Assembly (NCBI GenBank): GCA_963822585.1 | Contig: CAWGIE010000045.1 | Span: 1,791-65,790, forward strand | Length of the DNA stretch: 64,000 bases | Source: an uncultured bacterium | GTDB lineage: Bacteria; Auribacterota; Erginobacteria; Erginobacterales; Erginobacteraceae | Direction: 5' to 3' | Shown here: positions 1-64,000 of the stretch, piece by piece | Numbering within the stretch: the stretch's first letter is position 1 | Layout of the letters: each line of letters begins with the position of its first letter | Notes under the pieces: generated by a model | Seen by the model: only the letters and a program-made list of their open reading frames with translations | Told to the model about the DNA's origin: nothing | Databases searched by the model: none | Translations under genes and position numbers: made by a program

Positions 1-1
1 C

Positions 2-304
2 TCGAAAGAAGCCTGGACCCCGGGGATGGATTTTCCGGTCACCGAGATAAAAGGCGGAATTGTTTCCCGGATGCTGAAACGCCCGGACCTGATCGACGCC
101 CTGGTCATGATTACGGACGAGCAGGCCCGGGAAATAACGCATCGATTATGGAAAGAGGAGGGTTTGTACTGCGGCGTTTCTTCCGGGGCCAACGTCTATT
201 ACGCCCTGCGGGAAGCCCGTGAGGCCAAGGGCAAGAAGACGATCGTCACCCTTCTCAACGACCATATGAACAGGTATCTGACCGAAGAACGGTATGTTAC
301 CTGA
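2..304 (+). CDS. PLP-dependent cysteine synthase-family protein, C-terminal fragment (truncated by window start)
   Basis: Frame open from position 2; ITDEQAREITHRLWKEEGLYCGVSSGAN...KTIVTLLND...RYL matches the CysK/CysM C-terminal motifs. Confidence 0.8.
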   Translation, partial: SKEAWTPGMDFPVTEIKGGIVSRMLKRPDLIDALVMITDEQAREITHRLWKEEGLYCGVSSGANVYYALREAREAKGKKTIVTLLNDHMNRYLTEERYVT

Positions 305-359
305 CGGCCTCTTCAGGCTGCTCTTTCTTCCAAGACGGTTATCGGTTGTCCCTCGAGCC

Positions 360-385
360 AACCCGATTGATGAATAAATCGGGTT
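360..385. terminator. Hairpin downstream of the cysteine synthase-like gene
   Basis: AACCCGATT-N8-AATCGGGTT inverted repeat. Confidence 0.4.
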
Positions 386-556
386 AATCCCGTTAATAAT
401 CCCTCCCCGAAGCCCCCTTATTTAACACCGCACGCTTTACCTTATTTGTTAAATAAGAAAACGCGCCGCGGCGATCCGATCTTTCCTTTTATTCAGCTGG
501 ATTGATTTCAGCGCCCGATCTATAATCTTTTCCGCCTGCATAAAGGAGGGAAAACC

Positions 557-1774
557 ATGGTGGGAATGAAAACGATACCGGCCGGAGCGGCGGTTGGAAT
601 TATGCTGCTCTGGGGGTCGCCGGCAAGCCCGGGAATGGACGAGCGCCCCGCGGCCGTGGGAAAGAATGCCCTCATCTCCATCGAGGGGACCACGGTCACC
701 TACCGGGGACCGATCAACGAAGAGAACACCCGGCGTTTTCTCGACCTGGTGAAGGGAAAAGACCTGAAGACCCTGGTAATCACCTCCGGGGGAGGGGACA
801 TCAACACCGGGATGGAGATGAGCCGGTGGGTCTTCGATAACAAGGTCGACGTCGTGGTCGAGGGGATGTGCATGTCTTCCTGCGCCAATTATATCTTCAC
901 GGCGGGGAAGAAGAAGATCATCCGGCCCGGCGCCATAGTCGCCTGGCACGGAAACGCCCTCCAGGACGGCGGAGACTGGGAGGAATCCTTTCTCCGGTCC
1001 ATCCGGGAGACGCTGGCGAAGCTCCCCCCGGAAGAGCGGGAGAAAGTGGACGTTAAGAAAGCCCGGGAAGACGCCATGGCATATATCCGGGAGTGCAAAC
1101 GGAAGCAGGCCGAGTTCTTCCGCCGGATCGGCGTCGATGAGTATGTCTGCCGGGTGGGCGATGAAGAATACGGCGCCCGGGATTTCTTCATCCTCTCGGT
1201 GAAGGACATGGAGCGTTTCGGGATCACGGGGATCGAAGCCCCGGAGGGATATGAGAAAACCGATCTCTCCCGGTTCAACCGGGAGAAACCGGAGAGCCCG
1301 GTGGAATATATTCAGATTGCCCCCGCCCGGCACTCTCCTCCTCCCGCCGGGATGAGCGGGGAAGGCGTCCCCGATGAGAGAATGAAAGAAACGTCGACGG
1401 CCGTGCATTGTCTCGCCTCCGGCTTGGGAGCGCTGTCTTCCGAAGATAATTTTATCGATATCATCCGTGCCTTCATCGATCCCATCCGTTTCTTCGCCGA
1501 CGCCACGGGGTATTTCTTCGTCTATGATACCAAAGGCGTCGTCATCGCCCACGCGGCGGACAAAAACCTGGTCGGGAAAAATCTCTACGATCTGCGGGAC
1601 AAGACCGGGAAATATTTCATCCGGGAGAAGATCGCCGCGGCAAAGAGCGGGGGCGGTTACGTGGATTACTACTGGCCGGACCCGACGACCAAGAAAGTCG
1701 GGAAAAAACGCGTCTACGTCGAGATGATCCCCGGGACAAACTACCTGATCGGCTCCGGGGTTTATTTCGATTAG
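557..1774 (+). CDS. Secreted protein: N-terminal ClpP/crotonase-like domain fused to a C-terminal single Cache domain
   Basis: RBS AAGGAGG; signal-like N-terminus; LVITSGGG...VVVEGMCMSSCANYIF...AWH; C-terminal GYFFVYD..GVVIAH...LVGKNL..LRD..GKYFI...GGGYVDYYW...KRVYV...IGSGVY (sCache_2-like). Confidence 0.7.
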   Translation: MVGMKTIPAGAAVGIMLLWGSPASPGMDERPAAVGKNALISIEGTTVTYRGPINEENTRRFLDLVKGKDLKTLVITSGGGDINTGMEMSRWVFDNKVDVVVEGMCMSSCANYIFTAGKKKIIRPGAIVAWHGNALQDGGDWEESFLRSIRETLAKLPPEEREKVDVKKAREDAMAYIRECKRKQAEFFRRIGVDEYVCRVGDEEYGARDFFILSVKDMERFGITGIEAPEGYEKTDLSRFNREKPESPVEYIQIAPARHSPPPAGMSGEGVPDERMKETSTAVHCLASGLGALSSEDNFIDIIRAFIDPIRFFADATGYFFVYDTKGVVIAHAADKNLVGKNLYDLRDKTGKYFIREKIAAAKSGGGYVDYYWPDPTTKKVGKKRVYVEMIPGTNYLIGSGVYFD

Positions 1775-1852
1775 CCGCCGGGGGACCGGGGGAGTTGGCG
1801 ACTGGAGTATCGCGTTTCTGATTTCCTCCCCCTCGGCGGGGGTTTTTGAGAT

Positions 1853-1880
1853 TTGACATCGCTCTCGATTCTGCTATATT
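1853..1880 (+). promoter_or_regulatory. Sigma-70-type promoter for tRNA-Arg
   Basis: TTGACA-N16-TATATT with extended -10 TG, about 70 bp upstream of the tRNA. Confidence 0.6.
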
Positions 1881-1949
1881 CCCCCCACGATCAGTGGGCA
1901 GGTAAGGTTCCTTATCCCTTACCCCTTATCCCTCCCTACTGTATTTCTA

Positions 1950-2023
1950 GCGCCCGTAGCTCAGATGGATAGAGCGCTTGCCTCCGGAGCAAGAGGTCGC
2001 GCGTTCGAATCGCGCCGGGCGTA
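1950..2023 (+). tRNA. tRNA-Arg (CCG), CCA not encoded
   Basis: Cloverleaf: acceptor GCGCCCG/CGGGCGT, D arm GCTC/GAGC, anticodon arm CTTGC-CTCCGGA-GCAAG, T arm GCGCG-TTCGAAT-CGCGC. Confidence 0.96.
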
Positions 2024-2075
2024 TTGAAGCAGGGATAAGGGGGAAGTAGTAAGGGATAAGGAGATTTATCTTGGG

Positions 2076-2109
2076 CCCTCTCCCGTTATTAATGACGGGA
2101 GAGGGTTTT
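2076..2109 (+). terminator. Intrinsic terminator after tRNA-Arg
   Basis: CCCTCTCCCGT/ACGGGAGAGGG stem followed by TTTT. Confidence 0.7.
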
Positions 2110-2117
2110 AAGTAGGC

Positions 2118-2226
2118 GGATAGAGCGCCCCGACACCTCCGGTGTCGGGGAGGTCGCGCGTTCTCAGCCGGAGGCTGATGCGCCTCCGGCGCAGAATCGC
2201 GCCGGGCGTATTGAAGCAGGGATAAG
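2118..2226 (+). pseudogene. Degenerate tandem copy of the tRNA-Arg 3' two-thirds plus downstream flank, with altered anticodon arm and a 30-bp insertion in the T loop
   Basis: GGATAGAGCG, AGGTCGCGCGTTC and GAATCGCGCCGGGCGTATTGAAGCAGGGATAAG are identical to parts of 1967-2039; the 5' acceptor strand is missing. Confidence 0.85.
2164..2193. mobile_element. 30-bp double-hairpin insertion element (copy 1)
   Basis: TCAGCC-GGA-GGCTGA + TGCGCC-TCC-GGCGCA splits the T loop TTC|GAAT relative to the intact tRNA. Confidence 0.8.
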
Positions 2227-2416
2227 ATTTAAGGGATAAGGGGTAAGAGTGCTGCCTGCGGCCCCTCTCTCGACCAGAATGGCGGGAGAGGGGATTTTTT
2301 TAACCTGGATAGAAGACTTCGATCAAACGGGGATGGCTGACACTCATTTGATCGGCGGCGTTTTTCAATCTTAATTCCCTCTCCTGCCGGCCGCCGACGG
2401 CCGGCCGGAGAGGGAA

Positions 2417-2914
2417 TTAGCTCCATTCTTCTTTAAGAGTGTCCCGGCGGGGCTTGTAGACGGTCTCGTAGAAGTAGCGCTGGGACTTGAGCAGGGGCTT
2501 GCCCGCCTCCCGGCAGATGGCGACCGCCTCCTTCCAGGCTTTCCGGAACTGCTCCTTATCCGGGAAACGGTCGGCGATCTGTCTCCGGAAGGACTGAGGG
2601 GTCTGCACCTCGTCCCCGATCATGAACAGGGTCTTCCCGTCCAGCTTCACCGAGTAGGCCATCTCGTCGCCGAGGAGGTAGGGCTGGAAGGACTCGGTGA
2701 GGGCCTTCGCCTTCGCCGGGGAGATCGTGACGTGGGGAAGCTTGACCTTTCCCGGTTTCCCGTGTCCCCGTCCTTTCTTGAATCCCCGCTTGGCGGCGGC
2801 GTAGAAGATGGCCCGGTTGAGGCCGAAGCTCTTGGCCGAGCTGACCGGCAGGCCGAGCACATAGGCCCGGGCCGCCTGGAGTATCGCCATTACCTGGAAC
2901 CGTCCGATCGCCAT
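2417..2914 (-). CDS. Hypothetical basic protein (165 aa)
   Basis: RBS AAGGAGG upstream; host-like codon usage; N-terminal GRFQVMAILQAARAY...GLNRAIFYAAAKRGF looks conserved, function not recognised. Confidence 0.75.
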   Translation of the reverse strand: MAIGRFQVMAILQAARAYVLGLPVSSAKSFGLNRAIFYAAAKRGFKKGRGHGKPGKVKLPHVTISPAKAKALTESFQPYLLGDEMAYSVKLDGKTLFMIGDEVQTPQSFRRQIADRFPDKEQFRKAWKEAVAICREAGKPLLKSQRYFYETVYKPRRDTLKEEWS

Positions 2915-3142
2915 TTCAATACCCTCCTTGAACTACGAATTACGCGAATTACGCGAATTGTTCCCCCGCGTCGCCCTCTTTCTTGACACCAAGACACCAA
3001 GGCTCTGAGATAAATAAATGGGGACTGTCTTTATCGCCAGCGAAGCGTTCCTCCATTTCCTACAAGCCGCCTCCGGCGGCGATCCTACAAGGGCGCAGCC
3101 CGATCCCACAAGCGACCCCGAAGTCTTTTCGGGGGAGCGATC

Positions 3143-3736
3143 CTACCGCCCTTTTATCTTCCTCCAGAACTCACTGGCCTCGGGGCAGTCTCTTCCCACC
3201 AAATATTTCGAGTTCAGTTTCTTGATCACGATCCCCTCGCCGCCGTCGGCAATCGCCCGGTTCAGTTCTTCCTCCAGGTCGGTAAACGGTCTGCCCTCGA
3301 TCAGACGGAAGGGTTCTTCCCAGGGGAGTGTCTTGAGGATGGCCTTGCGCTCTTCCAGGGAGTGATCCCCCATGAAGCTGCCCCCGTGATAGACAAGGTC
3401 GAAGATGTAAATGATCGGCTGGACGTTTTTCTTCCCGGATAAAGCAGTGGGAATGAAGCGGCGTCCGCCTTCGGCGTAAAGTTCGGCGTCGAGGAGCGTC
3501 CCCGGGGGGATGAGCTTCTTCGCGATCGCGGCCGGGCCCGGGAGCTTGGCCGTCCAGTCCGGTGCTTTCTTCAGCCGTCTCCCCCAGAACTCGACTTCGC
3601 CGTCCGGGCGGCGGAGCACCTGCAGCCGCCAGCCGTCGATCTTCGGCTCCACGATCCAGTCCTCTTTCTTCAGCTTCTCCCCGAAGTAGGGGATGGGCTG
3701 GAGGAGCCAGATGGGGGAGAGGGGGGAAGAGTTCAT
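3143..3736 (-). CDS. Minimal ATP-dependent DNA/RNA ligase-like protein (adenylation domain only)
   Basis: Motif I EPKIDGWR, III LLDAEL, IIIa YIFDL, IV EGIVIK, V WRKIK; ends right after motif V with no OB fold. Confidence 0.85.
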   Translation of the reverse strand: MNSSPLSPIWLLQPIPYFGEKLKKEDWIVEPKIDGWRLQVLRRPDGEVEFWGRRLKKAPDWTAKLPGPAAIAKKLIPPGTLLDAELYAEGGRRFIPTALSGKKNVQPIIYIFDLVYHGGSFMGDHSLEERKAILKTLPWEEPFRLIEGRPFTDLEEELNRAIADGGEGIVIKKLNSKYLVGRDCPEASEFWRKIKGR

Positions 3737-3983
3737 GAATGTTTGCCTTTTGTATGATTGACTATTGTAGCTTAATACAAAGAAGAAGTGAAGTGGAGTG
3801 ATGGAGTATTGGAGTGATGGAATGACAAAACAAGAATAAAGAATGAGTAAAATAAAACTGAACGTTCACCATTCAACGTCCAACGCTCAACGTTCAACGA
3901 GGCATTCTTATCGCTCCCGACGACCAGGGAGCCCGGCCCGATGAGCAGGTTATGCCCCGGTATCTCCAAGCTGCGCAGTCCTT

Positions 3984-4718
3984 TTATGTTTTTGCCGCGC
4001 AGTCAATAAGTAGATCAACTAATTTTTTAGGATGGGTGATCATCATGTCATGAGGCAGGTTGACTACCCGGCAGTCCTGGCCTGCCGCTTTCAGTCTTGC
4101 GAAGGCGGCCAGATGAGCTTTTTTCGAGGCGGGGCTGAACTGGTCGGCGCAGAGAATGTAGGAGACGGGGATGGGTCCGCTGCCGGGCTGGAAGGGGCCC
4201 GCTTTTTCGGTCAACGCGTTGTAGGGCATCGGCGTGAGCAGGGACTTCGCCCAGGCGATGTCCTTCGGCTCCCTGATGCCGAAGGCTTCCGGGGAGGGGG
4301 AGGGGATGACGGGCACTATGCCGCGGGGGGTGTTCAGTTCCCGGACCATCTGGGAGAAGGCGGGCGCGATATCCACCACCGATTGCGCGCCCCGGGGGAG
4401 GGCGGCGTCGAGGTAGATCAGTCGCCCGATCCGCTCCGGCGCCACCCCGGCGACCCCCGAGATTACCATCCCGGCGTAGCTGTGCCCGACCAGGGCGACG
4501 TTCCGGAGGTCGTTCTCCTTGAGAACCTCTATAATATCATTCACGTGGGTGGAGAGCGTGATAGCGGGGGAGAGAATGCCGCTCCGGTCTCCCAGCCCGG
4601 AAAGCGTGGGCGCGGTGACCCCGTACCCTTTCCCCCGGAGGAGCGGAAGCACCTTCTCCCAGCACCATCCTCCGTGCCAGGCGCCGTGGACGAGCAGGAA
4701 GTGGAGTATAGTTTTCAT
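3984..4718 (-). CDS. Alpha/beta hydrolase (methylesterase-like)
   Basis: FLLVHGAWHGGWCW, nucleophile elbow GHSYAG, C-terminal HDMM; ATG at 4718. Confidence 0.9.
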   Translation of the reverse strand: MKTILHFLLVHGAWHGGWCWEKVLPLLRGKGYGVTAPTLSGLGDRSGILSPAITLSTHVNDIIEVLKENDLRNVALVGHSYAGMVISGVAGVAPERIGRLIYLDAALPRGAQSVVDIAPAFSQMVRELNTPRGIVPVIPSPSPEAFGIREPKDIAWAKSLLTPMPYNALTEKAGPFQPGSGPIPVSYILCADQFSPASKKAHLAAFARLKAAGQDCRVVNLPHDMMITHPKKLVDLLIDCAAKT

Positions 4719-5012
4719 ATGACCAGTATAAACCACGAAGAACACGAAGTACACGAAGCGGTAGCATTATATTTATTTCGGTTCTCTCCCCTTTTGTGTG
4801 GATAAATGGACGTAATAACTAACTCCTTCTGGGAATTATCAGGCAACAGCCCCTTAAACCTAAATTTCCCTTGGCTGTAACCGATCTCGCCAACTCTCTC
4901 AGTATTCGTTTCGATAATTATTGTCATGATCCCCGGGAGTACGTTAAAAAAAAGAAGTGCCCAAAGTGACTCAAGTGCGCTAAAGTGTCTTGCGTTAATT
5001 TGAGGATACACG

Positions 5013-5756
5013 ATGAGAAAGGATGGAAGGAAGAACGATGAGCTGCGCCCGGTGAAGATCGTCCCCGGCTTCGTGGAGATGGCCGCCGGTTCGGCCCTGG
5101 TTGAGATGGGACGCACCCGGGTCGTCTGCACCGCCTCCGTGGAGGACCGCCTCCCTCCCTGGCTTCACCAGGCCCAGCTGAAGAGCCCGGAGAAGCGGGG
5201 CTGGATCACCGCCGAGTATTCGATACTGCCCGGCGCCGGCCCCCGGCGCACGGTCCGGGAAGCGACCACCGGCAAGAGATCGGGGCGGACACTGGAGATC
5301 CAGCGCCTGATCGGACGGTCGCTCCGGTCGGTCGCCGACTTGAAAAAACTCGGTCCCCGGACGGTCTGGATAGACTGCGACGTCATCCAGGCGGACGGCG
5401 GCACCCGCGCGGCCTCGGTCACCGGGGGGTTCGTCGCTTTGGTCCTGGCCCTGGAGAAGATGAAGGAAGAAGGGTTGATCGACGCCGTTCCCGTCCGGGA
5501 GCACCTGGCCGCGGTCAGCGCCGGGATCCGGGACGGAGAAGTCCTGCTCGACCTCGACTACGAAGAGGACAGTACGGTCGATGTCGATTGTAACGTGGTC
5601 ATGATGGAGAACGGCGAACTGATCGAGGTCCAGGGGACCGGGGAAAAAAGAGGTTTCAGCCGGGAACAGTTGTCGAAGATGCTGGACGTCGCCGCCGCCG
5701 CGATTCAAAAGTTAATCTCGCTGCAGAAAAAAGCAATCGAGAAGGGAAAGATATAA
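5013..5756 (+). CDS. rph: Ribonuclease PH
   Basis: GWITAEYS, EIQRLIGRSLR, DCDVIQADGGTR, LDLDYEEDS, EVQGTGE. Confidence 0.97.
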   Translation: MRKDGRKNDELRPVKIVPGFVEMAAGSALVEMGRTRVVCTASVEDRLPPWLHQAQLKSPEKRGWITAEYSILPGAGPRRTVREATTGKRSGRTLEIQRLIGRSLRSVADLKKLGPRTVWIDCDVIQADGGTRAASVTGGFVALVLALEKMKEEGLIDAVPVREHLAAVSAGIRDGEVLLDLDYEEDSTVDVDCNVVMMENGELIEVQGTGEKRGFSREQLSKMLDVAAAAIQKLISLQKKAIEKGKI

Positions 5757-5774
5757 TATATCACGGATAGAATA

Positions 5775-5868
5775 GTGGAGTAATGGAGTGATGGAGTGAT
5801 GGGATGCCGGCTCCGGCCTGAGGCGCGTAACCCAACACTCCACTACTCCCATACTCCATCACTCCCAT
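5775..5868. repeat. Fold-back repeat family A (TGGAGTRA tandem units plus reverse-complement arm); other copies at ~3793-3824, 6561-6658, 47388-47471, 58392-58569
   Basis: GTGGAGTAATGGAGTGATGGAGTGATGG ... CCAACACTCCACTACTCCCATACTCCATCACTCC. Confidence 0.85.
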
Positions 5869-5910
5869 TCATCCGCCCGAGGCGGAGCCGAGGGCTAAGG
5901 AGCAATCACC

Positions 5911-6519
5911 ATGGAAATAGTCGTGGCCAGTCATAATCAGGGCAAGGTGGCGGAATTAAGAAAGCTGCTGGAGCACCTTCCGGTCAAGATTTATTCGCTG
6001 GATGATTTCGAGATCATCCCGGAGGTGAAGGAGGACGGGGAGACCTACGCCGAGAACGCGCTTAAGAAAGCCCGCGCCGTCTACCAGGCGACGGGGAAGA
6101 TATCCCTGGCTGACGACTCCGGGCTGGAGGTGGACGCCCTGCAGGGCGAGCCCGGAGTGCGCTCGGCCCGGTACGGGGGTGAGGAACTCACCGATCACGA
6201 GAGGAACATGAAGCTCCTGGAGCGGATGGCGGACGTCCGGGATGAAGCCCGGGGCGCCACCTTCCAGTGCTGTCTGGCCATCATCGGGCCGAAAGGGATG
6301 GAGAAAATCGTCACCGGTTCCTGCCGGGGCACCATCACCCGCGCGCCCCAGGGGGGGAGCGGCTTCGGGTATGACCCGATCTTCCTCCCCTGTGAGTATA
6401 AGAACACCTTCGCGGAACTCTCCCCGGAGATCAAGAACCGGATCAGCCACCGCGCCCGGGCCCTGGAAAAGGCCGCCCTCTTTCTGGACGGGTACATCTA
6501 TTCCGAGACGCACCGGTGA
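5911..6519 (+). CDS. rdgB: Non-canonical purine NTP pyrophosphatase (RdgB/Ham1)
   Basis: ASHNQGK, ENALKKA, ADDSGL, PGVRSAR, GFGYDPIF, KNRISHR. Confidence 0.96.
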   Translation: MEIVVASHNQGKVAELRKLLEHLPVKIYSLDDFEIIPEVKEDGETYAENALKKARAVYQATGKISLADDSGLEVDALQGEPGVRSARYGGEELTDHERNMKLLERMADVRDEARGATFQCCLAIIGPKGMEKIVTGSCRGTITRAPQGGSGFGYDPIFLPCEYKNTFAELSPEIKNRISHRARALEKAALFLDGYIYSETHR

Positions 6520-6729
6520 GGGGGGGGAATTCCTTGCAAGACCCTTCGTGTGATTGTTCGGGAGTACTGGAGTAATGGAGTGTTGGAGTGATGGGCCCCC
6601 GGCTCACCGCCATTCCATCATTCCATCACTCCACCACTCCATCATTCCATCACTCCATGTTTGATTGACAGCCCGTGTTACTTTGTCTGAAACCATGTAT
6701 TTTCTGAGTCAATGCTCTGACACTCTGCC

Positions 6730-7893
6730 ATGATATTCCTCCTCGCTTTCCTGATGAACGTCTCCACCGGGCTGCTGGTCCTGGGCAACCCGCTCCTGGC
6801 TCTCCGGCTCTTCCATGCCGACGCCTTCATGCTCGGTCTCCTGGGGACGGTTCCTTCCATTATTTACGCCCTGGTCTGCCTCGGCAGCGGTGTCTGGGCC
6901 GATCGGATCGGGCCCCGGAGGATGATCGTTATCGCCTGTTTGAGCCTGGTCCTGGTCTACTGCTCGATCTTCCTGGTCGCCCGGTTTCGCCATCTTCTCC
7001 TCCTGGCCGCTTTCTGGGGGATCGGGGGGGCGCTCTTCTGGCCGGCGATGATCCGCTGGCTGGGAGAGGACGAACGCGAGGACCGGCTGCGGCAGCGGAT
7101 CGGGAGCTATAACATCGCCCTGATCGGGGGGATCATGCTCGGCCCGCCTCTGGCCGGAGCGGTCTTCCCGATCAACTACCGTTATCCGTTCCTGCTGGCG
7201 GCGTTTCTGGTCGGCGTGATTCTGGCCATACTGGCGATCGTGCGGCGGAAAAGGGTCCGCCTGCCGGAATCGCCGCCCGGGCTGCCGGAAGAACCGGGTG
7301 AACAAGCAGTCCCCGGTTTCATCTACGTCGGCTGGGCGGCCAACTTCGCGGCCTGGTTCGCGATCGGCGCCTGCCAGTCTCTCTTCCCGAAACTGGCCCT
7401 CTCTCTCCCGGTCCCGATCGGCGACCGGATGCTGGGGATCCTGATCGCCCTCATCCCCGCCGGCGAGATCACGGTCTTCGCCTTCCTCCGGAAACTCCGC
7501 CACTGGCATTATCGGTACCGCTACCTCCTCTTCTTCCAGGCGCTGGGGATGGGGGGACTCCTCGTCCTGGCGCTGAACAGCACCCCCGGACTTTTCATCC
7601 CCGGGTTCCTGGCGATCGGTTTCGCGGGGGGGATGACCTATTTTTCCAGCATCTACTACAGCGTGCACCGCCAGGAAGGGAAGGGGAGAAAAAGCGGCCT
7701 CCACGAGTCATTCCTGGGGTTCGGCGTCGCTTTGGGTCCCCTCTGCGGAGGCCTGGCGGCCGGCCGGCTGGGGCTGCGCGCTCCCTATCTGCTCGCCGCC
7801 GGCGTTTTCGCGGCCAGCATCGCCGTTCAGTATGTTCTGCTCCGCTGTTTCACCGCGGGACGTTCTCTCCCGGGAAATCATCAAGGAGGGTAA
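6730..7893 (+). CDS. MFS transporter
   Basis: About 12 hydrophobic segments; motif A GVWADRIGPRR. Confidence 0.85.
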   Translation: MIFLLAFLMNVSTGLLVLGNPLLALRLFHADAFMLGLLGTVPSIIYALVCLGSGVWADRIGPRRMIVIACLSLVLVYCSIFLVARFRHLLLLAAFWGIGGALFWPAMIRWLGEDEREDRLRQRIGSYNIALIGGIMLGPPLAGAVFPINYRYPFLLAAFLVGVILAILAIVRRKRVRLPESPPGLPEEPGEQAVPGFIYVGWAANFAAWFAIGACQSLFPKLALSLPVPIGDRMLGILIALIPAGEITVFAFLRKLRHWHYRYRYLLFFQALGMGGLLVLALNSTPGLFIPGFLAIGFAGGMTYFSSIYYSVHRQEGKGRKSGLHESFLGFGVALGPLCGGLAAGRLGLRAPYLLAAGVFAASIAVQYVLLRCFTAGRSLPGNHQGG

Positions 7894-7894
7894 G

Positions 7895-9571
7895 ATGAAG
7901 ACAGACCGATACAACATCGTCGGGGCGATATTCGCCGCCTGCGCCGGAACGGTGCTCTTCGCGGGTGTACCGCCCGCACCGGCCTGGAACTGGACCATGG
8001 ATTATCAGGCCGCCGACGTTCTCTGGGCGACGGCCGCCTCTGATCCCCTTCATGCCTGGGCGGGGGGGAATTCCGGTCTAATCTATGCCTACGAGAATGA
8101 ATCCTGGAGTCTCCAGACCAGGATCGTGGGTCGAACGATCCGCTCGCTCTATGCTGTTGACGAAAACCACGTCTGGGCGGGGACGGACAGCGGGAATATC
8201 TTCTTCTTCAACGGTGTTGTCTGGTCGTTTCAGACCCGGCTCAGCGGAGGGGTCGGATCGATAAACAGCCTCGCCGGCACCGGCTCGGTCAATGTCTGGG
8301 CCGCTTCCGCCGCTCATAAAATCTACTATTACAACGGCTCCTTCTGGTCATTGAGCACGGATGTGAACATCAACGACCTTTATGCCGTCTCCGCTCTCGA
8401 CACGGCGCATGTCTGGGTCGGGGGACAGGACGGGATGGTTTATTTCTTCGATGGCGCCGGATGGACGGTGCAGACCGATCTCGGCACCGCCAGCGTTTAT
8501 GAAATCCTTTCCTTCCCTGACGATCTTGTTCTGGCGGTAACCGGCGGGGGCCCGGGTGCCGTTTTCATGAGCCGCGACGGCGGCGCCGCTTGGTACCGCG
8601 ATGTCGGCTCGGCGTACTCGATCAACACCGCGGCGGCGGTCGCCTCCTCCAAAATATGGCTTGGCCTTTCCAACGGTAAGATTTTCGGTCTCGACGGCCA
8701 GGCTCTCTGGGCAGAGGAGACCGATGTGAAACAATACATCAATGACATTGATAACCTGGGCCGGACCGGGGCCCTGATGGTCGATTACTGGGGAAGAATT
8801 TTCCGGGCCGACCCGAATACGATGCCGGAATTGAACGTCTCTTCCGGGGATTTCGACGGGAACGGTGTCTCCGATTTCGCCCTCTTCCGGCCTGTCCCCG
8901 GGCTCTGGGCGGTTCGGGGGGTGACCCGGGCCTACTTCGGACAATACGGCGACACCCCCGTCCCCGGAGACTATGACGGCGCCGGCCGGGCCCAGATCGC
9001 GGTATTTCGCGACGCCGCCGGTCTCTGGGCCGTCCGGGGCGGCGGCCGGGTCTATTTCGGGAGAGAATTCGATAACCCGGTGCCGGGCGACTACGACGGG
9101 GACGGGACCGCCGAACCGGCGATCTTCCGCGCCTCTCCAGGACTGTGGTCGGTGAAAGGAGTGAGCCGCCTCTACTTCGGGACCTGGGGCGACATCCCCG
9201 TCCCCGCCGACTATAACGGCGACGGCGTCGCCGCCCCGGCTATTTTCCGCCGCTCATCCGGTCTCTGGGCGGTGAGGGGGATCACCCGGCGCTATTTCGG
9301 CTCCGCGGCCGACGTGCCCCTCCCGGCCGATTACGACGGTGACGGCACCGCCGAAATCGGGATCTTCCGCCCCCGGTCCGGCATGTGGGCGGTGGCCGGC
9401 CTGACCCGGTTTTACCATGGCCGGAGAGGGGACTTCGCCGTCAACGGGAATTTTTCCGGCCCCGGTCCCGCCGGCGCCGGGATCTTCCGCCCCGCGACCG
9501 GCCTCTGGTCGATCCGGAGCGGCCCCCGGGTCTACTTCGGCTCCCGTTCCGACGTCCCCGTCACCCGGTAG
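7895..9571 (+). CDS. Secreted protein with an N-terminal beta-propeller-like region and C-terminal FG-GAP/VCBS-like repeats
   Basis: RBS GGAGG; signal peptide; repeated VWAG...G.I...G..WS.QT blades; about six GDYDGDG.A..AIFR...GLW.VRG..R.YFG repeats. Confidence 0.85.
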   Translation: MKTDRYNIVGAIFAACAGTVLFAGVPPAPAWNWTMDYQAADVLWATAASDPLHAWAGGNSGLIYAYENESWSLQTRIVGRTIRSLYAVDENHVWAGTDSGNIFFFNGVVWSFQTRLSGGVGSINSLAGTGSVNVWAASAAHKIYYYNGSFWSLSTDVNINDLYAVSALDTAHVWVGGQDGMVYFFDGAGWTVQTDLGTASVYEILSFPDDLVLAVTGGGPGAVFMSRDGGAAWYRDVGSAYSINTAAAVASSKIWLGLSNGKIFGLDGQALWAEETDVKQYINDIDNLGRTGALMVDYWGRIFRADPNTMPELNVSSGDFDGNGVSDFALFRPVPGLWAVRGVTRAYFGQYGDTPVPGDYDGAGRAQIAVFRDAAGLWAVRGGGRVYFGREFDNPVPGDYDGDGTAEPAIFRASPGLWSVKGVSRLYFGTWGDIPVPADYNGDGVAAPAIFRRSSGLWAVRGITRRYFGSAADVPLPADYDGDGTAEIGIFRPRSGMWAVAGLTRFYHGRRGDFAVNGNFSGPGPAGAGIFRPATGLWSIRSGPRVYFGSRSDVPVTR

Positions 9572-9725
9572 TCGTCGGCGGTTCCCCCAGAGGTTTGATC
9601 GGCCGGTTACCGTCCTTTCGTACTGTATTTTGGTGTTGGATGTTGCCATCCCCAGAACGGTATGGTAGGATCATTTCCCTGTAATTTTTCGGACCCCGCT
9701 TGCTCGGGGTGGAGAAAAAAATATC

Positions 9726-11087
9726 ATGAAAACTGCTTTTTTCTGCCAGGAGTGCGGGTACAAGTCGTTGAAGTGGCTGGGGAAATGCCCCGGCTGCGGG
9801 GGCTGGAACACCCTGGTCGAAGAGCAGGTCGAGGCCGAGCAGAAAGGGACCCGTTCCCACCCCCGCTGGGAGAGGCAGAAGCCGGTCCCGATCAGCGAGA
9901 TCAAGCCCCGGGCCGATATCCGGACCCGGACCGGGATCAAGGAGCTTGACCGGATACTGGGCGGGGGGGTCGTGGCCGGCTCACTGGTCCTGGTCGGCGG
10001 CGAGCCGGGGATCGGCAAGTCGACGATCCTCCTCCAGGCCAGCAACGCGCTTTCCGCCGCCGAGAAGACGGTCCTTTACGTGAGCGGGGAAGAGTCGGTC
10101 GAACAGTCGAAGCTCCGGGCCGAACGCTTGGGCGCCTCCTCGCCGGGGCTCTACCTGGTCTCCGAGACCAACCTCGACCTGATCCAGGAATACATCAGGG
10201 AAGTCCAACCTTCTCTGGTCGTGATCGATTCCATCCAAACCGTCTTCCACCCGGAGGTAACCTCGGCCCCGGGGAGCATCTCCCAGGTCCGGGAGTGCGC
10301 CGCCCGCCTCCTGGTCACGGCCAAGTCGGAGGGGTTCGCCATCTTCCTGGTCGGCCACGTGACCAAAACGGGGGAGATCGCCGGTCCCCGGGTGCTCGAG
10401 CACATGGTGGACACCGTCCTTTACTTCGAGGGCGACCGGCATCACGCCTACCGGATCCTGCGGGCGGTCAAAAACCGCTTCGGCTCCACCGACGAGATCG
10501 GGATTTTCCAGATGTCGGAGCGGGGGCTGCAGGAGGTGAAGAACCCCTCCGAGATCTTCCTCTCCCAGAGGGAGCCGGGGCTGACCGGTTCGGTGGTCGT
10601 CCCCTGTCTGGAAGGGAAGCGGCCGATCCTGGTCGAGATCCAGGCCCTGACCGCCTGCACCGGCCTTGCCATCCCCCGCCGGCGGGCGACCGGGCTGGAC
10701 GTGAACCGGGTCTTGATCCTGATGGCGGTCCTGGAGCGGCGGGCGGGCCTCCGTCTTCAGGACAAGGACGTCTTCGTCAACGTGGTGGGGGGGGTGAAGA
10801 TTTCCGAGCCGGCGGCCGACCTGGGGGTAGTGGCGGCGGTAGCCTCCAACGTGAAGAACGCCCCCATCCCGGCGGAGACGGTGATCATGGGCGAGGTCGG
10901 GCTGGGGGGAGAGGTTCGGGCCGTCCGGCAGATCGAGCAGCGGTTGAAGGAAGCGGCCAAACTCGGCTTCCGGCGGGCGATCATCCCCGCCGCCGGGGCG
11001 GACGAGATCAAGAAGATCAAGGGCTTGGAGATCGTCCCCGTCCGGAAGATCCGGGAAGCATTGAATGCCGCATTGCAAAAACAGTAA
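9726..11087 (+). CDS. radA: DNA repair protein RadA/Sms
   Basis: CQECG...WLGKCPGC zinc finger, GEPGIGKST, KNRFG, Lon-like C-terminus. Confidence 0.98.
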   Translation: MKTAFFCQECGYKSLKWLGKCPGCGGWNTLVEEQVEAEQKGTRSHPRWERQKPVPISEIKPRADIRTRTGIKELDRILGGGVVAGSLVLVGGEPGIGKSTILLQASNALSAAEKTVLYVSGEESVEQSKLRAERLGASSPGLYLVSETNLDLIQEYIREVQPSLVVIDSIQTVFHPEVTSAPGSISQVRECAARLLVTAKSEGFAIFLVGHVTKTGEIAGPRVLEHMVDTVLYFEGDRHHAYRILRAVKNRFGSTDEIGIFQMSERGLQEVKNPSEIFLSQREPGLTGSVVVPCLEGKRPILVEIQALTACTGLAIPRRRATGLDVNRVLILMAVLERRAGLRLQDKDVFVNVVGGVKISEPAADLGVVAAVASNVKNAPIPAETVIMGEVGLGGEVRAVRQIEQRLKEAAKLGFRRAIIPAAGADEIKKIKGLEIVPVRKIREALNAALQKQ

Positions 11088-11176
11088 TCGGTAATCAGTA
11101 ATCGGTAATCAGTCCGTTGCTGGCCAAGATCACTGATCACCGATTACCGATCACTGATTACTGATCGCCGATCACC
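11082..11176. repeat. Fold-back repeat family D (CAGTAAT/GATTACT 7-mers); second copy at 12729-12845
   Basis: CAGTAATCGGTAATCAGTAATCGGTAATCAGT ... GATCACTGATCACCGATTACCGATCACTGATTACTG. Confidence 0.85.
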
Positions 11177-11217
11177 AACAGTAATTCGCATATCGTTTTT
11201 TCGTTTAAGTGAGCATC

Positions 11218-11922
11218 ATGAAAACCGGGGTCGTAATCGTCGCGGCGGGGGACGGGAAGAGGATGCCGGGGAAGGAAAAGCTCCTCCATCCCCTCCACGG
11301 CGTTCCTCTTCTGGCGATGACGCTTGCCGCCTACCAGGGACACCCGGGGATTGACGCCATCGTTCTGGTGGCCGGCGCCCGGGTTCGCGACCGGTTCGAG
11401 GAAGATATCCGGGACCGCTACGGGATCTCCAAAGTCGTCGCCGTGGCGGCGGGGGGTCCCCTGCGCCAGGACTCGGTTTATAACGGGCTGCGGGCCTTCC
11501 CGGCGCCGCCTGACGTGGTCCTCATTCATGACGGGGACCGCCCGTTCATCGAGGCCGCGGTTGTCACCGCCGTTCGGGAGGGCGCCGCCGCCGGCGGGGC
11601 GATCTCCGCCGTCCCGGCCAAGGATACGGTAAAAAGAGTGGACGGGGAGGGGGTAATCATCGATACTCCGGCCCGGGAAGGGCTCTGGCTGGCCCAGACA
11701 CCGCAGGGGTTTCCCTACCAAACCATCCTGGAGGCTCATGAGGCCGCCCGGAAAAAAGGCTGGGCCGCCACCGACGACTCCTCGCTGGTCGAACGGCGGG
11801 GTGGCCGGGTCCGGGTAGTGAGAGGGAGCTACGATAATATCAAGATAACGACCCCCGAAGATCTCGCCCAGGCGGAGGTGATCATGAAAAGCAGGATGGT
11901 GCGCAACGGCGAGATGGAATAA
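11218..11922 (+). CDS. ispD: 2-C-methyl-D-erythritol 4-phosphate cytidylyltransferase
   Basis: VAAGDGKRM, RQDSVYNGL, LIHDGDRP, AQTPQGF, TDDSSLVE, NIKITTPEDL. Confidence 0.96.
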   Translation: MKTGVVIVAAGDGKRMPGKEKLLHPLHGVPLLAMTLAAYQGHPGIDAIVLVAGARVRDRFEEDIRDRYGISKVVAVAAGGPLRQDSVYNGLRAFPAPPDVVLIHDGDRPFIEAAVVTAVREGAAAGGAISAVPAKDTVKRVDGEGVIIDTPAREGLWLAQTPQGFPYQTILEAHEAARKKGWAATDDSSLVERRGGRVRVVRGSYDNIKITTPEDLAQAEVIMKSRMVRNGEME

Positions 11923-11990
11923 GACAGTTATTCCCGGTCTGCATCAGGGGGGTTATTAAATACGGGATTTTAAAAAGAGAAATCCGGCAG

Positions 11991-12198
11991 TGTAGGATCG
12001 TCCTTTCGCTTTCGCGACAGGACTTGTAGGATCAGAATGCCTGCGGCATTCTTTGTAGTAATTGCAGGATCGCTTCGCTTGCAGTTCAGCAAGCCTTGCC
12101 TCCGGCAAGGCGATACTACATTTCCTACATCTCCTACAAGTCCTTCACGGAGTGAAGGACGATCCTGCATAAATTCGCGAACGAAGTGAGCTAATTTA
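11991..12198 (+). repeat. ~210-bp branched palindromic element, copy 1 (MITE/REPIN-like)
   Basis: Terminal inverted repeat TGTAGGATCGTCCTT...AAGGACGATCCTGCA, nested internal stems, 3' TAAATT...AATTTA hairpin. Confidence 0.9.
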
Positions 12199-12199
12199 T

Positions 12200-12682
12200 A
12201 TGAGAGTCGGGTTCGGATACGATATTCACCGGCTGGTCGAGGGCCGGCGGCTGATCCTGGGGGGCGTGGAGATCCCGCATGATCGCGGGCTGCTCGGGCA
12301 CTCGGACGCCGATACTCTGACCCATGCCGTCATCGACGCCCTCCTCGGCGCCGCCGGGCTGGGCGATATCGGGCGGCATTTCCCCGACACCGACGAGCGG
12401 TACCGGGGAATAGCGAGCCTGGAGCTGCTGGAGGAGACGGCGGCGAAGGTCCGCGCGGCCGGTTTCGAAATCGGGAACATCGACGTCACGGTTGTTCTCC
12501 AGGAACCGAAACTGGCCCCCCTGGCCGGGAAAATGAGGAACATCCTGGCCGGGACCCTGGGGGCCGAACCGTCCCGGATCAATATCAAGGCGGCCACCAA
12601 CGAGGGGCTGGACGCGGTCGGGAGGGGAGAGGCGATCGCCGCCTGGGCGGTGGCGTGTGTGATTGAAAAGCAGGGCGCCTGA
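12200..12682 (+). CDS. ispF: 2-C-methyl-D-erythritol 2,4-cyclodiphosphate synthase
   Basis: [37 protein letters not shown]. Confidence 0.97.
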
Positions 12683-12857
12683 AAGAGCTTCCGTTGCCGG
12701 AAGTTCAGACCTGTTATGTATATAGATGAGTAATCAGTGATCGGTTATCAGTAACCAGTCGGCCCACCCGGATCTCTCCTGGAAAGCCCGCTCACCGATT
12801 ACTGATTACTGATCACTGATCACTGATTACTGATTACTGATTACCAGGACCCTAGTA

Positions 12858-14351
12858 ATGACCGAACTACATGTGTACAACACGCAACATCGGCAAAAAG
12901 AACTCTTTCAGCCACTGGAGCCGGGCCACGTGCGGATGTACGTCTGCGGCGTCACCGTGTATGATTTCTGCCATCTTGGTCACGCCCGCTGCTACGTCGC
13001 TTTCGATATCATCTACCGCTATCTTCAATACCTCGGCTATCAGGTCACCTATGTCCAGAATATCACCGACCTCGACGACAAGCTGATCAAGCGGGCGCGG
13101 GACAACGGCGGGGAAGGGGACGTGAAGGAACGGGTGGCAGACCTGGCCCGGACGTTCACCGCCGCCTATTTCGAGGACATGGAACGGTTGAACGTTCTGC
13201 GGGCGGATTCCTATCCGACGGCTACCGGGCACATCGGGGAGATGCAGGAGATCGTCTCCGGCCTGATCGAGAAGGGATATGCCTACCAGCGGGGAGGGGA
13301 CGTTTATTTCGAGGTCGCCGCCTTCCCGGACTACGGCGCCCTCTCCGGTAAGAAGACCGACGAACTCCAGGCCGGTGCCCGGGTCAAGGTGGACGAAAAG
13401 AAGAAGAGCCCGCTCGATTTCGCCCTCTGGAAGGGCGCCGCGCCGGGGGAACCGTCCTGGTCCAGTCCCTGGGGAGAGGGTCGGCCGGGGTGGCATATCG
13501 AGTGCAGCGCCATGAGCATGAAGCTGCTGGGGCCGACCTTCGACATCCACGGGGGTGGCCAGGACCTGGTTTTCCCCCACCACGAGAACGAACGGGCCCA
13601 GTCGGAGGCGTTCTCGGGAGAGCCCTTCGCCCGCTACTGGCTTCACAACGGCTTCGTCACCATTAACCAGGAGAAGATGTCAAAGTCGCTGGGAAATGTC
13701 TTCAACCTACGGGATATCTTCCGGGCCTATTCCCCCCGGGTGGTGCGGTTTTTCCTCCTCAGCCAGCATTACCGCAGTCCCGTCGACTACAGCGAAGACG
13801 CCCTGAAGGAAGCCGGACGCGCCCTCTTCCGGCTTGATCATTGCTATGGGATGGCCCTGAAGGAGATGGGTGATTTTTCTTCTGTTTCGCCGGATGAAGA
13901 CGCGATGGGTAAGTTCGAGGAGGCGATGAACGACGATTTTAATACCGCGGCGGCCCTGGCGATAGCCTTTACATTGGCGGAAGAATGGTACCGTGATTAT
14001 CGCAAACCGAAATTAATGGAAGGACTCAAGCCGAAAATGGCGGCTTTGAAGAATATCTGCTCCATTTTAGGGATTGAATTGTATGATCCCATTAATGACC
14101 TGTTGAAAGATGCCGAACCGATAGATAGTGCGGATTATATTTCCCTGGCTGACCGAATCATTTTTGGGAACCGACTGACGGAAGGGAATCTTACCATTCT
14201 GCTTGGTTGCCGAGAGACGGCCCGAAAAAACAAGGACTGGCACTGGGCCGATCGGATCAGGGATTATCTGAAAAAAAGAGATATAACGGTAGCGGACAAA
14301 CCCGGTCAACCGTCATCCGCGGTTTATTATCCCGAACAACTTGATGATTAG
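12858..14351 (+). CDS. cysS: Cysteine--tRNA ligase
   Basis: MYVCGVTVYD..HLGH, DFALWK, GRPGWHIECS, DIHGGG.DL.FPHHENE, KMSKS. Confidence 0.98.
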   Translation: MTELHVYNTQHRQKELFQPLEPGHVRMYVCGVTVYDFCHLGHARCYVAFDIIYRYLQYLGYQVTYVQNITDLDDKLIKRARDNGGEGDVKERVADLARTFTAAYFEDMERLNVLRADSYPTATGHIGEMQEIVSGLIEKGYAYQRGGDVYFEVAAFPDYGALSGKKTDELQAGARVKVDEKKKSPLDFALWKGAAPGEPSWSSPWGEGRPGWHIECSAMSMKLLGPTFDIHGGGQDLVFPHHENERAQSEAFSGEPFARYWLHNGFVTINQEKMSKSLGNVFNLRDIFRAYSPRVVRFFLLSQHYRSPVDYSEDALKEAGRALFRLDHCYGMALKEMGDFSSVSPDEDAMGKFEEAMNDDFNTAAALAIAFTLAEEWYRDYRKPKLMEGLKPKMAALKNICSILGIELYDPINDLLKDAEPIDSADYISLADRIIFGNRLTEGNLTILLGCRETARKNKDWHWADRIRDYLKKRDITVADKPGQPSSAVYYPEQLDD

Positions 14352-14409
14352 TGGACCACGTTTAGATGATAAGGAAGAAGGTTACTGGATTCAGAATGCT
14401 TCATTTTCC

Positions 14410-14435
14410 CTTCGTGATCTTCGTGTCCTTCGTGG
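14410..14435. repeat. Repeat family B (ACCACGAAG-type 9-mers and reverse complement); others at ~4731-4758, 27800-28041, 28890-28917, 35906-35931, 49733-49816, 55455-55552
   Basis: CTTCGTGATCTTCGTGTCCTTCGTGGT, and ACCACGAAGGACACGAAGTTCACGAAG on the other arm. Confidence 0.85.
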
Positions 14436-14480
14436 TTTTTTATACAGCAGAGTGACAAGAAATCAAGGAGATGTAAAATT

Positions 14481-15131
14481 ATGAAAGGGACATTCATTAC
14501 CTTTGAGGGAGGGGAAGGGAGCGGGAAGAGCACCCAGGCCCGGCTCCTGGCCGGTTATCTGAAACAGGCCGGCTATGATGTGGTGGCGACCCGGGAACCG
14601 GGGGGAACCGGGATCGGGGACGCCATCCGGGGGATTCTCCTCGACCCGGAACTGACGGAGATGGGGAACGTCACCGAACTTCTCCTCCTGGCGGCCAGCC
14701 GGGCCCAGAACGTCTGTGAGAGGGTCAAGCCGGCGCTGGAAAGGGGAGCGGTGGTGATCTGCGACCGCTTTATCGACAGCACCCTCGCCTACCAGGGCTA
14801 CGGGCGCAAATTCGATCTCAAGCTGCTCGCCGCCCTCAACCGTCTGGCGACCGGGGGGGTGACGCCGGACCTGACCATCCTCCTCGACCTCCCGGTGGAG
14901 GTCGGACTGGGGCGGGCCAAGGCCCTCGACAAGGGGGAAGCGAAAGACGGGAAGGGAGACCGGATCGAGCAGGAAGACATCGAGTTCCACCGGAGACTGC
15001 GCCAGGGATTTCTGGAGTTAGCGGAGAAGGAGCCGGCCCGTTTCCGGCTGATACCGGTAAAAGAGGATATCGAAGCCACCCAGCGCCAAGTCAACGCGCT
15101 CGTGGAAGAGTTCCTGAAAAGCAGGAAGTAA
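14481..15131 (+). CDS. tmk: Thymidylate kinase
   Basis: FITFEGGEGSGKSTQ, TREPGGT, CDRFIDSTLAYQG, PDLT..LD. Confidence 0.97.
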   Translation: MKGTFITFEGGEGSGKSTQARLLAGYLKQAGYDVVATREPGGTGIGDAIRGILLDPELTEMGNVTELLLLAASRAQNVCERVKPALERGAVVICDRFIDSTLAYQGYGRKFDLKLLAALNRLATGGVTPDLTILLDLPVEVGLGRAKALDKGEAKDGKGDRIEQEDIEFHRRLRQGFLELAEKEPARFRLIPVKEDIEATQRQVNALVEEFLKSRK

Positions 15132-15164
15132 AGTCTTATTTTTTCTTCGAAAAAATAAGATTGT

Positions 15165-15274
15165 GCAAGCCTTGCCGCAGGCAAGGCGATCCTACATTTA
15201 CTACATCTACTACAAGTCCTGAACGGAGTGAAGGACGATCCTACATAAATTCGCGAGCGCAGCGAACTAATTTA
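15165..15274 (+). repeat. ~210-bp element, copy 2 (3' half only)
   Basis: GCAAGCCTTGCC-GCA-GGCAAGGCGATCCTACA...GGAGTGAAGGACGATCCTACATAAATT...CTAATTTA. Confidence 0.9.
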
Positions 15275-15276
15275 TA

Positions 15277-16410
15277 ATGCTCTGGGACACCATACAAGGC
15301 CAGGAGGGGGCGGTGACCTATCTCCGCCAGGCGGTCAGGAAAGGGCGGGTGGTCAATGCCTACCTCTTCCAGGGGCCGGAGGGGGTAGGCAAAAAGTTGA
15401 CCGCCACCGTCTTCGCCCGGGCCCTCAACTGCCGGATGAAACCGGGGGAAGGATGCGGATCCTGCCTCGACTGCCGGGAGATCGCGGGTGGCTCTCATCC
15501 TGACGTGCACTGCGTCTCCCCGGAGAGCAAGGGCCGCTGGATTGTGATCGATCAAATCCGCGGCATGCAGCGGCTGGTCTATCTTAAGACCCAGAGAGAC
15601 AACTGGAAGGTGTTCATCATCGACGACGCGGACCGGATGAACACGAATACCCAGAATGCTTTTCTGAAGACCCTGGAGGAACCGCCGGAACGGACCGTTC
15701 TGATCCTGGTTACCCGTCAGCCCGATTTTCTGCTCCCGACCATCCGGAGCCGCTGCCAGCGGGTTTCCTTTTCCCCCTGGACGTTCAGCATGATGAAGTT
15801 GTTTTTGGCCGAGCAGGCCGGCCTGTCGGAGGACGAGTGCTACGTACTCCACTGTATTTCCGGCGGCCGTCCCGGCCGGGCGTTGCGCCTTTCCCGGGGG
15901 GGGATCATGGAAACCCGGAAAGAAGTGATCGCGCCCCTGGCCAAAGAGGGATTCTCATCCGCCCGTGACCTGATCGACCGGGCGCGGACCTGGATGGATT
16001 ACCTGGGCCGACGCAGCCGGGCCCTCACCGACGAACTGGCGGCGGAGCGGGCCGAGTTGGCGGAAGCCCTGGAGCCGTCTCAGCGCAAGGCGCTGGAGGA
16101 ACGGGATAACGCCGCCGTCGCCGCCGGAGAGCGTGCGGAGCTGGAAATGATTTTTGAATTGATCTTCAGCTGGATCCGTGATTTGTTTGTGTATCGATCG
16201 GTCGGCACCGACGCCCCGCTCATCAACCGGGACCTGGCCCCTCTGCTCCCGTCCGCCGCCGGTCAGCGGGATGCCGCCCGGCTGCGGCAGATGATGGAAT
16301 GGGTGGAAAAAAGCCGCGGGTGGGCTCTGAAAGCGGGAGGAAAATCTTCCCGGCAGATGATTTTCGAGAACATGCTGATCCAGCTCGGATACTGGCAGCC
16401 CCGCGGATGA
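15277..16410 (+). CDS. holB: DNA polymerase III delta-prime subunit
   Basis: AYLFQGPEGVGK, C...CGSC..C, HPDV, IIDDADRM, NAFLKTLEEPP, TIRSRCQ; follows tmk. Confidence 0.93.
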   Translation: MLWDTIQGQEGAVTYLRQAVRKGRVVNAYLFQGPEGVGKKLTATVFARALNCRMKPGEGCGSCLDCREIAGGSHPDVHCVSPESKGRWIVIDQIRGMQRLVYLKTQRDNWKVFIIDDADRMNTNTQNAFLKTLEEPPERTVLILVTRQPDFLLPTIRSRCQRVSFSPWTFSMMKLFLAEQAGLSEDECYVLHCISGGRPGRALRLSRGGIMETRKEVIAPLAKEGFSSARDLIDRARTWMDYLGRRSRALTDELAAERAELAEALEPSQRKALEERDNAAVAAGERAELEMIFELIFSWIRDLFVYRSVGTDAPLINRDLAPLLPSAAGQRDAARLRQMMEWVEKSRGWALKAGGKSSRQMIFENMLIQLGYWQPRG

Positions 16411-16465
16411 ATGTCTCTACCCCCGAGCTATACAGGGGAATTAACGTGTCAAGGTAAACTGTATC

Positions 16466-17293
16466 ATGGATGAGCTGGTTCAGATTCGGAGACGGGAATA
16501 CGGCCGGGATCAGTACTATCAGAGGGGAGATCTTCCCCTCGAGGTGGGAATGTACTGCGTTCTGGAAGCCGAACGGGGGATCGACTACGGGAAAATCCTC
16601 TCCTTCCCCACCGCTGTCCGGGCGGAAGACCAGAAAAAGCTCCCCCGGAAAGTGATCCGGATCATGACCGAAGAGGACCACCGGCAGGTTGAGGAGAACC
16701 GGGCAAGCGCCATCCAGGCCTTCGCGGTCTGTCATGAAAAGGTGGGCGAGAAAGCGATCCCCATGAAACTGGTGGTGGCGGAATATTCGTTCGACCGCAG
16801 CCGCCTCCTTTTCTACTTCACGGCCGAAGGCCGGGTCGATTTTCGCGAGCTGGTCAAGGACCTGGCCGCGGTCTTCAAGACCCGGATCGAACTGAGGCAG
16901 ATCGGGGTCCGGGATGAGGCCAGGATCCGGGGCGGGATCGGCCCCTGCGGGATTCATCTCTGCTGTTCAGCCTTTATTCGGAGGTTCGATCCCGTCAATA
17001 TCCGGATGGCCAAGAACCAGCGCCAGCCCCTGGACCCCGAGAAGATCTCCGGGGTCTGCGGAAGACTTTTCTGTTGTCTCCGCTACGAGGATGAATTTTA
17101 CCGATGCGCCGGCCGGCGCTTCCCCAAAGACGGCGCCGTGGTCATCACTCCCCGCGGGGAAGGGAAGGTGATCGATCTCAACTACATTAAGGAGATCGTC
17201 CTGGTGGAGTTGGAAAACGACCTGAAACTGGAATTCCCCCTCACCGACATTAAAATCAAGGCCGGCGGCGAGGCCCCCTCCGAGCCCGAGTGA
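16466..17293 (+). CDS. PSP1 domain protein (YaaT/RicT-like)
   Basis: FYFTAEGRVDFRELVKDLA..FKTRIELRQIGVRDEA, GGIGPCG..LCC, KISGVCGRLFCCLRYE. Confidence 0.93.
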   Translation: MDELVQIRRREYGRDQYYQRGDLPLEVGMYCVLEAERGIDYGKILSFPTAVRAEDQKKLPRKVIRIMTEEDHRQVEENRASAIQAFAVCHEKVGEKAIPMKLVVAEYSFDRSRLLFYFTAEGRVDFRELVKDLAAVFKTRIELRQIGVRDEARIRGGIGPCGIHLCCSAFIRRFDPVNIRMAKNQRQPLDPEKISGVCGRLFCCLRYEDEFYRCAGRRFPKDGAVVITPRGEGKVIDLNYIKEIVLVELENDLKLEFPLTDIKIKAGGEAPSEPE

Positions 17294-17294
17294 G

Positions 17295-18902
17295 ATGGCG
17301 GAAAAATACTACATAACCACCCCCATTTACTACGTCAACGACCGGCCGCATATCGGCCATTCCTACACCACCATCGCCGCCGACGTTCTCGCCCGCTACC
17401 GGCGGCTGAAAGGCGAGGAAGTTTTTTTTCTGACCGGGACCGACGAACACGGGATCAAGATCTGCAAGGCCGCCGCCGGACAGGGGATGATGCCCTCAGA
17501 GCTCGCCGACCGGGTCGTCGTCCACTTCCGTGACCTCTGGAAGAAGCTTGACATCAGCTACGATGACTTCATCCGGACCAGCGAACCACGCCACCGGGAA
17601 CGGGTTCAGATCCTGGTCCGCCGTCTGCTCGAGCGGGGGGAGATCTACCGGGGCAGATACGACGGCTGGTACGACGAGGGGGAAGAGGAGTTCGTGACCG
17701 AGAACACCGCCCGGGAGAACGACTATAAAAGCGCTCTCAGCGGGCTTCCCCTCATCCGTCACGCCGAGGAAAGCTACTTCTTCCGCCTTCGCCGCTGGGT
17801 CCCCCGTCTGATCGAGTACATCGAAACTCACCCGGAGTTCATCATGCCCCCCTCCCGGCGCAACGAGGTCCTCAGCAAATTGAAACTGGGGGTGGAGGAC
17901 CTGAGCATCTCCCGGCAGGCGGCGAAATTGATGAACTGGGGGATCCCGATGCCCGATGATCCCCGGTGCAGCGTGTATGTCTGGATCGACGCCCTTTCCA
18001 ACTATATCACCGCCCTGGGATACCCTCCCCGCGAGGAGGGGGAAGATGAGCTGTACAACGCCTGCTGGCCGGCCGCCGTTCAGCTGATCGGGAAGGACAT
18101 CCTCTGGTTCCACGCCGTGTACTGGTCCTGTCTGCTGATGGCCCTGGAGCTGCCCCTCCCGGTGACCATCTTCGCCCACGGCTGGTGGACGAACCGGGGG
18201 AAAAAAATGTCCAAGTCGCTGGGCAACTTTGTTTCCAGCGAGGACATCTCGGCCATCTGCGACGCGTTTTCCATCGACTATTACCGTTATTTCCTTCTTC
18301 GCGCGGTCAGGTTCGGGGAGGACGGTAATTTTTCCGGTGAGAAATTGGTCGATATCTATAACACCGAACTGGCGAACGGCATCGGCAACCTGCTCAGCCG
18401 GACGGTCAGAATGGTGGAAAAATACTCCGGCGGCGGCATCGAGCGGCCCCGGGCGTCCGGTTCCGAGGAAGAGGAGGAAGTGATCGCCGCCGCCCGGGAA
18501 CTCACCGGCCGTTCCGACGGGCACATGAACCGGTTTGAACTTCAATCCTACCTGGACAACATCGTGCGGCTGGAGACCGCGGCCAATCGGTATATTGAAA
18601 AAACCCGGCCCTACAAACTGGCCGGGGAACCCGGTGAGCGGGCACGCCTGTCGCGTATTTTGTCTACCTGCGCGGAAGCCGTTCGGATAATTTTGCTCTA
18701 CCTGCAGCCGGTGATGCCCGAGAAGTCCGTCCTCGGTCTGCGGATGCTCGGGGTTGACCCGGACGGAAAAGATATGTATACACTTCCGGCAGAGTGGGGG
18801 GGATATGAGTGGACCCGGCCGGCAACCAAGGGAGCGCCGCTCTTTCCCAAGGTAAGGGATATTCCCCCTTTTCTTTCCGGAGATACCGCTACCGGGGCCT
18901 GA
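17295..18902 (+). CDS. metG: Methionine--tRNA ligase (short form, no C-terminal Trbp domain)
   Basis: YITTPIYYVND.PHIGH, LTGTDEHG, YVWIDAL.NY, GKDI..FH, KMSKSLGN. Confidence 0.97.
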   Translation: MAEKYYITTPIYYVNDRPHIGHSYTTIAADVLARYRRLKGEEVFFLTGTDEHGIKICKAAAGQGMMPSELADRVVVHFRDLWKKLDISYDDFIRTSEPRHRERVQILVRRLLERGEIYRGRYDGWYDEGEEEFVTENTARENDYKSALSGLPLIRHAEESYFFRLRRWVPRLIEYIETHPEFIMPPSRRNEVLSKLKLGVEDLSISRQAAKLMNWGIPMPDDPRCSVYVWIDALSNYITALGYPPREEGEDELYNACWPAAVQLIGKDILWFHAVYWSCLLMALELPLPVTIFAHGWWTNRGKKMSKSLGNFVSSEDISAICDAFSIDYYRYFLLRAVRFGEDGNFSGEKLVDIYNTELANGIGNLLSRTVRMVEKYSGGGIERPRASGSEEEEEVIAAARELTGRSDGHMNRFELQSYLDNIVRLETAANRYIEKTRPYKLAGEPGERARLSRILSTCAEAVRIILLYLQPVMPEKSVLGLRMLGVDPDGKDMYTLPAEWGGYEWTRPATKGAPLFPKVRDIPPFLSGDTATGA

Positions 18903-19074
18903 TGGAAATTAGTTTTTTCGCTCCGCCCCGAAGTTTTAATCGGGGGAGAAAAAGAATGTAAATTGGAAGAGGCCGGGGTTGGGGGATAGAATGGTTGCCT
19001 GAAAACTGTCCGTATATTCAGGAAAGACATTTGAACAGTCTGTTGAATCTATTTTTTGCGGAGCAAAAAATAAA

Positions 19075-20034
19075 GTGAAGATACTGCTGACCGGAGGGGC
19101 CGGTTTCATCGGATCGCACCTGGCCCGGGCCCTCCTCGAAGAGGGGCACCGGGTGGTGATCGTCGATAATTTCAACGACTATTACGACCCCCGCCTGAAA
19201 GAAGCGAACCTGGCCCCCCTGCGTCAAAACCCGCTCCTGGAAGTAGCGGAGGCCGACATCCGCGACCGGTCGCGGATGGATGAGCTTTTCGCCCGGCACC
19301 GTTTCCCGGCGGTCATTCATCTGGCCGCCCGGGCCGGGGTGCGTCCCTCTCTGGAGCGCCCGCGCATTTACCAGGACGTCAACGTCGGCGGAACGCTGGT
19401 CCTGCTCGAAGGGGCCCGGCGGTCGGGTACGGAAAAATTCATCTTCGCCTCCTCCTCTTCGGTATACGGGGACTGCCCGCGGCAGCCCCTGAAGGAAAGC
19501 GAGCCGGCCCTCCAGCCCATATCTCCCTACGGCCTGACCAAGCTGAACGGGGAACACCTCTGCCGGATCTTTCACCGGCAGTACGGATTGCGGATCGCCG
19601 CCTTGCGCTTTTTCACCGCTTACGGCCCGCGCCAGCGTCCGGACATGGCGATTCATTATTTCAGCCGCCGGATCGTCCGGGGGGAGGAGATCCCGGTATA
19701 CGGGGACGGGAATTCCCGCCGGGACTACACCTACATCGACGATATCGTCGCCGGGATCCTCTCCTCACTCCGGGCCGATTACGGTTTCGAGATTTTCAAC
19801 CTGGGAGGAGGGCACTCCGTCACCCTGGCGGAACTGATCGACCTGCTGGGCGAAAAACTAGGGACCCGTCCGGTTTTAAAACGGCTGCCCTTCCAGCCCG
19901 GGGATGTCATGGCCACCCTGGCCGATGTCGGTAAGGCCCGCGCTTTGCTTGACTACCGTCCCCAAACCACCTTGCCCGAAGGGCTGGAATCCTTTGTCAG
20001 CTGGTTCCGGGCGGAAGAGAAGGAGGCTTCGTGA
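19075..20034 (+). CDS. NAD-dependent epimerase (UDP-glucuronate 4-epimerase-like)
   Basis: GGAGFIG, HLAARAGVR, ASSSSVYG, YGLTK, RFFTAYGPRQRPDMA, RDYTYIDD. Confidence 0.92.
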   Translation: MKILLTGGAGFIGSHLARALLEEGHRVVIVDNFNDYYDPRLKEANLAPLRQNPLLEVAEADIRDRSRMDELFARHRFPAVIHLAARAGVRPSLERPRIYQDVNVGGTLVLLEGARRSGTEKFIFASSSSVYGDCPRQPLKESEPALQPISPYGLTKLNGEHLCRIFHRQYGLRIAALRFFTAYGPRQRPDMAIHYFSRRIVRGEEIPVYGDGNSRRDYTYIDDIVAGILSSLRADYGFEIFNLGGGHSVTLAELIDLLGEKLGTRPVLKRLPFQPGDVMATLADVGKARALLDYRPQTTLPEGLESFVSWFRAEEKEAS

Positions 20035-22391
20035 GCCGACCGGGGAAAAAGGAGCGTTTCATCCGTCATGCCGGCGCCCTGCTGCTGATTTCCGGGCTTG
20101 CCGTCGTCGTCGTCGCCTGCGGCAGTTCCGGCGCCTTCGAGCCTTCCCCCGCTCCTGATTCCGGGAGCGGCGGGGACGGCGGCCTTGTCGACCAGAACTG
20201 GCCCGGGGCTCCGACGCCGCCCGAATTTGCCGGAGAGATCCTCGAGCCGCCCCCGGAGTTCACCCCCACTGCCACCGTGCCGGCGGGGGTGCTGACGCCG
20301 TCTCCCACACCCGTCCCCACCCCCCTGTCGGCCATTGTCTGCGAGGGAGACCGGGTGCGCTACCGGGACAACGGGAAGACGATCGTGGCCGAGGGCAACG
20401 TCCGGATCGGGTACAAAAACATGACGCTGACCGCGGACCGGGTCACCGTTTATGTGGACCGGAAAGAGGCCTACGCGGATGGTAATGTGACCCTGACCCA
20501 GTGGAACAACGTCATCACCACCGACAAGATCAGGTACGATTTTATCCGGGAGCAGGGCATCATGGCGCCGGGAGTCGGGTATTACGCTCCCTGGTACGGC
20601 CGCTCGGGAACGGTGGAAGCTGACGGGAACGAGAAGGTCACCTTTCTCGAGGGGAGCGCCTCCACCTGCGATGAAGACGAACCTCACTACCATCTCGAGG
20701 CCAAGAAGCTCGTCATCTATCCCGATGAAGAGCTGGTCGCGTATAACAATGTCCTCTACATCGGCGATCTTCCTGTTTTCTGGCTTCCCTATTACCGGAA
20801 AACCTTGAAAGACGACTGCCGGGGGTTCTTCGTCTATCCCGGTTTCCGAAACAACTGGGGCTTCTTCTTCCTCTCCGGGTATCACTGGTGCGCCCCGGGG
20901 ATACAGACGACCCTGCACCTGGATTACCGCTACCTGCGGGGACTGGCCTACGGACTGGATGGAAAATTCTACGTGGGCGGTTCCGGCCGGGGCCAGTGGC
21001 AGACCTACTATCTCCAGGACGACCGGTATGAAGAGAGCGAGGGAGAGTATACCAAAAAGGAACGATACCTGATCAATCTGGTCTATAAACAGAACCTGAT
21101 CTACCGGATAGGGGGGACCCTCTCCGTCAACTACCTGAGCGATTCCACCATCCGGAAGGACTTCTTCCGCCGGGAGTACGATGCCGATTCACAGCCTGAC
21201 TCTTTTCTCTACCTGAGCCGGCGCTGGCAGGACATCACCCTGAGCTTTGAGGTCAGACCGCGTCTGAACGAATTCTACCAGGTTGTCGAAAAGCTGCCGG
21301 AGGCAAAACTCCAGGTCCAGGAAATCCAGCTCGGGGACAGCGATTTTTATTACCAGGGGATCAATTCCTTCTCCAACTTTCAGAAGAAATACGCCAACGA
21401 AGCCTCCGCCCGGTACGCATCCGCCCGTTTCGATACCTTTCATCAGCTCAGCTACTCGAAAAAGTTCTTCGGCTGGCTTAATTTCTATCCCGCGGTCAGC
21501 ATCCGGGGCGATTTCTATTCCCGGGGACCGGGCGAGACCGAGCCCTCGGGTTCCTCCGTCTCCCCGGCCGTCACCACCGCCCCGACGCCCCGGCCGACCC
21601 CGTCGCCCGAGCCTCGCGACCGGCGCGATTTCTGGCGCGAGGTCTTCGCCTACAGCGTCGGGGTATCGACCGATATCTACGGTATCTACCCGGCCCGAAG
21701 CGACTGGCTGGAGATCGACAAGCTGCGGCATGTCATCACCCCCTCGGTGGACTACATTTTCGTCAACAATCCCAGCGTCTACTACGAGGACGTCTACCAA
21801 TTTGACAAGATCGACAAGATACAGAGAGAGAATTACTTCGCGCTCAACCTCCGCAACCAGCTTCAGACCAAGCGCTACCGGAGGAGCGGAGAGATGAGCT
21901 GGACCCTGGCCGACCTGATCCTCTCCACCCCGCTTTACACCAAGCCGGACCGGGACAATGACGGGCGCCTGATAGGGAACCTGGATACCCACCTCGAGAT
22001 CATTCCCTTCTCCTATATCGGGCTCGATCTCGACAACAAGTACAATACCTATGACAACCGGTTTATCGAGAACTCCCTGGATATCTGGGTGAAACCGGAG
22101 GATGACTGGTGGGTGACTTTTTCACATTACTACCGCCGGCAAAAAGACCGCAACCTGGTGGGTGCGGAGGTGTACCTCCGGATCAATCCTCTCTGGGCTT
22201 TCAAGGTATATGGCCGGTATGACACCGTCGCGGGACAATTCGATCAGGAGACGGTCACCATTTACCGGGACCTGCATTGCTGGACCTCCTACCTCCAGTT
22301 CGTGAGGAGGGAAGATGAGAACGAATACTCCATTTATCTCGCCCTGTGGATCAAGTCGTTTGCAAAGTCCCCGCTCAATCTGAGCAATTAA
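20031..22391 (+). CDS. lptD: LPS-assembly protein LptD-like outer-membrane protein
   Basis: Signal region with VVVAC; OstA-like AEGNVRI...LTADRV; STCD..PHY; aromatic-rich barrel; C-terminal YRDLHCW. Confidence 0.75.
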   Translation: MSRPGKKERFIRHAGALLLISGLAVVVVACGSSGAFEPSPAPDSGSGGDGGLVDQNWPGAPTPPEFAGEILEPPPEFTPTATVPAGVLTPSPTPVPTPLSAIVCEGDRVRYRDNGKTIVAEGNVRIGYKNMTLTADRVTVYVDRKEAYADGNVTLTQWNNVITTDKIRYDFIREQGIMAPGVGYYAPWYGRSGTVEADGNEKVTFLEGSASTCDEDEPHYHLEAKKLVIYPDEELVAYNNVLYIGDLPVFWLPYYRKTLKDDCRGFFVYPGFRNNWGFFFLSGYHWCAPGIQTTLHLDYRYLRGLAYGLDGKFYVGGSGRGQWQTYYLQDDRYEESEGEYTKKERYLINLVYKQNLIYRIGGTLSVNYLSDSTIRKDFFRREYDADSQPDSFLYLSRRWQDITLSFEVRPRLNEFYQVVEKLPEAKLQVQEIQLGDSDFYYQGINSFSNFQKKYANEASARYASARFDTFHQLSYSKKFFGWLNFYPAVSIRGDFYSRGPGETEPSGSSVSPAVTTAPTPRPTPSPEPRDRRDFWREVFAYSVGVSTDIYGIYPARSDWLEIDKLRHVITPSVDYIFVNNPSVYYEDVYQFDKIDKIQRENYFALNLRNQLQTKRYRRSGEMSWTLADLILSTPLYTKPDRDNDGRLIGNLDTHLEIIPFSYIGLDLDNKYNTYDNRFIENSLDIWVKPEDDWWVTFSHYYRRQKDRNLVGAEVYLRINPLWAFKVYGRYDTVAGQFDQETVTIYRDLHCWTSYLQFVRREDENEYSIYLALWIKSFAKSPLNLSN

Positions 22392-22422
22392 AATCCGGGC
22401 GCACAGCGCCCGGATTTTAATT
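22386..22422. terminator. Hairpin / bidirectional terminator after the lptD-like gene
   Basis: AATTAAAATCCGGGCGC-ACA-GCGCCCGGATTTTAATT perfect inverted repeat. Confidence 0.7.
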
Positions 22423-22597
22423 TCGAATTCCCTTACCGGGATTATTCATGAAGAGCGAAAATGTGCGTTACTACTCACGCTATTCCTGGCATTGTTCAAA
22501 ACTAAATTAGCTCCGCCGGCGCTAATTTAAACTGTACAATCAAAAACTCGCTTGTTACTATGGCGGGCTTTATTTTTATCTACCTCAGGAGGTTTTG

Positions 22598-23887
22598 ATG
22601 AATGTTACTATTATCGGGACGGGTTATGTCGGCCTGGTAACCGGGGCCACTCTGGCGGAACTGGGTAACCGGGTTATCTGTGTCGACAACAATGAAGAGA
22701 AGATCGCCATGCTGAACCAGGACGGGATCCCCATTTACGAACCCGGTCTGAAGGAGATGGTGCGTTCGGCCCGGCAAGCCGGGAGAATGTCGTTTATAAC
22801 TTCGATCGGAGAGGGAGTACGGGCTTCCGATATCATTTTTATCGCCGTCAGCACCCCCCCAAAGGAAGATGGTTCGGCGGATTTGAGCGCGGTCGCGGCG
22901 GTGGCGCGGGAAGTGGCCGAGAACCTGAACGGTTACAAGGTGATTGTGGACAAGAGCACCGTCCCCGTGAAGACCGGGGAAAAGGTCGCCGAGACGATAA
23001 AGCGCTACAGCAAGGGCAGCGGTGATTTCGATGTCGTTTCCAACCCTGAATTTCTCCGTGAGGGATCGGCCATCTATGATACCTTCCACCCGGATCGGAT
23101 CGTTATCGGGACCTCGAGCAAGCGCGCGGCCGATCTCCTGATCGAGCTCTACAAACCTCTGGCCGCGCCGGTCATCGTTACCGATATCAACAGCGCCGAG
23201 ATTATCAAGCACGCCGCCAATTCCTTTTTGGCCACCAAGATATCGTTCGCCAATGCCCTGGCTCATATCTGCGAGGCGTCGGGCGCGAACGTGGAAGAAG
23301 TGACCCGGGGCGTGGGACTGGACAACCGGGTCGGGAGCAAGTTTCTCAACGCGGGCGTCGGCTACGGCGGGTCCTGTTTCCCGAAAGACGTCTCGGCCTT
23401 TATCGCCATCGCCGAAGAACTGGGTTATGATTTCCGTCTGCTGAAAGAGGTGGAGCGGATAAACGAGGAGCAGGCCGAGTACTTCTTCAACAAGATCAAG
23501 GAAACCCTCTGGGTGCTCGAGGGCAAGTTGATCGGCGTGCTGGGACTGGCCTTCAAGCCCGATACCGACGACATGAGAAATGCGCCCTCGGTGAAGATCA
23601 TTCAGCGTTTGCTGGCGGAAGGAGCGAAGATCAAGGCCTTCGACCCCAAGTCGATGGAGAAGGCGAAAGAATACCTCCCCGGCATTGAGTACTGCGGCAA
23701 TCCCTATCAGGTTGCCGAGCAAGCCGAAGCCCTGATTATCGTTACCGAGTGGAATGAATTCAAGGAAATGGATCTGAAGAAGATCAAGAGCCTTCTCCAT
23801 CAGCCGATCATCATTGACGGCCGCAACATCTACGACCCCGAGAAAATGGAGAGTTTGGGATTTATTTACAAGAGCGTGGGCAGGTAA
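22598..23887 (+). CDS. ugd: UDP-glucose/GDP-mannose dehydrogenase family protein
   Basis: GTGYVGL, KSTVP, SNPEFLREG, GYGGSCFPKD, LGLAFKPDTDD, DGRN. Confidence 0.93.
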   Translation: MNVTIIGTGYVGLVTGATLAELGNRVICVDNNEEKIAMLNQDGIPIYEPGLKEMVRSARQAGRMSFITSIGEGVRASDIIFIAVSTPPKEDGSADLSAVAAVAREVAENLNGYKVIVDKSTVPVKTGEKVAETIKRYSKGSGDFDVVSNPEFLREGSAIYDTFHPDRIVIGTSSKRAADLLIELYKPLAAPVIVTDINSAEIIKHAANSFLATKISFANALAHICEASGANVEEVTRGVGLDNRVGSKFLNAGVGYGGSCFPKDVSAFIAIAEELGYDFRLLKEVERINEEQAEYFFNKIKETLWVLEGKLIGVLGLAFKPDTDDMRNAPSVKIIQRLLAEGAKIKAFDPKSMEKAKEYLPGIEYCGNPYQVAEQAEALIIVTEWNEFKEMDLKKIKSLLHQPIIIDGRNIYDPEKMESLGFIYKSVGR

Positions 23888-23889
23888 AA

Positions 23890-23982
23890 CGCAGAGCGCA
23901 GAGGGCATAGAGCATAGAGCACGTGGTTCCAGCGGGGCCGATTTTCCCCCGGCGCTCTGCGCTATGCCCTCTGCGCTTTGCA
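23890..23982. repeat. Fold-back repeat family E (GCAGAGC/GCATAGA 7-mers); second copy at 63277-63359
   Basis: CGCAGAGCGCAGAGGGCATAGAGCATAGAGC ... GCTCTGCGCTATGCCCTCTGCGC. Confidence 0.85.
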
Positions 23983-24045
23983 TTTTATGATATCTCCGGT
24001 AATCCGGGAAAATTTTCCATTTGTTGAGAGACGCATAATTTTGTC

Positions 24046-24980
24046 GTGAAGATATTAGTCACAGGCGGGGCCGGGTTCATCGGGTCGCATATTGTCAGGG
24101 CCCTGGTCGAGGGAGGTGACCGGGTCTGGGTGATCGACGATTACTCGACCGGCCGGGCGGAAAACCTTGACGACATCCGGTCCCGGATCACCGTGGTCGA
24201 GGGGGATATTCGGGATGAATCGGTTGCCGGTCCGGTCCTGCGGGAAGTCGAGGGGGTCTTTCACCAGGCGGCGCTGCCCTCGGTTCCCCGCTCATTCGCC
24301 GATCCGGTCGGGACCACCTCCGTCAATGCCGCCGGCACGCTGAACCTGCTCGAAGCAGCCCGAAGGAGCCGGATCCGCCTTTTTGTCTTCGCCTCCTCGT
24401 CGTCGGTATACGGGGATGTCGGGGGCGGCGCCAAGCGGGAAGACCTGCCGCCCTGTCCGCTCTCTCCCTACGCGGCCAGCAAGCTGGCCGGGGAGAATTA
24501 CTGCCGGCTCTACTGGAAGCTGTACGGCTTGCCCGCGATCAGCCTTCGCTATTTCAATGTCTTCGGTCCCGGCCAGGATCCGGCCTCGCAGTACGCCGCC
24601 GTTCTTCCCCTGTTTATCACGGCCATTCTCCGGGGCGAGTCCCCGGTTATTTACGGCGACGGCCGGCAAAGCCGGGACTTTACTTATGTCGATAACGTGG
24701 TCCGGGCCAACCTGGACTGTCTTTCCGCTCCCCCGGAAGCCAGGGGGAGCTCTTCAACGTCGCCTGCGGCGAGGAGACGGGCCTCCTGACCGTCCTGGAT
24801 ATTTTGCGCGACGCCTCGGGAGCATCGGTCTCCCCGGTTTTTGAAGCGCCCCGGCTTGGAGATGTCCGTCATTCGCTGGCCGATATCGGGAAGGCCCGTG
24901 AAGTCCTGGGTTACCGTCCCCAGGTATCATTTTCCGAGGGGTTGAAAAGAACGTTTAAATATTTTAAAAACAAGGAATGA
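24046..24980 (+). pseudogene. NAD-dependent epimerase (WbpP/VI-polysaccharide-like) with an apparent 1-nt frameshift in G5 at 24743-24747
   Basis: GGAGFIG, HQAALPSVPRS, YAASK, RYFNVFGP, RDFTYVDNVV; adding one G restores GELFNVACG...GDVRHSLADIGKAREVLGY...EGLKRT ending at TGA 24978-24980. Confidence 0.85.
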
Positions 24981-24989
24981 GGATACTGA

Positions 24990-25200
24990 GAATGATGAAA
25001 TCCGAATGACGAATGACGAAAGAATGACGAAATACGAATGACGAATAACGAAAAAATGACGAAATTCGAATGACGAATGACGAAAGAATGACGAAATCCG
25101 AATGACGAATGACGAAAGAATGACTAAATCCGAATGACGAATGATGAAAAAATGACGAAATCCGAATGACGAATGACGAAAGAATGACGAAATCCGAATG
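24990..25200 (+). repeat. Minisatellite of ~6.6 x 32-bp units (family C), with inverted arm at 25277-25328; relatives at 50841-50912 and 56780-56972
   Basis: Unit GAATGACGAAATCCGAATGACGAATGACGAAA starts at 24990, 25022, 25054, 25086, 25118, 25150, 25182. Confidence 0.95.
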
Positions 25201-25397
25201 TTAAAGCGGTGCCTGCGGGAGTTATTCGCGCCTTCGTGCGGCTTGAGAAAAGGCCAAGGTTGAGTGATGAGGGTTGGTCATTCGTCATTAGGGTTTCTTT
25301 CGGATTTCGTCATTCGGGTTTCGTCATTAAATCAATTTATAATGCCCCAACAGTATCAACTACTTTCAAATAGCAATTCATTCCGAGGAGATAAACC

Positions 25398-26498
25398 ATG
25401 ACGGTCCCATTACTTGACCTTCCGGCGCAGTACCGTGAGATCCAGCCCGATCTCGAGAAAGAAGTCATCGAAATCCTGCGCAGCGGCCGTTACATCAAGG
25501 GCTCCCGGATGGAGGCCCTGGAGGAGGAGCTGGCGCTCTACTGCGGGGTCACTAAGGCCATCGCCTGCGCTTCCGGGACCGACGCCATCCTCCTGGCCCT
25601 GATGGCGCTGGAAGTCGGCGCCGGCGACGAGGTGATCACCACCCCGTACACGTTCTTCGCCACCGGCGGGAGCATTTCCCGTCTGGGCGCGCGCCCGGTC
25701 TTCGTGGACATCGACCCCGACACCTACAACATAAACCCCGCCTTGATCGAGGAAGCCGTGACCGGAAAAACGGCGGCGATTATCCCGGTTCACCTCTACG
25801 GACAATGTGCCGACATGGACCCGATCCTGGAGCTGGGGCGCCGGAAAACCATCCCGGTGATCGAGGACGCCGCCCAGGCGATCGGAGCTCTCTACCGGGG
25901 AAAGAAAGCGGGTTCGATGGGGACTGTCGGCTGCTTCAGCTTCTTCCCCTCGAAAAACCTGGGGGCCTGCGGTGACGGCGGGTTCATGACCACCGGCGAC
26001 GACGCCCTGGCCGAACTGTTGACCATTCTCCGCGAGCATGGCGCCCGGCCGAAATACTATCATCGGATGATCGGCATCAACAGCCGCCTGGACGCCCTCC
26101 AGGCCGGGATCATTCTGGTCAAGCTTCCCCACCTGGAAAAATGGCACCAGGGCCGCCGGAAGAATGCCGCTTTCTATGACGAGCACCTCCAGGATCTCCC
26201 CCTGACGCTGCCCCGGGTGAGCGATGACTGCGTGAGCGTCTTCAACCAGTACGTTATCCGCACCCCCCGGCGGGACGCTCTCCGCGAGCACCTGCGGAAG
26301 CGGGGGATCGGAAACGAGATTTATTATCCCGTCCCCCTCCATCTCCAGGAATGCTACCGGGACCTCGGATACCGGGAAGGCTCCCTGCCGGAGGCGGAGA
26401 AGGCGGCCCGGGAGACCCTGGCCATCCCGATCTATCCCCAGCTGACGGAAGAACAGCTGGAGGAGGTCGTTTCTGCAATTAAAGATTTTTTCGGTTAA
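25398..26498 (+). CDS. DegT/DnrJ/EryC1/StrS family PLP-dependent aminotransferase
   Basis: ASGTDA, GDEVITTPYTF, PVHLYGQ, EDAAQAIG, SFFPSKNLG..GDGG, NSRLD. Confidence 0.95.
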   Translation: MTVPLLDLPAQYREIQPDLEKEVIEILRSGRYIKGSRMEALEEELALYCGVTKAIACASGTDAILLALMALEVGAGDEVITTPYTFFATGGSISRLGARPVFVDIDPDTYNINPALIEEAVTGKTAAIIPVHLYGQCADMDPILELGRRKTIPVIEDAAQAIGALYRGKKAGSMGTVGCFSFFPSKNLGACGDGGFMTTGDDALAELLTILREHGARPKYYHRMIGINSRLDALQAGIILVKLPHLEKWHQGRRKNAAFYDEHLQDLPLTLPRVSDDCVSVFNQYVIRTPRRDALREHLRKRGIGNEIYYPVPLHLQECYRDLGYREGSLPEAEKAARETLAIPIYPQLTEEQLEEVVSAIKDFFG

Positions 26499-26532
26499 AA
26501 CGAGCACCCCTGGTGCAAGGTATTTCATTAAC

Positions 26533-26695
26533 GAAATTCCAAATAACAAATCCCAAATTACAAACAAATCTCAAATTCCAATGACCAAAATAACAAACGA
26601 CTGGTCCATATCTAGAGGTGTAGGCTGTCCGTTTTGGTCATTGGAATTTTGAATTTGTGATTTATTTGTTATTTGGTGCTTGGGATTTGGGATTT
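26533..26695. repeat. Fold-back repeat family F (AAATCCC/AAATTCC 7-mers); others at 52369-52616 and 60378-60613
   Basis: GAAATTCCAAATAACAAATCCCAAATTACAAACAAAT ... TTGGAATTTTGAATTTGTGATTTATTTGTTATTTGGTGCTTGGGATTTGGGATTT. Confidence 0.85.
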
Positions 26696-26712
26696 TTCTC
26701 AGGTGAATTGTT

Positions 26713-27783
26713 ATGAGTAAGATAGCTAACAATGGCAATACAGGAGACGAATTCAAACCGAGTGGTTTAGCCACCGCGATCGGGAGCTTCCCGCATACCG
26801 ATCCGGAAGCGGCCCTGGAGTTGATCCACCGGTATCTTCCGGAGGCGCCCGCCTGGCCCCAGCTGCCCAAACGCGGCCTGAAGGAGAATATGTGTCCGCA
26901 GTTCAGCAAGGGGATGCCCGCCCTGATTCTGGATATCGAGGGGGGCAAGATCTTTTTCAGAATCGATGACGGTCTCGCCGCCGAACTGGAAGCTTTCTAC
27001 CTGAAACTGATCGAAGAGGACCTGGAATTTTTCGGTCTTACTCCGGACTACGCTCTGGGGTTTTATTCCCTGGTGAAGTATCTGGCTTCGGGACACCGTT
27101 TTCCCACTATCAAGGGGTGCGTGACGGGCCCGATCACCTTCGGTCTCACCATCACCGACCAGAACCGGAAGCCGTCTCTCTATAACGAGGAAATATTCGA
27201 CGCCATCACGAAGACCATCGCCCTGAAAGCGCGCTGGCAGGTGGGGAAATGCGCGCCTTACTGCGACCGGGTCCTCATCTTCATCGATGAACCGTACCTG
27301 GCGTCGGTCGGCTCCGCTCTGGTCAGCCTCCAGGTCGGGGAGGTGATCGCAAAATTGAATGAAGTGATTGCCGGGATTCACCAGGCGGGGGCCCTGGCCG
27401 GGATTCACTGCTGCGCCAATACCGATTGGTCGATCCTGATGAAGACGGATGTCGATGTCCTCAGCTTCGATGCTTTCGGCTACGCGAAAAACTTGCTTCT
27501 CTATGCCGGGCACGTCCGGGATTTTCTGGATCGGGGAGGCTTCCTGGCCTGGGGGATTACTCCCTCCACCGCGGATATTGAGAACGAGGACGCCGACTCG
27601 CTCTGGCCGCGTCTGGCGGACTCCTGGAAAAGACTGGAAGAGGAAGGGATACCCCGCGGCAAACTGGTTGAGAAATCCCTGATCACGCCCAGCTGCGGCA
27701 TGGGGACGGTGACCCCGGAGCAATGCGAGAAGATTCTCCGGGTGAATCTCGAGATATCGGAAAAAGTCAAGTCCCTCGGGTAA
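26713..27783 (+). CDS. Single-domain (core) MetE-like methionine synthase / methyltransferase
   Basis: TAIGSFPH, WPQLP, KG.VTGP.T, IFIDEP, GIHCC, SFDA, LAWG, ITPSCG; only one barrel (356 aa). Confidence 0.8.
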   Translation: MSKIANNGNTGDEFKPSGLATAIGSFPHTDPEAALELIHRYLPEAPAWPQLPKRGLKENMCPQFSKGMPALILDIEGGKIFFRIDDGLAAELEAFYLKLIEEDLEFFGLTPDYALGFYSLVKYLASGHRFPTIKGCVTGPITFGLTITDQNRKPSLYNEEIFDAITKTIALKARWQVGKCAPYCDRVLIFIDEPYLASVGSALVSLQVGEVIAKLNEVIAGIHQAGALAGIHCCANTDWSILMKTDVDVLSFDAFGYAKNLLLYAGHVRDFLDRGGFLAWGITPSTADIENEDADSLWPRLADSWKRLEEEGIPRGKLVEKSLITPSCGMGTVTPEQCEKILRVNLEISEKVKSLG

Positions 27784-28083
27784 TTCCTCATAAAATCAAA
27801 CCACGAAGGACACGAAGTTCACGAAGAAGATTTTAAAAGAGTAATTTGTATCCTTCGTGATTTCCAGGGGATGTTAAAATTCGGCGTATCTCAAAATATG
27901 GCACCAACGTAAACTCCGCTAAAATGCCTCTCTGAATCCCCGGTCTACGGGATTGTTATCTGTTGGCATTATCATCAGCTACTCCGCAATTATTCCTTCG
28001 TGATTTTCTTGATCTTCGTGTTCTTCGTGTCCTTCGTGGTGATATAATTTTGTCGGCGTTCAGGTAATAAGGATCGTATTGTC

Positions 28084-28851
28084 ATGACAACAATCATCGG
28101 TATCTGCGGTAAGGGCGGCGTGGGAAAGACCACCGTGGCCGCGCTGCTGGTCCGGTATTTGCTCGAGAAAGGCCGTCGACCGATTCTGGCGGTGGACGCC
28201 GATCCCAACGCCAACCTGGGCCGGGTGCTGGGGATCTCCCCGGAAGGGGACGTGGGCACCATCTGCGACGAACTGTTGGAGGAAACGAAGAAGAAACCCG
28301 GGACCTTGAGCAAGCAGGAACTGCTGAGGATGGGTCTGGAGGAGAGTATCGCGGAGGCGGACGGATACGACCTGATTACGATGGGCCGTCCCGAAGGGCC
28401 CGGCTGTTATTGTTATCCGAATCAGATTCTCAGGAACATCCTGCAGTCGATCTCCTCCCAGTATCCGGTGATGGTGGTTGATAATGAAGCCGGCCTGGAA
28501 CATCTCAGCCGCCGTCTCCTCCGCCGTCTCGATCTTCTCCTGATCGTTTCCGGGCCCAGCCCCCGGGGGCTGAAGACCGCCGCCCGGATCCGTGAGCTGG
28601 TCCGGGAGCTGAAGATCGAGGTCGGCGACGAGCACGTCATCGTCAACGCCGCGGCCGGCGAAACCGACTGGGCCGCGTTGGCGGCACCCCTGGGCTTCTC
28701 TCTCTCCGGCATTCTCCCCCGGGATCCCGTCGTCGAGGAGTACGACCTGGACGACCGGTCCCTCCTCGACATACCGGACACCTCGACCGCTTTCCGTGCC
28801 GCCGCCTCTCTCTTCGATACCATTTTGCCTCCTCTTTTCCGCCCGGAGTAA
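28084..28851 (+). CDS. cooC: CooC/AcsF family Ni-insertion ATPase
   Basis: GKGGVGKTT, VDADPN, MGRPEGPGCYC, DNEAGLEHLSR. Confidence 0.9.
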   Translation: MTTIIGICGKGGVGKTTVAALLVRYLLEKGRRPILAVDADPNANLGRVLGISPEGDVGTICDELLEETKKKPGTLSKQELLRMGLEESIAEADGYDLITMGRPEGPGCYCYPNQILRNILQSISSQYPVMVVDNEAGLEHLSRRLLRRLDLLLIVSGPSPRGLKTAARIRELVRELKIEVGDEHVIVNAAAGETDWAALAAPLGFSLSGILPRDPVVEEYDLDDRSLLDIPDTSTAFRAAASLFDTILPPLFRPE

Positions 28852-28936
28852 TACATACACAGAAGAATTAGGCTGCTCTCTCCCGGTATCTTCGTGTACT
28901 TCGTGTTCTTCGTGGTGTACAATAACCCGGTTTTTT

Positions 28937-29692
28937 ATGAATTCTCACGAAAAAATAATGCGGGAACTGCTCTACGACTTCCGCCGCTTCTTCGATCAGA
29001 TGAAGGCGGATGGGGTCGAAGCCGTTGAGACCGGCCGTCCTCCCCGGGAGCGGCGGACGAAAAAAAACCGTCCGGCGCTGGCCCGGCGGCCGGTTGAGCC
29101 GCCCTCCGGCAGTCAAGCCCCGCCCTCCGTCCAGGCCCGTTTCGCGGACCTGGTCGGACGAATCTGCGTCTGCCGGAAGTGCCCTCTGGCCGAGACCCGG
29201 AAGAAAGCGGTGCCGGGGGAGGGGGGACACGGGAATCGGATTCTCCTTGTCGGGGAAGGGCCGGGGGCGGAAGAAGACCGCCTGGGGCGCCCCTTCGTCG
29301 GCCGGTCCGGTCAGCTGCTGGACAAAATCCTCTCCTCGATCGAGCTTTCCCGGAACGACGTTTACATCACCAATATCGTGAAATGCCGGCCTCCCAACAA
29401 CCGCGACCCCCAGTCCGACGAGGTGATCGCCTGCTGGCCTTACCTGGACGAACAGATCAAGCTCCTGCAACCCCGGGTGATCGTGACTCTCGGCTCCCCG
29501 GCGGTGAAGACGCTCCTCGATACCGAGACCGGGATCGGCCGCCTCCGGGGGCGGTTCCATGACTACAAGGGGATACCGCTTCTCCCCACCTATCACCCCG
29601 CCTATTTACTTCGCGCCTATACCCCGGAAAACAGAAAAAAGGTCTGGCAGGATGTAAAGATGCTGCGGGATTTTTTACAGAAGCCGGAGTGA
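28937..29692 (+). CDS. Family-4 uracil-DNA glycosylase
   Basis: C..CPL, VGEGPG..ED..GRPFVG, TNIVKCRPP.NRDP, TYHPAY. Confidence 0.95.
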   Translation: MNSHEKIMRELLYDFRRFFDQMKADGVEAVETGRPPRERRTKKNRPALARRPVEPPSGSQAPPSVQARFADLVGRICVCRKCPLAETRKKAVPGEGGHGNRILLVGEGPGAEEDRLGRPFVGRSGQLLDKILSSIELSRNDVYITNIVKCRPPNNRDPQSDEVIACWPYLDEQIKLLQPRVIVTLGSPAVKTLLDTETGIGRLRGRFHDYKGIPLLPTYHPAYLLRAYTPENRKKVWQDVKMLRDFLQKPE

Positions 29693-29791
29693 TGGCAAAG
29701 AGCCGGGGCTCGCTGTCTTACTACTGCATCACGCCACCACTCCGGTTCCGGGAAGTTCGACAACACTGCTGCGTACCGTTGTCGTTACGGG

Positions 29792-30001
29792 CTAATTTTC
29801 CCTCCGATATTCCAGGATATCCCCCGGCTGACACTCCAGCACCTCGCATATCTTCTCCAGGGTTGAGAAACGGATGGCCTTTGCCTTCCCCGTTTTTAAG
29901 ATGGAGAGGTTCTGTGAGGTTATTTCCACCCGCGCGGCCAGAGTGTTCAGACGCATCTTGCGGGTCGCCAGCATGATGTCCAGATTAACGATGACGGGCA
30001 T
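29792..30001 (-). CDS. Cro/C1-type HTH regulator (YozG-like)
   Basis: MPVIVNLD.ML..RKM...LA....NLSILKTGKAKAIRFSTL..IC..L.CQPGDIL. Confidence 0.92.
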   Translation of the reverse strand: MPVIVNLDIMLATRKMRLNTLAARVEITSQNLSILKTGKAKAIRFSTLEKICEVLECQPGDILEYRREN

Positions 30002-30012
30002 GGCGATCCTCC

Positions 30013-30555
30013 TTATACGGTCAGCTCGCAGTCTTCCTGGAGTTTGCGGCCTTCCTCCATCACCCAGGACATGGTGGCGATCATCAGGCCGATCACGAGA
30101 ATGATCAGGGCCAGAAACCCATCCGTCAACAGAGTGAACGAGCCGGACCAGTGCAGCTTTGCCCATACGTAATACGGAGCCGTCAGCAACATGACCCGCC
30201 CTAAATATTTTAGCTGGGCAACGGTCCTGCCGGTGAAAATATCTCCCTGGGCGAAGAAGCTGAAAAGCCGGTAGATGCACCAGAGGCCGCGCGTTACCAG
30301 TACGAAACCGGCCGCATAGGTGAGAATCGTCACGATCGAAGCGCCCGGCCGGTGTACTTCTTTCACCGTAACCACATGTTCGCCGTTTTCATCAATTGTC
30401 GTTCTGGTTGTTGTTTTATACAGGGCGGGTAAACGATAGAACGCGACCAACAGGGCGAGAATGACGAAGCCCACGATGAATATCGCGAAGATAGAACGTA
30501 CGTTCCGGCTCACTTTTTTGATTTTTTTTACTGCCGATTGTGTTGGATTATTCAT
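30013..30555 (-). CDS. DUF2975-like membrane protein
   Basis: Four hydrophobic segments, G.IFT, C-terminal VMEEGRKLQEDCELTV; directly upstream of the YozG-like HTH gene. Confidence 0.8.
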   Translation of the reverse strand: MNNPTQSAVKKIKKVSRNVRSIFAIFIVGFVILALLVAFYRLPALYKTTTRTTIDENGEHVVTVKEVHRPGASIVTILTYAAGFVLVTRGLWCIYRLFSFFAQGDIFTGRTVAQLKYLGRVMLLTAPYYVWAKLHWSGSFTLLTDGFLALIILVIGLMIATMSWVMEEGRKLQEDCELTV

Positions 30556-30636
30556 GTACTCAGCATCTCCATCAGTGAATATTTTGGTTGCGGTCTTTAC
30601 TTTTCGGGACCTGTATCATCCCGGTGTTTCGGTCCA

Positions 30637-31104
30637 TCAATTCTTTTGATCGGGCCACCAGGTGACCTCTGGAAAATGAGATTTGACCTGATCGGTGCAG
30701 ACCAGGTGTTCAAGCTTGGCTGATATATCCCGGTAAGAACCGGGATTAATATTCAAGGCCAGCTGATCGACTGCGGGCGCGCCGTCCTTTTCAGTGATGA
30801 TGAAGATGCGCCCCTTCCGGAGGAGATATTTCTGATCCCCGATCTCCATGGTTATGGAATCGGCTGCAACATTCAATTTCGCCCCGGAGGAAATCTGATA
30901 AGCGCCGTGCCATGTGGCATGCGGTTTCACCTGATCTTCGAAAGATGCTTCCTTTAGATCGGTGAAGATGACGAAGACAATCTCGTCACCACGGGCACCC
31001 CATCTTGCGTTGATGTCGCCCCACGAGTGAACTCCCTCGCTTCGTCTGCCGCAGCCGCACAGAGCAAAAGCCAGACAGAGGGTCATACCGGTCCATACCT
31101 TCAT
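30637..31104 (-). CDS. Putative lipoprotein
   Basis: RBS AGGAGG; lipobox-like LCGC after a hydrophobic stretch. Confidence 0.65.
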   Translation of the reverse strand: MKVWTGMTLCLAFALCGCGRRSEGVHSWGDINARWGARGDEIVFVIFTDLKEASFEDQVKPHATWHGAYQISSGAKLNVAADSITMEIGDQKYLLRKGRIFIITEKDGAPAVDQLALNINPGSYRDISAKLEHLVCTDQVKSHFPEVTWWPDQKN

Positions 31105-31158
31105 GCTACACCTCCTTTTGGGGAAGATATCCACTCCCCTAATTTGAAGTTTGGGGCC

Positions 31159-31187
31159 GTTATAGTATAATACATCATCTAAGTCAA
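31159..31187 (-). promoter_or_regulatory. Sigma-70-type promoter for the lipoprotein-DUF2975-HTH unit
   Basis: TTGACT-N17-TATAAC on the minus strand. Confidence 0.6.
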
Positions 31188-31260
31188 GAAAAATATATTG
31201 TTATTCGATAATTTTTATCCTTTGATCATTATATCAGGGAATGCCATGATTTTTCCCTAA

Positions 31261-31422
31261 GTACACCGGTTCATAAATACGGTGATATTCGTCCGCAGAT
31301 GCATCCCGAGCTGCTGCGTTGCTCGTCGGTCAAATACCACAAGGGTATTCTCCCTCCTCGCGCCTGGCATCTCGGGCGCCTCTACGCCCTCGATATAACA
31401 CCGTATTTATGAACAGGTGTAC
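31261..31422. mobile_element. 162-bp MITE-like element with ~30-bp imperfect terminal inverted repeats
   Basis: GTACACCGGTTCATAAATACGGTG...CACCGTATTTATGAACAGGTGTAC; TAA on both flanks; no ORF of note. Confidence 0.75.
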
Positions 31423-31593
31423 TAAGCCATATTTGGATGGTGAAAGTTCCCGGAGTTCCCCGCATCAATCTGTTCTTTTCAGCCCGAACTGTCAGTGTTA
31501 TCATAACCGGGAGATCAATAATAAAGTCCACTCGATGTTTGACGTTGAACAGGCTGCCCGGGGGTGGGGTTGGATGTTCAAACTATTAAATCG

Positions 31594-33843
31594 ATGAGCC
31601 TTCATCTACACAATCATGCCGCCTGTTACGCCGAGGTCGTCGTCAACCTTCCGGCCGATCTTATCCTCACCTATCGAATTCCCGACGATCTTCAGGGGAT
31701 CGTGCGGGTCGGCCACAAGGTCCTCGTTCCTTTGGGCGGAACCCGCGCCACCGGGTTTGTGACCGCCCTGGTAGAGGACGCCCCCACCGGCAAGCAGCCC
31801 CGGCCTCTGATCCGGATCGTGGAAGCGGAGCCGTACTTCGGGGAGAACCTGGTCTCGCTGATCCGTTGGGTCTCCCGGTATTATTTCTGTTCCTTCCCCC
31901 GGGCCTTTAAGACCGCCATCCCGTCCCCGGTCCGCAACGGCAAAAAAGCGCCCCTTCTCCAGCAGGCTGCTCTCTCCGTTTCACTGGAAAAAGCCCGGGA
32001 AGCACTCCCTGCCCTGGACAAGAAGGCTCCCCGGCAGGCGGCCCTCCTCAATTGCCTGTTGGGGAAGGGGGGGGGGCCGATGATCGTCGCTGACCTCCTG
32101 AAAGCCTCTTCTTCCTCCCGCGGTTCTCTCTTCGCCCTCGAGAAAAAGGGGTTTGTCTCCGTGTCCGGGGAAGACCGCTATGCCGCACTGCGGAAGAGAG
32201 AGGAGATCCTGCCCACCAGTCCCCTCCGTCTGACCGGGGAACAGGAGGTTGCTTTCCGAGCGATCGGGGAAGTCGTGGAGACAGGAGTTTTCCGGGTTTT
32301 TCTCCTTCATGGAATCACGGGCAGCGGGAAGACCGAGATTTATCTCCAGGCCATCTCGCGAGTGCTGGAGAAAGGGCAAGGCGCGATCGTTCTGGTCCCG
32401 GAGATATCCCTGACCCCGCAGACCGGGGAGAGGTTCCGTTCCCGCTTCGGAGAAGAAGCGGTCATTATTCACAGTGCCCAATCGCCGGGCGAGCGTTTTG
32501 AAAGCTGGCGGCGGATCGCCTCCGGCCGCGCCCGGGTGGTCATCGGTCCCCGTTCGGCCGTCTTCGCGCCCCTGGAGAACCCCGGCCTGATTATCGTCGA
32601 CGAGGAACATGAGACGTCATACAAGCAGTCCGCGGTCAGCCCTTTTTATCATGCCCGCGACGTGGCCGTGATGCGGGGCAAGATCGAAGGCTGCGGCGTC
32701 ATCCTGGGATCGGCGACCCCGTCGATTGAAAGTTACTATAACCAGCGGGAGGGGAAGTACGCGCTTCTCTCCCTGCGGACCCGGCCCGAGGAGGCGATGC
32801 TCCCGACCGTGAAGATCGTCGATATGCGCGCCGAACGGGAACGGCAGAAGGGGGGGATCTCTTTTTCGGACGCCCTGCTGGTGTCGATGAAGGATAATCT
32901 GGACGCGGGGAGGCAGACGATCCTTTTCCTGAACCGCCGGGGGTTCTTCACCGTTCTCGTCTGTCCGGACTGCGGCTATGTCTCCCGCTGCAGCCACTGC
33001 AGCGTTTCGCTGACCTATCATAAGCGAACCGGACGCCAGGTCTGCCACATCTGCGGCTATACCGTGCCGCCCCCGCGCCGCTGCCCGGTCTGCCGCTCGA
33101 CGCGCCTGACATTTACCGGCCGGGGGACCCAGCGCATCGAAGAACAGATCGGGAAGATATTCCCCCGGGCCCGCGTCCGGAGGATGGATACCGACGCGGT
33201 CGGCGAACGCGATGCCCATCGCCGGATACTGGAGGAATTCAAAGCCGGTCGGATCGACATCCTGGTCGGGACCCAGATGATCGCCAAGGGGCTTGATTTC
33301 CCCAACGTGACCCTGGTCGGGGTGATCATGGCCGATACGGCGTTGAGCCTGGCCGATTTTCGTGCCACCGAGTACACCTTTCAGGTCGTGACCCAGGTCG
33401 CCGGCCGGGCCGGGCGGGGCGAGCTGAAGGGAACGGTCATCGTCCAGACCTATTCTCCGCGCCATCCCGCCCTGCTCGCCGCCGTCCGTCAGGAGTATGG
33501 TCCGTTCTTCGAAAAGGAGATCAGGTTCCGGGAGGAGCTGGGGTATCCACCTCTCAATCACTTCATCAGTGTGACGGTCCTCTCCCGTAATCAGGATAAG
33601 AGCCTGCGGATCTGCGAGCATCTTGGCCGTCTGCTCGCCCCCGCTCTCGATCGGGAGGACGAGATCATGGGGCCGGCCCCGCCCCCGATCGAACGGATCC
33701 GGGGCCGCTATCGGCACCAGCTGCTGATCAAGACCAGGGGGGTGGGTTCCACTCTCCGGGCGCTGCGGGAAGTCCTTCCGGGAGTGGGGCGCGCCCGCGA
33801 CATCAAGATCGAGGTCGATGTCGATCCGATCTCTATGTTATAA
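31594..33843 (+). CDS. priA: Primosomal protein N' (replication restart helicase)
   Basis: LLHGITGSGKTEIY, VPEISLTPQ, DEEH, GSATP, FLNRRG, Cys-rich zinc region, GTQMIAKGLDFP, QVAGRAGR. Confidence 0.97.
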   Translation: MSLHLHNHAACYAEVVVNLPADLILTYRIPDDLQGIVRVGHKVLVPLGGTRATGFVTALVEDAPTGKQPRPLIRIVEAEPYFGENLVSLIRWVSRYYFCSFPRAFKTAIPSPVRNGKKAPLLQQAALSVSLEKAREALPALDKKAPRQAALLNCLLGKGGGPMIVADLLKASSSSRGSLFALEKKGFVSVSGEDRYAALRKREEILPTSPLRLTGEQEVAFRAIGEVVETGVFRVFLLHGITGSGKTEIYLQAISRVLEKGQGAIVLVPEISLTPQTGERFRSRFGEEAVIIHSAQSPGERFESWRRIASGRARVVIGPRSAVFAPLENPGLIIVDEEHETSYKQSAVSPFYHARDVAVMRGKIEGCGVILGSATPSIESYYNQREGKYALLSLRTRPEEAMLPTVKIVDMRAERERQKGGISFSDALLVSMKDNLDAGRQTILFLNRRGFFTVLVCPDCGYVSRCSHCSVSLTYHKRTGRQVCHICGYTVPPPRRCPVCRSTRLTFTGRGTQRIEEQIGKIFPRARVRRMDTDAVGERDAHRRILEEFKAGRIDILVGTQMIAKGLDFPNVTLVGVIMADTALSLADFRATEYTFQVVTQVAGRAGRGELKGTVIVQTYSPRHPALLAAVRQEYGPFFEKEIRFREELGYPPLNHFISVTVLSRNQDKSLRICEHLGRLLAPALDREDEIMGPAPPPIERIRGRYRHQLLIKTRGVGSTLRALREVLPGVGRARDIKIEVDVDPISML

Positions 33844-33880
33844 TTTCCCTCTCTCCGGTCTTTCACCGGAGAGAGGGAAA
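33844..33880. terminator. Hairpin after priA
   Basis: TTTCCCTCTCTCCGG-N7-CCGGAGAGAGGGAAA. Confidence 0.65.
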
Positions 33881-33886
33881 TTATAG

Positions 33887-34744
33887 ATGATGAAAAAAAA
33901 CGTCTACAGGATTTTTCTCATCTGCTGCTTTCTCTCGATGATCTCCACCGGCCCGCTGGCAGGGGCAATAAAGACCGTTCAACAGTACAAGGCGGAGACC
34001 GGGCTGCCGGAGACAGCGGCCTCCTTCCATTTTACCGTGTTCAGCGAGAACGCGGATTTCTCCCGGCGGGCGCTTGACCGGCTGGAGAAAGCGCTGGAGA
34101 AAATTCAGGCCGATCTTCAGGTCAAACGCAGCCTCCGGAAACGCTGCCTGGTCTTTATCTGGAAGAACCGCCTGGATTATCTCGAAAAGATCGCGGCGAT
34201 GGGGGACCCCGGCCTGGCCTTCACCGGCGGCTTCTCCGTCTCGGCGGTGGACCGGCTCCCGCACCAGCTCTACCTTTACAACTCGGACGAACTCTTCGAT
34301 ACGGTCATCCCCCATGAACTGGGACATCTGGTTCTGGAGGTGACGTTGAACGGCTCCAGGCAGTATCGGGTCCCCCTCTGGCTCCACGAAGGATTTGCCC
34401 AGTGCCAGGAAGAGAAGGACTATGCCCCGGTCGCCCGTTCCCTGGCCGAAGGGGGGGGCAAAGGACTGATCCCCCTGGGAGAGCTTACGGCGATCAGCGC
34501 CTACCCGGAAGACCCCGGGAGGAGGCTCCTCTTTTATCGGGAAGCGGAGGGGCTGGTCCGCTTTCTCATCGCCGAACAGACCTCGCCGGGAGAGTTTTTT
34601 TACCTGGCCCGGAAGATGGTCTTCTGGGCTGAAGACCTGGAACCGGCGCTCCGGTCCCGGTATGGCGGAAAATTTTCCACCCTCAACCAACTGGAGGAGA
34701 TATGGATACGCGACCTGCGGCACTATTTTGGAGACGAAGAATAG
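33887..34744 (+). CDS. Secreted peptidase MA-like (gluzincin) protein
   Basis: Signal peptide; VIPHELGH ... PLWLHEGFA. Confidence 0.75.
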   Translation: MMKKNVYRIFLICCFLSMISTGPLAGAIKTVQQYKAETGLPETAASFHFTVFSENADFSRRALDRLEKALEKIQADLQVKRSLRKRCLVFIWKNRLDYLEKIAAMGDPGLAFTGGFSVSAVDRLPHQLYLYNSDELFDTVIPHELGHLVLEVTLNGSRQYRVPLWLHEGFAQCQEEKDYAPVARSLAEGGGKGLIPLGELTAISAYPEDPGRRLLFYREAEGLVRFLIAEQTSPGEFFYLARKMVFWAEDLEPALRSRYGGKFSTLNQLEEIWIRDLRHYFGDEE

Positions 34745-35235
34745 CCTTCGCGGCGGTTTTCTGCCTGGCCTTGTCGGCCGCCGCCTTCGCCCAGACGTTG
34801 AACCGGGGGAAGCTGTTCGAGATCAAAACCTTCCGCCCGGTGCGGCTGAGCGGCGACAACGTTGTCTATGAGTTCAACGGGAAGGACCTTGATAAGGGGC
34901 TGGAGCTTGCCTTCCGGATCAAGTCGGCCGGAGAATTCCCCGGCGTTTATTTCCAGGTCACCCTCTTCGACAGCAAGATGCGGCCGATCCGGAATGGGAT
35001 CCAGGGCGTCTTCTCCGATGAAGATAACCGCCAGACCTCCGCGATCCGCTCCAGCTATGTTTCCGGCTCCGTCCGGCGGATCGACGGCTTCAAGGGGAAA
35101 CGGACCTATACCCTCACCTTCATCCCCGGCGAATCGTACAAGTACGCCCTGGCCGAGGTCGGAAACGGCGACGAGAAGATCTACGCCGTCTATCCCCGGA
35201 CTGCCAAGCTGGCAGACCTCTTGCCCCGGCAGTAG
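34702..35235 (+). CDS. Hypothetical secreted protein
   Basis: Signal peptide ending AFA; overlaps the upstream gene; host-like codon usage. Confidence 0.65.
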   Translation: MDTRPAALFWRRRIAFAAVFCLALSAAAFAQTLNRGKLFEIKTFRPVRLSGDNVVYEFNGKDLDKGLELAFRIKSAGEFPGVYFQVTLFDSKMRPIRNGIQGVFSDEDNRQTSAIRSSYVSGSVRRIDGFKGKRTYTLTFIPGESYKYALAEVGNGDEKIYAVYPRTAKLADLLPRQ

Positions 35236-35245
35236 GGAAGGGGAA

Positions 35246-35480
35246 TGTAGTATCGTCCTTTCGCTTTCGCGACAGGACTTTTAGGATCAGAATGCCTTCG
35301 GCATTCTTTGTGGGAATTGTAGGATCGCGTTCTGCCGGCCCCGCCGGCCGCAGTTCAGCAAGCCGTGCCTCCGGCACGGCGATACTACATTTACTACATC
35401 TCCTGCAAGTCCTGAACGGAGTGAAGGACGATCCTACATAAATTGGCTCACTGCCTTTCAAAAGGCAGTGAGCCAATTTA
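35246..35480 (+). repeat. ~210-bp element, copy 3 (expanded internal hairpins)
   Basis: TGTAGTATCGTCCTTTCGC...AAGGACGATCCTACA; GCCGTGCC-TCC-GGCACGGC; ends at the cdd stop codon. Confidence 0.9.
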
Positions 35481-35891
35481 TTACAGCCCCAATTTATGGG
35501 GCCCGAACATCTCCGGGTAGAGCTCGGTGAAACGGGTCTCCCGGATCTCGCCGCCGGTATTGGCGGCCAGGATCAGCAGATCCCCCCGGTCGAATTCGGC
35601 CAGGCTCTGCCGGCAGATGGCGCAGGGGAAAGGGGGGGGTGAAGCATCGGTGAGGACCAGTAGCGCTCTGAACGCGGTCTCCCCGGCGGCGACCGCCGCG
35701 GCCAGGGCGTTTCCTTCCGCGTGGGTGGTGGTGGTGAAGGCCGCATTCTCCACGTTGCACCCGCTGTAATAGTTTCCTCCGGCGGTCAGGACAGCCGCTC
35801 CCACCAGGTAGTTGCTGTAGGGAGCATGGGCGTGCCTCCTGGCTTCCCCGGCACGGCGCAGCAGTTCATCTTTCTGTTCCCGTGAAATCAT
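35481..35891 (-). CDS. cdd: Cytidine deaminase
   Basis: APYSNY.VGAA, GCNVENA, HAE, PCAICRQ. Confidence 0.93.
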   Translation of the reverse strand: MISREQKDELLRRAGEARRHAHAPYSNYLVGAAVLTAGGNYYSGCNVENAAFTTTTHAEGNALAAAVAAGETAFRALLVLTDASPPPFPCAICRQSLAEFDRGDLLILAANTGGEIRETRFTELYPEMFGPHKLGL

Positions 35892-36215
35892 ACCCGGGAA
35901 TACTACCACGAAGTACACGAAGTACACGAAGAAAAATTAATAAATAGTGGCAAGAGGGGGTAATAGGGAACCGGTCACAACTGACCCATCATTCCATTAC
36001 CCCGCCGGTCATTATTTCTCATCATTCACCACCGGCCGAGCAGCGTCCTATTTGAGCCATAAAGGCACACTGTCGGGATAGTTATCAGAAACTGTGCCAT
36101 AATTACCCGCCAATACATTCCGCCGGTACAGTTATTGTAAAGTTGCTATTTCACTATATATTTATATGCAGGCAGTTATATTAAATATTTTATTTTTCTG
36201 AATATTTATTATATA

Positions 36216-36231
36216 TGGCACGTTAATTGCT
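36216..36231 (+). promoter_or_regulatory. Sigma-54 (-24/-12) promoter upstream of dnaK
   Basis: TGGCAC-GTTAA-TTGCT matches consensus TGGCAC-N5-TTGCW; preceded by an AT-rich tract. Confidence 0.75.
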
Positions 36232-36284
36232 CTTATTACCAGTGCCAGCAGAATAATATATCTAAAACAAGGAGGAAAAATAAA

Positions 36285-38222
36285 ATGCCTAAGGTAATCG
36301 GAATAGATCTGGGCACCACCAATTCGTGTATGGCGGTGATGGAAGGGAAGGATCCGAAAGTTATCCCCAACGCCGAAGGAAGCCGGACCACTCCTTCCGT
36401 CGTTGCCTTCACCAAAACGGGGGAACGGCTGGTCGGGCAGCCCGCCAAACGGCAGGCTATCACCAACCCGGCCAACACCATTTTCTCGATCAAGCGGTTT
36501 ATGGGTCGCCGGTTTGACGAGGTTCAGTCGGAGATCAAGCTCGTCCCCTACAAAGTTATCAAAGCTTCCAACGGCGACGCTCGGGTCGAGGTGGAGGGGA
36601 AGGTATATTCTCCCCCCGAGATCTCGGCCATGATACTCCGGAAGCTGAAGCAGGACGCGGAAGCCCATCTGGGCGATAAGGTCAGCGGCGCGGTCATCAC
36701 CGTCCCGGCCTATTTCAACGACAGCCAGCGCCAGGCGACCAAAGACGCCGGCAAGATCGCCGGTCTCGAAGTCCCCCGGATCATCAACGAGCCGACGGCG
36801 GCTTCCCTGGCCTATGGCCTGGAAAAGAAGAAAGATGAGAAGATCGCCGTCTTCGACCTCGGGGGAGGGACCTTCGATATCTCGATTTTGGAGATCGGCG
36901 AGGGCGTTTTCGAGGTAAAATCGACCAACGGCGATACCCACCTGGGCGGCGACGATTTCGACCAGCGGATCATCGATTGGATTGCCAGCGAGTTCAAGAA
37001 AGACCAGGGGATCGACCTCAAACAGGACCCAATGGCGTTGCAGAGGCTGAAGGAAGCCGCCGAGAAGGCGAAGTGCGAGCTCTCCAGTACCATGGAGACC
37101 GAGATCAATCTGCCCTTTATCACCGCCGACGCCTCCGGCCCCAAGCACCTCTCCATGAAGCTGACCCGGGCCAAGCTGGACTCCCTCTGTGAGGATCTGA
37201 TCGAGCGGACCAGAAAGCCCTGCGAGCAGGCTCTCAAGGATGCCGGCCTGACCAAGGAAGGCATCAATGAAGTTATCCTGGTCGGCGGGATGACGAGGAT
37301 GCCGGCGGTCCAGGAGATGGTCAAGAAGCTCTTCGGAAAAGAACCCCACAAAGGGGTCAACCCGGACGAGGTCGTGGCCATCGGCGCCGCCATCCAGGCC
37401 GGTGTCCTCCAGGGAGACGTCAAGGACGTGCTCTTGCTGGACGTGACGCCGCTCTCCCTGGGGATCGAGACCCTGGGCGGCGTGATGACCCGGCTGATCG
37501 ATCGCAACACGACCATCCCGACCAAGAAGAGCGAAATTTTCTCCACCGCCGCCGACAGTCAGACCCAGGTCGAGATCCACGTCCTCCAGGGCGAGCGCGA
37601 GATGGCCGCCAACAACCGGACGATCGGGAAGTTTCATCTGACCGGGATCCCGCCGGCCCCCCGGGGCGTGCCCCAGATCGAGGTCTCGTTCGACATCGAC
37701 GCCAACGGCATCCTGAACGTTTCCGCCAAGGACCTGGGGACGGGAAAGGAACAGAATATCACCATCACCGCCTCCAGCGGTCTCTCCGAGAATGAGGTGG
37801 AGAAGATGGTGAACGAGTCCAAGCAGCACGCCGATGAGGACAAGAAGCTGCGCCAGGCGGTTGACGCCAAGAACCAGGGGGACGCGGCCGTGTACCAGAC
37901 CGAGAAGCTCCTCAAGGAGAATGAGGACAAGATCGGCGCCGACTCCAAAGCCAAGATCGAGGCCGCGATCGAACGCCTGAAAGCGGCCCTCAAAAAAGAG
38001 AATGCGGACGAGATTAAGTCCGCCACGGAAGGCCTCAACCAGGTCTGGCATTCCGTGAGCCAGGAGATGTATCAGCAGGCCACCGCCGCCGGCCAGGGCG
38101 CCCCGGGCGCCGGACCGGGCGCGGGACCCCAGGGTCCGCCTCCTCCGGGCGCGGAACAGGGACCTCCCCCGGAGGGCGAGGTGATCGACGCCGAGTTCGA
38201 GGTCGAAGACGATAAAAAGTAA
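36285..38222 (+). CDS. dnaK: Chaperone DnaK
   Basis: [51 protein letters not shown]. Confidence 0.99.
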
Positions 38223-38366
38223 AAGCAGAACAGGAAACAAGGGAAGAAAAGGAGGTGGTGAGCGATACTGGCATAAGAATTAATCAAGCGGCAATAAAAT
38301 GTTTTGAACTGGAAAAGTAAAACTAAAATTTTTCGAAGAAAAATTTTATAAAGGAGGCTGAGCTTT

Positions 38367-40314
<1,948 letters not shown>

Positions 40315-40350
40315 TTTTTCTTCTCCTTCGGGAAAGAAAAATTTCCGGAA

Positions 40351-40385
40351 AGGCGGCCCCGCCATGCGGCGGGGCCGCCTTTTTT
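40351..40385 (+). terminator. Intrinsic terminator after groEL
   Basis: AGGCGGCCCCGCC-ATGC-GGCGGGGCCGCCT followed by a T run. Confidence 0.85.
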
Positions 40386-40421
40386 CTTCTCTGATAAAGC
40401 GATATCGGGTATGTTTTACCC

Positions 40422-41162
40422 ATGGAAGAAAAAGCCTTCATGCCGGATCCCGTGCTCTGGCTGCTTCACCTTTTTTATCCCCGGGAGTGCGTTCACTGCG
40501 GGCGGCTGCTCGAATACCGGAACCGGGAATATCTCTGTCCTGCCTGCCGTCCCTTGCTTTTCCCGATCAAGGACGCGGTCTGCGAGAAGTGCGGACGTCC
40601 CCTGGAGGGGGAGGTGCTCCCCCCGGTGGAATGCCCCCCCTGCCGGGAGAAAGCTCCGGCCTTCCGTCGCGCTCGGGCGGCCTTCCTTCTCACCGGGGCC
40701 GGGAAGAGTCTGGTTCTGGGCTACAAGTACGGTCGCAACCCCTATCTCTCGGGGACGGCGGTTTCCCTGCTCCACGGGGCTTTTCTGGCCCGCTTCCGCC
40801 GCCCGGATTACGATTTTATCCTGCCGGTGCCGCTCCACCCCCGCAAGGAGCGGGAACGGGGCTTCAACCAGTCCGCGCTCCTGGCTGCCGGCCTCGGCCG
40901 CCGGACCGGTATCCGCCTGGCGGGGAAAGGACTGATCCGGGACCGTTATACGGGAACGCAGACCCGGCTGAGCAGAAAGGAGAGACAGAAGAACGTCCGG
41001 GGAGCGTTCCGGGTTTTATCCGTCGACCGTTTCCGCGGCCGGTCGCTTCTTCTGATCGATGACGTCTACACCACCGGCGCCACCGTCAACGAGTGCGCGA
41101 AGGTCCTGGTGAAGGCGGGAGCGAAGAATGTTGACGTGTTGACGTTGGCCCGGGCGGTGTGA
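40422..41162 (+). CDS. comF: ComF family protein (double zinc ribbon plus PRTase-like domain)
   Basis: C..C motifs, PVPLH..K.RERGFNQS, LLIDDVYTTGAT. Confidence 0.9.
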   Translation: MEEKAFMPDPVLWLLHLFYPRECVHCGRLLEYRNREYLCPACRPLLFPIKDAVCEKCGRPLEGEVLPPVECPPCREKAPAFRRARAAFLLTGAGKSLVLGYKYGRNPYLSGTAVSLLHGAFLARFRRPDYDFILPVPLHPRKERERGFNQSALLAAGLGRRTGIRLAGKGLIRDRYTGTQTRLSRKERQKNVRGAFRVLSVDRFRGRSLLLIDDVYTTGATVNECAKVLVKAGAKNVDVLTLARAV

Positions 41163-41303
41163 GTGAAAAGGACCGAACATCCAACAGTGAACGCCGAACT
41201 TCGAACGCCCCTGGCTGGGGCATGAAAAAAAGCCATCGATAGTCCGATCGGTCCGATCCGACCGATCCGTCCGATCAGTGATCAACAAAGGCCGAGTAGG
41301 GAA

Positions 41304-42053
41304 ATGAAAACTCATGCGAAAATCCGCCTTCACAAGTACCTCTCCCAGGCCGGGGTCGCCTCCCGGAGGGAAGGGGAAAGGCTGATGCGCGGAGGGCGGG
41401 TGACGGTCAACGGTCTCCCGGCGCGCGAACCGGGTACGGTCATCGATCCGGCAACCGATCTGGTCGAAGTAGACGGGCGCCCCGTCCGGCCGGAGAAGAA
41501 AATGTACCTGATGCTGAACAAGCCGGCCGGCTACCTGTGTTCCCTTCGGGATCGATTCGGGGACCGTCTGGTGACCGAACTGACCGCCGGGATCCCCGAG
41601 CGGCTCTATCCTGCCGGACGGCTGGACCTGGATTCGGAAGGTCTCCTGATCATGACCAACGACGGCGCCTTTGCCCAGAACCTGACCCACCCTTCCCACC
41701 GGGTGACCAAGACGTACCGCCTGCAGCTGGGCGCGCCCCTCTCCGCGCGGCAGGAGGAGCGGCTGGTAAAGGGAGTCCGGCTCGACGACGGTTTCCGGAC
41801 CGCCCCCGCCCGGGTGAGGATCCTCTCCCCCGACCGCCGGAGGATAGAAGTCGTGATCGGGGAAGGGAAAAAACGGCAGGTGAAGCGGATGCTGCTGGCG
41901 GTGGGAAACCGGGTGAAATCACTGGAACGGACCGCGATCGGTCCCCTGACCCTGGGAAGTCTTCCCCGGGGGAAATGGCGCCCGCTGACGCCGGCGGAAA
42001 TTAATTCTTTAAAAGCGCCCGCAAAAAACGATAATTGCCCGGGCGGTAGCTGA
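41304..42053 (+). CDS. rRNA pseudouridine synthase (RsuA/RluB family)
   Basis: S4 domain RL.KYLSQAG.ASRR; NKP.GY; GRLD.DSEGL; EGKKRQV. Confidence 0.93.
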   Translation: MKTHAKIRLHKYLSQAGVASRREGERLMRGGRVTVNGLPAREPGTVIDPATDLVEVDGRPVRPEKKMYLMLNKPAGYLCSLRDRFGDRLVTELTAGIPERLYPAGRLDLDSEGLLIMTNDGAFAQNLTHPSHRVTKTYRLQLGAPLSARQEERLVKGVRLDDGFRTAPARVRILSPDRRRIEVVIGEGKKRQVKRMLLAVGNRVKSLERTAIGPLTLGSLPRGKWRPLTPAEINSLKAPAKNDNCPGGS

Positions 42054-42092
42054 AACCGCCCGGTCGGAATTTTAGAAAGCGAAATCCAACAG

Positions 42093-42300
42093 TGTAGTAT
42101 CGTCCTTTCGCTTTCGCGTAAGGATTTGTAGGATCAGAATGCCTGCGGCATTCTTGGTAGAAATTGTAGGATCGCTCCGCTTGCAATTCGGCAAGCCTTG
42201 CCTCCGGCAAGGCGATCCTACATTTACTACAACTACTACAAGTCCTTCACGAAGTGAAGGACGATCCTGCATAAATTTGCGAGCTCCGCGAGCTAATTTA
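42093..42300 (+). repeat. ~210-bp element, copy 4
   Basis: TGTAGTATCGTCCTTTCGC...GTCCTTCAC-GAA-GTGAAGGACGATCCTGCA...CTAATTTA, upstream of the clpB RBS. Confidence 0.9.
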
Positions 42301-42315
42301 TAATAGGAGGTCACA

Positions 42316-44958
42316 ATGGACTTCAGCAAATTCACCCTGAAAGCGCAGCAGGCCCTGAAGGCGGCCCAGGACCTGGCCTCGGATCACAACCAGCAGGAGA
42401 TCGCTCCCGCGCATCTTCTCCTGGCCCTTCTCGATCAGGAGGAGGGGCTCACCCGCCCGATCCTGCGGAAGCTCTCGGTCGACCCGGAGGAGGTGAAGAC
42501 CCGGGCCGACGAGGTCGTCTCCCAAATCCCCCAGGTGTACGGCGCCGGCCCCCAGACGGCGTATCTTTCCCCCCTGCTCAACAAGGTCCTCAATACCGCC
42601 TGGGACGAGGCGAAGAAACTGAAGGACGAGTACCTGAGCGTGGAGCACCTCCTGCTCGCCCTGGCCGAATCGGACTCCCCGGCCGGGAAGATCCTCCGCG
42701 ATCTCGGGGTCACCCGGGACGCCATCCTCCAGGTCCTGGTCGAGATTCGGGGGAGCCAGAGGGTGGTCGATCAAAATCCGGAGGAAAAATACGAGGCGCT
42801 AACCCGCTTTGCCCGAGATCTGACGGATCTGGCCCGGAGAGGAAAACTCGACCCGGTGATCGGACGGGACGACGAGATCCGCCGGGTCATCCAGGTCCTC
42901 TCCCGGCGGACCAAGAACAACCCGGTCCTGATCGGGGAGCCGGGGGTGGGGAAGACCGCCATCGCCGAGGGGTTGGCCACCCGGATCATGACCGGGGACG
43001 TGCCGGAGGGGCTGAAGGACAAGCGTTTGCTCGCTCTCGATATCGGGGCGCTGGTGGCGGGGGCGAAATACCGCGGGGAATTCGAGGACCGGCTCAAGGC
43101 GGTCCTGGCCGAGGTGGAGAAGGCCGCGGGGCAGATCATCCTCTTCATCGACGAACTGCATACCATCGTCGGCGCCGGCGCCGCCGAAGGGGCGGTTGAC
43201 GCCTCCAACATGCTCAAGCCGGCCCTGGCCCGGGGCGAACTCCGCTGCGTCGGCTCCACCACCCTTGACGAGTACCGCAAGTACATCGAGAAGGACGCGG
43301 CCCTGGAGCGCCGGTTTCAGCCCGTCTTTGTCGGGGAGCCGTCGGTTGAGGCGACGATCGCCATCCTCCGGGGACTGAAGGAGCGCTACGAGGCCCACCA
43401 CGGGGTCCGGATCACCGATCCGGCCCTGATCGCCGCCGCCACCCTTTCCGACCGCTACATCAGCGACCGTTTTCTCCCCGACAAGGCCATCGATCTGATC
43501 GACGAGGCGGCCTCCCGTCTCAAGATCGAGATCGATAGCATGCCGATCGAGGTGGACGAGGTGGAGCGGAAGATCATGCGGCTGGAGATCGAAAAACAGG
43601 CTTTGAAAAAAGAGAAGGACAAGGCGAGCAAGGAACGGCTGGTCGCGCTCAACCAGACCCTGGAGAACCTGAAGGAAGAGAGCAAGGGCCTCAAGGCCCA
43701 CTGGCAGAATGAGAAGAAGGCCATCTCCGCGATCCGCGCCCTGCTGGAACGGCTCGACGCCATCAAGGTCGAGGAGGCGGCCGCCGAGCGGGAGGGGAAC
43801 CTGGAAAAAGCCGCCCAGCTCCGGTACGGGGAGAAGATCGAACTCCAGAAGAAACTGGAGGAGGCCAACCGGCGTCTGAACGAGCTGCAGAAGGACCGCC
43901 AGATGCTCAAGGAGGAGGTGACCGAGGACGACATCGCCGAGGTGGTGGGCAGCTGGACCGGCATCCCGGTCAACCGGCTTCTGGAAGGGGAGATGGAGAA
44001 GCTGATCCGGGTCGAGGAACGGCTGCACCGGCGGGTGATCGGGCAGGAAGAGGCGATCGGGGCCGTTGCCAACGCCATCCGGCGGGGGCGGGTGGGGATG
44101 TCCGATCCCAATCGGCCGCTCGGCTCCTTTATCTTCATGGGGCCTACCGGGGTGGGCAAGACCGAGCTGGCCAAGGCCCTGGCCGAGTACCTTTTTGACG
44201 ACGAGAAATCGATGGTCCGGCTGGACATGTCCGAGTACCAGGAGAAGCATACCGTCTCCCGCCTGATCGGCGCTCCTCCCGGGTATGTCGGCTATGATGA
44301 AGGCGGCCAGCTGACCGAAGCGGTCCGCCGGCGTCCCTACTCGGTTATTCTCTTCGACGAGATCGAGAAGGCCCACCCGGACGTCTTCAACGCCCTTCTC
44401 CAGATCCTGGATGACGGGCGGATGACCGACGGGAAGGGACGGGAGGTCAACTTCAAGAACACGGTCGTGATCATGACCTCCAACATCGGGTCCCCGATCA
44501 TCCAGGAATACTCCGGCAAGAACCCCGAGGAGATGAAGGAGAAGGTGATGGAGGCCCTCCGCCAGCGGTTTCGCCCCGAATTCCTCAACCGGGTGGACGA
44601 GATCATCATCTTCACCGGTCTCAACCGTGACGAGATCAAACAGATCGTCGACCTTCAAGTCGCCCATCTTGCCCGCCGGCTGGCCGGGCGGAAGATGAGC
44701 ATCGATCTCACCGAGCGGGCCAAGGAGCACCTGGCCCGGATCGGCTACGATCCGTCTTTCGGCGCCCGGCCCCTCAAGCGACTGATCCAGCGGCAGATCG
44801 AGAACCCTCTGGCCCTCCGGATCCTGGAGGGCGAGTTCCAGGACGGCGACGCGATCGAGGCGGATTACGATCCGAAAAAGGACGCCCTCGTCTTTAAAAA
44901 GCTGAAGTCCGCGGCAAAGGAAGAAGATACGTCATCCGAATCCGGACAGGGTGACTGA
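42316..44958 (+). CDS. clpB: Chaperone ClpB
   Basis: Clp N domain, two AAA+ modules ([16 protein letters not shown]), long coiled-coil middle domain. Confidence 0.97.
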
Positions 44959-45085
44959 AGCTGTCCGTCATAAAAGGGCTAAATAAAAAGGAACCAGTAA
45001 TTAAAATGGCGGAGGGTATATAGGTACTTTCGCACGAATGTGCGAATAGTTGGTGGCGGCGTTGGATTGTTACGAGAGGGAGATA

Positions 45086-45397
45086 ATGTCTGATACCGGG
45101 GATATCCTGATCAAGAAGTTGGAAGAGACCTTTAAAGGAGTATCCTGCCATCGGCGGATCAGGATAATTAAATTGCTTTTTCCCGATCGTGAAAAGAACC
45201 TCGGGGAGATAGCAGGCAGGATCGGGTTGTCCATACGCAGCACTTCAAAACATCTTATTCAGCTGGAGAAAGCCGGTTTTTTAACAAGTCGACAATCGGG
45301 CTTTTTCAAGATATACCGAATCAATCCGGCTTCCGATGATATCGTGAAAAAGGTTATCCTGCTGGTGATCAGGAATCCTGTTCAACATGAGAGATAG
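45086..45397 (+). CDS. ArsR/SmtB-like winged HTH regulator
   Basis: R.RII.LL...GEIA......STSKHL..LEKAGF..SR..G...YR. Confidence 0.75.
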   Translation: MSDTGDILIKKLEETFKGVSCHRRIRIIKLLFPDREKNLGEIAGRIGLSIRSTSKHLIQLEKAGFLTSRQSGFFKIYRINPASDDIVKKVILLVIRNPVQHER

Positions 45398-47327
45398 CGC
45401 GTCCATCATCTTCTGCGTCTGCCTGCTGGTGGTCCTCAACCTGCTTGCTTTTTCTCCTGCTTTGACCGGCTCTTTTCTCAACTGGGATGACGAGGAAAAC
45501 GTTGTCTTTCATCGTGGAATCAGGACAGCCGGGCCGGAGAACATCCTCTGGATATTCACCGACTTCACCGTCGGTGATTTTAAGCCCCTGGCCTGGATCA
45601 GTTACGCCTTCGATTATACTTTCTGGCGGCTGAACCCATTCGGTTACCATTTCGGGAACATCCTGGTCCACGCCGCCTCGGCGGTACTGGCTTTCTCCCT
45701 GCTCTGCCGCCTGGGGAGGCGTCTTCGTCCCGCCGGGGAAATTTCTCCGGTCTTCGCGGCCTTCGCCGCCGCCGTGTTTTTTTCGCTTCATCCGCTCCGG
45801 GCGGAATCGGTGGCCTGGATCAGCGAGAGAAAGGACGTTCTCTGCTGTTTCTTCTACCTGGCGTCAGTTGCGGCCTATCTCCATTATCGCGAACGGCGCC
45901 GGCGGGGATGGTACACGGCTTCATTGCTCTTCGCCCTCCTGGCCATGCTCGCCAAGCCGATGGCCGTTACCATCCCCGTCGTCATGATCCTGGCCGATCT
46001 TCTTTTCGGTAAAACCGGTCTCCCGACCGGGAAGGGGATCAGGTGTCGCGCGATCGAGCAGATACCCTTCCTCCTGCTGGCGATCGCGGTCGGAGTGGTC
46101 GCCCTGCTCGGACAGACACGGCTCCAGGCGCTGGTCCCGCTGGCAACAATCGGTCCCGGAGAACGGGTGCTCATGGCCGGCAATACGATGGTCTTTTACC
46201 TGGAGAAGCTTTTACTCCCGGTCTCGGTCTCGGCCGCTTATCCGGCCGCGGCCACGTTCCCGTTTGTTCCCCTGGCCGCGCTGCCCTCCCTGGCCGTCCT
46301 GGCGTCGATCACGGTTTTGGCGGTCGCTCTCCGGCGCCGGGGGACGAGAGGAGTTCTGTTTTTCTGGTTCTGGTTCGTGGTTTCGATCCTGCCGGTCAGC
46401 GGTCTTTTCCCGGCCGGGATGGCCGCGGCGGCAGACCGGTTCACGTATATCCCTTCCTTCGGGATCGCGGGGCTGCTTTTCTGCGGCCTCGCCGGGCTGG
46501 GGGCACCACCGCGCCGATGGCTGCTTCTCCTTCCGGTCCTGGCGGGAGCGGCCTGCCTGCTCATCCTTGCCTTCAGCCGGGCGGAAGTCTGGAGAGAATC
46601 GGAAACGCTCTGGGCGGACGCGGTCGCTCAGTACCCCGCCACACCGATGGCCCAGGCCCACCTGGGGCAACTTCTCTATCAGCGGGGGGCGGACGACGCC
46701 GCGATCGGCCATCTCCGCAGCGCCTTGGAGATGATGGATGCCGATCCGATGGCTCGGGGGGATATCATCTTCGCCGTGAAGAGCAACCTGGCCCGGGCGC
46801 TCGGACGTTCCGGCTCTCCGGAGGAAGGGGCGGCGCTCCTGGAGGAGATATTGTCGAGCCGCGACGACTGGGTGACTCACCACTCCCTGGCCGGCCTGTA
46901 TTCCCGGATGGGGAAAAAGGAGCAAGCCCTGCGGGAGTACGAGAAGGTGCTCATGGCCCGGCCCGGTTTCGTGCCCGCGTTATGTGAGTATGGTCTTCTC
47001 CTGGCCCAGTCCGGTCAACCCGACCGGGCGATCGAGGTATACAACCGGGCTCTGGCCGTTCTCCCGGATAGCCCGCGGGCGCGCTATAATCTCTCTCTGG
47101 CTTATCTCGATCGGGGCGACCCCGGCCGGGCGATCGCGCTTCTGGAGAAACTGGCGGAAGAATACCCCGATGTTCCCCGGGTCGCCGAAGCGCTGGCGAT
47201 CGCCTACCGGGTCGCGGGGCGCCCCGAAGAGGGGCAGGGAATCCGGCCGGTCCCGGTCTCGAGCGGGGAGGATAACGTGCCTTACAGCAAAGGCGAGCGC
47301 CCGGATGTTTTGATACCGATCAGGTGA
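45387..47327 (+). CDS. TMTC-like membrane glycosyltransferase (GT-C fold) with C-terminal TPRs
   Basis: F.NWDD, FKPL, GYH..N...H, HPL.AESVAWISERKD, ADRF.YIP, W.....LW, TPR repeats. Confidence 0.8.
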   Translation: MRDSASIIFCVCLLVVLNLLAFSPALTGSFLNWDDEENVVFHRGIRTAGPENILWIFTDFTVGDFKPLAWISYAFDYTFWRLNPFGYHFGNILVHAASAVLAFSLLCRLGRRLRPAGEISPVFAAFAAAVFFSLHPLRAESVAWISERKDVLCCFFYLASVAAYLHYRERRRRGWYTASLLFALLAMLAKPMAVTIPVVMILADLLFGKTGLPTGKGIRCRAIEQIPFLLLAIAVGVVALLGQTRLQALVPLATIGPGERVLMAGNTMVFYLEKLLLPVSVSAAYPAAATFPFVPLAALPSLAVLASITVLAVALRRRGTRGVLFFWFWFVVSILPVSGLFPAGMAAAADRFTYIPSFGIAGLLFCGLAGLGAPPRRWLLLLPVLAGAACLLILAFSRAEVWRESETLWADAVAQYPATPMAQAHLGQLLYQRGADDAAIGHLRSALEMMDADPMARGDIIFAVKSNLARALGRSGSPEEGAALLEEILSSRDDWVTHHSLAGLYSRMGKKEQALREYEKVLMARPGFVPALCEYGLLLAQSGQPDRAIEVYNRALAVLPDSPRARYNLSLAYLDRGDPGRAIALLEKLAEEYPDVPRVAEALAIAYRVAGRPEEGQGIRPVPVSSGEDNVPYSKGERPDVLIPIR

Positions 47328-47542
47328 TGACGGAGCGGTTGACGGGGAGCCGTGCCGGGGGTAAACGACGAAGAGGTTCGGTGCGTTATGGAGTAATGGA
47401 GTGGTGGAGTAATGGGGTGAGGGGGGCCGGGAGACTTCCCACACTCCATTATTCCATCATTCCAGTACTCCCGGTTACTGGTTCTCCGATAGTGGCAAGA
47501 TCAACAGATCGGGCGCATATGTATAGCGGCCAGGCGCCCTCC

Positions 47543-48037
47543 TCACTCCGACTCCCACCACTGCCGCCACAGTTGAGCGTATTTTTTAATCCAGTCGTTG
47601 GCGGCGTCCGAGCCGACATCGTGGCCGATCTTCTCGGATTCAAGCCACTTGTGCCTGAGGATCTGCTCCATCTGATTCCGGGAGGAAAGTTCCATCCTCT
47701 TCTCGCGCCAGATTCGGGCGTAGTTCTTCATCCAGTCCTCGATGGTTTCCTGGATGCTGACCCAGCGGCAATATCGCTGTGAAAGGAAATAGCGGTGGAC
47801 CTGGATGGCCTTCCATTCCGCCGGACTGAAACGTTTCCCTTCCGGAGGAGTCTCTCCCGTCTGGGCCTCAATCGCTTTTTCGTGTTCCTGCCACATCTCG
47901 GCGTAGTTCTTGAGCCAGTCCGCGATGACTTCTTTGAGTCCGACCTCACGGCCCGCTTTCTCGGAGAGAAAGTACTTATGAACGTGAATCGCGCTCCATT
48001 CAGCGGGACTGAAATAATACACGGATTTTGGTTTCAT
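47543..48037 (-). CDS. Protein of three tandem DUF4032-like repeats
   Basis: Three units of I..H[KR][YW]..S[EQ]...V....DW.K.YA..W. Confidence 0.75.
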   Translation of the reverse strand: MKPKSVYYFSPAEWSAIHVHKYFLSEKAGREVGLKEVIADWLKNYAEMWQEHEKAIEAQTGETPPEGKRFSPAEWKAIQVHRYFLSQRYCRWVSIQETIEDWMKNYARIWREKRMELSSRNQMEQILRHKWLESEKIGHDVGSDAANDWIKKYAQLWRQWWESE

Positions 48038-48171
48038 GGCGCTGAAAAAAGCGGCTATACTATCACTTGTACCATCTATGGCGGGAAAAAATACCCTAAA
48101 AATATCCCGGATGCAAATAAAAAATGATCGTAATTGACCGGCCCGGTGCCCCGCTGATAGGGTAAAAATCG

Positions 48172-49716
48172 ATGAATAACGATCTTGATATCGGCGAACT
48201 GCTGATGGTGGGGTTTGCAGGCGAAGAGCCGGACGCCCTGCTTCGCCGGTATATCCTCGAGTGGCGGGTAGGGGGGGTGATTATATTCCAGAGAAATATT
48301 CGGGACCCTGATCAGCTCGCCCGTCTCTGCGGGGAATGTCAACAACTGCGGCGGGAGGTAGCCGATACCCCGCTCCTGGTGGCGATTGATCAGGAAGGAG
48401 GAACGGTTGCACGGCTGAGAGAGGGGGTGACCGCCTTTCCCGGGAACAGGGCGTTGGGATTCGCGGGGACGCCCGGAGACGCCTATCGCCAGGGATTGGT
48501 GACCGGCCGCGAGCTGCGCGCTTCCGGAATCAACATGAACCTGGCTCCGGTTCTGGATCTGTATTCCCCGGAAGGCAGCCACAGTCTCGGGCTTCGGTCG
48601 TTGGGGAGCGATCCGGAAAAGGTGGCCTCACTGGGCGCGAAGTTGGTCCGGGGGATGCAGGACGCGGGGATCGCGGCGACCGCCAAACACTTCCCGGGGA
48701 AGGGATCGGCCCGGCGGGATTCCCATCAGGAACTGCCGGTTATCCGGACGCCGGCGAGTCTGATCCGGCAGCGGGACCTGGTCCCTTTCCGGACGGCGGT
48801 GCGGGCCGGGGTGAAGGCGGTGATGACCTCGCACGCCGCCTACCCGGCTCTTGACGGGGGCCGAGTCCGGCCGGCCACGCTTTCCCGGCCCATCATGACC
48901 CTGCTTCTCAGGGGCGAGCTGCATTTCCGGGGGGTTCTCATCAGCGATGACCTGGGGATGGGCGCCGTCGGCTCCGGGTATCCCGTCCCGGACGCCGCGC
49001 TGGCCGCTCTCCGGGCCGGGGTGGACATGCTTCTTCTCTGTCATTCGCCGCTTGATCGGGAACGGACGCGGGAGCTTCTGGCGGCGCGCGGGAAGACGGA
49101 CACGGAAACCGGGGACAGGATCGCGGAAAGCCGGGGGCGGCTCGCCGCCCTCAAGGCGGAACTTCTCCGGCCGGTCCCGGATTCCGGGACCGGGCCCGCG
49201 AATGGGAACGGACTCGCGCTCCGGCTGGCCCGGGGGGCCGTGTCCGCGGCGGGGATATCCGGGAAGACGTCCCCGGCGATCGGGGGAAAGCCGTTCCTCC
49301 TGGTCTGGTTCGAGCCGGAGCAGACTGTCGAGGTCGAGGACGCGTCCCCGGCCGGGGAGGGTCCGGCCGCCGCTTTCCGGGAGGCGGGGCTCACGGTTGA
49401 AATCATCACGCTCCCTCTCCGACCCGGGCCGGGAAAGAATGAAAAAGTGCTCGCCGCCGTTTCCCGCGACCGACCGGTCGTCATCTGCGCTTGTGACGCG
49501 TACCGTTTCCCGGAGCAGCGGGAATTGATCGCGGCCGTTCTTTCCCGCCGACCGGACGCGGTTCTGGCGGTGGTGCGGGATCCCCGCGATGCCGGGATCT
49601 TCCCCCGGGCGGCAACGGTAATCGTTACCCGCGGCCACGGCCCTTTATCCATCCGGGCCCTGGCCGAAGTCCTGGCCGGAAAACTAATTCCAGTGAGAGA
49701 AAACCGCGGCAAGTAG
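48172..49716 (+). CDS. nagZ: Beta-N-acetylhexosaminidase (GH3, NagZ-like)
   Basis: GGVIIFQRN, AIDQEGG.V.R, NLAPVLD, KHFPG.G...DSH, SDDLGM. Confidence 0.9.
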   Translation: MNNDLDIGELLMVGFAGEEPDALLRRYILEWRVGGVIIFQRNIRDPDQLARLCGECQQLRREVADTPLLVAIDQEGGTVARLREGVTAFPGNRALGFAGTPGDAYRQGLVTGRELRASGINMNLAPVLDLYSPEGSHSLGLRSLGSDPEKVASLGAKLVRGMQDAGIAATAKHFPGKGSARRDSHQELPVIRTPASLIRQRDLVPFRTAVRAGVKAVMTSHAAYPALDGGRVRPATLSRPIMTLLLRGELHFRGVLISDDLGMGAVGSGYPVPDAALAALRAGVDMLLLCHSPLDRERTRELLAARGKTDTETGDRIAESRGRLAALKAELLRPVPDSGTGPANGNGLALRLARGAVSAAGISGKTSPAIGGKPFLLVWFEPEQTVEVEDASPAGEGPAAAFREAGLTVEIITLPLRPGPGKNEKVLAAVSRDRPVVICACDAYRFPEQRELIAAVLSRRPDAVLAVVRDPRDAGIFPRAATVIVTRGHGPLSIRALAEVLAGKLIPVRENRGK

Positions 49717-49881
49717 AGCAATGAAGTAATTAACCACGAAGGACACGAGGAACACGAAGGACTGTTGAGAAAATAAGTATGTTTTGATTGATTAAAATCT
49801 TCGTGAACTTCGTGTCCAGGGTAGATTTGTCGTAACTGCTTTGTAGTGCTCAGGAATTTCAAGAAAAGATATATCCAATAA

Positions 49882-50088
49882 TGTAGTATCGCCCTTTCGC
49901 TTCGCTTCCGGGCTTGTAAGATCAGAATGCCTTCGGCATTCTTTGTAGTAATGGTAGGATCGCTTCGCTTGCAGTTCAGCAAGCCTTGCCGGAGGCAAGG
50001 CGATACTACATCTCCTGCAATTCCTACAAGTCCGAAACGAAGTGAAGGACGATCCCGCATAAATGTGCGACCAACGGGAGCTAATTTA
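49882..50088 (+). repeat. ~210-bp element, copy 5
   Basis: TGTAGTATCGCCCTTTCGC...GCCTTGCC-GGA-GGCAAGGC...AAGGACGATCCCGCA...CTAATTTA. Confidence 0.9.
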
Positions 50089-50090
50089 TC

Positions 50091-50846
50091 ATGAAGATCA
50101 CGCTTATCGGCACCGGCGTTTCCAGCCCCTCGCTTCGGCGCTCCTCACCCGGCCTGGTGATGGAAGCGGGAGAGGAGAAGCTCCTCTTCGACTGCGGTCC
50201 GGATATCCTCCGGGGGATGCTCGCGGCCGGTTTCCGGCACCGGGACATTGACCGGATCCTGGTTAGCCATTTTCATCCCGATCATACCCTGGGTCTGGGC
50301 CATTATCTCTTCGCCTCCCGGTATGACCTGGAGCCGCGCCGCCGGGATCTTTTGATTGCCGGCCCCCCCGGTATGGAAGAACTGATGGAGCGTTTCAACT
50401 CTCTCTATCCCCGGTGGCTGGAAGGGAAGGGATACCGGGTCCTGGTTCATGAGATTGACGACCACCGCTGGTCCGGCCGGGGCTGGCGGATGCGGACGGC
50501 CCCGGTCCGGCACAACCCCGAGAGTATCGCCTACCGGGTAGAGGACGGCCGGGGAATATCGGTTGTCTATTCCGGAGATACCGGTTACTGCGATTCCCTG
50601 GTCAGCCTGTCCCGGTCCGCCGACCTCCTGATCTGCGAATGTTCCTTCCCGGACGGGCGGGGCGGGTCGATGCACCTCGGGCCCAAAGAGGTCGGGATCG
50701 TCGCCTGGCGGGCAAAGGTGAAGAAGGTCCTCTTAACCCATATGTACTCTCTTTGCGATGAGATAGACGTGGTCAGGGAATGCAAAAAGGAGTTCCCCGG
50801 AGAAGTGCTCCGTGGCGAGGACGGGATGAAAATAAATGTCGAATGA
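50091..50846 (+). CDS. MBL-fold metallo-hydrolase (RNase Z/AtsA-like)
   Basis: IGTG, FDCG, SHFHPDH, VRH, YSGDT, ECS, H, LTH. Confidence 0.88.
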   Translation: MKITLIGTGVSSPSLRRSSPGLVMEAGEEKLLFDCGPDILRGMLAAGFRHRDIDRILVSHFHPDHTLGLGHYLFASRYDLEPRRRDLLIAGPPGMEELMERFNSLYPRWLEGKGYRVLVHEIDDHRWSGRGWRMRTAPVRHNPESIAYRVEDGRGISVVYSGDTGYCDSLVSLSRSADLLICECSFPDGRGGSMHLGPKEVGIVAWRAKVKKVLLTHMYSLCDEIDVVRECKKEFPGEVLRGEDGMKINVE

Positions 50847-50995
50847 CGAAATCCGAATGACGAAACCCGAAGAAATAACGAAATTCGAATGACGAAATGC
50901 GAGGCAATGACGAATACCCCGGTTGAAATGTGCGGGGGAAATGAAATCATGTGCACTGGTGCTATTCCGGTGAAAACATAACCGGAGAGATACCC

Positions 50996-52396
50996 ATGGG
51001 AGATACACTATTTTTCCCCGAAGGGGGAAAAATACATTTTGTCGGCATCGGAGGCGTGGGAATGAGCGCGCTGGCCCAGCTCGCCCGCTGGCAGGGACGG
51101 GCGGTGAGCGGGTCCGACCGCTTCTTCGACCGGGGCGAGGCGCTCGACCTTCGCCGATGCCTGGAAGGGGAGGGGATCGTTATCTTTCCCCAGGACGGAT
51201 CGGGGGTGGAAAACGCCGCCGAAGCGGTGAGCTCGGCGGCGGTGGAGGCGGAGATACCCGATCTCCGGGCGGCGGTGAAGGCCGGGGTTCCGGTAACCGG
51301 CCGGGGCGAGTATCTTCTGCGTCTTTCCCGGGGACGGAAATCACTGGCGGTGGCCGGAACGAACGGCAAGTCCACCACATCCGCCCTCCTCAGCTGGATC
51401 TTGGCCGAAAACGGGTACGACCCCACCTTTGTCATCGGGGCTTCTCTGGCGAAGAAAGGGAGGGGGTGGGGGAATGCCCGGTCGGGGGAATCGGAGTGGT
51501 TCTGCTTCGAGGCGGATGAAAGCGACGGCGTCCTGGAACGGTATCTCCCCACCTATGGCGTGATCACCAACATCTCGCCGGATCACTTCGAGATCGAACG
51601 CCTGAGGGATATCTTCACCCGCTTCGCCGGGAACTGCCGGAAAGAGGTCGTGCTCAACGCCGACTGCCCGGAAAGCCGGCTGATCCGGACCGGGGTCGTT
51701 CCGTCGGTCACCTTCTCAATTCATTCTCCTTCCGATTTTCGCGCTCGGGAGATCGAGACCGGCCCCGGGAAATCATCTTTCACGGTCCGGGGTGAACGGT
51801 TTGATCTCCCCCTCCCGGGGATCCATAATGTCTATAACACTCTGGCCGCGCTCGCGGCTGTTTCCCTGGCCGGCCTGGCCCCGGCCCGCGCCGCGGCGGC
51901 AGTGGCTTCCTTTCCGGGGGTCAGGAGAAGGATGGAAATTGTTTATTCGTCGGCTGACCTGGTTGTGATTGATGATTACTCCCACAACCCGGCCAAGATC
52001 GCCGCCGCCCTGGAAGCGGCCCGGCTGTACGGCCTCCCGGTGACCGCGGTTTATCAGCCCCACGGTTTCGCCCCCCTGCGCCGGCTCCATCGCGAGCTGG
52101 CCGCCGCCTTTTCCCGAGGGCTTCGCTCCGGCGACCGGCTGTTGCTCCTCCCCGTCTATTATCCGGGCGGGACGGTGGAGACCGGCTTCGGCTCCGCCGA
52201 CCTGGCCGCCGAAATTACCGGGCCGGCGGCAGTGGGGGTTCAAGCGGACCAGGAGGGTGTTCTCTCCTCTCTCGGCCGGCCGGGCCGGGGGCTATTCCTG
52301 GTCATGGGCGCCCGCGACCCCGGGTTGAGCGCTCTCGCCCGCCGAATTTCCCGGCTGCTCGCCGGGGAAAAATCACAAATCCCAAATCCTAAATAA
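50996..52396 (+). CDS. MurC/Mpl-family ligase
   Basis: HFVGIGGVGMS.LA, SGSD, AGTNGKSTT, EADESDG, DH, HN, GVRRR, DDYSHNP, YQPH. Confidence 0.88.
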   Translation: MGDTLFFPEGGKIHFVGIGGVGMSALAQLARWQGRAVSGSDRFFDRGEALDLRRCLEGEGIVIFPQDGSGVENAAEAVSSAAVEAEIPDLRAAVKAGVPVTGRGEYLLRLSRGRKSLAVAGTNGKSTTSALLSWILAENGYDPTFVIGASLAKKGRGWGNARSGESEWFCFEADESDGVLERYLPTYGVITNISPDHFEIERLRDIFTRFAGNCRKEVVLNADCPESRLIRTGVVPSVTFSIHSPSDFRAREIETGPGKSSFTVRGERFDLPLPGIHNVYNTLAALAAVSLAGLAPARAAAAVASFPGVRRRMEIVYSSADLVVIDDYSHNPAKIAAALEAARLYGLPVTAVYQPHGFAPLRRLHRELAAAFSRGLRSGDRLLLLPVYYPGGTVETGFGSADLAAEITGPAAVGVQADQEGVLSSLGRPGRGLFLVMGARDPGLSALARRISRLLAGEKSQIPNPK

Positions 52397-52563
52397 CAAA
52401 CAAATCCCAAATCACAAATTCAAAATCACAAACTCACTCAGCACTTACAACCCCGAGCAAATTACGCCGGAGGTATTGACCTGCTACTTCGGATTTCGTC
52501 ATTAGTAGCGCCGCAGGCGCTAATTTATTTTGATTATTGTAATTTGTAATTTGTTTGTTATTT

Positions 52564-52593
52564 TCAGCCCGAGGCTGATCAGCCTTTGGCTGA
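52564..52593. mobile_element. 30-bp double-hairpin insertion element (copy 2)
   Basis: TCAGCC-CGA-GGCTGA + TCAGCC-TTT-GGCTGA splits GTTATTT|GGTGCTT, which is uninterrupted in the family F copy near 26668-26681. Confidence 0.8.
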
Positions 52594-52630
52594 GGTGCTT
52601 GTTATTTGGAATTTTAGTATCAATACCAGT

Positions 52631-54028
52631 ATGACTCAAACAAATAACCAGGTCAAAATAACCAGCTACAGAGAAGCTCTGGACTATCTGTACGGTCTTC
52701 GTCTTTTCGGGACCAAGCTGGGACTCCATAATATCCGCCGTCTTTTGGAACTCATGGGTGATCCCCACCGCGGCCTGGTTTTTTACCATATCGCGGGGAC
52801 GAACGGGAAAGGGTCGGTGGCGGCGCTGCTCCAGGGTTTGCTCCGGACTACCCACCGCCGGGTGGGCCTCTTCATTTCTCCCCATCTGGAGGATTTCCGG
52901 GAACGGATCCGGATCAATGACCGGCTGATAACACCCCGGGAAGTAGCCGCCGGGGTGAAAGAGATCCGGCCGTTGCTGGAGGTTGTTTCCCGGAGCCCGG
53001 GATGCTCGCACCCGACCTATTTCGAAGCCGTGACCGCGCTCGCCTGCGGATATTTCGCCGCCCGGAAGGTCGACGCTGTCGTCTGGGAAGTCGGGCTGGG
53101 GGGACGGCTGGACGCCACCAATGTGGTCAGACCCCGGGTCTCGGTTATCACCACGATCTCCCTTGAACACCAGAAATACTTGGGGAGAAGCATCGATTCG
53201 ATCGCCCGGGAGAAGGGCGGGATCATTAAAACCGGGATTCCTCTGGTGACGTCCGTGCGAAACCGGAAGGCTCTGTCGCGCTTGCGGCTGATCGCCCGGC
53301 GGAAGAAGGCCCCCCTGATCGAGGTCGACGCTCTCTATGAGGAAGAGGTTGCCGGACGGGGCCTGAAAGGGCAGTTGCTAACCGTCACGGGTCCCCGGCG
53401 CGTCTATCCCGGTATCTTTCTTCCGCTTCCGGGAGACCACCAGGTAAAGAACTGCGCCGCGGCATTCGCTGCCTGGGAGGTCTCCGATCCCCGCTCCGGC
53501 GATGTCGGGACGGCGCGGATCCGGCAGGCCATCCGGCGGGTCTCCTGGCCGGCCCGGTTTGAATTATTCCCCGGCTCGCCGGATGTTATACTGGACGGAG
53601 CGCATAACCGGTCCGGTGCCGCGGTCTGCGCGAAAACCATCCGGCAGCTGGTCCCCGGCCGCCCGGTTCTCCTTATTCTGGGAACACTGGCCGACAAGGA
53701 CGTCAACGCCCTCTGCCGTTCGCTGGTCCCCCTGGCCTGGAAAGTGATCGCCGTCCGGCCGGAGGGGGATCGCGGACTCGCCGCCGCCGACCTGGCCCGG
53801 GTCTGCCGCCGGTACGCGGGCCCGCGAAAAATCCCCGTGCTGACCCGTAAATCACTTGAGTCGGCCCTTGATTACTGCTACCGTATTTGTCTTCCCGGTC
53901 GGCCGGCCCCGGGATCGGGTCTGCCGCTGATCGTCATCACCGGGTCTCTCCGGTTGGTCGGCCCGGCCCGGAGCATGGTCAACAATAGAGTTCCTCTACC
54001 AGGTATTAAAAATGTGTCTCAACGGTAA
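52631..54028 (+). CDS. folC: Folylpolyglutamate synthase / dihydrofolate synthase
   Basis: HIAGTNGKGS, SPHL..FRERI, EVGLGGRLDATN, IAREKGGI.K, WPAR, LDGAHN, TGS. Confidence 0.95.
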   Translation: MTQTNNQVKITSYREALDYLYGLRLFGTKLGLHNIRRLLELMGDPHRGLVFYHIAGTNGKGSVAALLQGLLRTTHRRVGLFISPHLEDFRERIRINDRLITPREVAAGVKEIRPLLEVVSRSPGCSHPTYFEAVTALACGYFAARKVDAVVWEVGLGGRLDATNVVRPRVSVITTISLEHQKYLGRSIDSIAREKGGIIKTGIPLVTSVRNRKALSRLRLIARRKKAPLIEVDALYEEEVAGRGLKGQLLTVTGPRRVYPGIFLPLPGDHQVKNCAAAFAAWEVSDPRSGDVGTARIRQAIRRVSWPARFELFPGSPDVILDGAHNRSGAAVCAKTIRQLVPGRPVLLILGTLADKDVNALCRSLVPLAWKVIAVRPEGDRGLAAADLARVCRRYAGPRKIPVLTRKSLESALDYCYRICLPGRPAPGSGLPLIVITGSLRLVGPARSMVNNRVPLPGIKNVSQR

Positions 54029-54133
54029 TGTGTATCGCCAGGTCATTGCGGGGCTCGCAATGACGATCTCGGATTAGCGTAATCTATATTTTGCTCTCCT
54101 GATTAATAAACGATTTCAGGTGGTTACAGAGGT

Positions 54134-55309
54134 ATGACCCGGAAACAGACAACCGCGATCGTCAACGCGCTCATTCTCCGCCCCGGATTCCCTCCCGTCC
54201 GCGGCGGCGTTCTGATCTCCGCCGGCCGGATCGAGCGCCTTTTCCCGGAAGGCGTGGCCGCCCCTGATTTTGTCGCCGAAGTCATTGACGCCCGGGGGAA
54301 TTACCTTGCCCCCGGTTTTATCGATCTCCACGTCCATGGAGGGGGAGGGGATGATTTTAACGATGATGACGGCCGTAAGACCGTAAAGATCGTCAACTTT
54401 CTGGCCCGTTTCGGGACCACATCCGTCCTTCCCACCATCGCCACCCCTTCCCGGACTCATTTGCTGGAGACCGTTGCCCGGATCGCTTCCCTGTGTAAAA
54501 GCAGGAAAGTTGGCGATCGGGTACTGGGGATCAATCTGGAAGGACCGTATATCAGCATCGGGAAGCGGGGGGCCCAGCCCCTTCGATTCATCAGGAACCC
54601 CTCGAAAACGGAGGTCGCGGAACTTCTGGAAGCGGCCGACGGCGCCATCAAGATAATGACCGTGGCCCCGGAGGTTCGCGGGGCGATCTCCCTGATCAAG
54701 CTGCTCAAACGATCCGGCGTCATCCCCGCGATCGGCCATACCATCGCCGATTACGATACCACCCGTTCGGCGATCCGGGCCGGCCTCTCCTATGTCACCC
54801 ATATATTCAACAGCTATCCCCCTCTGCACCACCGTCAACCGGGGGCGATCGGTGCCATCCTGGAATCCGATCGTCTGAACGTCGAAATCCTTTGTGACGG
54901 AGTACACCTGTCACCGGTGATCGTCCGGCTGATCGCCCGCCTGAAGCCGCTGGAGAAGCTTCTCCTGGTCACCGACGGCATCGCGGTTCTGGGGCGGCGG
55001 GTCAAGAAGTTCACCATGGGCGGCCGGGAAGTGATAGTGGATAAGAATGAGGCCCGCCTCCCGGACGGGACCCTGGTCGGCAGCATGGTACCGATGAATC
55101 ACGCGCTGAACAATTTTATGCGGTTCACCGGTTGCCCTCTCCCTGACGCTCTTTTTCTGGCCACCGCTAACCCGGCCCGTCTACTTGGTCTCGAAGACAG
55201 GAAAGGGGACATCCGTCACGGCATGGACGCCGATCTGGTCATCATGGACAAGCACTGCATGGTGAAGCGGACAATCATCGCCGGGGAGACGGTGTACCGC
55301 AAATCCTGA
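54134..55309 (+). CDS. nagA: N-acetylglucosamine-6-phosphate deacetylase
   Basis: PGFIDLHVHG, LEGPY, TVAPE, GHT, THIFN, DGVH, VTDG, NPA. Confidence 0.93.
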   Translation: MTRKQTTAIVNALILRPGFPPVRGGVLISAGRIERLFPEGVAAPDFVAEVIDARGNYLAPGFIDLHVHGGGGDDFNDDDGRKTVKIVNFLARFGTTSVLPTIATPSRTHLLETVARIASLCKSRKVGDRVLGINLEGPYISIGKRGAQPLRFIRNPSKTEVAELLEAADGAIKIMTVAPEVRGAISLIKLLKRSGVIPAIGHTIADYDTTRSAIRAGLSYVTHIFNSYPPLHHRQPGAIGAILESDRLNVEILCDGVHLSPVIVRLIARLKPLEKLLLVTDGIAVLGRRVKKFTMGGREVIVDKNEARLPDGTLVGSMVPMNHALNNFMRFTGCPLPDALFLATANPARLLGLEDRKGDIRHGMDADLVIMDKHCMVKRTIIAGETVYRKS

Positions 55310-55383
55310 AAGTGAACCTTGCACATTCATTCGGATTTCGTCATTAGCAGCGCCGAAGGCACTGTATTCTCCTCCTCCCGGGA

Positions 55384-55412
55384 TTGAAATCGGGCGAGAG
55401 AGATGGTATTAT
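55384..55412 (+). promoter_or_regulatory. Sigma-70-type promoter upstream of the CsgG-like gene
   Basis: TTGAAA-N17-TATTAT with extended -10 TG. Confidence 0.5.
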
Positions 55413-55596
55413 TACTATTTCGGAATTTCGAAAACGTAGAAAAAACAGATAATCACCACGAAGAACACGAAGTACACGAAGAAAGATAGGAAAAATATCA
55501 TGCTTATTTTATTCTCCCCGATTTCCTTCGTGACCTTCGTGTCCTTCGTGGTTAAAAGATGCGCCGCAGGCGCTCATTAATAACGGGAGGGATGAT

Positions 55597-56511
55597 ATGA
55601 GTTCATTGGGAAGGAAGGGATGCGTGTTGTTAGGAGTTCTCCTGGCGGCGGGATGTCTGCTGTCGGCGTCTGGCGCTCAAGCCGCGCCCAAGAAGACGAT
55701 CGCCGTCTCCGAGTTCGATAACAAATCGGGCTGGAGCGGCAGCTGGAAGATCGGCTGGGGGATGCAGGAGATGATGGCCACCGCTCTGGTCGACACCGGT
55801 AAGTTCACGGTGCTGGAACGTCAGGATCTCGACGCTATCATGGCTGAACAGGACCTTGGCGCCAGCGGCCGGACCGGTGAAGGCTCCGCGGCGGCGATCG
55901 GCAAGCTGGGGAAAGCCCAGATCCTGATCTCGGGGGCGGTTACCGAGTTCGAGGAAAAGAAGGGCGGTGAGGGCGCCGGGATCGGATTTAAAGGTTTCCG
56001 GATCGGCGGCAGTCATGAACAGGCCCACGTGGCGATCAACGTCCGGATCTATGACACCAGCAGCGGCGAGGTCCTCGACTCCATCCGGGTGGAAGGCGCG
56101 GCCGATGCCGGCGGCCTCAAGCTCGGCTACAGCAACGCCGATTTCGGGGGCGACCTGGGCGGTTTCCGGAAGACCCCCCTGGGCGAAGCCACCCAGCAGG
56201 CCATTGACGAGGCCGTCCAGAAGATAGCCTCCCGGCTGAAAAGCGTCCCCTGGCAGGGGAAACTGATCAAGGCCACCCCTTCCAAGGTGTATCTCAACGC
56301 CGGCAGCGAGGGGGGGGTCAGCGACGGGATGGAGTTCGATGTTTACCGCCAGGGGGAAGCCCTGGTCGATCCCGACACCGGGATGACGCTGGGGGCGGAA
56401 ACGGAGAAGGTCGGCCGGATTAAAGTCACCGATGTCAAAGATAAGTTCTCCATCGCCTCCGTCGTCTCCGGTTCCGACATGCAGCGGGGCGATCTGGTAA
56501 AATCCGAATAA
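55597..56511 (+). CDS. CsgG/HfaB-family protein with an FlgT-like C-terminal domain
   Basis: Signal peptide; IAV..F.NKS, L..TGKF.VLER..L..I..EQ, G.VTEF; C-terminal VYLNAGS..GV..G. Confidence 0.8.
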   Translation: MSSLGRKGCVLLGVLLAAGCLLSASGAQAAPKKTIAVSEFDNKSGWSGSWKIGWGMQEMMATALVDTGKFTVLERQDLDAIMAEQDLGASGRTGEGSAAAIGKLGKAQILISGAVTEFEEKKGGEGAGIGFKGFRIGGSHEQAHVAINVRIYDTSSGEVLDSIRVEGAADAGGLKLGYSNADFGGDLGGFRKTPLGEATQQAIDEAVQKIASRLKSVPWQGKLIKATPSKVYLNAGSEGGVSDGMEFDVYRQGEALVDPDTGMTLGAETEKVGRIKVTDVKDKFSIASVVSGSDMQRGDLVKSE

Positions 56512-56742
56512 ATGTTCCGCTGGTTCCTCAAGCTTGTTCTGATCCTGCTGGCGGCAGCCCTCCTTTACGGGTTATGGCTGCTCTACCAGGATAAACCCCC
56601 GGAAGAAAAGCAGCAGATCCGGGAGGGAATGGTCCGGACCGTCAAAGACGCGGGCCGGACCGTGGCCGAGGCCGGGCGCCGGGTGGTGAAGAAGGGGCAG
56701 CAGATGTTGCAAAAAGGAGAGGAAGGGGAGAAAGAAGAGTAG
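56512..56742 (+). CDS. Small single-pass membrane protein
   Basis: ATG abuts the upstream stop; N-terminal TM helix and charged tail. Confidence 0.6.
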   Translation: MFRWFLKLVLILLAAALLYGLWLLYQDKPPEEKQQIREGMVRTVKDAGRTVAEAGRRVVKKGQQMLQKGEEGEKEE

Positions 56743-57014
56743 GGTGACGAGGTTTGCGCCGCTTTTAAGTGGAATAACGATAAATGACTAAATCCGAATG
56801 TCGAATGTCGAAAGAATGACAAAGCACCTCCGCCCAAGCGGCTTCGGCGCTCTCGCGAAGGCGGATGACGAAATGTGCTCCGGTCGGCCGAAGCGTGCCG
56901 CCGAAAGGGAGATGGGGAATTCAGTCATTTGACAGTGGGATTTCATTCGGATTTCGTCATTCGGATTTGGTCATTTAGAATCCGGGATAAATTCCCCGAA
57001 TTCTTGAATTCATC

Positions 57015-58361
57015 ATGCCTTCTCTTATCCCAGCCGCCCGCAGGTTCTACCTCCGCACCTTCGGCTGCCAGATGAACCGGCATGACTCGGAACGGATCGC
57101 CGGTATGCTGGAAGCCCGGGGTTGGCGCCGCTCCCGGAACGCGGAGAAGGCGGACCTGATCCTCCTCAATACCTGCAGCGTCCGCGATCACGCGGAAGCG
57201 CGGGTCCTGGGTCGACTGGAGGCCTATCGCCGGGAAAAGAAAAAGCGCCCCCAGGTGGCGATAGGCGTGCTCGGCTGCATGGCCCAGGTACGGGGAGAGC
57301 TGCTCCGGGATCGGTTTCCGGAGCTGGATCTGATACTGGGACCCGGGTGTTTCGGCCGTCTCCCCGCCGAAGCGGCCGCCGCTCTATCCGGATCCGGTCC
57401 CCGGGTGGCCGACTCTTTCGACCCGGACGGGAATTTTTTCCGCGGCCCTTGCCTCCGGGAGAACTCCCTCTGCGCCTGGGTCACCGTGATGCGGGGATGC
57501 GACAATTTCTGCTCCTATTGCGTGGTCCCCTTTGCCCGGGGTCGGGAGATAAGCCGCTCTCCCGACGAAATCGTCGAAGAGGTCAGGTCGCTGGGGGAGG
57601 GGGGATACCGGGAGATCACCCTCCTCGGCCAGAATGTCAATTCCTACCGGGGGATGAGTCTTTCCGGGTCCGGCGTGGACTTTCCCGGGCTGCTGCGCCG
57701 GGTAAACGCTGTTTCCGGGATCGATCGGATCCGCTTCATCACTTCCCATCCGAAGGACATTTCCCCGGACCTGATCAGGGCGATCGGGGAATTGGAGAAG
57801 GTCTGCGAATCCCTGCACTTCCCCGCTCAGTCCGGTTCCGACGCCGTGCTTGAAAAAATGAGGCGGGGATACACCAGAGACGAATACCTGGCCAAGGCGC
57901 GGAGCCTGCGGGAGGCGGTCCCGGACATTTCTCTTGCTTCCGATTTTATCGTCGGTTTCCCGGGGGAGACCGATGCCGACTTCACCCGGACGCTGGACCT
58001 GGTCCGGGAAGTCCGTTTTGAGAGGATTTTCGCTTTCGCCTATTCTCCCCGGCCGAAGACGGCCGCAGCCGCTTTCCCCGACGATGTCCCCCCGGAGGTG
58101 AAAGCCGCCCGGCTACAGGAACTGCTGGCTCTCCAGAAGACGATATCCGGAGGGAAGAATCGGGAGTTGATCGGGAAAACCGTGGAAGTTCTGGTCGAGG
58201 GAAGGAACCGGAAATACGGCGACCGGGCGGAGGGAAGGACCCGGGGTGGGCAGATGGTCTTCTTCCCCTGGGAGGAAGGGATAAAAGGGGAGATCGTCCC
58301 GGTCCGGGTCGAACGGGCCACGGAGGCGAGTTTGTTTGGTAATCGGGTGGATGGTAATTAA
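57015..58361 (+). CDS. miaB: tRNA-i6A37 methylthiotransferase
   Basis: TFGCQMN.HDSE, NTCSVR, GCMAQ, GCDNFCSYCVVP, LLGQNVNSY, TSHP, IVGFPGET, TRAM domain. Confidence 0.96.
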   Translation: MPSLIPAARRFYLRTFGCQMNRHDSERIAGMLEARGWRRSRNAEKADLILLNTCSVRDHAEARVLGRLEAYRREKKKRPQVAIGVLGCMAQVRGELLRDRFPELDLILGPGCFGRLPAEAAAALSGSGPRVADSFDPDGNFFRGPCLRENSLCAWVTVMRGCDNFCSYCVVPFARGREISRSPDEIVEEVRSLGEGGYREITLLGQNVNSYRGMSLSGSGVDFPGLLRRVNAVSGIDRIRFITSHPKDISPDLIRAIGELEKVCESLHFPAQSGSDAVLEKMRRGYTRDEYLAKARSLREAVPDISLASDFIVGFPGETDADFTRTLDLVREVRFERIFAFAYSPRPKTAAAAFPDDVPPEVKAARLQELLALQKTISGGKNRELIGKTVEVLVEGRNRKYGDRAEGRTRGGQMVFFPWEEGIKGEIVPVRVERATEASLFGNRVDGN

Positions 58362-58594
58362 TGGTAATGTACTGTTATACCGGTCAGAGAGGGAATAATG
58401 GAGTGCTGGAGTGTTGGAGTATTGGAGTAATGGAAGCCGGGCCCCCACCATTTCATTACTCCATCACTCCAGGTTACTAAGTATCGGACACGATAACTTT
58501 TTCGGGTTTACTATATATCGGGTAATTACGCACTTCAACACTCCACTACTCCATCATTCCATTACTCCAGCTTCATTATCCCAACCATGCCTGT

Positions 58595-60367
58595 TTGTCA
58601 AGAAAGATTAAAAAACACGCCCTGATCCCGATCTGGCGCCGCCCCTGGCTGCTGGCGGCGGCCGTGCTTCTGGTCTACGCCAACTCCTGGAGCAACCCCT
58701 TCATCCTCGATGACGCGACTCACATTCTCCAGAATCGGCGGATCGGGGAATGGAAAAACTGGACGGAGATTTTTCGGGAGCCGTTCTTCCTCTTCCCGGA
58801 GGCCGGACTTGCTCAGTATTACCGCCCCCTGACCAAGCTGACCTACAAGGTGGAGTGGCTTCTTTTCGGGGATCGCCCCTTCGGCTACCACCTGGTCAAT
58901 ACTCTCCTCCACGCCCTCAACACGATCCTCCTCTACCTGGTCTGCCGGCGCTTGGGCGCGCGGGCGCGACCGGCTTTCCTGGCCGCGCTTATCTTCGGTA
59001 TCCACCCGCTCCAGACCGAAGAGGTGAGCTACATCTCCGGGCTGGGCGGTCTCGCTTCCGTTTCCGGGATTCTGGCCTCACTCTATTGTTTGATCGGGTT
59101 TTTGAAAAAGCGGCGGTTCGCCTGGTACTTCTCATCCATTTTCTTTTTTCTCATCGGGCTTCTTTACAAGGAAGTCGCCCTGCTGGCCCCGGTACTGCTG
59201 GTCTGGATGGCGTTGACGGCCCTCCCCTCCGGTGAGGAAGATCGTCTTCGCGGTCCGGCGCTGGCCGGATATATCCTTCCGTTTTTCCTGCTTGCCGGCG
59301 GTTACCTGGTCCTGCGTTCCTTCTTCCTGGTCCGGACCGACTTCACGGCCGGTCTCACCGGCGGCCTCTGGCTCCGGTTTTTGACCTTCGGAAAAGGGAT
59401 CTGGATCTACCTGGGGCTGGCGCTCTTCCCGTTTGGGCTCCATTTTTACCGATCCCTGGCGCTGCTCTCTCATGGCTGGCATTTCCTGCCGCTTCTGCTC
59501 CTGGGCGGATGCGCCCTCGGCCTGGCCCGGAGTATTCGCCCCCCCGGGCGCCCGACTTCTCTCTTCGCCTTCGGGTTCGGCAGCTTCCTGATCGGCCTCC
59601 TCCCCTTTTCCGGGGTCAACCCCATTTTCCTGGAAAGGGGATTCCTTTACTGGGGGGAACACTTCATGTATCTCCCCCTGGCCGGTCTGGGAATGGTCCT
59701 GGCGGCCGCCTTTAACTGCCGGAGAAAATACCCCGGTGCCGGTCCGGCCCGGATCTGCCTGGCTCTGATTATCTGTGTCATGGCTTTTCTCACTGTCCGT
59801 CAGAATACATTCTGGTCCGACGAGACGGCCTTTTTCGAGAGGATGGTCAGGTACGAATCGAATCTTTTCCGGACCGCCGGGCTGCTGGGGATCGCCTATT
59901 ACAAGGAAGGGCGGATTGAAGAGGCGGTGGCGGCGGATCTCCGCGCCCGGAAAATCCTTATTGACCGGAATGCCGTCTCTTCCGGGAAAGAATTGCCTCC
60001 GATGGACAGGTATCAGTTGAAGATCATCCTCTGGCGGGTGTCGCAGGGCTTCCGGAGCCTGCGCCGGTACGGCGAGGCCGAGGAGGCGGCCCGGGAACTG
60101 CTGGAGATTACTCCGGAAGGGTATGAAGGACGCTATCTGCTCGGCCGCGCCCTCCTGGCCGCCGGCGACGTGAAGGGAGCCCGGCCCTACCTGGAGGAGG
60201 CGTACCGGTTGCAACCGGATAACTTTGAGGTCGCCCGGGCGCTGATCGTCTGCTACCGGCGGCTGGGAGAGGATAAGCGGGCCCAGGCGGTATGGAGTGC
60301 GGCCTCCCGGCGGATCCCCGCATTCCGCCAGGCCCGGGATATCTTGAAGCAGCGATATCAAAAATGA
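58595..60367 (+). CDS. Second TMTC-like membrane glycosyltransferase with TPRs
   Basis: F.LDD, YYRPL, GYH.VN..LH, HPLQTEEV.YIS, KE, EHFMYLP, TPRs; TTG start is uncertain. Confidence 0.78.
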   Translation: MSRKIKKHALIPIWRRPWLLAAAVLLVYANSWSNPFILDDATHILQNRRIGEWKNWTEIFREPFFLFPEAGLAQYYRPLTKLTYKVEWLLFGDRPFGYHLVNTLLHALNTILLYLVCRRLGARARPAFLAALIFGIHPLQTEEVSYISGLGGLASVSGILASLYCLIGFLKKRRFAWYFSSIFFFLIGLLYKEVALLAPVLLVWMALTALPSGEEDRLRGPALAGYILPFFLLAGGYLVLRSFFLVRTDFTAGLTGGLWLRFLTFGKGIWIYLGLALFPFGLHFYRSLALLSHGWHFLPLLLLGGCALGLARSIRPPGRPTSLFAFGFGSFLIGLLPFSGVNPIFLERGFLYWGEHFMYLPLAGLGMVLAAAFNCRRKYPGAGPARICLALIICVMAFLTVRQNTFWSDETAFFERMVRYESNLFRTAGLLGIAYYKEGRIEEAVAADLRARKILIDRNAVSSGKELPPMDRYQLKIILWRVSQGFRSLRRYGEAEEAARELLEITPEGYEGRYLLGRALLAAGDVKGARPYLEEAYRLQPDNFEVARALIVCYRRLGEDKRAQAVWSAASRRIPAFRQARDILKQRYQK

Positions 60368-60678
60368 TATGCTTGCAAAAATCCTAAATCCTAATTTCTA
60401 AATCCTAAATAAATGCAAAATTAAAAATCCAAATGCACAAAATGATCACCCCTTGGGCAGTGCAAAGGGAACAGGTCTATCTATAATATCTGAGACGGCT
60501 TTTCCTCCCTCCAATTCGTTTCGAAGAATCCGCCTTGATGTGCTGCCGGTGGAGGTTTCGGTCATTTGGATTTGAATATTGTTTAGGATTTAGATATTAG
60601 GATTTAGGATTTGTTCCTTGAAGATTCTCTATACCGAAACGTGAGAACTTTCATCCAGAAAAATATAATATATGACTG

Positions 60679-63278
60679 ATGAGTAAGCTCACACCCATGA
60701 TGAAGCAGTACCGGGCGCTGAAAGCGTCGGTCAGGGACGCGATCCTTCTCTTCCGGCTCGGTGATTTTTACGAGATGTTCGGCGAAGACGCGAAGATCGC
60801 GGCCCCCATCCTGGAGATCGCCCTCACCGCCCGCCACACCACCCCCATGTGCGGGATACCTCATCATGCCGCCTCCGGTTATATCGCCCGACTGCTCAAA
60901 GCGGGTAAGAAAGTCGCCGTCTGCGAACAGGTGGAAGACCCCCGACAGGCCAAAGGCATCGTCAAGCGCGACATCATCCGGATCATCACCCCGGGCACGG
61001 CGGTCGAGGAGGAACTATTGAAGAGCTCCGCCTCCAATTACCTGGCGGCGGTCCATCAGATGGGCCAGGTCTACGGGTTCGCCTATATCGAGCTCTCCAC
61101 CGGCGAGTTCAAGGCGGCCGAACTGTCATCCCGGGACGCCCTCCGGAACGAACTGGAACGGGTCAGCCCCAGCGAATGCCTGGTCTCGGGCACTCTGGCC
61201 CCCCGGCTGAAGGACCTGCTTTCCTTTCTGCCGGAGACGGTCCTCACCCCTCTCGAGGATTGGTTTTTCGATTACGACCTGGCCTACGCCGCCCTGAAAA
61301 AGCAGTTCGGAACGGCCAGCCTGGACGGATTCGGCTGCCAGCAGATGATACCCGGGATCGGGGCCGCCGGGGCGATCATCGGCTACGTCGGCGAGAATCT
61401 GCGATCATCGCTCTCCCATGTTCATTCCCTCTCCGTCTTTTCCCCGGCCGCGTTCATGGTGATGGACGCCGTCTCCCAGCGCAACCTGGAGATCATCGAG
61501 CCCCTGCGGGGGGGCGACCGTTCCGCCACCCTGATCGGGGTCCTCGATCGGACGGTGACTTCAATGGGGAGCCGGACCCTGCGGACCTGGTTGCTCCAGC
61601 CCCTGCTCGATCCGAAAGAGATCGAGAAAAGGCTTGATGGCGTCGAGGAACTGACGTCCCGCCGGGACGCCCTGGCGGATATCCGCCAGGGCCTGAAAGG
61701 GATCCGGGATATCGGGAGGATCATGGGGCGGGTCGCCTGCGGACGGACCAACGCCCGCGAGCTGGCCGGGCTTCGGGAATCGCTTTCTTCCCTCCCCCCC
61801 TCCGGGAGGCGCTCGGGGTTCTGGAGTCCTCCCTCCCGCGGGCGGCGGCGGCGGATCTCGAGGTCACACCGGAGCTGGGCGCCCTCTTGGAAAAATCCCT
61901 GGTTGATAATCCTCCCCTCGCCCTCAAGGAGGGGGGGATGATCAGGAGCGGTTACCACCCGCCCCTCGATGAACTGCACGCGCTGGCCCGGGACGGGAAA
62001 AACTGGATCAGCCGTTTCCAGGAAGAGGAGATCGCCCGCACCGGGATCAAGTCGCTGAAGGTCCGGCATAACAAGGTCTTCGGATATTACATCGAAGTCA
62101 CCCGCCCGAACCTTCCTCAGGTCCCGGAGAACTACCTGCCCAAGCAGACCCTGGTCAACGCGGAGCGGTTCATAACAGAAGAGCTGAAGAACTATGAGAA
62201 CAAGGTCCTGGGGGCCCAGGAAAAAGCGGCGGCACTGGAATACCGGCTCTTCGAGGAGATCAGGGAGGAGGTGAAAAAAGAAACCACCGCGGTCCAGCGC
62301 TGCGCCCGGGCGGTGGGGGTGATCGACGCGCTCTCCGCTCTGGCGGAGGTTGCCGTCGGCAATCGGTATGTCCGGCCGTCCGTCGATTCCTCCGACCGAC
62401 TGGAGATCGTGAATGGACGGCACCCGGTGATCGAGCGGATACTGGTGGATGAGCGCTTCGTGGGGAACGACACTTTCATGGACGGGGAAGAGAACCAGAT
62501 CGCCATCATTACCGGCCCCAATATGGCGGGCAAATCCACCTATATCCGGCAGGTTGCCCTGATCGTGCTCATGGCCCAGGTGGGAAGCTTCGTCCCCGCC
62601 GACTCGGCCCGGATCGGGGTGGCGGACCGGATATTTACCCGGGTGGGCGCTTCCGACGAACTGGCCCGGGGCCAGTCCACCTTCATGGTGGAGATGATCG
62701 AGACGGCGAATATTCTCCACCACGCGACCCCCCGCAGCCTGGTCGTTCTCGATGAGATCGGCCGGGGTACCAGCACTTTTGACGGAATCAGTATCGCCTG
62801 GGCGGTGGCCGAGTATCTTCACGATCACCCGGCCTCCCGGGCCCGGACCCTCTTCGCTACCCATTATCACGAGCTGACCGAACTGGAGCTGACGCTCCGG
62901 GGAGTGAAAAACTACAACGTGGCGGTGAGGGAATGGAACGACGAAGTGATCTTCCTGAGAAAAGTGCTTCGCGGCGGCACCGACAAGAGCTACGGGATCC
63001 AGGTGGCCCGGCTGGCCGGTCTGCCCCGCGCGGTCATTGAACGGGCCCGGATCATCCTGACCAACCTGGAGGATGAATCTCTCTCCGCTGACGGGCTGCC
63101 GAAGTTCGCCGGCTCCCCCGGGGGCAGGGATCCGGGCGTCGGCCGGCAGCTCTATCTTTTCGAGACGTCGACTCACCCGGTCCTGGCCGAGCTGAAAAAT
63201 ATCAATCTCGACCACCTGACGCCTTTCGAAGCCATGCAGCGCTTGCGGTCGATGAAAGACCGGGTGTTGGAAGATTGA
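60679..63278 (+). pseudogene. mutS: DNA mismatch repair protein MutS with an apparent 1-nt frameshift in C7 at 61794-61800
   Basis: N half TPMMKQY..GDFYE.F; C half ITGPNMAGKST, STFMVEM, DEIGRGT, ATHYHEL, SYGIQVA; adding one C joins the two frames. Confidence 0.93.
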
Positions 63279-63574
63279 GCGCAGAGCGTAAAGAGCATAG
63301 CCACCGGGGGAGCAACGCTATGTTCTATGCCCTATGCGCTATGCTCTTTGCCCTCTGCGTGACGCTTTTATTTAGATGTTACCCTCGATATAATATGGTA
63401 TTATTACTAAGTTAAAGATATTAATGACGTGTTGCTTCGGGATTTTTTCCGAAATCCGTCGGGATAATGATATCTCTGAATAAATGAATCGGGACAATAA
63501 CTGTCAAAATACTAAACAATAGAGTGTCCCCACTACAGCTTGGCGACGAATAGTTTTTTTACTTTAGGCACTTC

Positions 63575-63604
63575 TCCGCCGGAGGCGGATCAGCCTCTGG
63601 CTGA
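63575..63604. mobile_element. 30-bp double-hairpin insertion element (copy 3)
   Basis: TCCGCC-GGA-GGCGGA + TCAGCC-TCT-GGCTGA inside an ACTTTAG(G/A)CACTT tandem repeat. Confidence 0.75.
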
Positions 63605-63670
63605 AAACTTTAGACACTTGAGAACGTTGCCCGAGCGAAGCGATGGCTACGTTCCAGAGGAGCACACCCT

Positions 63671-63892
63671 ATGCGCGTCATGGCGGAATTGACCATGCCC
63701 AAGGATTACAAGGATGAACCCGTCTTCTATGAGATGATCAAGCGGTTTGATGTCGTTCCCACGATCATAGAAGCATCGTTCTCCACCGATATCGGCTGGG
63801 CATACATCAAGCTGGAGGGGGAGGATTCGGAGATCGACCGGCTGGTGGAGTTCCTGAAATCAAAGAACATCATCGTTGATGTCCGGTCATAA
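63671..63892 (+). CDS. Stand-alone NIL domain protein
   Basis: RBS GAGGAG; L..P.....EPV.Y..IK.F.V..TI..A......GW....LEG...EI......L....I.V. Confidence 0.75.
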   Translation: MRVMAELTMPKDYKDEPVFYEMIKRFDVVPTIIEASFSTDIGWAYIKLEGEDSEIDRLVEFLKSKNIIVDVRS

Positions 63893-64000
63893 CCCGTTTC
63901 CTGCCCGTGGCCGATAGGCATGAATCGGGGTGATTATTCTCCCTCGGGCAGAGTTACACCCTCGCTTCTACGGGTAATGCGCTCTATTGTGAGCCGGCCG

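Follow-up and report, generated by a model that had tools for sequence, protein, structure and literature searches.

Five copies of a palindromic repeat raise the question of whether a sequence that so often ends at a start codon is a mobile element, a structured RNA or a signal for translation. The repeat is non-coding, about 210 bases long and always on the + strand of the window, by which we mean the whole 64,000-nucleotide (64-kb) stretch of DNA analyzed here. All five copies were found at the positions and in the common orientation given by the initial annotation. Each copy is a three-part mosaic consisting of an optional 5′ hairpin, a 178-nt core and a separable 31-nt 3′ hairpin, here referred to as the tail. 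The features are as follows, with the neighboring genes named from Pfam.

11964-11985, + strand: copy 1, optional 5′ hairpin module (GGGATTTT..AAATCC)
11991-12199, + strand: copy 1, whole
11991-12169, + strand: copy 1, 178-nt core with 15-bp terminal inverted repeats around the GTAGKATC-headed hairpins H1-H5
12169-12199, + strand: copy 1, tail hairpin of 31 nt, immediately followed by the ispF ATG (12200)
15161-15275, + strand: copy 2, 3′ half (model positions 95-209)
15161-15244, + strand: copy 2, 3′ half only of the core (model positions 95-178), a profile match
15245-15275, + strand: copy 2, tail hairpin; holB ATG at 15277
35246-35481, + strand: copy 3, whole
35246-35437, + strand: copy 3, core, its central region carrying a GC-rich insertion of 14 nt
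35438-35481, + strand: copy 3, tail variant, a 44-nt perfect hairpin with the same AT-rich arms
42066-42087, + strand: copy 4, 5′ hairpin module
42093-42301, + strand: copy 4, whole
42093-42271, + strand: copy 4, core
42271-42301, + strand: copy 4, tail hairpin; next come the AGGAGG (42305-42310) and ATG (42316) of clpB itself
49853-49876, + strand: copy 5, 5′ hairpin module
49882-50089, + strand: copy 5, whole
49882-50059, + strand: copy 5, core
50059-50089, + strand: copy 5, tail hairpin; ATG of an MBL-fold hydrolase gene at 50091

Three copies abut a start codon, as first annotated; the gaps measured here are 0 nt at ispF and 1 nt each at holB and the MBL-fold gene. Between copy 4 and the clpB ATG lie 14 nt that include the AGGAGG, and copy 3, which starts 10 nt past the stop of an upstream open reading frame (ORF; 34702-35235), overlaps with its final base the stop codon of cdd, a convergent gene on the minus strand (35481-35927). 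The ispF product carries a YgbB domain from residue 1 (Pfam) and its N terminus is kept in 5 relatives; that of the MBL-fold hydrolase is kept in 2.

Structure, abundance and mobility of the core

The palindromic architecture proposed for the repeat was recovered, including the 15-bp terminal inverted repeat (TGTAGKATCGTCCTT / AAGGACGATCCTRCA), the nested stems (GGACTTGTAGGA / TCCTACAAGTCC) and the compensatory change in a side hairpin (GCCTTGCC/GGCAAGGC versus GCCGTGCC/GGCACGGC). This change recurs across the genome, the pair being UA in 21, GC in 4 and CG in 1 of 27 distinct copies. The similarity noted upstream of copies 1, 4 and 5 proved to be a separate hairpin module (GGAATTTC..GAAATCC), which precedes the core in 18 of 43 full copies when a strict pattern is applied. 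The core itself has no coding capacity and is built from REP-like hairpins with a GTAG head (GTAGKATC) in opposed, head-to-head orientation. The predicted RNA fold of copy 1 reached −107.5 kcal/mol (z = −9.0), and none of 200 shuffled sequences was as stable.

A profile search of the 4.5-Mb metagenome-assembled genome (MAG; G000) of the host, an uncultured PVC-group bacterium, which is 89.2% complete, yielded 120 matches; merged, these make up 67 loci, of which 43 are near full length. Because of these 67 loci and the z score of the copy 1 fold, the five copies in the window are far beyond chance. Matches were obtained in 7 of 41 related genomes searched, all within the host's own family, and a 29-nt pattern from the right end of the core occurred in only one other genome, a PVC-group MAG, among 185,579 species representatives. 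The tail pattern (at most 2 mismatches) gave 69, 99, 43, 2 and 1 matches in five genomes of the family and 0 in nine other genomes searched within the taxonomic order, four of them from the same family; the reversed tail pattern, used as a control, gave 0 matches. No Rfam family matched the element, and its orientation and position genome-wide were both far from random, results that favor the initial annotation.

We infer that the element is mobile. The earlier classification as MITE- or REPIN-like holds for the terminal inverted repeats, the opposed GTAG-headed hairpins, the lack of coding capacity, the 67 loci and the restriction to one family; it does not extend to a target-site duplication, which, sought at k of at least 4 under either boundary definition, was seen in 0 of 29 copies, or to a linked transposase or RAYT. 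In the G000 genome, the terminal repeat was present on no longer element that might represent an autonomous copy, and a search for a pair of empty and filled alleles found none. Y1_Tnp loci number 9 in G000 and up to 20 in relatives. Scanning for the GTAGKATC head at the 9 G000 loci, and for core and tail profiles at 36 loci (6 from G000 and 30 from five relatives), located no element within about 1.5 kb, and the same scans found no cognate RAYT flanked by the element or near it. Spread by a single-strand route of the HUH/RAYT type is possible but unsupported.

These data bear on whether the repeat could be a classical MITE with terminal inverted repeats, that is, a deletion derivative of a DDE-type insertion sequence like Chunjie or Correia, whose transposase acts in trans and is either absent or unassembled in the incomplete MAG and whose contact with ATG codons is a by-product of tolerated insertion. 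Such an origin would fit the many intergenic copies, the terminal repeats starting TGT...ACA, and the size (178-245 bp) and fold of the element, which are in the same range as those given for Chunjie (178-235 bp, about −98 to −130 kcal/mol) in the relevant part of PMC3184786. However, Chunjie is described there with 9-bp direct repeats, in contrast to the 0 of 29 obtained here, and no longer element shares the terminal repeat. Furthermore, the compensatory changes in the core support the local REP-like hairpins H1 and H4 over terminal-repeat pairing, since the same changes are left uncompensated in the long-range structure. We therefore consider a classical MITE unlikely, and the position of the tail, as described below, adds to this judgment.

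The tail hairpin and its contact with start codons

In the 31-nt tail, seven A-T pairs and a T.T mismatch are combined with two G-C pairs, a tandem G.A/A.G and a single covarying pair, capped by a C-GNA-G apex. All of the 62 tails compared carried the tandem G.A and 54 the GNA loop, while the pair at positions 13-19 was GC in 41, CG in 11, AT in 7, TA in 1 and unpaired in 2. Covariation, scored over 29 distinct tails taken from three genomes, reached 0.118 compared with 0.039 after shuffling, and 0 of 500 shuffles scored as high; the covariation is limited to this one pair, the remaining pairs being invariant and hence uninformative either way. The closing C-G pair of the apex was invariant in the same 29 tails and present in 58 of 62 in G000, and the apex as a whole reads N-C-GNA-G-N′, commonly GCGCAGC or GCGAAGC. 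The arms are asymmetric, with an invariant right arm and variable positions 1, 6 and 8 in the left arm. With a predicted stability of −6.6 to −12.1 kcal/mol, the hairpin would make the bases immediately upstream of the ATG partly inaccessible, which counts against a role in initiation.

G000 contains 84 tails, 42 with and 42 without a core, and start-codon contact is due to the tail and not to the core, because half of the tails lack the 178-nt core. In gene models from a crude, purpose-made ORF caller, the 3′ end of the tail lay −2 to +5 nt from a co-oriented, in-frame start in 57 of 84 cases, compared with a random expectation of 0.93%, and the start codon was ATG in 57 of 57. Another 12 tails were 7 to 19 nt from a start, most of these genes having a GGAG-type Shine-Dalgarno sequence of their own; 6 were more than 60 nt from a co-oriented start and 9 had no such gene. 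Of these 15 tails away from starts, eight lie against or over the stop codon of a convergent gene. No divergent gene started within 25 nt of the 5′ side of any of the 84 tails. Two relatives show a like pattern: in G001, 21 of 31 tails were located at −2 to +3 nt, and in G003, 13 of 25 at −2 to +1 nt, the final AT of the tail being the AT of the ATG in 5 of the latter. The starts are real, as the IspF and MBL N termini kept in relatives show and as many of 40 downstream proteins tested carry Pfam domains from their first few residues. A related hairpin class, composed of an 8-nt arm, GCGCC-NNN-GGCGC and the matching arm, occurs at 60 sites; when its sense-strand loop read GGA, GAA, GCA, GTA or AAA, a start was found within −3 to +12 nt in 26 of 51 cases, whereas the complementary reading gave 0 of 51.

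Tolerated insertion of a MITE cannot by itself account for this placement in a single orientation, and tails without a core behave identically. By position, and only by position, the initial suggestion that the repeat may provide translation-initiation signals is strongly supported, with the qualification that any such signal belongs to the separable hairpin. Since many ordinary genes have the tail right up against their start codon, the tail probably doubles as their putative translation-start region. The commonest tail variant pairs with the genome's canonical anti-Shine-Dalgarno sequence at only −2.8 kcal/mol, compared with a genome median of −5.7 kcal/mol, and strong pairing (−8.6 kcal/mol) was seen only for the CG variant. 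If the tail promotes initiation, most copies would thus need a Shine-Dalgarno-independent route, and as an mRNA initiation region the tail may act mostly through its A/U-rich arm.

The tail might instead be a transcription signal just ahead of the gene, serving as a promoter (TTGCGA-N16-TAT+NNN), as an intrinsic terminator or as an insulator. TTGCGA does occupy tail positions 7-12, TATAAT can be read from TAT plus the bases after it in some copies (such as holB and clpB), and the GC-rich upper stem is followed by AATTTAT. Yet such a promoter would start transcripts inside the coding region, past ATGs shown to be real by homologues, the stem is followed by AA and not by a T-run, and a consensus scan around copy 1 found no promoter-like or terminator-like site. 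A transcription signal is therefore highly improbable.

The strict sense orientation and ATG contact would also be expected if the tail, perhaps with the whole element, were a cis-regulatory RNA leader of the host, protein-bound or temperature-sensing, repeated before a set of genes by selection and not by mobility. The invariant tandem G.A and right arm, the covarying pair, an A-U-rich lower stem that could melt and the presence of clpB among the tail-bearing genes are consistent with this possibility. Against it, the genes served show no functional coherence, being diverse and in part essential (ffh, infB, secE, dnaE, dapF, a class II aaRS and an EPSP-synthase-family gene). Turnover between genomes is high: for 27 tail-led genes of G001 with a counterpart of at least 60% identity in G000, the same tail was found at 5, a related hairpin at 5 and neither at 17, and the equivalent figure for G003 was 2 of 14. 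Moreover, 11 tails are 100% identical to one another, which resembles recent copying, a number of unrelated repeat modules carry the tail, and Rfam holds no matching family. A regulatory leader of this kind is in our view improbable.

A further possibility is that the tail works at the DNA level, as a single-stranded hairpin for an HUH/RAYT-type enzyme or as a recombination or insertion target for the core and other modules, with its contact to ORF boundaries arising from deletion-driven compaction. The GCGNAGC apex with its sheared G.A corresponds to a classic hyper-stable DNA mini-hairpin, as far as described in PMC13037366 and PMC3201870; the covarying pair shows no G.U intermediates; and several different modules meet the 5′ edge of the tail at exactly one base. 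The Y1_Tnp loci, the absence of target-site duplication, as in IS200/REP-type elements, and the tails at convergent stop codons point in the same direction. However, neither core nor tail was near the Y1_Tnp loci scanned, and orientation tracks the downstream gene with 0 opposite cases beside a start, which would not arise from an enzyme coupled to the replication strand. Compaction likewise leaves unexplained why starts are preferred one-sidedly to the stops of upstream genes. Taken together, a DNA-level role seems quite unlikely.

The explanation that we favor, with slightly better than even confidence, is that of a REPIN/BIME-like, non-autonomous, lineage-restricted selfish mosaic whose 3′ hairpin is a putative portable translation-start leader. 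The core, in which GTAG-headed REP-like hairpins cluster head to head, would have been amplified as selfish DNA. Beside start codons the tail always lies in the sense orientation, its 3′ arm (GAGCTAATTTAT) meeting the ATG, and thereby fills the usual place of the ribosome-binding site; the downstream gene would be translated from this leader. The core would travel with the leader or insert beside it, and because it accompanies or adjoins the leader, copies could persist before essential genes without silencing them. How a 31-nt unit came to reach 0-3 nt from so many starts is a point on which this leader mosaic gives no account and which counts against it.

Comparison with known repeat families

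As far as the sources describe them, GTAG REPs, REPINs and BIMEs share with the present family short hairpins that are GC-rich and headed by an unpaired GTAG (here GTAGKATC), opposed units able to fold into larger structures, and high copy number, intergenic location and complementary stem changes without target-site duplication. PMC3733652 reports GTAG REPs from genomes of the PVC group, e.g., Opitutus terrae and Rhodopirellula baltica, and places known REPs mostly downstream of genes: they lie near the stop of the ORF upstream of them, and their distance to the following ORF varies. In contrast, the present family is flush with the downstream start codon. It also differs from REP-RAYT systems, as no RAYT flanked by its units was found, and from a REP doublet, as its five hairpins make up a single fixed unit of 178 nt that has 15-bp terminal repeats.

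Chunjie, a MITE from Geobacter uraniireducens Rf4, is, in the passages of PMC3184786 and PMC10969869 devoted to it, similar in size (178-235 bp), in having terminal inverted repeats and in its very stable predicted fold, and, in a further likeness, it inserts between operon genes without breaking the operon. Compared by description, it carries 21-bp terminal repeats and 9-bp direct repeats, whereas the present element has 15-bp terminal repeats and no direct repeats. Correia/ERIC-type elements insert at TA, and Correia is processed by RNase III. Correia (Neisseria) and ERIC (enterobacteria) are likewise small, palindromic, transposon-like repeats, which are co-transcribed with neighboring genes and can alter their expression (described in part of PMC3184786); they act via promoters, IHF sites or mRNA stability, and the descriptions used here report none as being flush with start codons as a rule. 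Mycobacterial interspersed repetitive units (MIRUs), outlined in the same source, are also oriented repeats between polycistronic genes with ends overlapping the flanking genes (PMC3184786), but they are 40-100-bp, tandem-prone units with small ORFs, whereas the present unit is a hairpin with no ORF. The d(GCGNAGC) mini-hairpin DNA, which the C-GNA-G apex of the tail resembles, is a structural motif and not a genetic element; its stability with tandem G.A in single-stranded DNA, as covered in PMC13037366 and PMC3201870, indicates only that the tail could fold stably as single-stranded DNA or RNA and so fits a DNA-level role as well as an RNA role.

By analogy, the closest precedents appear to be the Neisseria REP2 and Borrelia IR-A/IR-B repeats. 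In the portion of PMC3184786 that treats them, these are sequences of ~120-150 bp, located immediately upstream of ORFs in the same orientation, with two internal stem-loops, and they carry the ribosome-binding site and start codon of the next gene. REP2, again compared by description, has no terminal inverted repeats and about 26 copies, and it supplies a promoter to a co-regulated gene set. The present element, by contrast, showed no consensus promoter in the scan around copy 1 and has in most copies a weak Shine-Dalgarno match, and its putative leader is a 31-nt hairpin with 69-99 pattern matches per genome that is joined to several different upstream modules and precedes unrelated housekeeping genes.

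Anatomy and distribution of the repeat

The initial annotation had described five co-oriented copies of a palindromic element with a terminal inverted repeat and nested stems, and reading of the five sites together with their alignment bore this description out.

Copies of the repeat in the window (each site read and aligned; neighbouring genes supported by Pfam)
11991-12199, + strand: copy 1, full, between ispD and ispF; ispF ATG 0 nt beyond its end
15161-15275, + strand: copy 2, 3' half, between tmk and holB; holB ATG 1 nt beyond its end
35246-35481, + strand: copy 3, between an unnamed ORF and convergent cdd; its final base overlaps the stop codon of the minus-strand cdd
42093-42301, + strand: copy 4, between a pseudouridine-synthase gene and clpB; clpB ATG 14 nt beyond its end, with AGGAGG in the gap
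49882-50089, + strand: copy 5, between a GH3 gene and the MBL-fold hydrolase gene; ATG of the latter 1 nt beyond its end

Full copies carry a 15-bp terminal inverted repeat (TGTAGKATCGTCCTT / AAGGACGATCCTRCA), nested stems (GGACTTGTAGGA / TCCTACAAGTCC) and side hairpins. The predicted RNA fold of copy 1 has an energy of -107.5 kcal/mol (z = -9.0), which was matched by none of 200 shuffles, and its DNA fold has an energy of -59.6 kcal/mol (z = -9.0). The repeat matched no Rfam family: at gathering thresholds the whole window yielded nothing except one tRNA elsewhere (the gene at 1950-2023, the sole match there), and a permissive search of 11940-12260 returned a single chance-level match (E = 0.74).

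A profile built from the four full window copies gave 120 matches in the genome to which the window belongs (G000; a 4.51-Mb assembly of 48 contigs, completeness 89.2%, contamination 7.79%, with the window on contig C45). Once both strands were merged, these corresponded to 67 loci, 43 of which were near-full copies that begin at or before model position 5 and reach at least position 205. The element thus defined measures 178-245 bp, occurs in many copies and lacks coding capacity. Two copies (C36:71130-71337 and C42:12653-12860) share identical flanks on different contigs and probably represent a duplicated stretch of this assembly. Among 41 related genomes searched, G000 included, seven carried matches, all within one family; six of its eight other members were positive, and 17 other families gave zero. 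Across species-representative genomes, a 29-nt pattern of the right end of the core was found in only one other, a PVC-group MAG.

The repeat is a mosaic of three modules, namely an optional 5' hairpin, a 178-nt core and a 31-nt tail. The similarity previously noticed upstream of copies 1, 4 and 5 proved to be the 5' hairpin, (CTGCTTC)GGAATTTC-N-GAAATCC, whose strict pattern is present in 18/43 full copies. About a dozen copies lack this module, and in these the terminal repeat directly adjoins unrelated DNA. Each half of the core is assembled from units in which a GC-rich hairpin comes after an 8-nt head (GTAGKATC); H1 and H2 run forward, H3 is central, and H4 and H5 followed by GATMCTAC run in reverse. 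These REP-like units are therefore arranged in inverted orientation with their heads outward, as in REPIN/BIME.

The core alignment comprised 27 distinct copies out of the 43 full ones, after 15 copies with insertions (length >260 nt including a 36-nt flank) were left out and one exact duplicate was dropped. Within this set, one pair of H4 was UA in 21 copies, GC in 4 and CG in 1, the adjacent pair was UA in 23, GC in 1 and CG in 1, and a pair of H1 was UA in 23 and CG in 3. When the H1 column was paired across the terminal repeats instead, its U-to-C changes were uncompensated (CA in 4). H2 was invariant (207/207 cells paired), and the terminal units were paired in 359/405 cells. The compensatory counts in H1 and H4 show that the side-hairpin covariation suspected from the window copies is real, as it recurs in H4 among the distinct copies, and they support the local hairpins. 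Collectively, the element is a real, family-restricted, REPIN/BIME-like mosaic repeat. At six G000 loci, the side of the core that bears the tail is opposite to the one expected from the best-scoring core orientation; the core and tail modules are therefore not always joined in the same way.

Loci with reversed core-tail arrangement in G000
C39:8935-9140
C10:6495-6728
C36:329009-329220
C47:208152-208359
C26:159932-160155
C8:100787-100992

The tail hairpin and its contact with start codons

The 31-nt tail (consensus ATAAATTTGCGAGCGCAGCGAGCTAATTTAT) was found 84 times in G000 (profile E < 0.001, reaching model position 27 or beyond), adjoining a core in 42 cases and without one in 42. In the 62 full-length tails, the stem comprises seven A-T pairs, a position 8-24 that is mostly T.T (39) or A-T (14), then G-C and C-G pairs, an invariant tandem G.A/A.G (62/62) and pair 13-19 (GC 41, CG 11, AT 7, TA 1, unpaired 2), capped by a closing C-G pair (58/62) and a GNA triloop (54/62). 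The same pair 13-19 was CG in 12, GC in 8, AU in 7 and other in 2 of the 29 distinct sequences among 60 tails from the window, a genome of the same genus (G001) and a genome of another genus of the family (G003), which had been retrieved using a pattern with positions 8, 13, 16 and 19 unconstrained. The tail's covariation score was 0.118 versus 0.039 in shuffles, none of 500 shuffles scoring as high, and the other pairs either never varied or varied on one side only. Hardly any variation is seen in the right arm, GAGCTAATTTAT; in the left arm, positions 1, 6 and 8 vary. The hairpin is moderately stable (-6.6 to -12.1 kcal/mol). Eleven G000 tails are 100% identical. With up to two mismatches, the tail pattern occurred 69 times in G000, 99 in G001, 43 in G003, and twice and once in two further family members (G004 and G006, respectively), with no occurrence in nine other genomes searched of the order (four of the same family, five of other families). 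A reversed-pattern control gave 0 in every genome.

Several modules meet the 5' edge of the tail at the same base: the core, a CCCCGA..TCGGGG hairpin unit and a ...GTCATTGTTCAAAACTT unit. A further module, the CTTGGTGTCTTGGTG... unit, substitutes for the left arm. The tail is either favoured by these modules as a place to land or joined with them in alternative composite units. Four tails of 52 nt contain a further small hairpin unit (CCCCGATTTTATCGGGG plus TAGACTGCG) inside the tail loop and represent a repeat within a repeat.

Nested 52-nt tails in G000
C17:16442-16493
C19:110592-110643
C26:422953-423004
C39:46624-46675

The tail, as a module of its own, accounts for the contact of the element with start codons. 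By our own crude ORF-based gene calls, on which all tail distances in G000 and their statistics rest, the 3' end of the tail lay -2 to +5 nt from the in-frame start of a co-oriented gene in 57/84 cases (29 with core, 28 without), and the expectation for a random intergenic 31-mer was 0.93% (binomial p ~1e-94). All 57 of these close starts were ATG. In 12/84 the distance was 7 to 19 nt, most with a GGAG-type Shine-Dalgarno sequence of their own in the gap; in 6/84 it exceeded 60 nt, and 9/84 had no co-oriented gene. Like copy 3, eight of the 15 tails away from starts touch or run into a convergent gene's stop codon. A divergent gene start within 25 nt of the 5' side of the tail was found for 0/84 tails. 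The final AT of the tail is the AT of the ATG in 3/84 cases in G000, 1/31 in G001 and 5/25 in G003; otherwise, 0-5 nt separate the repeat and the ATG. In the fetched loci of the relatives, where the start was defined as the first start codon to open an ORF of 60 residues or more, starts were found at -2 to +3 nt in 21/31 G001 tails and at 6-19 nt in 7, and at -2 to +1 nt in 13/25 G003 tails and at 7-20 nt in 4, with none in 8.

The IspF orthologues of five relatives share the same initial methionine (MRVGIGYDIH...), as do the MBL orthologues of two relatives (MKITLIGTG...). A Pfam scan of 40 downstream proteins, covering all 28 led by a core-less tail and 12 of the 29 led by a core-attached one, yielded matches in 36/40, and many domains begin within the first few residues (YgbB at 1, CobA at 1, VTC at 2, PHP at 4, SecE at 5). 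The genes led by a tail include ffh, psd, infB, a class II aminoacyl-tRNA synthetase gene, secE, dnaE and dapF, as well as an EPSP-synthase-family gene, exbB/exbD, glycosyltransferase genes and others. Essential genes can thus be expressed with a tail immediately in front of their ATG. That these downstream housekeeping genes are diverse and functionally unrelated argues against a regulon. The sense-strand tail, flush with start codons, occupies the place of the ribosome-binding site before diverse, essential genes. Bacterial REPs and MITEs usually lie behind genes or scattered in spacers, with incidental effects on expression, whereas in three genomes roughly two out of three tails sit against a start codon, and always in sense orientation.

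A related class consists of perfect 29-nt palindromes, each with an 8-nt A/T-rich arm, GCGCC-NNN-GGCGC and the matching arm (60 sites). The arms resemble those of the tail, and the 3-nt loop is the sole asymmetry. When the sense-strand loop was read as GGA, GAA, GCA, GTA or AAA, an in-frame candidate start of a called gene was found at -3 to +12 nt in 26/51 sites, versus 0/51 for the complementary reading; the orientation of the hairpin therefore follows the gene, which a purely replication-strand-dependent process would not predict. Examples are found at C36:35745 and C17:62127 in G000, and a weak one at 22503-22529 in the window. The GGA-loop form shows GGAGG at its apex.

Turnover, spread and a possible role in translation start

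For 27 tail-led genes of G001, a counterpart with 60% identity or more was available in G000; the same tail is present at 5 of these counterparts, a related hairpin sharing its arms at 5, and neither at 17. The comparison of tail-led genes between G003 and G000 gave 2/14. This high turnover and the near-identity of the copies, taken together, suggest that copying was recent and speak against an ancient conserved leader. Other hairpins were also seen next to genes. One, termed A/T-only (CTTATTTTTTC-TTCG-GAAAAAATAAG; window 15133-15157), lies right after the tmk stop codon and just 5' of half-copy 2. Similar hairpins (TTTTCC-GGA-GGAAAA and TTTTATTTTTTC-TGCG-GAAAAAATAAAA) lie 0-8 nt before the ATGs of several genes that have a tail-bearing orthologue in G001 or G003. 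In another genus of the family, the ATGs of the ispF and MBL orthologues are preceded, at a distance of 3-6 nt, by the end of the repeat ACTTTAGGCACTTTAGCGCACTTAAGGCACTT. A third genus (three genomes; loci L014, L016 and L017) has an unrelated MITE-like element in the ispD-ispF spacer, with terminal repeats made of tandem sub-repeats (ACCGCAAAGACGCAAAGAACGCAAAG ... CTTTGCGTTCTTTGCGTCTTTGCGGT).

Loci with the ACTTTAGGCACTTTAGCGCACTTAAGGCACTT repeat upstream of ispF or MBL orthologues
L015, G003
L019, G003
L156, metagenome contig

The presence of a different repeat at the starts of the same genes suggests that start-abutting repeats are a trait of the lineage and not of one sequence family.

The copies had been proposed to be MITE/REPIN-like. 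The GTAG heads, inverted units and terminal repeats agree with this, whereas a target-site duplication, a parent IS and a linked RAYT were not found. Target-site duplications with k = 4 to 9 were seen in 0/29 copies, at core-only or core-plus-tail boundaries. A terminal-repeat scan of G000 (up to two mismatches) gave 105 matches, 5 of them outside known loci; in this 89.2% complete genome, no terminal-repeat pair enclosed a transposase-sized segment, except for neighbouring separate copies. Y1_Tnp (IS200/RAYT-like) domains were found at 9 loci in G000 and as 36 matches in five relatives, 20 of them in G003, an unusually high number. The head GTAGKATC occurred within 1.5 kb of 0/9 G000 loci, and core or tail profile matches in 0/36 fetched Y1_Tnp loci (6 from G000, 30 from relatives, all incomplete MAGs). 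RAYT-like Y1-transposase genes of G000 are flanked by their own, different REP arrays, for example GTAGTTCCGGGGACACCATAC and CACAGACAGGAATGTCTGTG repeats.

RAYT-like genes flanked by other REPs in G000
C31:1202-1870
C31:10743-11411
C23:61627-62286
C33:153941-154939
C36:323185-324108

We discarded the idea that the tail's right arm recurs as a direct repeat on either side of the full element, since a TAATTTA-like sequence precedes the 5' module in only 3/43 copies. Empty alleles were sought in three salt-marsh DNA runs compared with positions 34000-52000, which returned short low-depth contigs and pieces of conserved genes of other organisms, none bridging or skipping the element. Among 80 metagenome loci of IspF relatives (closest 74% identity, no near strain), core or tail profile matches numbered 0. 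Neither source thus yielded matching alleles with and without the element.

The 3' end of the G000 16S rRNA is canonical (...GGATCACCTCCTTTA). Of the tail variants, CG (11/62), in which AAGGGAG lies 9+d nt ahead of the start codon, has a predicted anti-Shine-Dalgarno duplex of -8.6 kcal/mol; AT reaches -5.2 and GC, the majority form, -2.8. The corresponding medians are -5.7 for the -20 to -1 region of called genes and -5.0 for coding-interior controls. The absence of an evident Shine-Dalgarno sequence, remarked on in the initial annotation, is therefore true of most copies. If the tail supports initiation, it would do so mostly through its A/U-rich arm and not through Shine-Dalgarno pairing. 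Other readings of the copy-to-gene junction fared poorly. A promoter of the form TTGCGA-N16-TAT+NNN would start transcripts inside genes, and a sigma-70-type consensus scan of 11800-12400, covering copy 1 and using a consensus that may not be that of the host lineage, found no site. As for an intrinsic terminator, there is no terminator-like site around copy 1, and the AATTTAT that follows the stem is itself part of that stem, with no T-run. Small-ORF translation or translational coupling does not fit either, as the spacing to the ATG ranges from 0 to 5 nt and the element has no reading frame that stays open consistently along its length.

What the tail does, whether it acts as RNA or as DNA and by what means it spreads are all inferred. 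With moderate confidence, we consider the tail most likely to be a portable translation-start leader that thereby lets a selfish core persist inside operons. A bolder reading, which we consider rather unlikely, would make the whole sense-strand hairpin family of this PVC-group lineage (the perfect palindromes as well as the tail with its C-GNA-G apex and tandem G.A) an alternative, largely Shine-Dalgarno-independent translation-start signal. An orientation-aware, so far undescribed mechanism would actively copy this signal precisely to the 5' edge of start codons, those of essential genes such as infB, ffh, secE and dnaE among them, with the core and other repeat modules hitch-hiking. On this reading, the different start-abutting repeats at the same genes in other genera would suggest a lineage-wide process directed at start codons.

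If the hairpin is the initiation region, it would constitute a natural portable leader, would show how selfish DNA can spread within operons without harming expression, and would give access to Shine-Dalgarno-independent initiation in a phylum-level group about which little is known. For annotation, such genomes have start sites without a Shine-Dalgarno sequence but with a conserved repeat, which could anchor start-codon calls.

Comparison with known repeats

Our literature search, which left many subscription journals outside its reach, found no description of this repeat family and no paper linking a MITE with a Shine-Dalgarno sequence, start codon and translation initiation. According to one account (PMC3733652), GTAG REPs are imperfect palindromes, short at 20-40 bp, in which an unpaired, conserved GTAG head accompanies a stem of 6-13 bp closed by a short loop; often paired in opposite orientation, they occur in PVC genomes and lie mostly downstream of ORFs, near the upstream stop and at a varying distance from the next ORF. 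The GTAGKATC-headed hairpins and inverted units of the core fit the REP architecture so described. However, 57/84 tails lie at a downstream start and only 8 at a convergent stop, whereas those REPs lie near upstream stops, and unlike in REP/RAYT systems no RAYT was linked to core or tail in the MAG loci scanned.

With MITEs of DDE-type IS elements, the repeat shares terminal inverted repeats, small size, lack of coding capacity and multiplicity (67 loci). Chunjie (PMC3184786, PMC10969869) measures 178-235 bp and has 21-bp terminal repeats and 9-bp direct repeats; compared by description, the two are alike in size and fold stability, but direct repeats are present only in Chunjie. The GCGNAGC DNA mini-hairpin is described as hyper-stable and requiring a C-G closing pair (PMC13037366, PMC3201870). 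The tail apex matches this motif, closing pair included, which leaves room for a role in single-stranded DNA.

The Neisseria REP2 and Borrelia IR repeats lie, as summarized in PMC3184786, immediately upstream of ORFs and carry a promoter and a ribosome-binding site as well as an ATG. No consensus promoter was found at copy 1, where the consensus of the host lineage may differ, but the tails likewise lie immediately upstream of ORFs and are co-oriented with them, and the REP2/Borrelia IR class is the closest functional precedent for the element.

Follow-up and report, generated by a model that had tools for sequence, protein, structure and literature searches.

A C-GNA-G triloop hairpin signature confined to one family of uncultured PVC bacteria is a composite of gene-oriented classes

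Introduction

In a 64,000-nucleotide stretch of DNA from an uncultured bacterium (hereafter the window), short intergenic palindromes of several repeat families carry three-nucleotide loops that read GNA, or TNC on the other strand, closed by a C-G pair. An earlier note on this DNA attributed the pattern to selection on single-stranded or cruciform DNA, with both loop orientations used freely and one hairpin-recognising enzyme behind several families. The locus therefore raises the question of whether the signature is real, whether it is blind to strand, and on which molecule it acts. We find that the C-GNA-G signature is genuine and strong, that it is restricted to a single bacterial family and subject to selection, and that it is a composite of oriented classes and not a single strand-blind signal in single-stranded DNA.

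Results

Loop composition in the window and in the source genome

All 12 hairpins cited in the earlier note were found in place. The palindrome AGAATGCC-NNN-GGCATTCT occurs at 12034 (TGC), 35289 (TTC), 42136 (TGC) and 49924 (TTC), GCCTTGCC-NNN-GGCAAGGC at 12093 (TCC), 15169 (GCA), 42195 (TCC) and 49983 (GGA), and CCTTCAC-NNN-GTGAAGG at 12142 (GGA) and 42244 (GAA), with the single cases AGCGCC-GCA at 52507 and TCTTATTTTTTC-TTC at 15134 (Table 1). The six loops of the 30-bp element were also as described (GGA, TCC, CGA, TTT, GGA and TCT); genome-wide, the 15-bp units of this element follow an RGA/TCY rule and not GNA, with TCC in 25, GGA in 24, AGA in 24 and TCT in 21 of 139 units.

Table 1. Hairpins and hairpin-bearing elements of the window, numbered from its first base
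Feature	Position	Strand	Context
Mosaic copy 1	11990..12199	+	Last base adjoins the ATG of ispF (12200); YgbB/IspF profile from residue 1
H2, AGAATGCC-TGC-GGCATTCT	12034..12052	+	GTAGGATC directly before
H4, GCCTTGCC-TCC-GGCAAGGC	12093..12111	+	Followed by GATACTAC
H5, GTCCTTCAC-GGA-GTGAAGGAC	12140..12160	+	Followed by GATCCTGCA, the right terminal inverted repeat
Terminal module ATAAATT..GAA..GCTAATTTAT	12170..12199	+	Immediately upstream of the ispF ATG
Stop-abutting TCTTATTTTTTC-TTC-GAAAAAATAAGA	15134..15160	+	2 nt past the thymidylate kinase stop (14481-15131); sense TNC
Partial mosaic, right half	15165..15276	+	H4 loop GCA at 15169-15187; ends at a DNA pol III delta'-like ATG (15277)
Start-abutting TATTTTTTGC-GGA-GCAAAAAATA	19050..19072	+	2 nt before the epimerase GTG (19075)
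Mosaic copy between two convergent genes	35246..35447	+	Usual terminal module absent; hairpins at 35289-35307 (TTC) and 35362-35380 (GCCGTGCC-TCC)
TAAAATTTTTC-GAA-GAAAAATTTTA	38324..38348	+	18 nt upstream of groES; separate AGGAGG between
Mosaic copy 2	42092..42302	+	Upstream of clpB (42316); hairpins at 42136 (TGC), 42195 (TCC) and 42242 (GAA)
Mosaic copy 3	49882..50089	+	Ends 1 nt before ATG 50091; H2 at 49924 (TTC), H4 at 49983 (GGA, flipped)
TAGCGCC-GCA-GGCGCTA	52506..52522	+	Family-restricted ATTAGCGCC type
30-bp element, TCAGCC-GGA-GGCTGA and TGCGCC-TCC-GGCGCA in tandem	2164..2193	+	Two 15-bp hairpins
30-bp element, loops CGA and TTT	52564..52593	+	Tandem hairpins with 6-bp stems
30-bp element, loops GGA and TCT	63575..63604	+	Tandem hairpins with 6-bp stems
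GCCGCC-TCC-GGCGGC, then GATCCTAC	3066..3080	+	CTAC-tagged module outside the range of the earlier note

Within the window, 24 of the 56 perfect 3-nt-loop hairpins with stems of at least 6 bp carry a GNA/TNC loop, a figure that divides into 20 of 29 intergenic hairpins vs 4 of 27 in ORFs as counted from the hairpin listing. Across the whole 4.5-Mb genome, at stems of at least 7 bp, the proportions are 477/870 in intergenic DNA and 111/490 in ORFs, giving 588/1360 overall (466/816 at stems of at least 8 bp). This is an enrichment over background: the expected share of GNA/TNC is 17% among trinucleotides and 21% among C-XNY-G pentamers, and first-order Markov simulation of the intergenic DNA (1.0 Mb, 20 runs) produced 55-85 hairpins with 3-17 GNA/TNC loops, compared with 848 and 465 in the real sequence.

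The fit to the d(C-GNA-G) rule is exact and extends to the asymmetry of the closing pair, with GNA/TNC loops in 382 of 603 hairpins closed by 5'C..G3' vs 7 of 58 closed by 5'G..C3'. The middle base is not free, being A in 229, G in 158, C in 69 and T in only 18 hairpins when read on the GNA strand. Three nucleotides is the dominant loop length at stems of at least 8 bp (701 hairpins, compared with 143-209 for each length from 5 to 10 nt), and the stems are diverse, with 633 different inner 7-mers. Single-linkage clustering places 399 of 862 hairpins in one cluster; singletons, which resemble no other sequence in the genome, have GNA/TNC loops in 68 of 209 cases (50/113 with 5'C closure vs 3/23 with 5'G). 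Folding energies computed by ViennaRNA with DNA parameters were identical for the GNA and TNC strands, these parameters being blind to the difference.

Loop orientation follows the neighbouring gene

With gene calls from a crude ORF scorer made for this analysis, 141 hairpins abut only a gene start and 97 only a stop. On the sense strand the start hairpins carry GNA in 105 cases, TNC in 3 and another loop in 33, and the stop hairpins carry GNA in 16, TNC in 49 and another loop in 32. Away from gene ends, 152 of 359 hairpins have GNA/TNC loops with a weak sense bias (91:61). Because the biases at starts and stops are opposite, a replication-strand effect cannot be their cause; and since loop direction tracks the neighbouring gene, most of these hairpins look like signals of gene starts and gene ends and not like targets of one DNA-cutting enzyme. 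A strict bias to the transcribed strand, which the earlier note had named beforehand as speaking against its model, is what the largest identifiable class displays. Some of the calls were checked: profile matches to IspF, GroES and the epimerase start at residues 1-3, and 16 of 20 randomly drawn genes upstream of stop-class hairpins have a Pfam match on the called strand, several of them reaching the last residues.

The gene-boundary palindromes have perfect stems of 7-15 bp, AT-rich in the outer part and with a C/G clamp beside the 3-nt loop. They mostly open with TAAATT, TAAAAT or TTATTT, a minority reading GTAGCGCC, and mostly lack a GTAG tag. Start palindromes end 0-6 nt upstream of the start codon, and only in this class is GGA the most frequent loop (GGA 56, GAA 36, GCA 11). 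The loop lies 11-14 nt from the ATG in 61 of 107 start hairpins. When the gap is shorter than 7 nt, the junction of loop and 3' arm is the sole Shine-Dalgarno-like (SD-like) motif in 59 of 70 cases; with a longer gap, a separate SD is present in 22 of 35. Stop-side hairpins lack the features of intrinsic terminators, having AT-rich outer stems and a mean of 2.46 T in the next 8 nt; canonical terminators occur at other sites, such as the one behind groEL at roughly 40340-40385. Among RNA sequencing runs, none was found to contain this stretch.

The 211-bp mosaic element

A Blast search yielded 54 copies of at least 120 nt of a mosaic element whose whole sequence, as RNA, is predicted to fold into one long hairpin (-100.3 kcal/mol, z -9.1). 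Its left-half units are GTAG-first, with GTAGGATC before the stem, and its right-half units CTAC-last, with GATCCTAC after it, the tag standing 4 nt from the stem. The last module is a start-type palindrome, which is also found solitary at many loci in relatives; the internal hairpins lie outside SD positions. Thirty-eight copies extend to the 3' end of the element, and 32 of these face the downstream gene, mostly 0-3 nt from its ATG.

The terminal inverted repeats TGTAGGATCGTCCTT and AAGGACGATCCTRCA form 46 inverted pairs 100-330 bp apart, and the element has the traits of a MITE, being small, non-coding, multi-copy and bounded by these repeats. No inverted end pairs more than 330 bp apart, as expected of an autonomous partner with mosaic ends, were found in the 4.5-Mb assembly.

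The free use of both loop orientations that had been proposed does not describe this element any better than it describes gene boundaries, as internal hairpins mostly keep a single orientation across copies. In element orientation H2 has TNC in 42 of 44 copies and TTT in 2. A switch between TCC and GGA within one repeat, also claimed earlier, does occur but is uncommon overall: the loops of H4 (GCCTTGCC) are mixed (TCC 20, GCA 9, GGA 1 and five others once each in 35 copies), and those of H5 (CCTTCAC) are flipped in 3 of 21 copies (TTC, beside GGA 14, GAA 2 and other 2), but the GAATGCC hairpin has a GNA loop in 0 of 44. Subfamily structure is visible among the copies.

Distribution and turnover in relatives

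The C-GNA-G bias is confined to one family of uncultured, metagenome-assembled genomes in the PVC group. Two relatives have GNA/TNC shares of 34-71% and a third one of 18-20%; outside the family the share is 7-9%. Of 79 genomes from the phylum, five contain the palindrome ATTAGCGCC-NNN-GGCGCTAAT, and all five belong to this family (f1). Among the matches listed its loops are GNA/TNC in 22/25 in the source genome (G000), 24/25 in the congeneric genome G001, 7/9 in G003, 3/3 in G004 and 1/1 in G006; G001 holds 47 such sites overall.

Between the source genome and G001 we identified 11 orthologous intergenic hairpin pairs. Nine are GNA/TNC pairs, of which eight keep their strand class and one is flipped (GGA vs TGC), and the middle base of the loop differs in three pairs. 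At least four pairs show paired stem substitutions in surroundings that are otherwise unalignable; these compensatory changes between congeneric genomes indicate that pairing is under selection, in agreement with the earlier view that the hairpin itself is selected. The epimerase-start hairpin, for example, reads TTATTTTTTAC-GGA in G001, a paired G:C to A:T change, while the palindrome upstream of groES keeps its loop between diverged flanks. Mosaic copy 3 likewise has GGA at H4 in its G001 ortholog.

Hairpins also turn over between the two genomes, with 44 of 55 G001 hairpins having no counterpart in the source genome. In the clpB leader, G001 has only TAAAATTTTTC-GAA-GAAAAATTTTA in place of mosaic copy 2, with SD and ATG unchanged. 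At sites with a hairpin in G001 but none in the window, the latter carries a linear AAGGAG or AAGG at equal distance (14352-14480 and 16411-16465).

Discussion

The reading that we consider best, and hold with moderate confidence, is that RNA-level hairpins at gene boundaries, with sense GNA at starts and the inverted loop at stops, exist alongside an oriented mosaic. At starts, the sense GNA loop and the first one or two G of the 3' arm together read GGAGG, GGAG or GAAGG 11-14 nt before the ATG; in the mRNA such a hairpin may display the Shine-Dalgarno sequence at its apex and cap a short 5' leader with a stable, fast-folding structure. At stops, the palindromes with inverted loops (UNC in the mRNA) might serve as 3' stem-loops that create no ribosome-binding site. 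The mosaic is a REP/BIME- or REPIN-like element that lies upstream of genes in one orientation and ends in a start-type palindrome.

RNA is presumably the acting molecule in this scheme, and several observations count against it. Mismatches on the GNA strand are G:T in 28 and A:C in 19 cases (7 vs 5 near starts), with no G:T excess. Selection on RNA usually leaves more G:T than A:C mismatches, and the lack of such a surplus speaks against an RNA-level reading, though the comparison is underpowered. Stems this close to perfect, together with the C:G/GNA rule, suit the thermodynamics of DNA mini-hairpins at least as well as those of RNA. The many GNA/TNC hairpins away from gene ends (152/359), with their weak sense bias, and the mosaic's internal hairpins, placed outside SD positions, also count against this reading, as does the crudeness of the ORF scorer behind the gene calls. 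TNC is also specifically enriched at stops (49/97), which avoidance of an SD does not explain by itself, and we know of no special stability of r(C-UNC-G). The SD explains only part of the preference for GNA/UNC over any other loop; the remainder likely reflects greater stability or easier folding when a G.A-type triloop is closed by C.

An unlikely alternative is that the palindromes originate, or become perfect, at the DNA level, for example through strand-switch or snap-back synthesis that starts on the very stable d(C-GNA-G) mini-hairpin, or through a hairpin-specific mobilising activity. A filter at the RNA level would follow, in which selection retains whichever orientation fits the neighbouring gene, with an SD formed at starts and none at stops. 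Such an origin would account for unrelated stems (633 inner 7-mers) sharing a perfect C-GNA-G core, and it fits the perfect stems, the predominance of 3-nt loops (701 vs 143-209), the persistence of the enrichment in singletons, the missing G:T excess, and the turnover at orthologous sites, including the swapped modules of the clpB leader. The closing-pair asymmetry (382/603 vs 7/58) agrees with the DNA data in PMC3201870, which describes the d(GNA) loop for N generally; the rarity of middle T here (18/474) does not fit that description. No insertion boundary or target duplication could be made out; the orthologous intergenic DNA of G001 is unalignable and offers no empty site of similar enough sequence. 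No enzyme for such a process was found in the searches described here. Moreover, the persisting orthologs keep their strand class (8/9) and change compensatorily, which requires ongoing selection and not origin alone. In a tentative and rather improbable version of this idea, the directional mini-palindromes, whose GNA strand reads into the adjacent gene (105:3 at starts, 49:16 at stops), arise or move by a d(C-GNA-G)-dependent DNA process, either template switching or a hairpin-specific enzyme encoded elsewhere, and then serve the cell as portable parts for ribosome binding and for 3' ends.

That one HUH nuclease of the RAYT/IS200-like kind recognises hairpins in single-stranded or cruciform DNA and spreads several repeat families, as the earlier note had it, seems to us quite unlikely. 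Candidate genes are indeed present: the source genome has nine Y1_Tnp matches, among them five distinct RAYT-like proteins that score 44-69.5 bits against the RAYT model, under its cut-off of 80, and the mosaic modules bear, 4 nt from the stem, a GTAG tag like the one typical of REPs. Two of the RAYT-like genes lie between inverted arrays of their own hairpins, which shows such systems to be active in the lineage. The cognate hairpins of these two genes have other loops, however (GTAG/GTAA-CACAGACA-TTCC and TTGGACAAAAAAGGC-TTT/AAA), and the other three have terminal inverted repeats or arrays of different sequence in their flanks. Every RAYT-like gene examined, in this genome and in relatives, is flanked by other repeats and loops or by none. 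Neither GTAGGATC modules nor C-GNA-G hairpins adjoin the genome's own Y1 loci, in an assembly 89% complete, or any of 26 Y1 loci in eight relatives (0/26), a set that covers 5 of the 20 matches in G003. The gene-tracking orientation of the loops and the scarcity of GTAG tags among gene-boundary palindromes also argue against a single nuclease.

A promoter function appears very unlikely. Here the 5' arm (TAAATT/TAAAAT) would serve as -10 hexamer and the GC clamp as discriminator, with transcription beginning at the loop purine; only the 3' arm would be transcribed, and loop orientation would set promoter direction. If the loop G is taken as +1, T[TA]AA[AT]T does fall at positions -12 to -7, C at -1 followed by G at +1 matches the usual pyrimidine/purine start preference, and the sense bias at starts is strict. 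Against this, no conserved -35-like signal was found upstream, the register moves with stem length, and the perfect 3' arm and compensatory changes are left without a reason. Of 65 GNA/TNC hairpins at stops, 49 have their GNA strand directed back into the gene, which would imply widespread antisense promoters.

Shared descent alone, with a few ancestral GNA-loop modules copied and the loop itself not selected, is hardly credible: the large clusters (399/862 in one) and the mosaic subfamilies would fit it, but G and A are fixed around a variable middle base within families and across four genera, H4 shows a double change from T..C to G..A (TCC 20 vs GCA 9), and the 5'C/5'G contrast holds in singletons (50/113 vs 3/23).

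If the gene-boundary hairpins do act in RNA as we favour, one bacterial family builds more than 100 gene leaders from a stereotyped triloop hairpin with the ribosome-binding site at its tip and uses an inverted copy at gene ends, a simple natural "part" for translation starts and transcript ends. The system is also a clear genome-wide example of a loop rule, C-GNA-G, that is known from DNA model oligonucleotides. It offers a test bed for the old question of whether REP-like repeats are selected as DNA or as RNA, the loop being an orientation marker that can be flipped experimentally, and it cautions that apparent strand symmetry may be the sum of oppositely oriented classes.

Among known systems, REP, BIME and REPIN elements are repeats paired with RAYT (TnpA-REP) transposases. 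The hairpins described here resemble them in being short, high-copy intergenic palindromes whose loops are very short and which fall into several families per genome, in the alternating units that build a larger hairpin (the 211-bp element), and in the RAYT-like genes of the genome. REPs with a GTAG tag, several families of them in one genome, are reported from the PVC superphylum, and their commonest loops are given as TY or CMA (PMC3733652), unlike the GNA loops here. The present tag, carried by the mosaic modules, is GTAGGATC, 4 nt from the stem, no RAYT-like gene at the loci examined adjoins the modules, the mosaic strongly faces start codons (32/38), and the gene-boundary palindromes are mostly untagged, all of which differs from REP systems.

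The Correia/NEMIS elements of Neisseria and the "putative mobile promoters" are miniature inverted repeats upstream of genes. They share with the mosaic a miniature inverted-repeat element upstream of many unrelated genes and forming part of their leaders; the mosaic differs in its internal structure of REP-like hairpins, and a transposase partner was not found for it in this genome.

The mini-hairpin d(GCGAAGC) and other d(C-GNA-G) hairpins are extraordinarily stable (PMC3201870, which cites the primary papers of Hirao and Yoshizawa). The G-N-A triloop and the 5'C..G3' closure are the same here, and the G:C closure, weaker in vitro, is likewise unenriched. According to PMC3201870, C:G closure is about 2-3 kcal/mol more stable in d(C-GNA-G) DNA hairpins. 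Unlike the model oligonucleotides with their 2-bp stems, the natural hairpins have stems of 7-15 bp, avoid a middle T and are oriented with genes.

Stem-loops in 5' leaders can make an mRNA more stable or can carry its Shine-Dalgarno sequence in the loop. The start hairpins resemble them in that they directly precede the start codon, in sense orientation, and carry SD-like purines at the tip. What sets them apart from known leader stem-loops is a stereotyped, perfect triloop palindrome at more than 100 genes, its inverted reuse at stops, and its turnover between congeneric species.

Enrichment of GNA/TNC triloops

Perfect palindromes whose 3-nt loop reads GNA on one strand and TNC on the other (GNA/TNC hairpins) exceeded the background expectation in the window, in the genome and relative to simulated DNA, as an earlier note on this DNA had proposed, and every hairpin example cited there was found in its place. 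In the window, positions 1791-65790 of contig C45, they make up 24 of the 56 perfect 3-nt-loop hairpins with stems of at least 6 bp, with 20/29 located between ORFs and 4/27 within ORFs (counted by hand from the listing). Across the whole genome (4.51 Mb in 48 contigs, 56% G+C, 89% complete) their share climbs with stem length, from 923/2929 for stems of at least 6 bp to 588/1360 (at least 7), 466/816 (at least 8) and 259/433 (at least 10). All class counts are based on gene calls by our own ORF-based scorer (3363 genes, 78% coding), according to which GNA/TNC loops occur in 477/870 intergenic hairpins vs 111/490 in ORFs. As a chance control, 20 first-order Markov simulations over 1.0 Mb of intergenic DNA yielded 55-85 hairpins, 3-17 of them GNA/TNC, as compared to 848 and 465, respectively, in the real intergenic sequence. 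Taken together, GNA and TNC account for 17% of the intergenic trinucleotides whose ends are non-complementary; among C-XNY-G pentamers their share is 21%.

Among hairpins with stems of at least 8 bp, 3-nt loops are the commonest (701), followed by 4-nt loops (407, largely one GGAA/TTCC family), with each length between 5 and 10 nt represented 143-209 times. Genome-wide, a GGAA/TTCC loop was seen in 170 of 699 4-nt-loop hairpins. The GNA/TNC bias depends on how the loop is closed, since such loops occur in 382/603 hairpins closed by 5'C..G3' vs 7/58 closed by 5'G..C3'. It is also not merely a product of repeat copies, because 68 of the 209 hairpins without a similar sequence among the others carry it as well (50/113 with 5'C closure, 3/23 with 5'G). 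The middle base of the loop, read on the GNA strand, is A in 229 cases, G in 158 and C in 69, and T is almost absent (18/474 genome-wide); one idea is that T may be avoided since a C-GTA-G hairpin would contain GTAG, the REP tag.

The signature is a lineage trait and not a general bacterial property, as its share in related genomes shows (Table, GNA/TNC loops in sampled genomes). Of 79 genomes in the phylum, 5 contain the palindrome ATTAGCGCC-NNN-GGCGCTAAT, every one of them a member of the same family: 25 sites in our genome (G000), 47 in a genome of the same genus (G001) and 9, 3 and 1 in the family members G003, G004 and G006; the reversed control gave 0. GNA/TNC loops are seen at 22/25, 24/25 (of 25 listed sites), 7/9, 3/3 and 1/1 of these sites, respectively, and over four genera the G and A are constant while the middle base varies.

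Table. GNA/TNC loops among 3-nt-loop hairpins in sampled genomes
Genome	Relationship	Stem at least 7	Stem at least 8	Sampled
G001	same genus	40/70	32/45	193 kb
G003	another genus, same family	21/61	15/37	214 kb
G006	same family	20/110	12/59	400 kb
G010	same order	6/76	2/24	400 kb
G022	same phylum	6/65	2/25	400 kb
G020	same phylum	4/58	3/19	400 kb

Orientation relative to genes

On the arbitrary plus strand of the genome the two orientations are balanced (291 GNA vs 297 TNC), in line with the free use of both orientations that had been claimed. This freedom disappears once the hairpins are read on the sense strand of the neighboring gene: GNA prevails 105:3 at starts (binomial p = 1e-27) and TNC 49:16 at stops (p = 5e-5). 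The largest identifiable class, that abutting start codons, is therefore biased to the transcribed strand, the outcome that the earlier note had named as refuting its inference.

Table. Orientation of loops by position relative to genes
Class	n	GNA	TNC	Other
Abutting start codon only (sense strand)	141	105	3	33
Abutting stop codon only (sense strand)	97	16	49	32
Within 211-bp mosaic element (plus strand, not gene-oriented)	105	46	49	10
Between co-directional genes, distant from gene ends (sense strand)	359	91	61	207
Between genes in convergent or divergent arrangement (plus strand, not gene-oriented)	145	24	20	101

Three other sources of the bias were rejected. The flank motif GTTCAAAAC, spotted by eye, is too rare, being carried with at most 2 mismatches by only 11/142 start-side and 13/99 stop-side hairpins. 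A replication-strand effect is ruled out because the start and stop classes are biased in opposite senses. ORFs called on the wrong strand do not account for the stop class: of 20 upstream genes drawn randomly from the 49, 16 had a Pfam match (E at most 1e-5) on the called strand, several of these matches reach the last residues (for example RRF, RnfD and LysM), and the ORF scores are typical. Start codons adjacent to hairpins are likewise real where checked, with matches to the profiles of IspF, GroES and the epimerase starting at residues 1-3. The palindromes are not limited to the boundaries of protein-coding genes, since TAATATTTTTCC-TTC-GGAAAAATATTA ends 2 nt ahead of the 5' end of an apparent tRNA gene.

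Typical start-side forms are TAAATTAGCGCC-GGA-GGCGCTAATTTA-ta-ATG and TAAAATTTTCC-GGA-GGAAAATTTTA-tt-ATG, and in 61 of 107 start-side hairpins the loop lies 11-14 nt from the ATG. When the gap between hairpin and ATG is shorter than 7 nt, the loop together with the start of the 3' arm forms the sole Shine-Dalgarno (SD)-like motif (GGAG, GAGG, AGGA or AAGG) in 59/70 cases; with a longer gap, a separate SD is present in 22/35. The start class is the only one in which GGA is the commonest loop (56, next to 36 GAA and 11 GCA). At sites where G001 has a hairpin and the window lacks one, the window shows a linear AAGGAG or AAGG instead, at an equal distance. From this SD content and geometry, CC-GGA-GG would largely be a palindromised SD sequence, which would also account for part of the 5'C closure. 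No conserved −35-like signal was found upstream of start-side hairpins aligned on the loop, and no U-tract was found 3' of the stop-side hairpins. Behind groEL lies a GC-rich terminator of the canonical kind, T-tract included, which G001 also retains; ordinary intrinsic terminators thus occur in this organism alongside the AT-rich stop-side palindromes.

Selection on pairing

We compared the genome with syntenic intervals of G001, where coding identity is about 77-88% and intergenic DNA is mostly unalignable. Among the 55 G001 hairpins for which a syntenic interval exists, 11, all intergenic, are matched by a hairpin whose stem is recognizably similar; the remaining 44 have no counterpart, indicating that gain, loss or replacement of hairpins also occurs. 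Perfect stems are held by paired substitutions in at least 4 pairs (TTTTTCC/TTTCTCC, TTTTTCC/TTTCCCC, TTTTTCC/TTTTTTC and TTTAC/TTTGC), which upholds the proposal that selection acts on the hairpin itself. Nine orthologous pairs have GNA/TNC loops; the strand class is kept in 8 and flipped in 1 (GGA vs TGC), and the middle base differs in 3. In the clpB leader a simple TAAAATTTTTC-GAA hairpin in G001 corresponds to a whole mosaic element in the window, with the same SD and ATG following.

Most intergenic regions of the window also contain arrays of 7-9-nt tandem units, a short center and the reverse complement of the units, forming long imperfect hairpins (units include AATGACGAA, CAGTAATCGGTAAT, TGGAGTAA, CACGAAGGA, GCAGAGC and CTAAATCC). 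Orthologous sites in G001 share this architecture but differ in unit sequence on each of the two arms, a pattern that suggests arm-to-arm co-variation. Upstream of dnaK, TGGCACGTTAATTGC matches the sigma-54 −24/−12 consensus and is near-identical at the orthologous G001 site (TGGCATGTTAATTGC); it is the only such match in the window, and 6 of 100 shuffles gave one.

Table. Positions of features (window coordinates unless a contig is given)
Feature	Position	Remark
Tandem-unit array	24989-25200 with 25281-25328	
Tandem-unit array	11082-11113 with 11128-11176	
Tandem-unit array	6560-6660	
Tandem-unit array	12720-12844	
Tandem-unit array	23890-24000	
Tandem-unit array	27800-28040	
Tandem-unit array	47389-47480	
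Tandem-unit array	58392-58560	
Tandem-unit array	60379-60600	
Tandem-unit array	63285-63360	
Linear SD, hairpin in G001	14352-14480; 16411-16465	
Terminator after groEL	40340-40385	
GGA flip in mosaic element	49983	common to orthologous G001 copy
Sigma-54-like match	36216-36230	about 55 nt upstream of dnaK (36285)
tRNA	1950-2023	sole Rfam match in window at gathering threshold
Tandem repeat, period 120	9083-9373	2.4 copies, 70% matches; within ORF 7832-9571, probably a repeated protein domain
DNA-run piece	42098-42259	162 nt, zero differences
Palindrome before apparent tRNA gene	G000:C3 ~54520-54560	
RAYT-like gene (L009)	G000:C23:60286-63450	CACAGACA arrays: 8 copies on one side, 4 inverted on the other
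RAYT-like gene (L008)	G000:C36:322189-325467	between inverted arrays of its own hairpins

Contigs from four DNA runs (Logan) consisted mostly of chaperone genes of other organisms and of pieces of 150-180 nt at depth 2-4; one piece, of 162 nt, matches the window. For positions 36000-45000 of the window, no RNA run containing the sequence was listed.

The mosaic element and candidate enzymes

The 211-bp mosaic element has 54 copies of at least 120 nt in the genome and is limited to the family, occurring in 7 of the 31 genomes searched (our own included); the relatives carrying it are metagenome-assembled genomes. Its left half consists of GTAGGATC followed by a hairpin, repeated, its right half of hairpins followed by GATCCTAC or GATACTAC, and its ends are inverted repeats. 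As RNA it is predicted to fold into a single long hairpin that bears side hairpins (−100.3 kcal/mol, z −9.1). When the copies are read in the direction of the element, each hairpin largely keeps its own loops: TTC 26, TCC 9, TGC 7, TTT 2 and no GNA in 44 copies of H2; TCC 20, GCA 9, and GGA, TGC, TTC, GTA, CTC and GCC once each in 35 copies of H4; GGA 14, GAA 2, TTC 3, AGA 1 and GGG 1 in 21 copies of H5. The flip between TCC and GGA reported among copies is thus real but rare. Of the 38 copies reaching the 3' end, 32 point towards a co-oriented downstream gene, whose ATG mostly lies 0-3 nt away. The assembly holds no autonomous partner, as none of the 46 inverted end pairs is more than 330 bp apart.

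A single hairpin-recognizing enzyme had been suggested to stand behind several repeat families. Candidates exist: the genome has 9 Y1_Tnp matches, one being an IS200-type transposase, and five distinct RAYT-like proteins scoring 44-69.5 bits on the RAYT model (cut-off 80), two of them with C-terminal HTH or DnaA-C domains. Each RAYT-like gene has its own kind of flank, namely inverted GTAG/GTAA-CACAGACA-TTCC-TGTCTGTG arrays, TTGGACAAAAAAGGC-TTT/AAA hairpins, AATTCCGGGGACACCATAC arrays or plain terminal inverted repeats. The idea is left without positional support, since neither GTAGGATC modules nor C-GNA-G hairpins were found beside these loci or beside 26 Y1 loci from 8 relatives (a survey that took in 5 of the 20 matches in G003).

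Discussion

The SD sequence would explain the loop at gene starts. Three features are left unaccounted for: that stops are followed preferentially by TNC and not by just any loop, that hairpins within the mosaic element and those distant from gene ends also obey the rule, and that G:C closure is excluded. For GNA loops in DNA, closure by C:G is favored over G:C by about 2-3 kcal/mol (PMC3201870), and this mini-hairpin rule, a GNA loop with 5'C..G3' closure, is the rule seen in the present genome. The reading of the signature as d(C-GNA-G) accordingly stands insofar as the hairpin is selected and the rule holds, closure included; its further part, that single-stranded DNA rather than RNA is the target and that one enzyme recognizes it, is unsupported. 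With the DNA parameters of ViennaRNA the GNA and TNC strands score identically, so these energies do not bear on the stability claim.

A serious rival is that the hairpins originate at the DNA level, through template switching nucleated on the mini-hairpin or an unknown mobilizing activity, and then pass an RNA-level filter on orientation. It stays serious because the loop and closure rule coincides with that of DNA mini-hairpins, because the stems are unusually perfect, and because mismatches on the GNA strand show no excess of G:T over A:C (28 vs 19, not significant in an underpowered comparison).

In the literature we found no account of a genome-wide C-GNA-G signature in repeats, nor of palindromes at gene boundaries, or in PVC bacteria, that hold the SD in their triloop. 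For PVC bacteria, REPs with a GTAG tag and very short loops have been described, with several families in one genome (PMC3733652). The mosaic element resembles mosaics of the REP/BIME or REPIN type, and the known kinds to which we would relate the signature are REP-like mosaics and leader hairpins.
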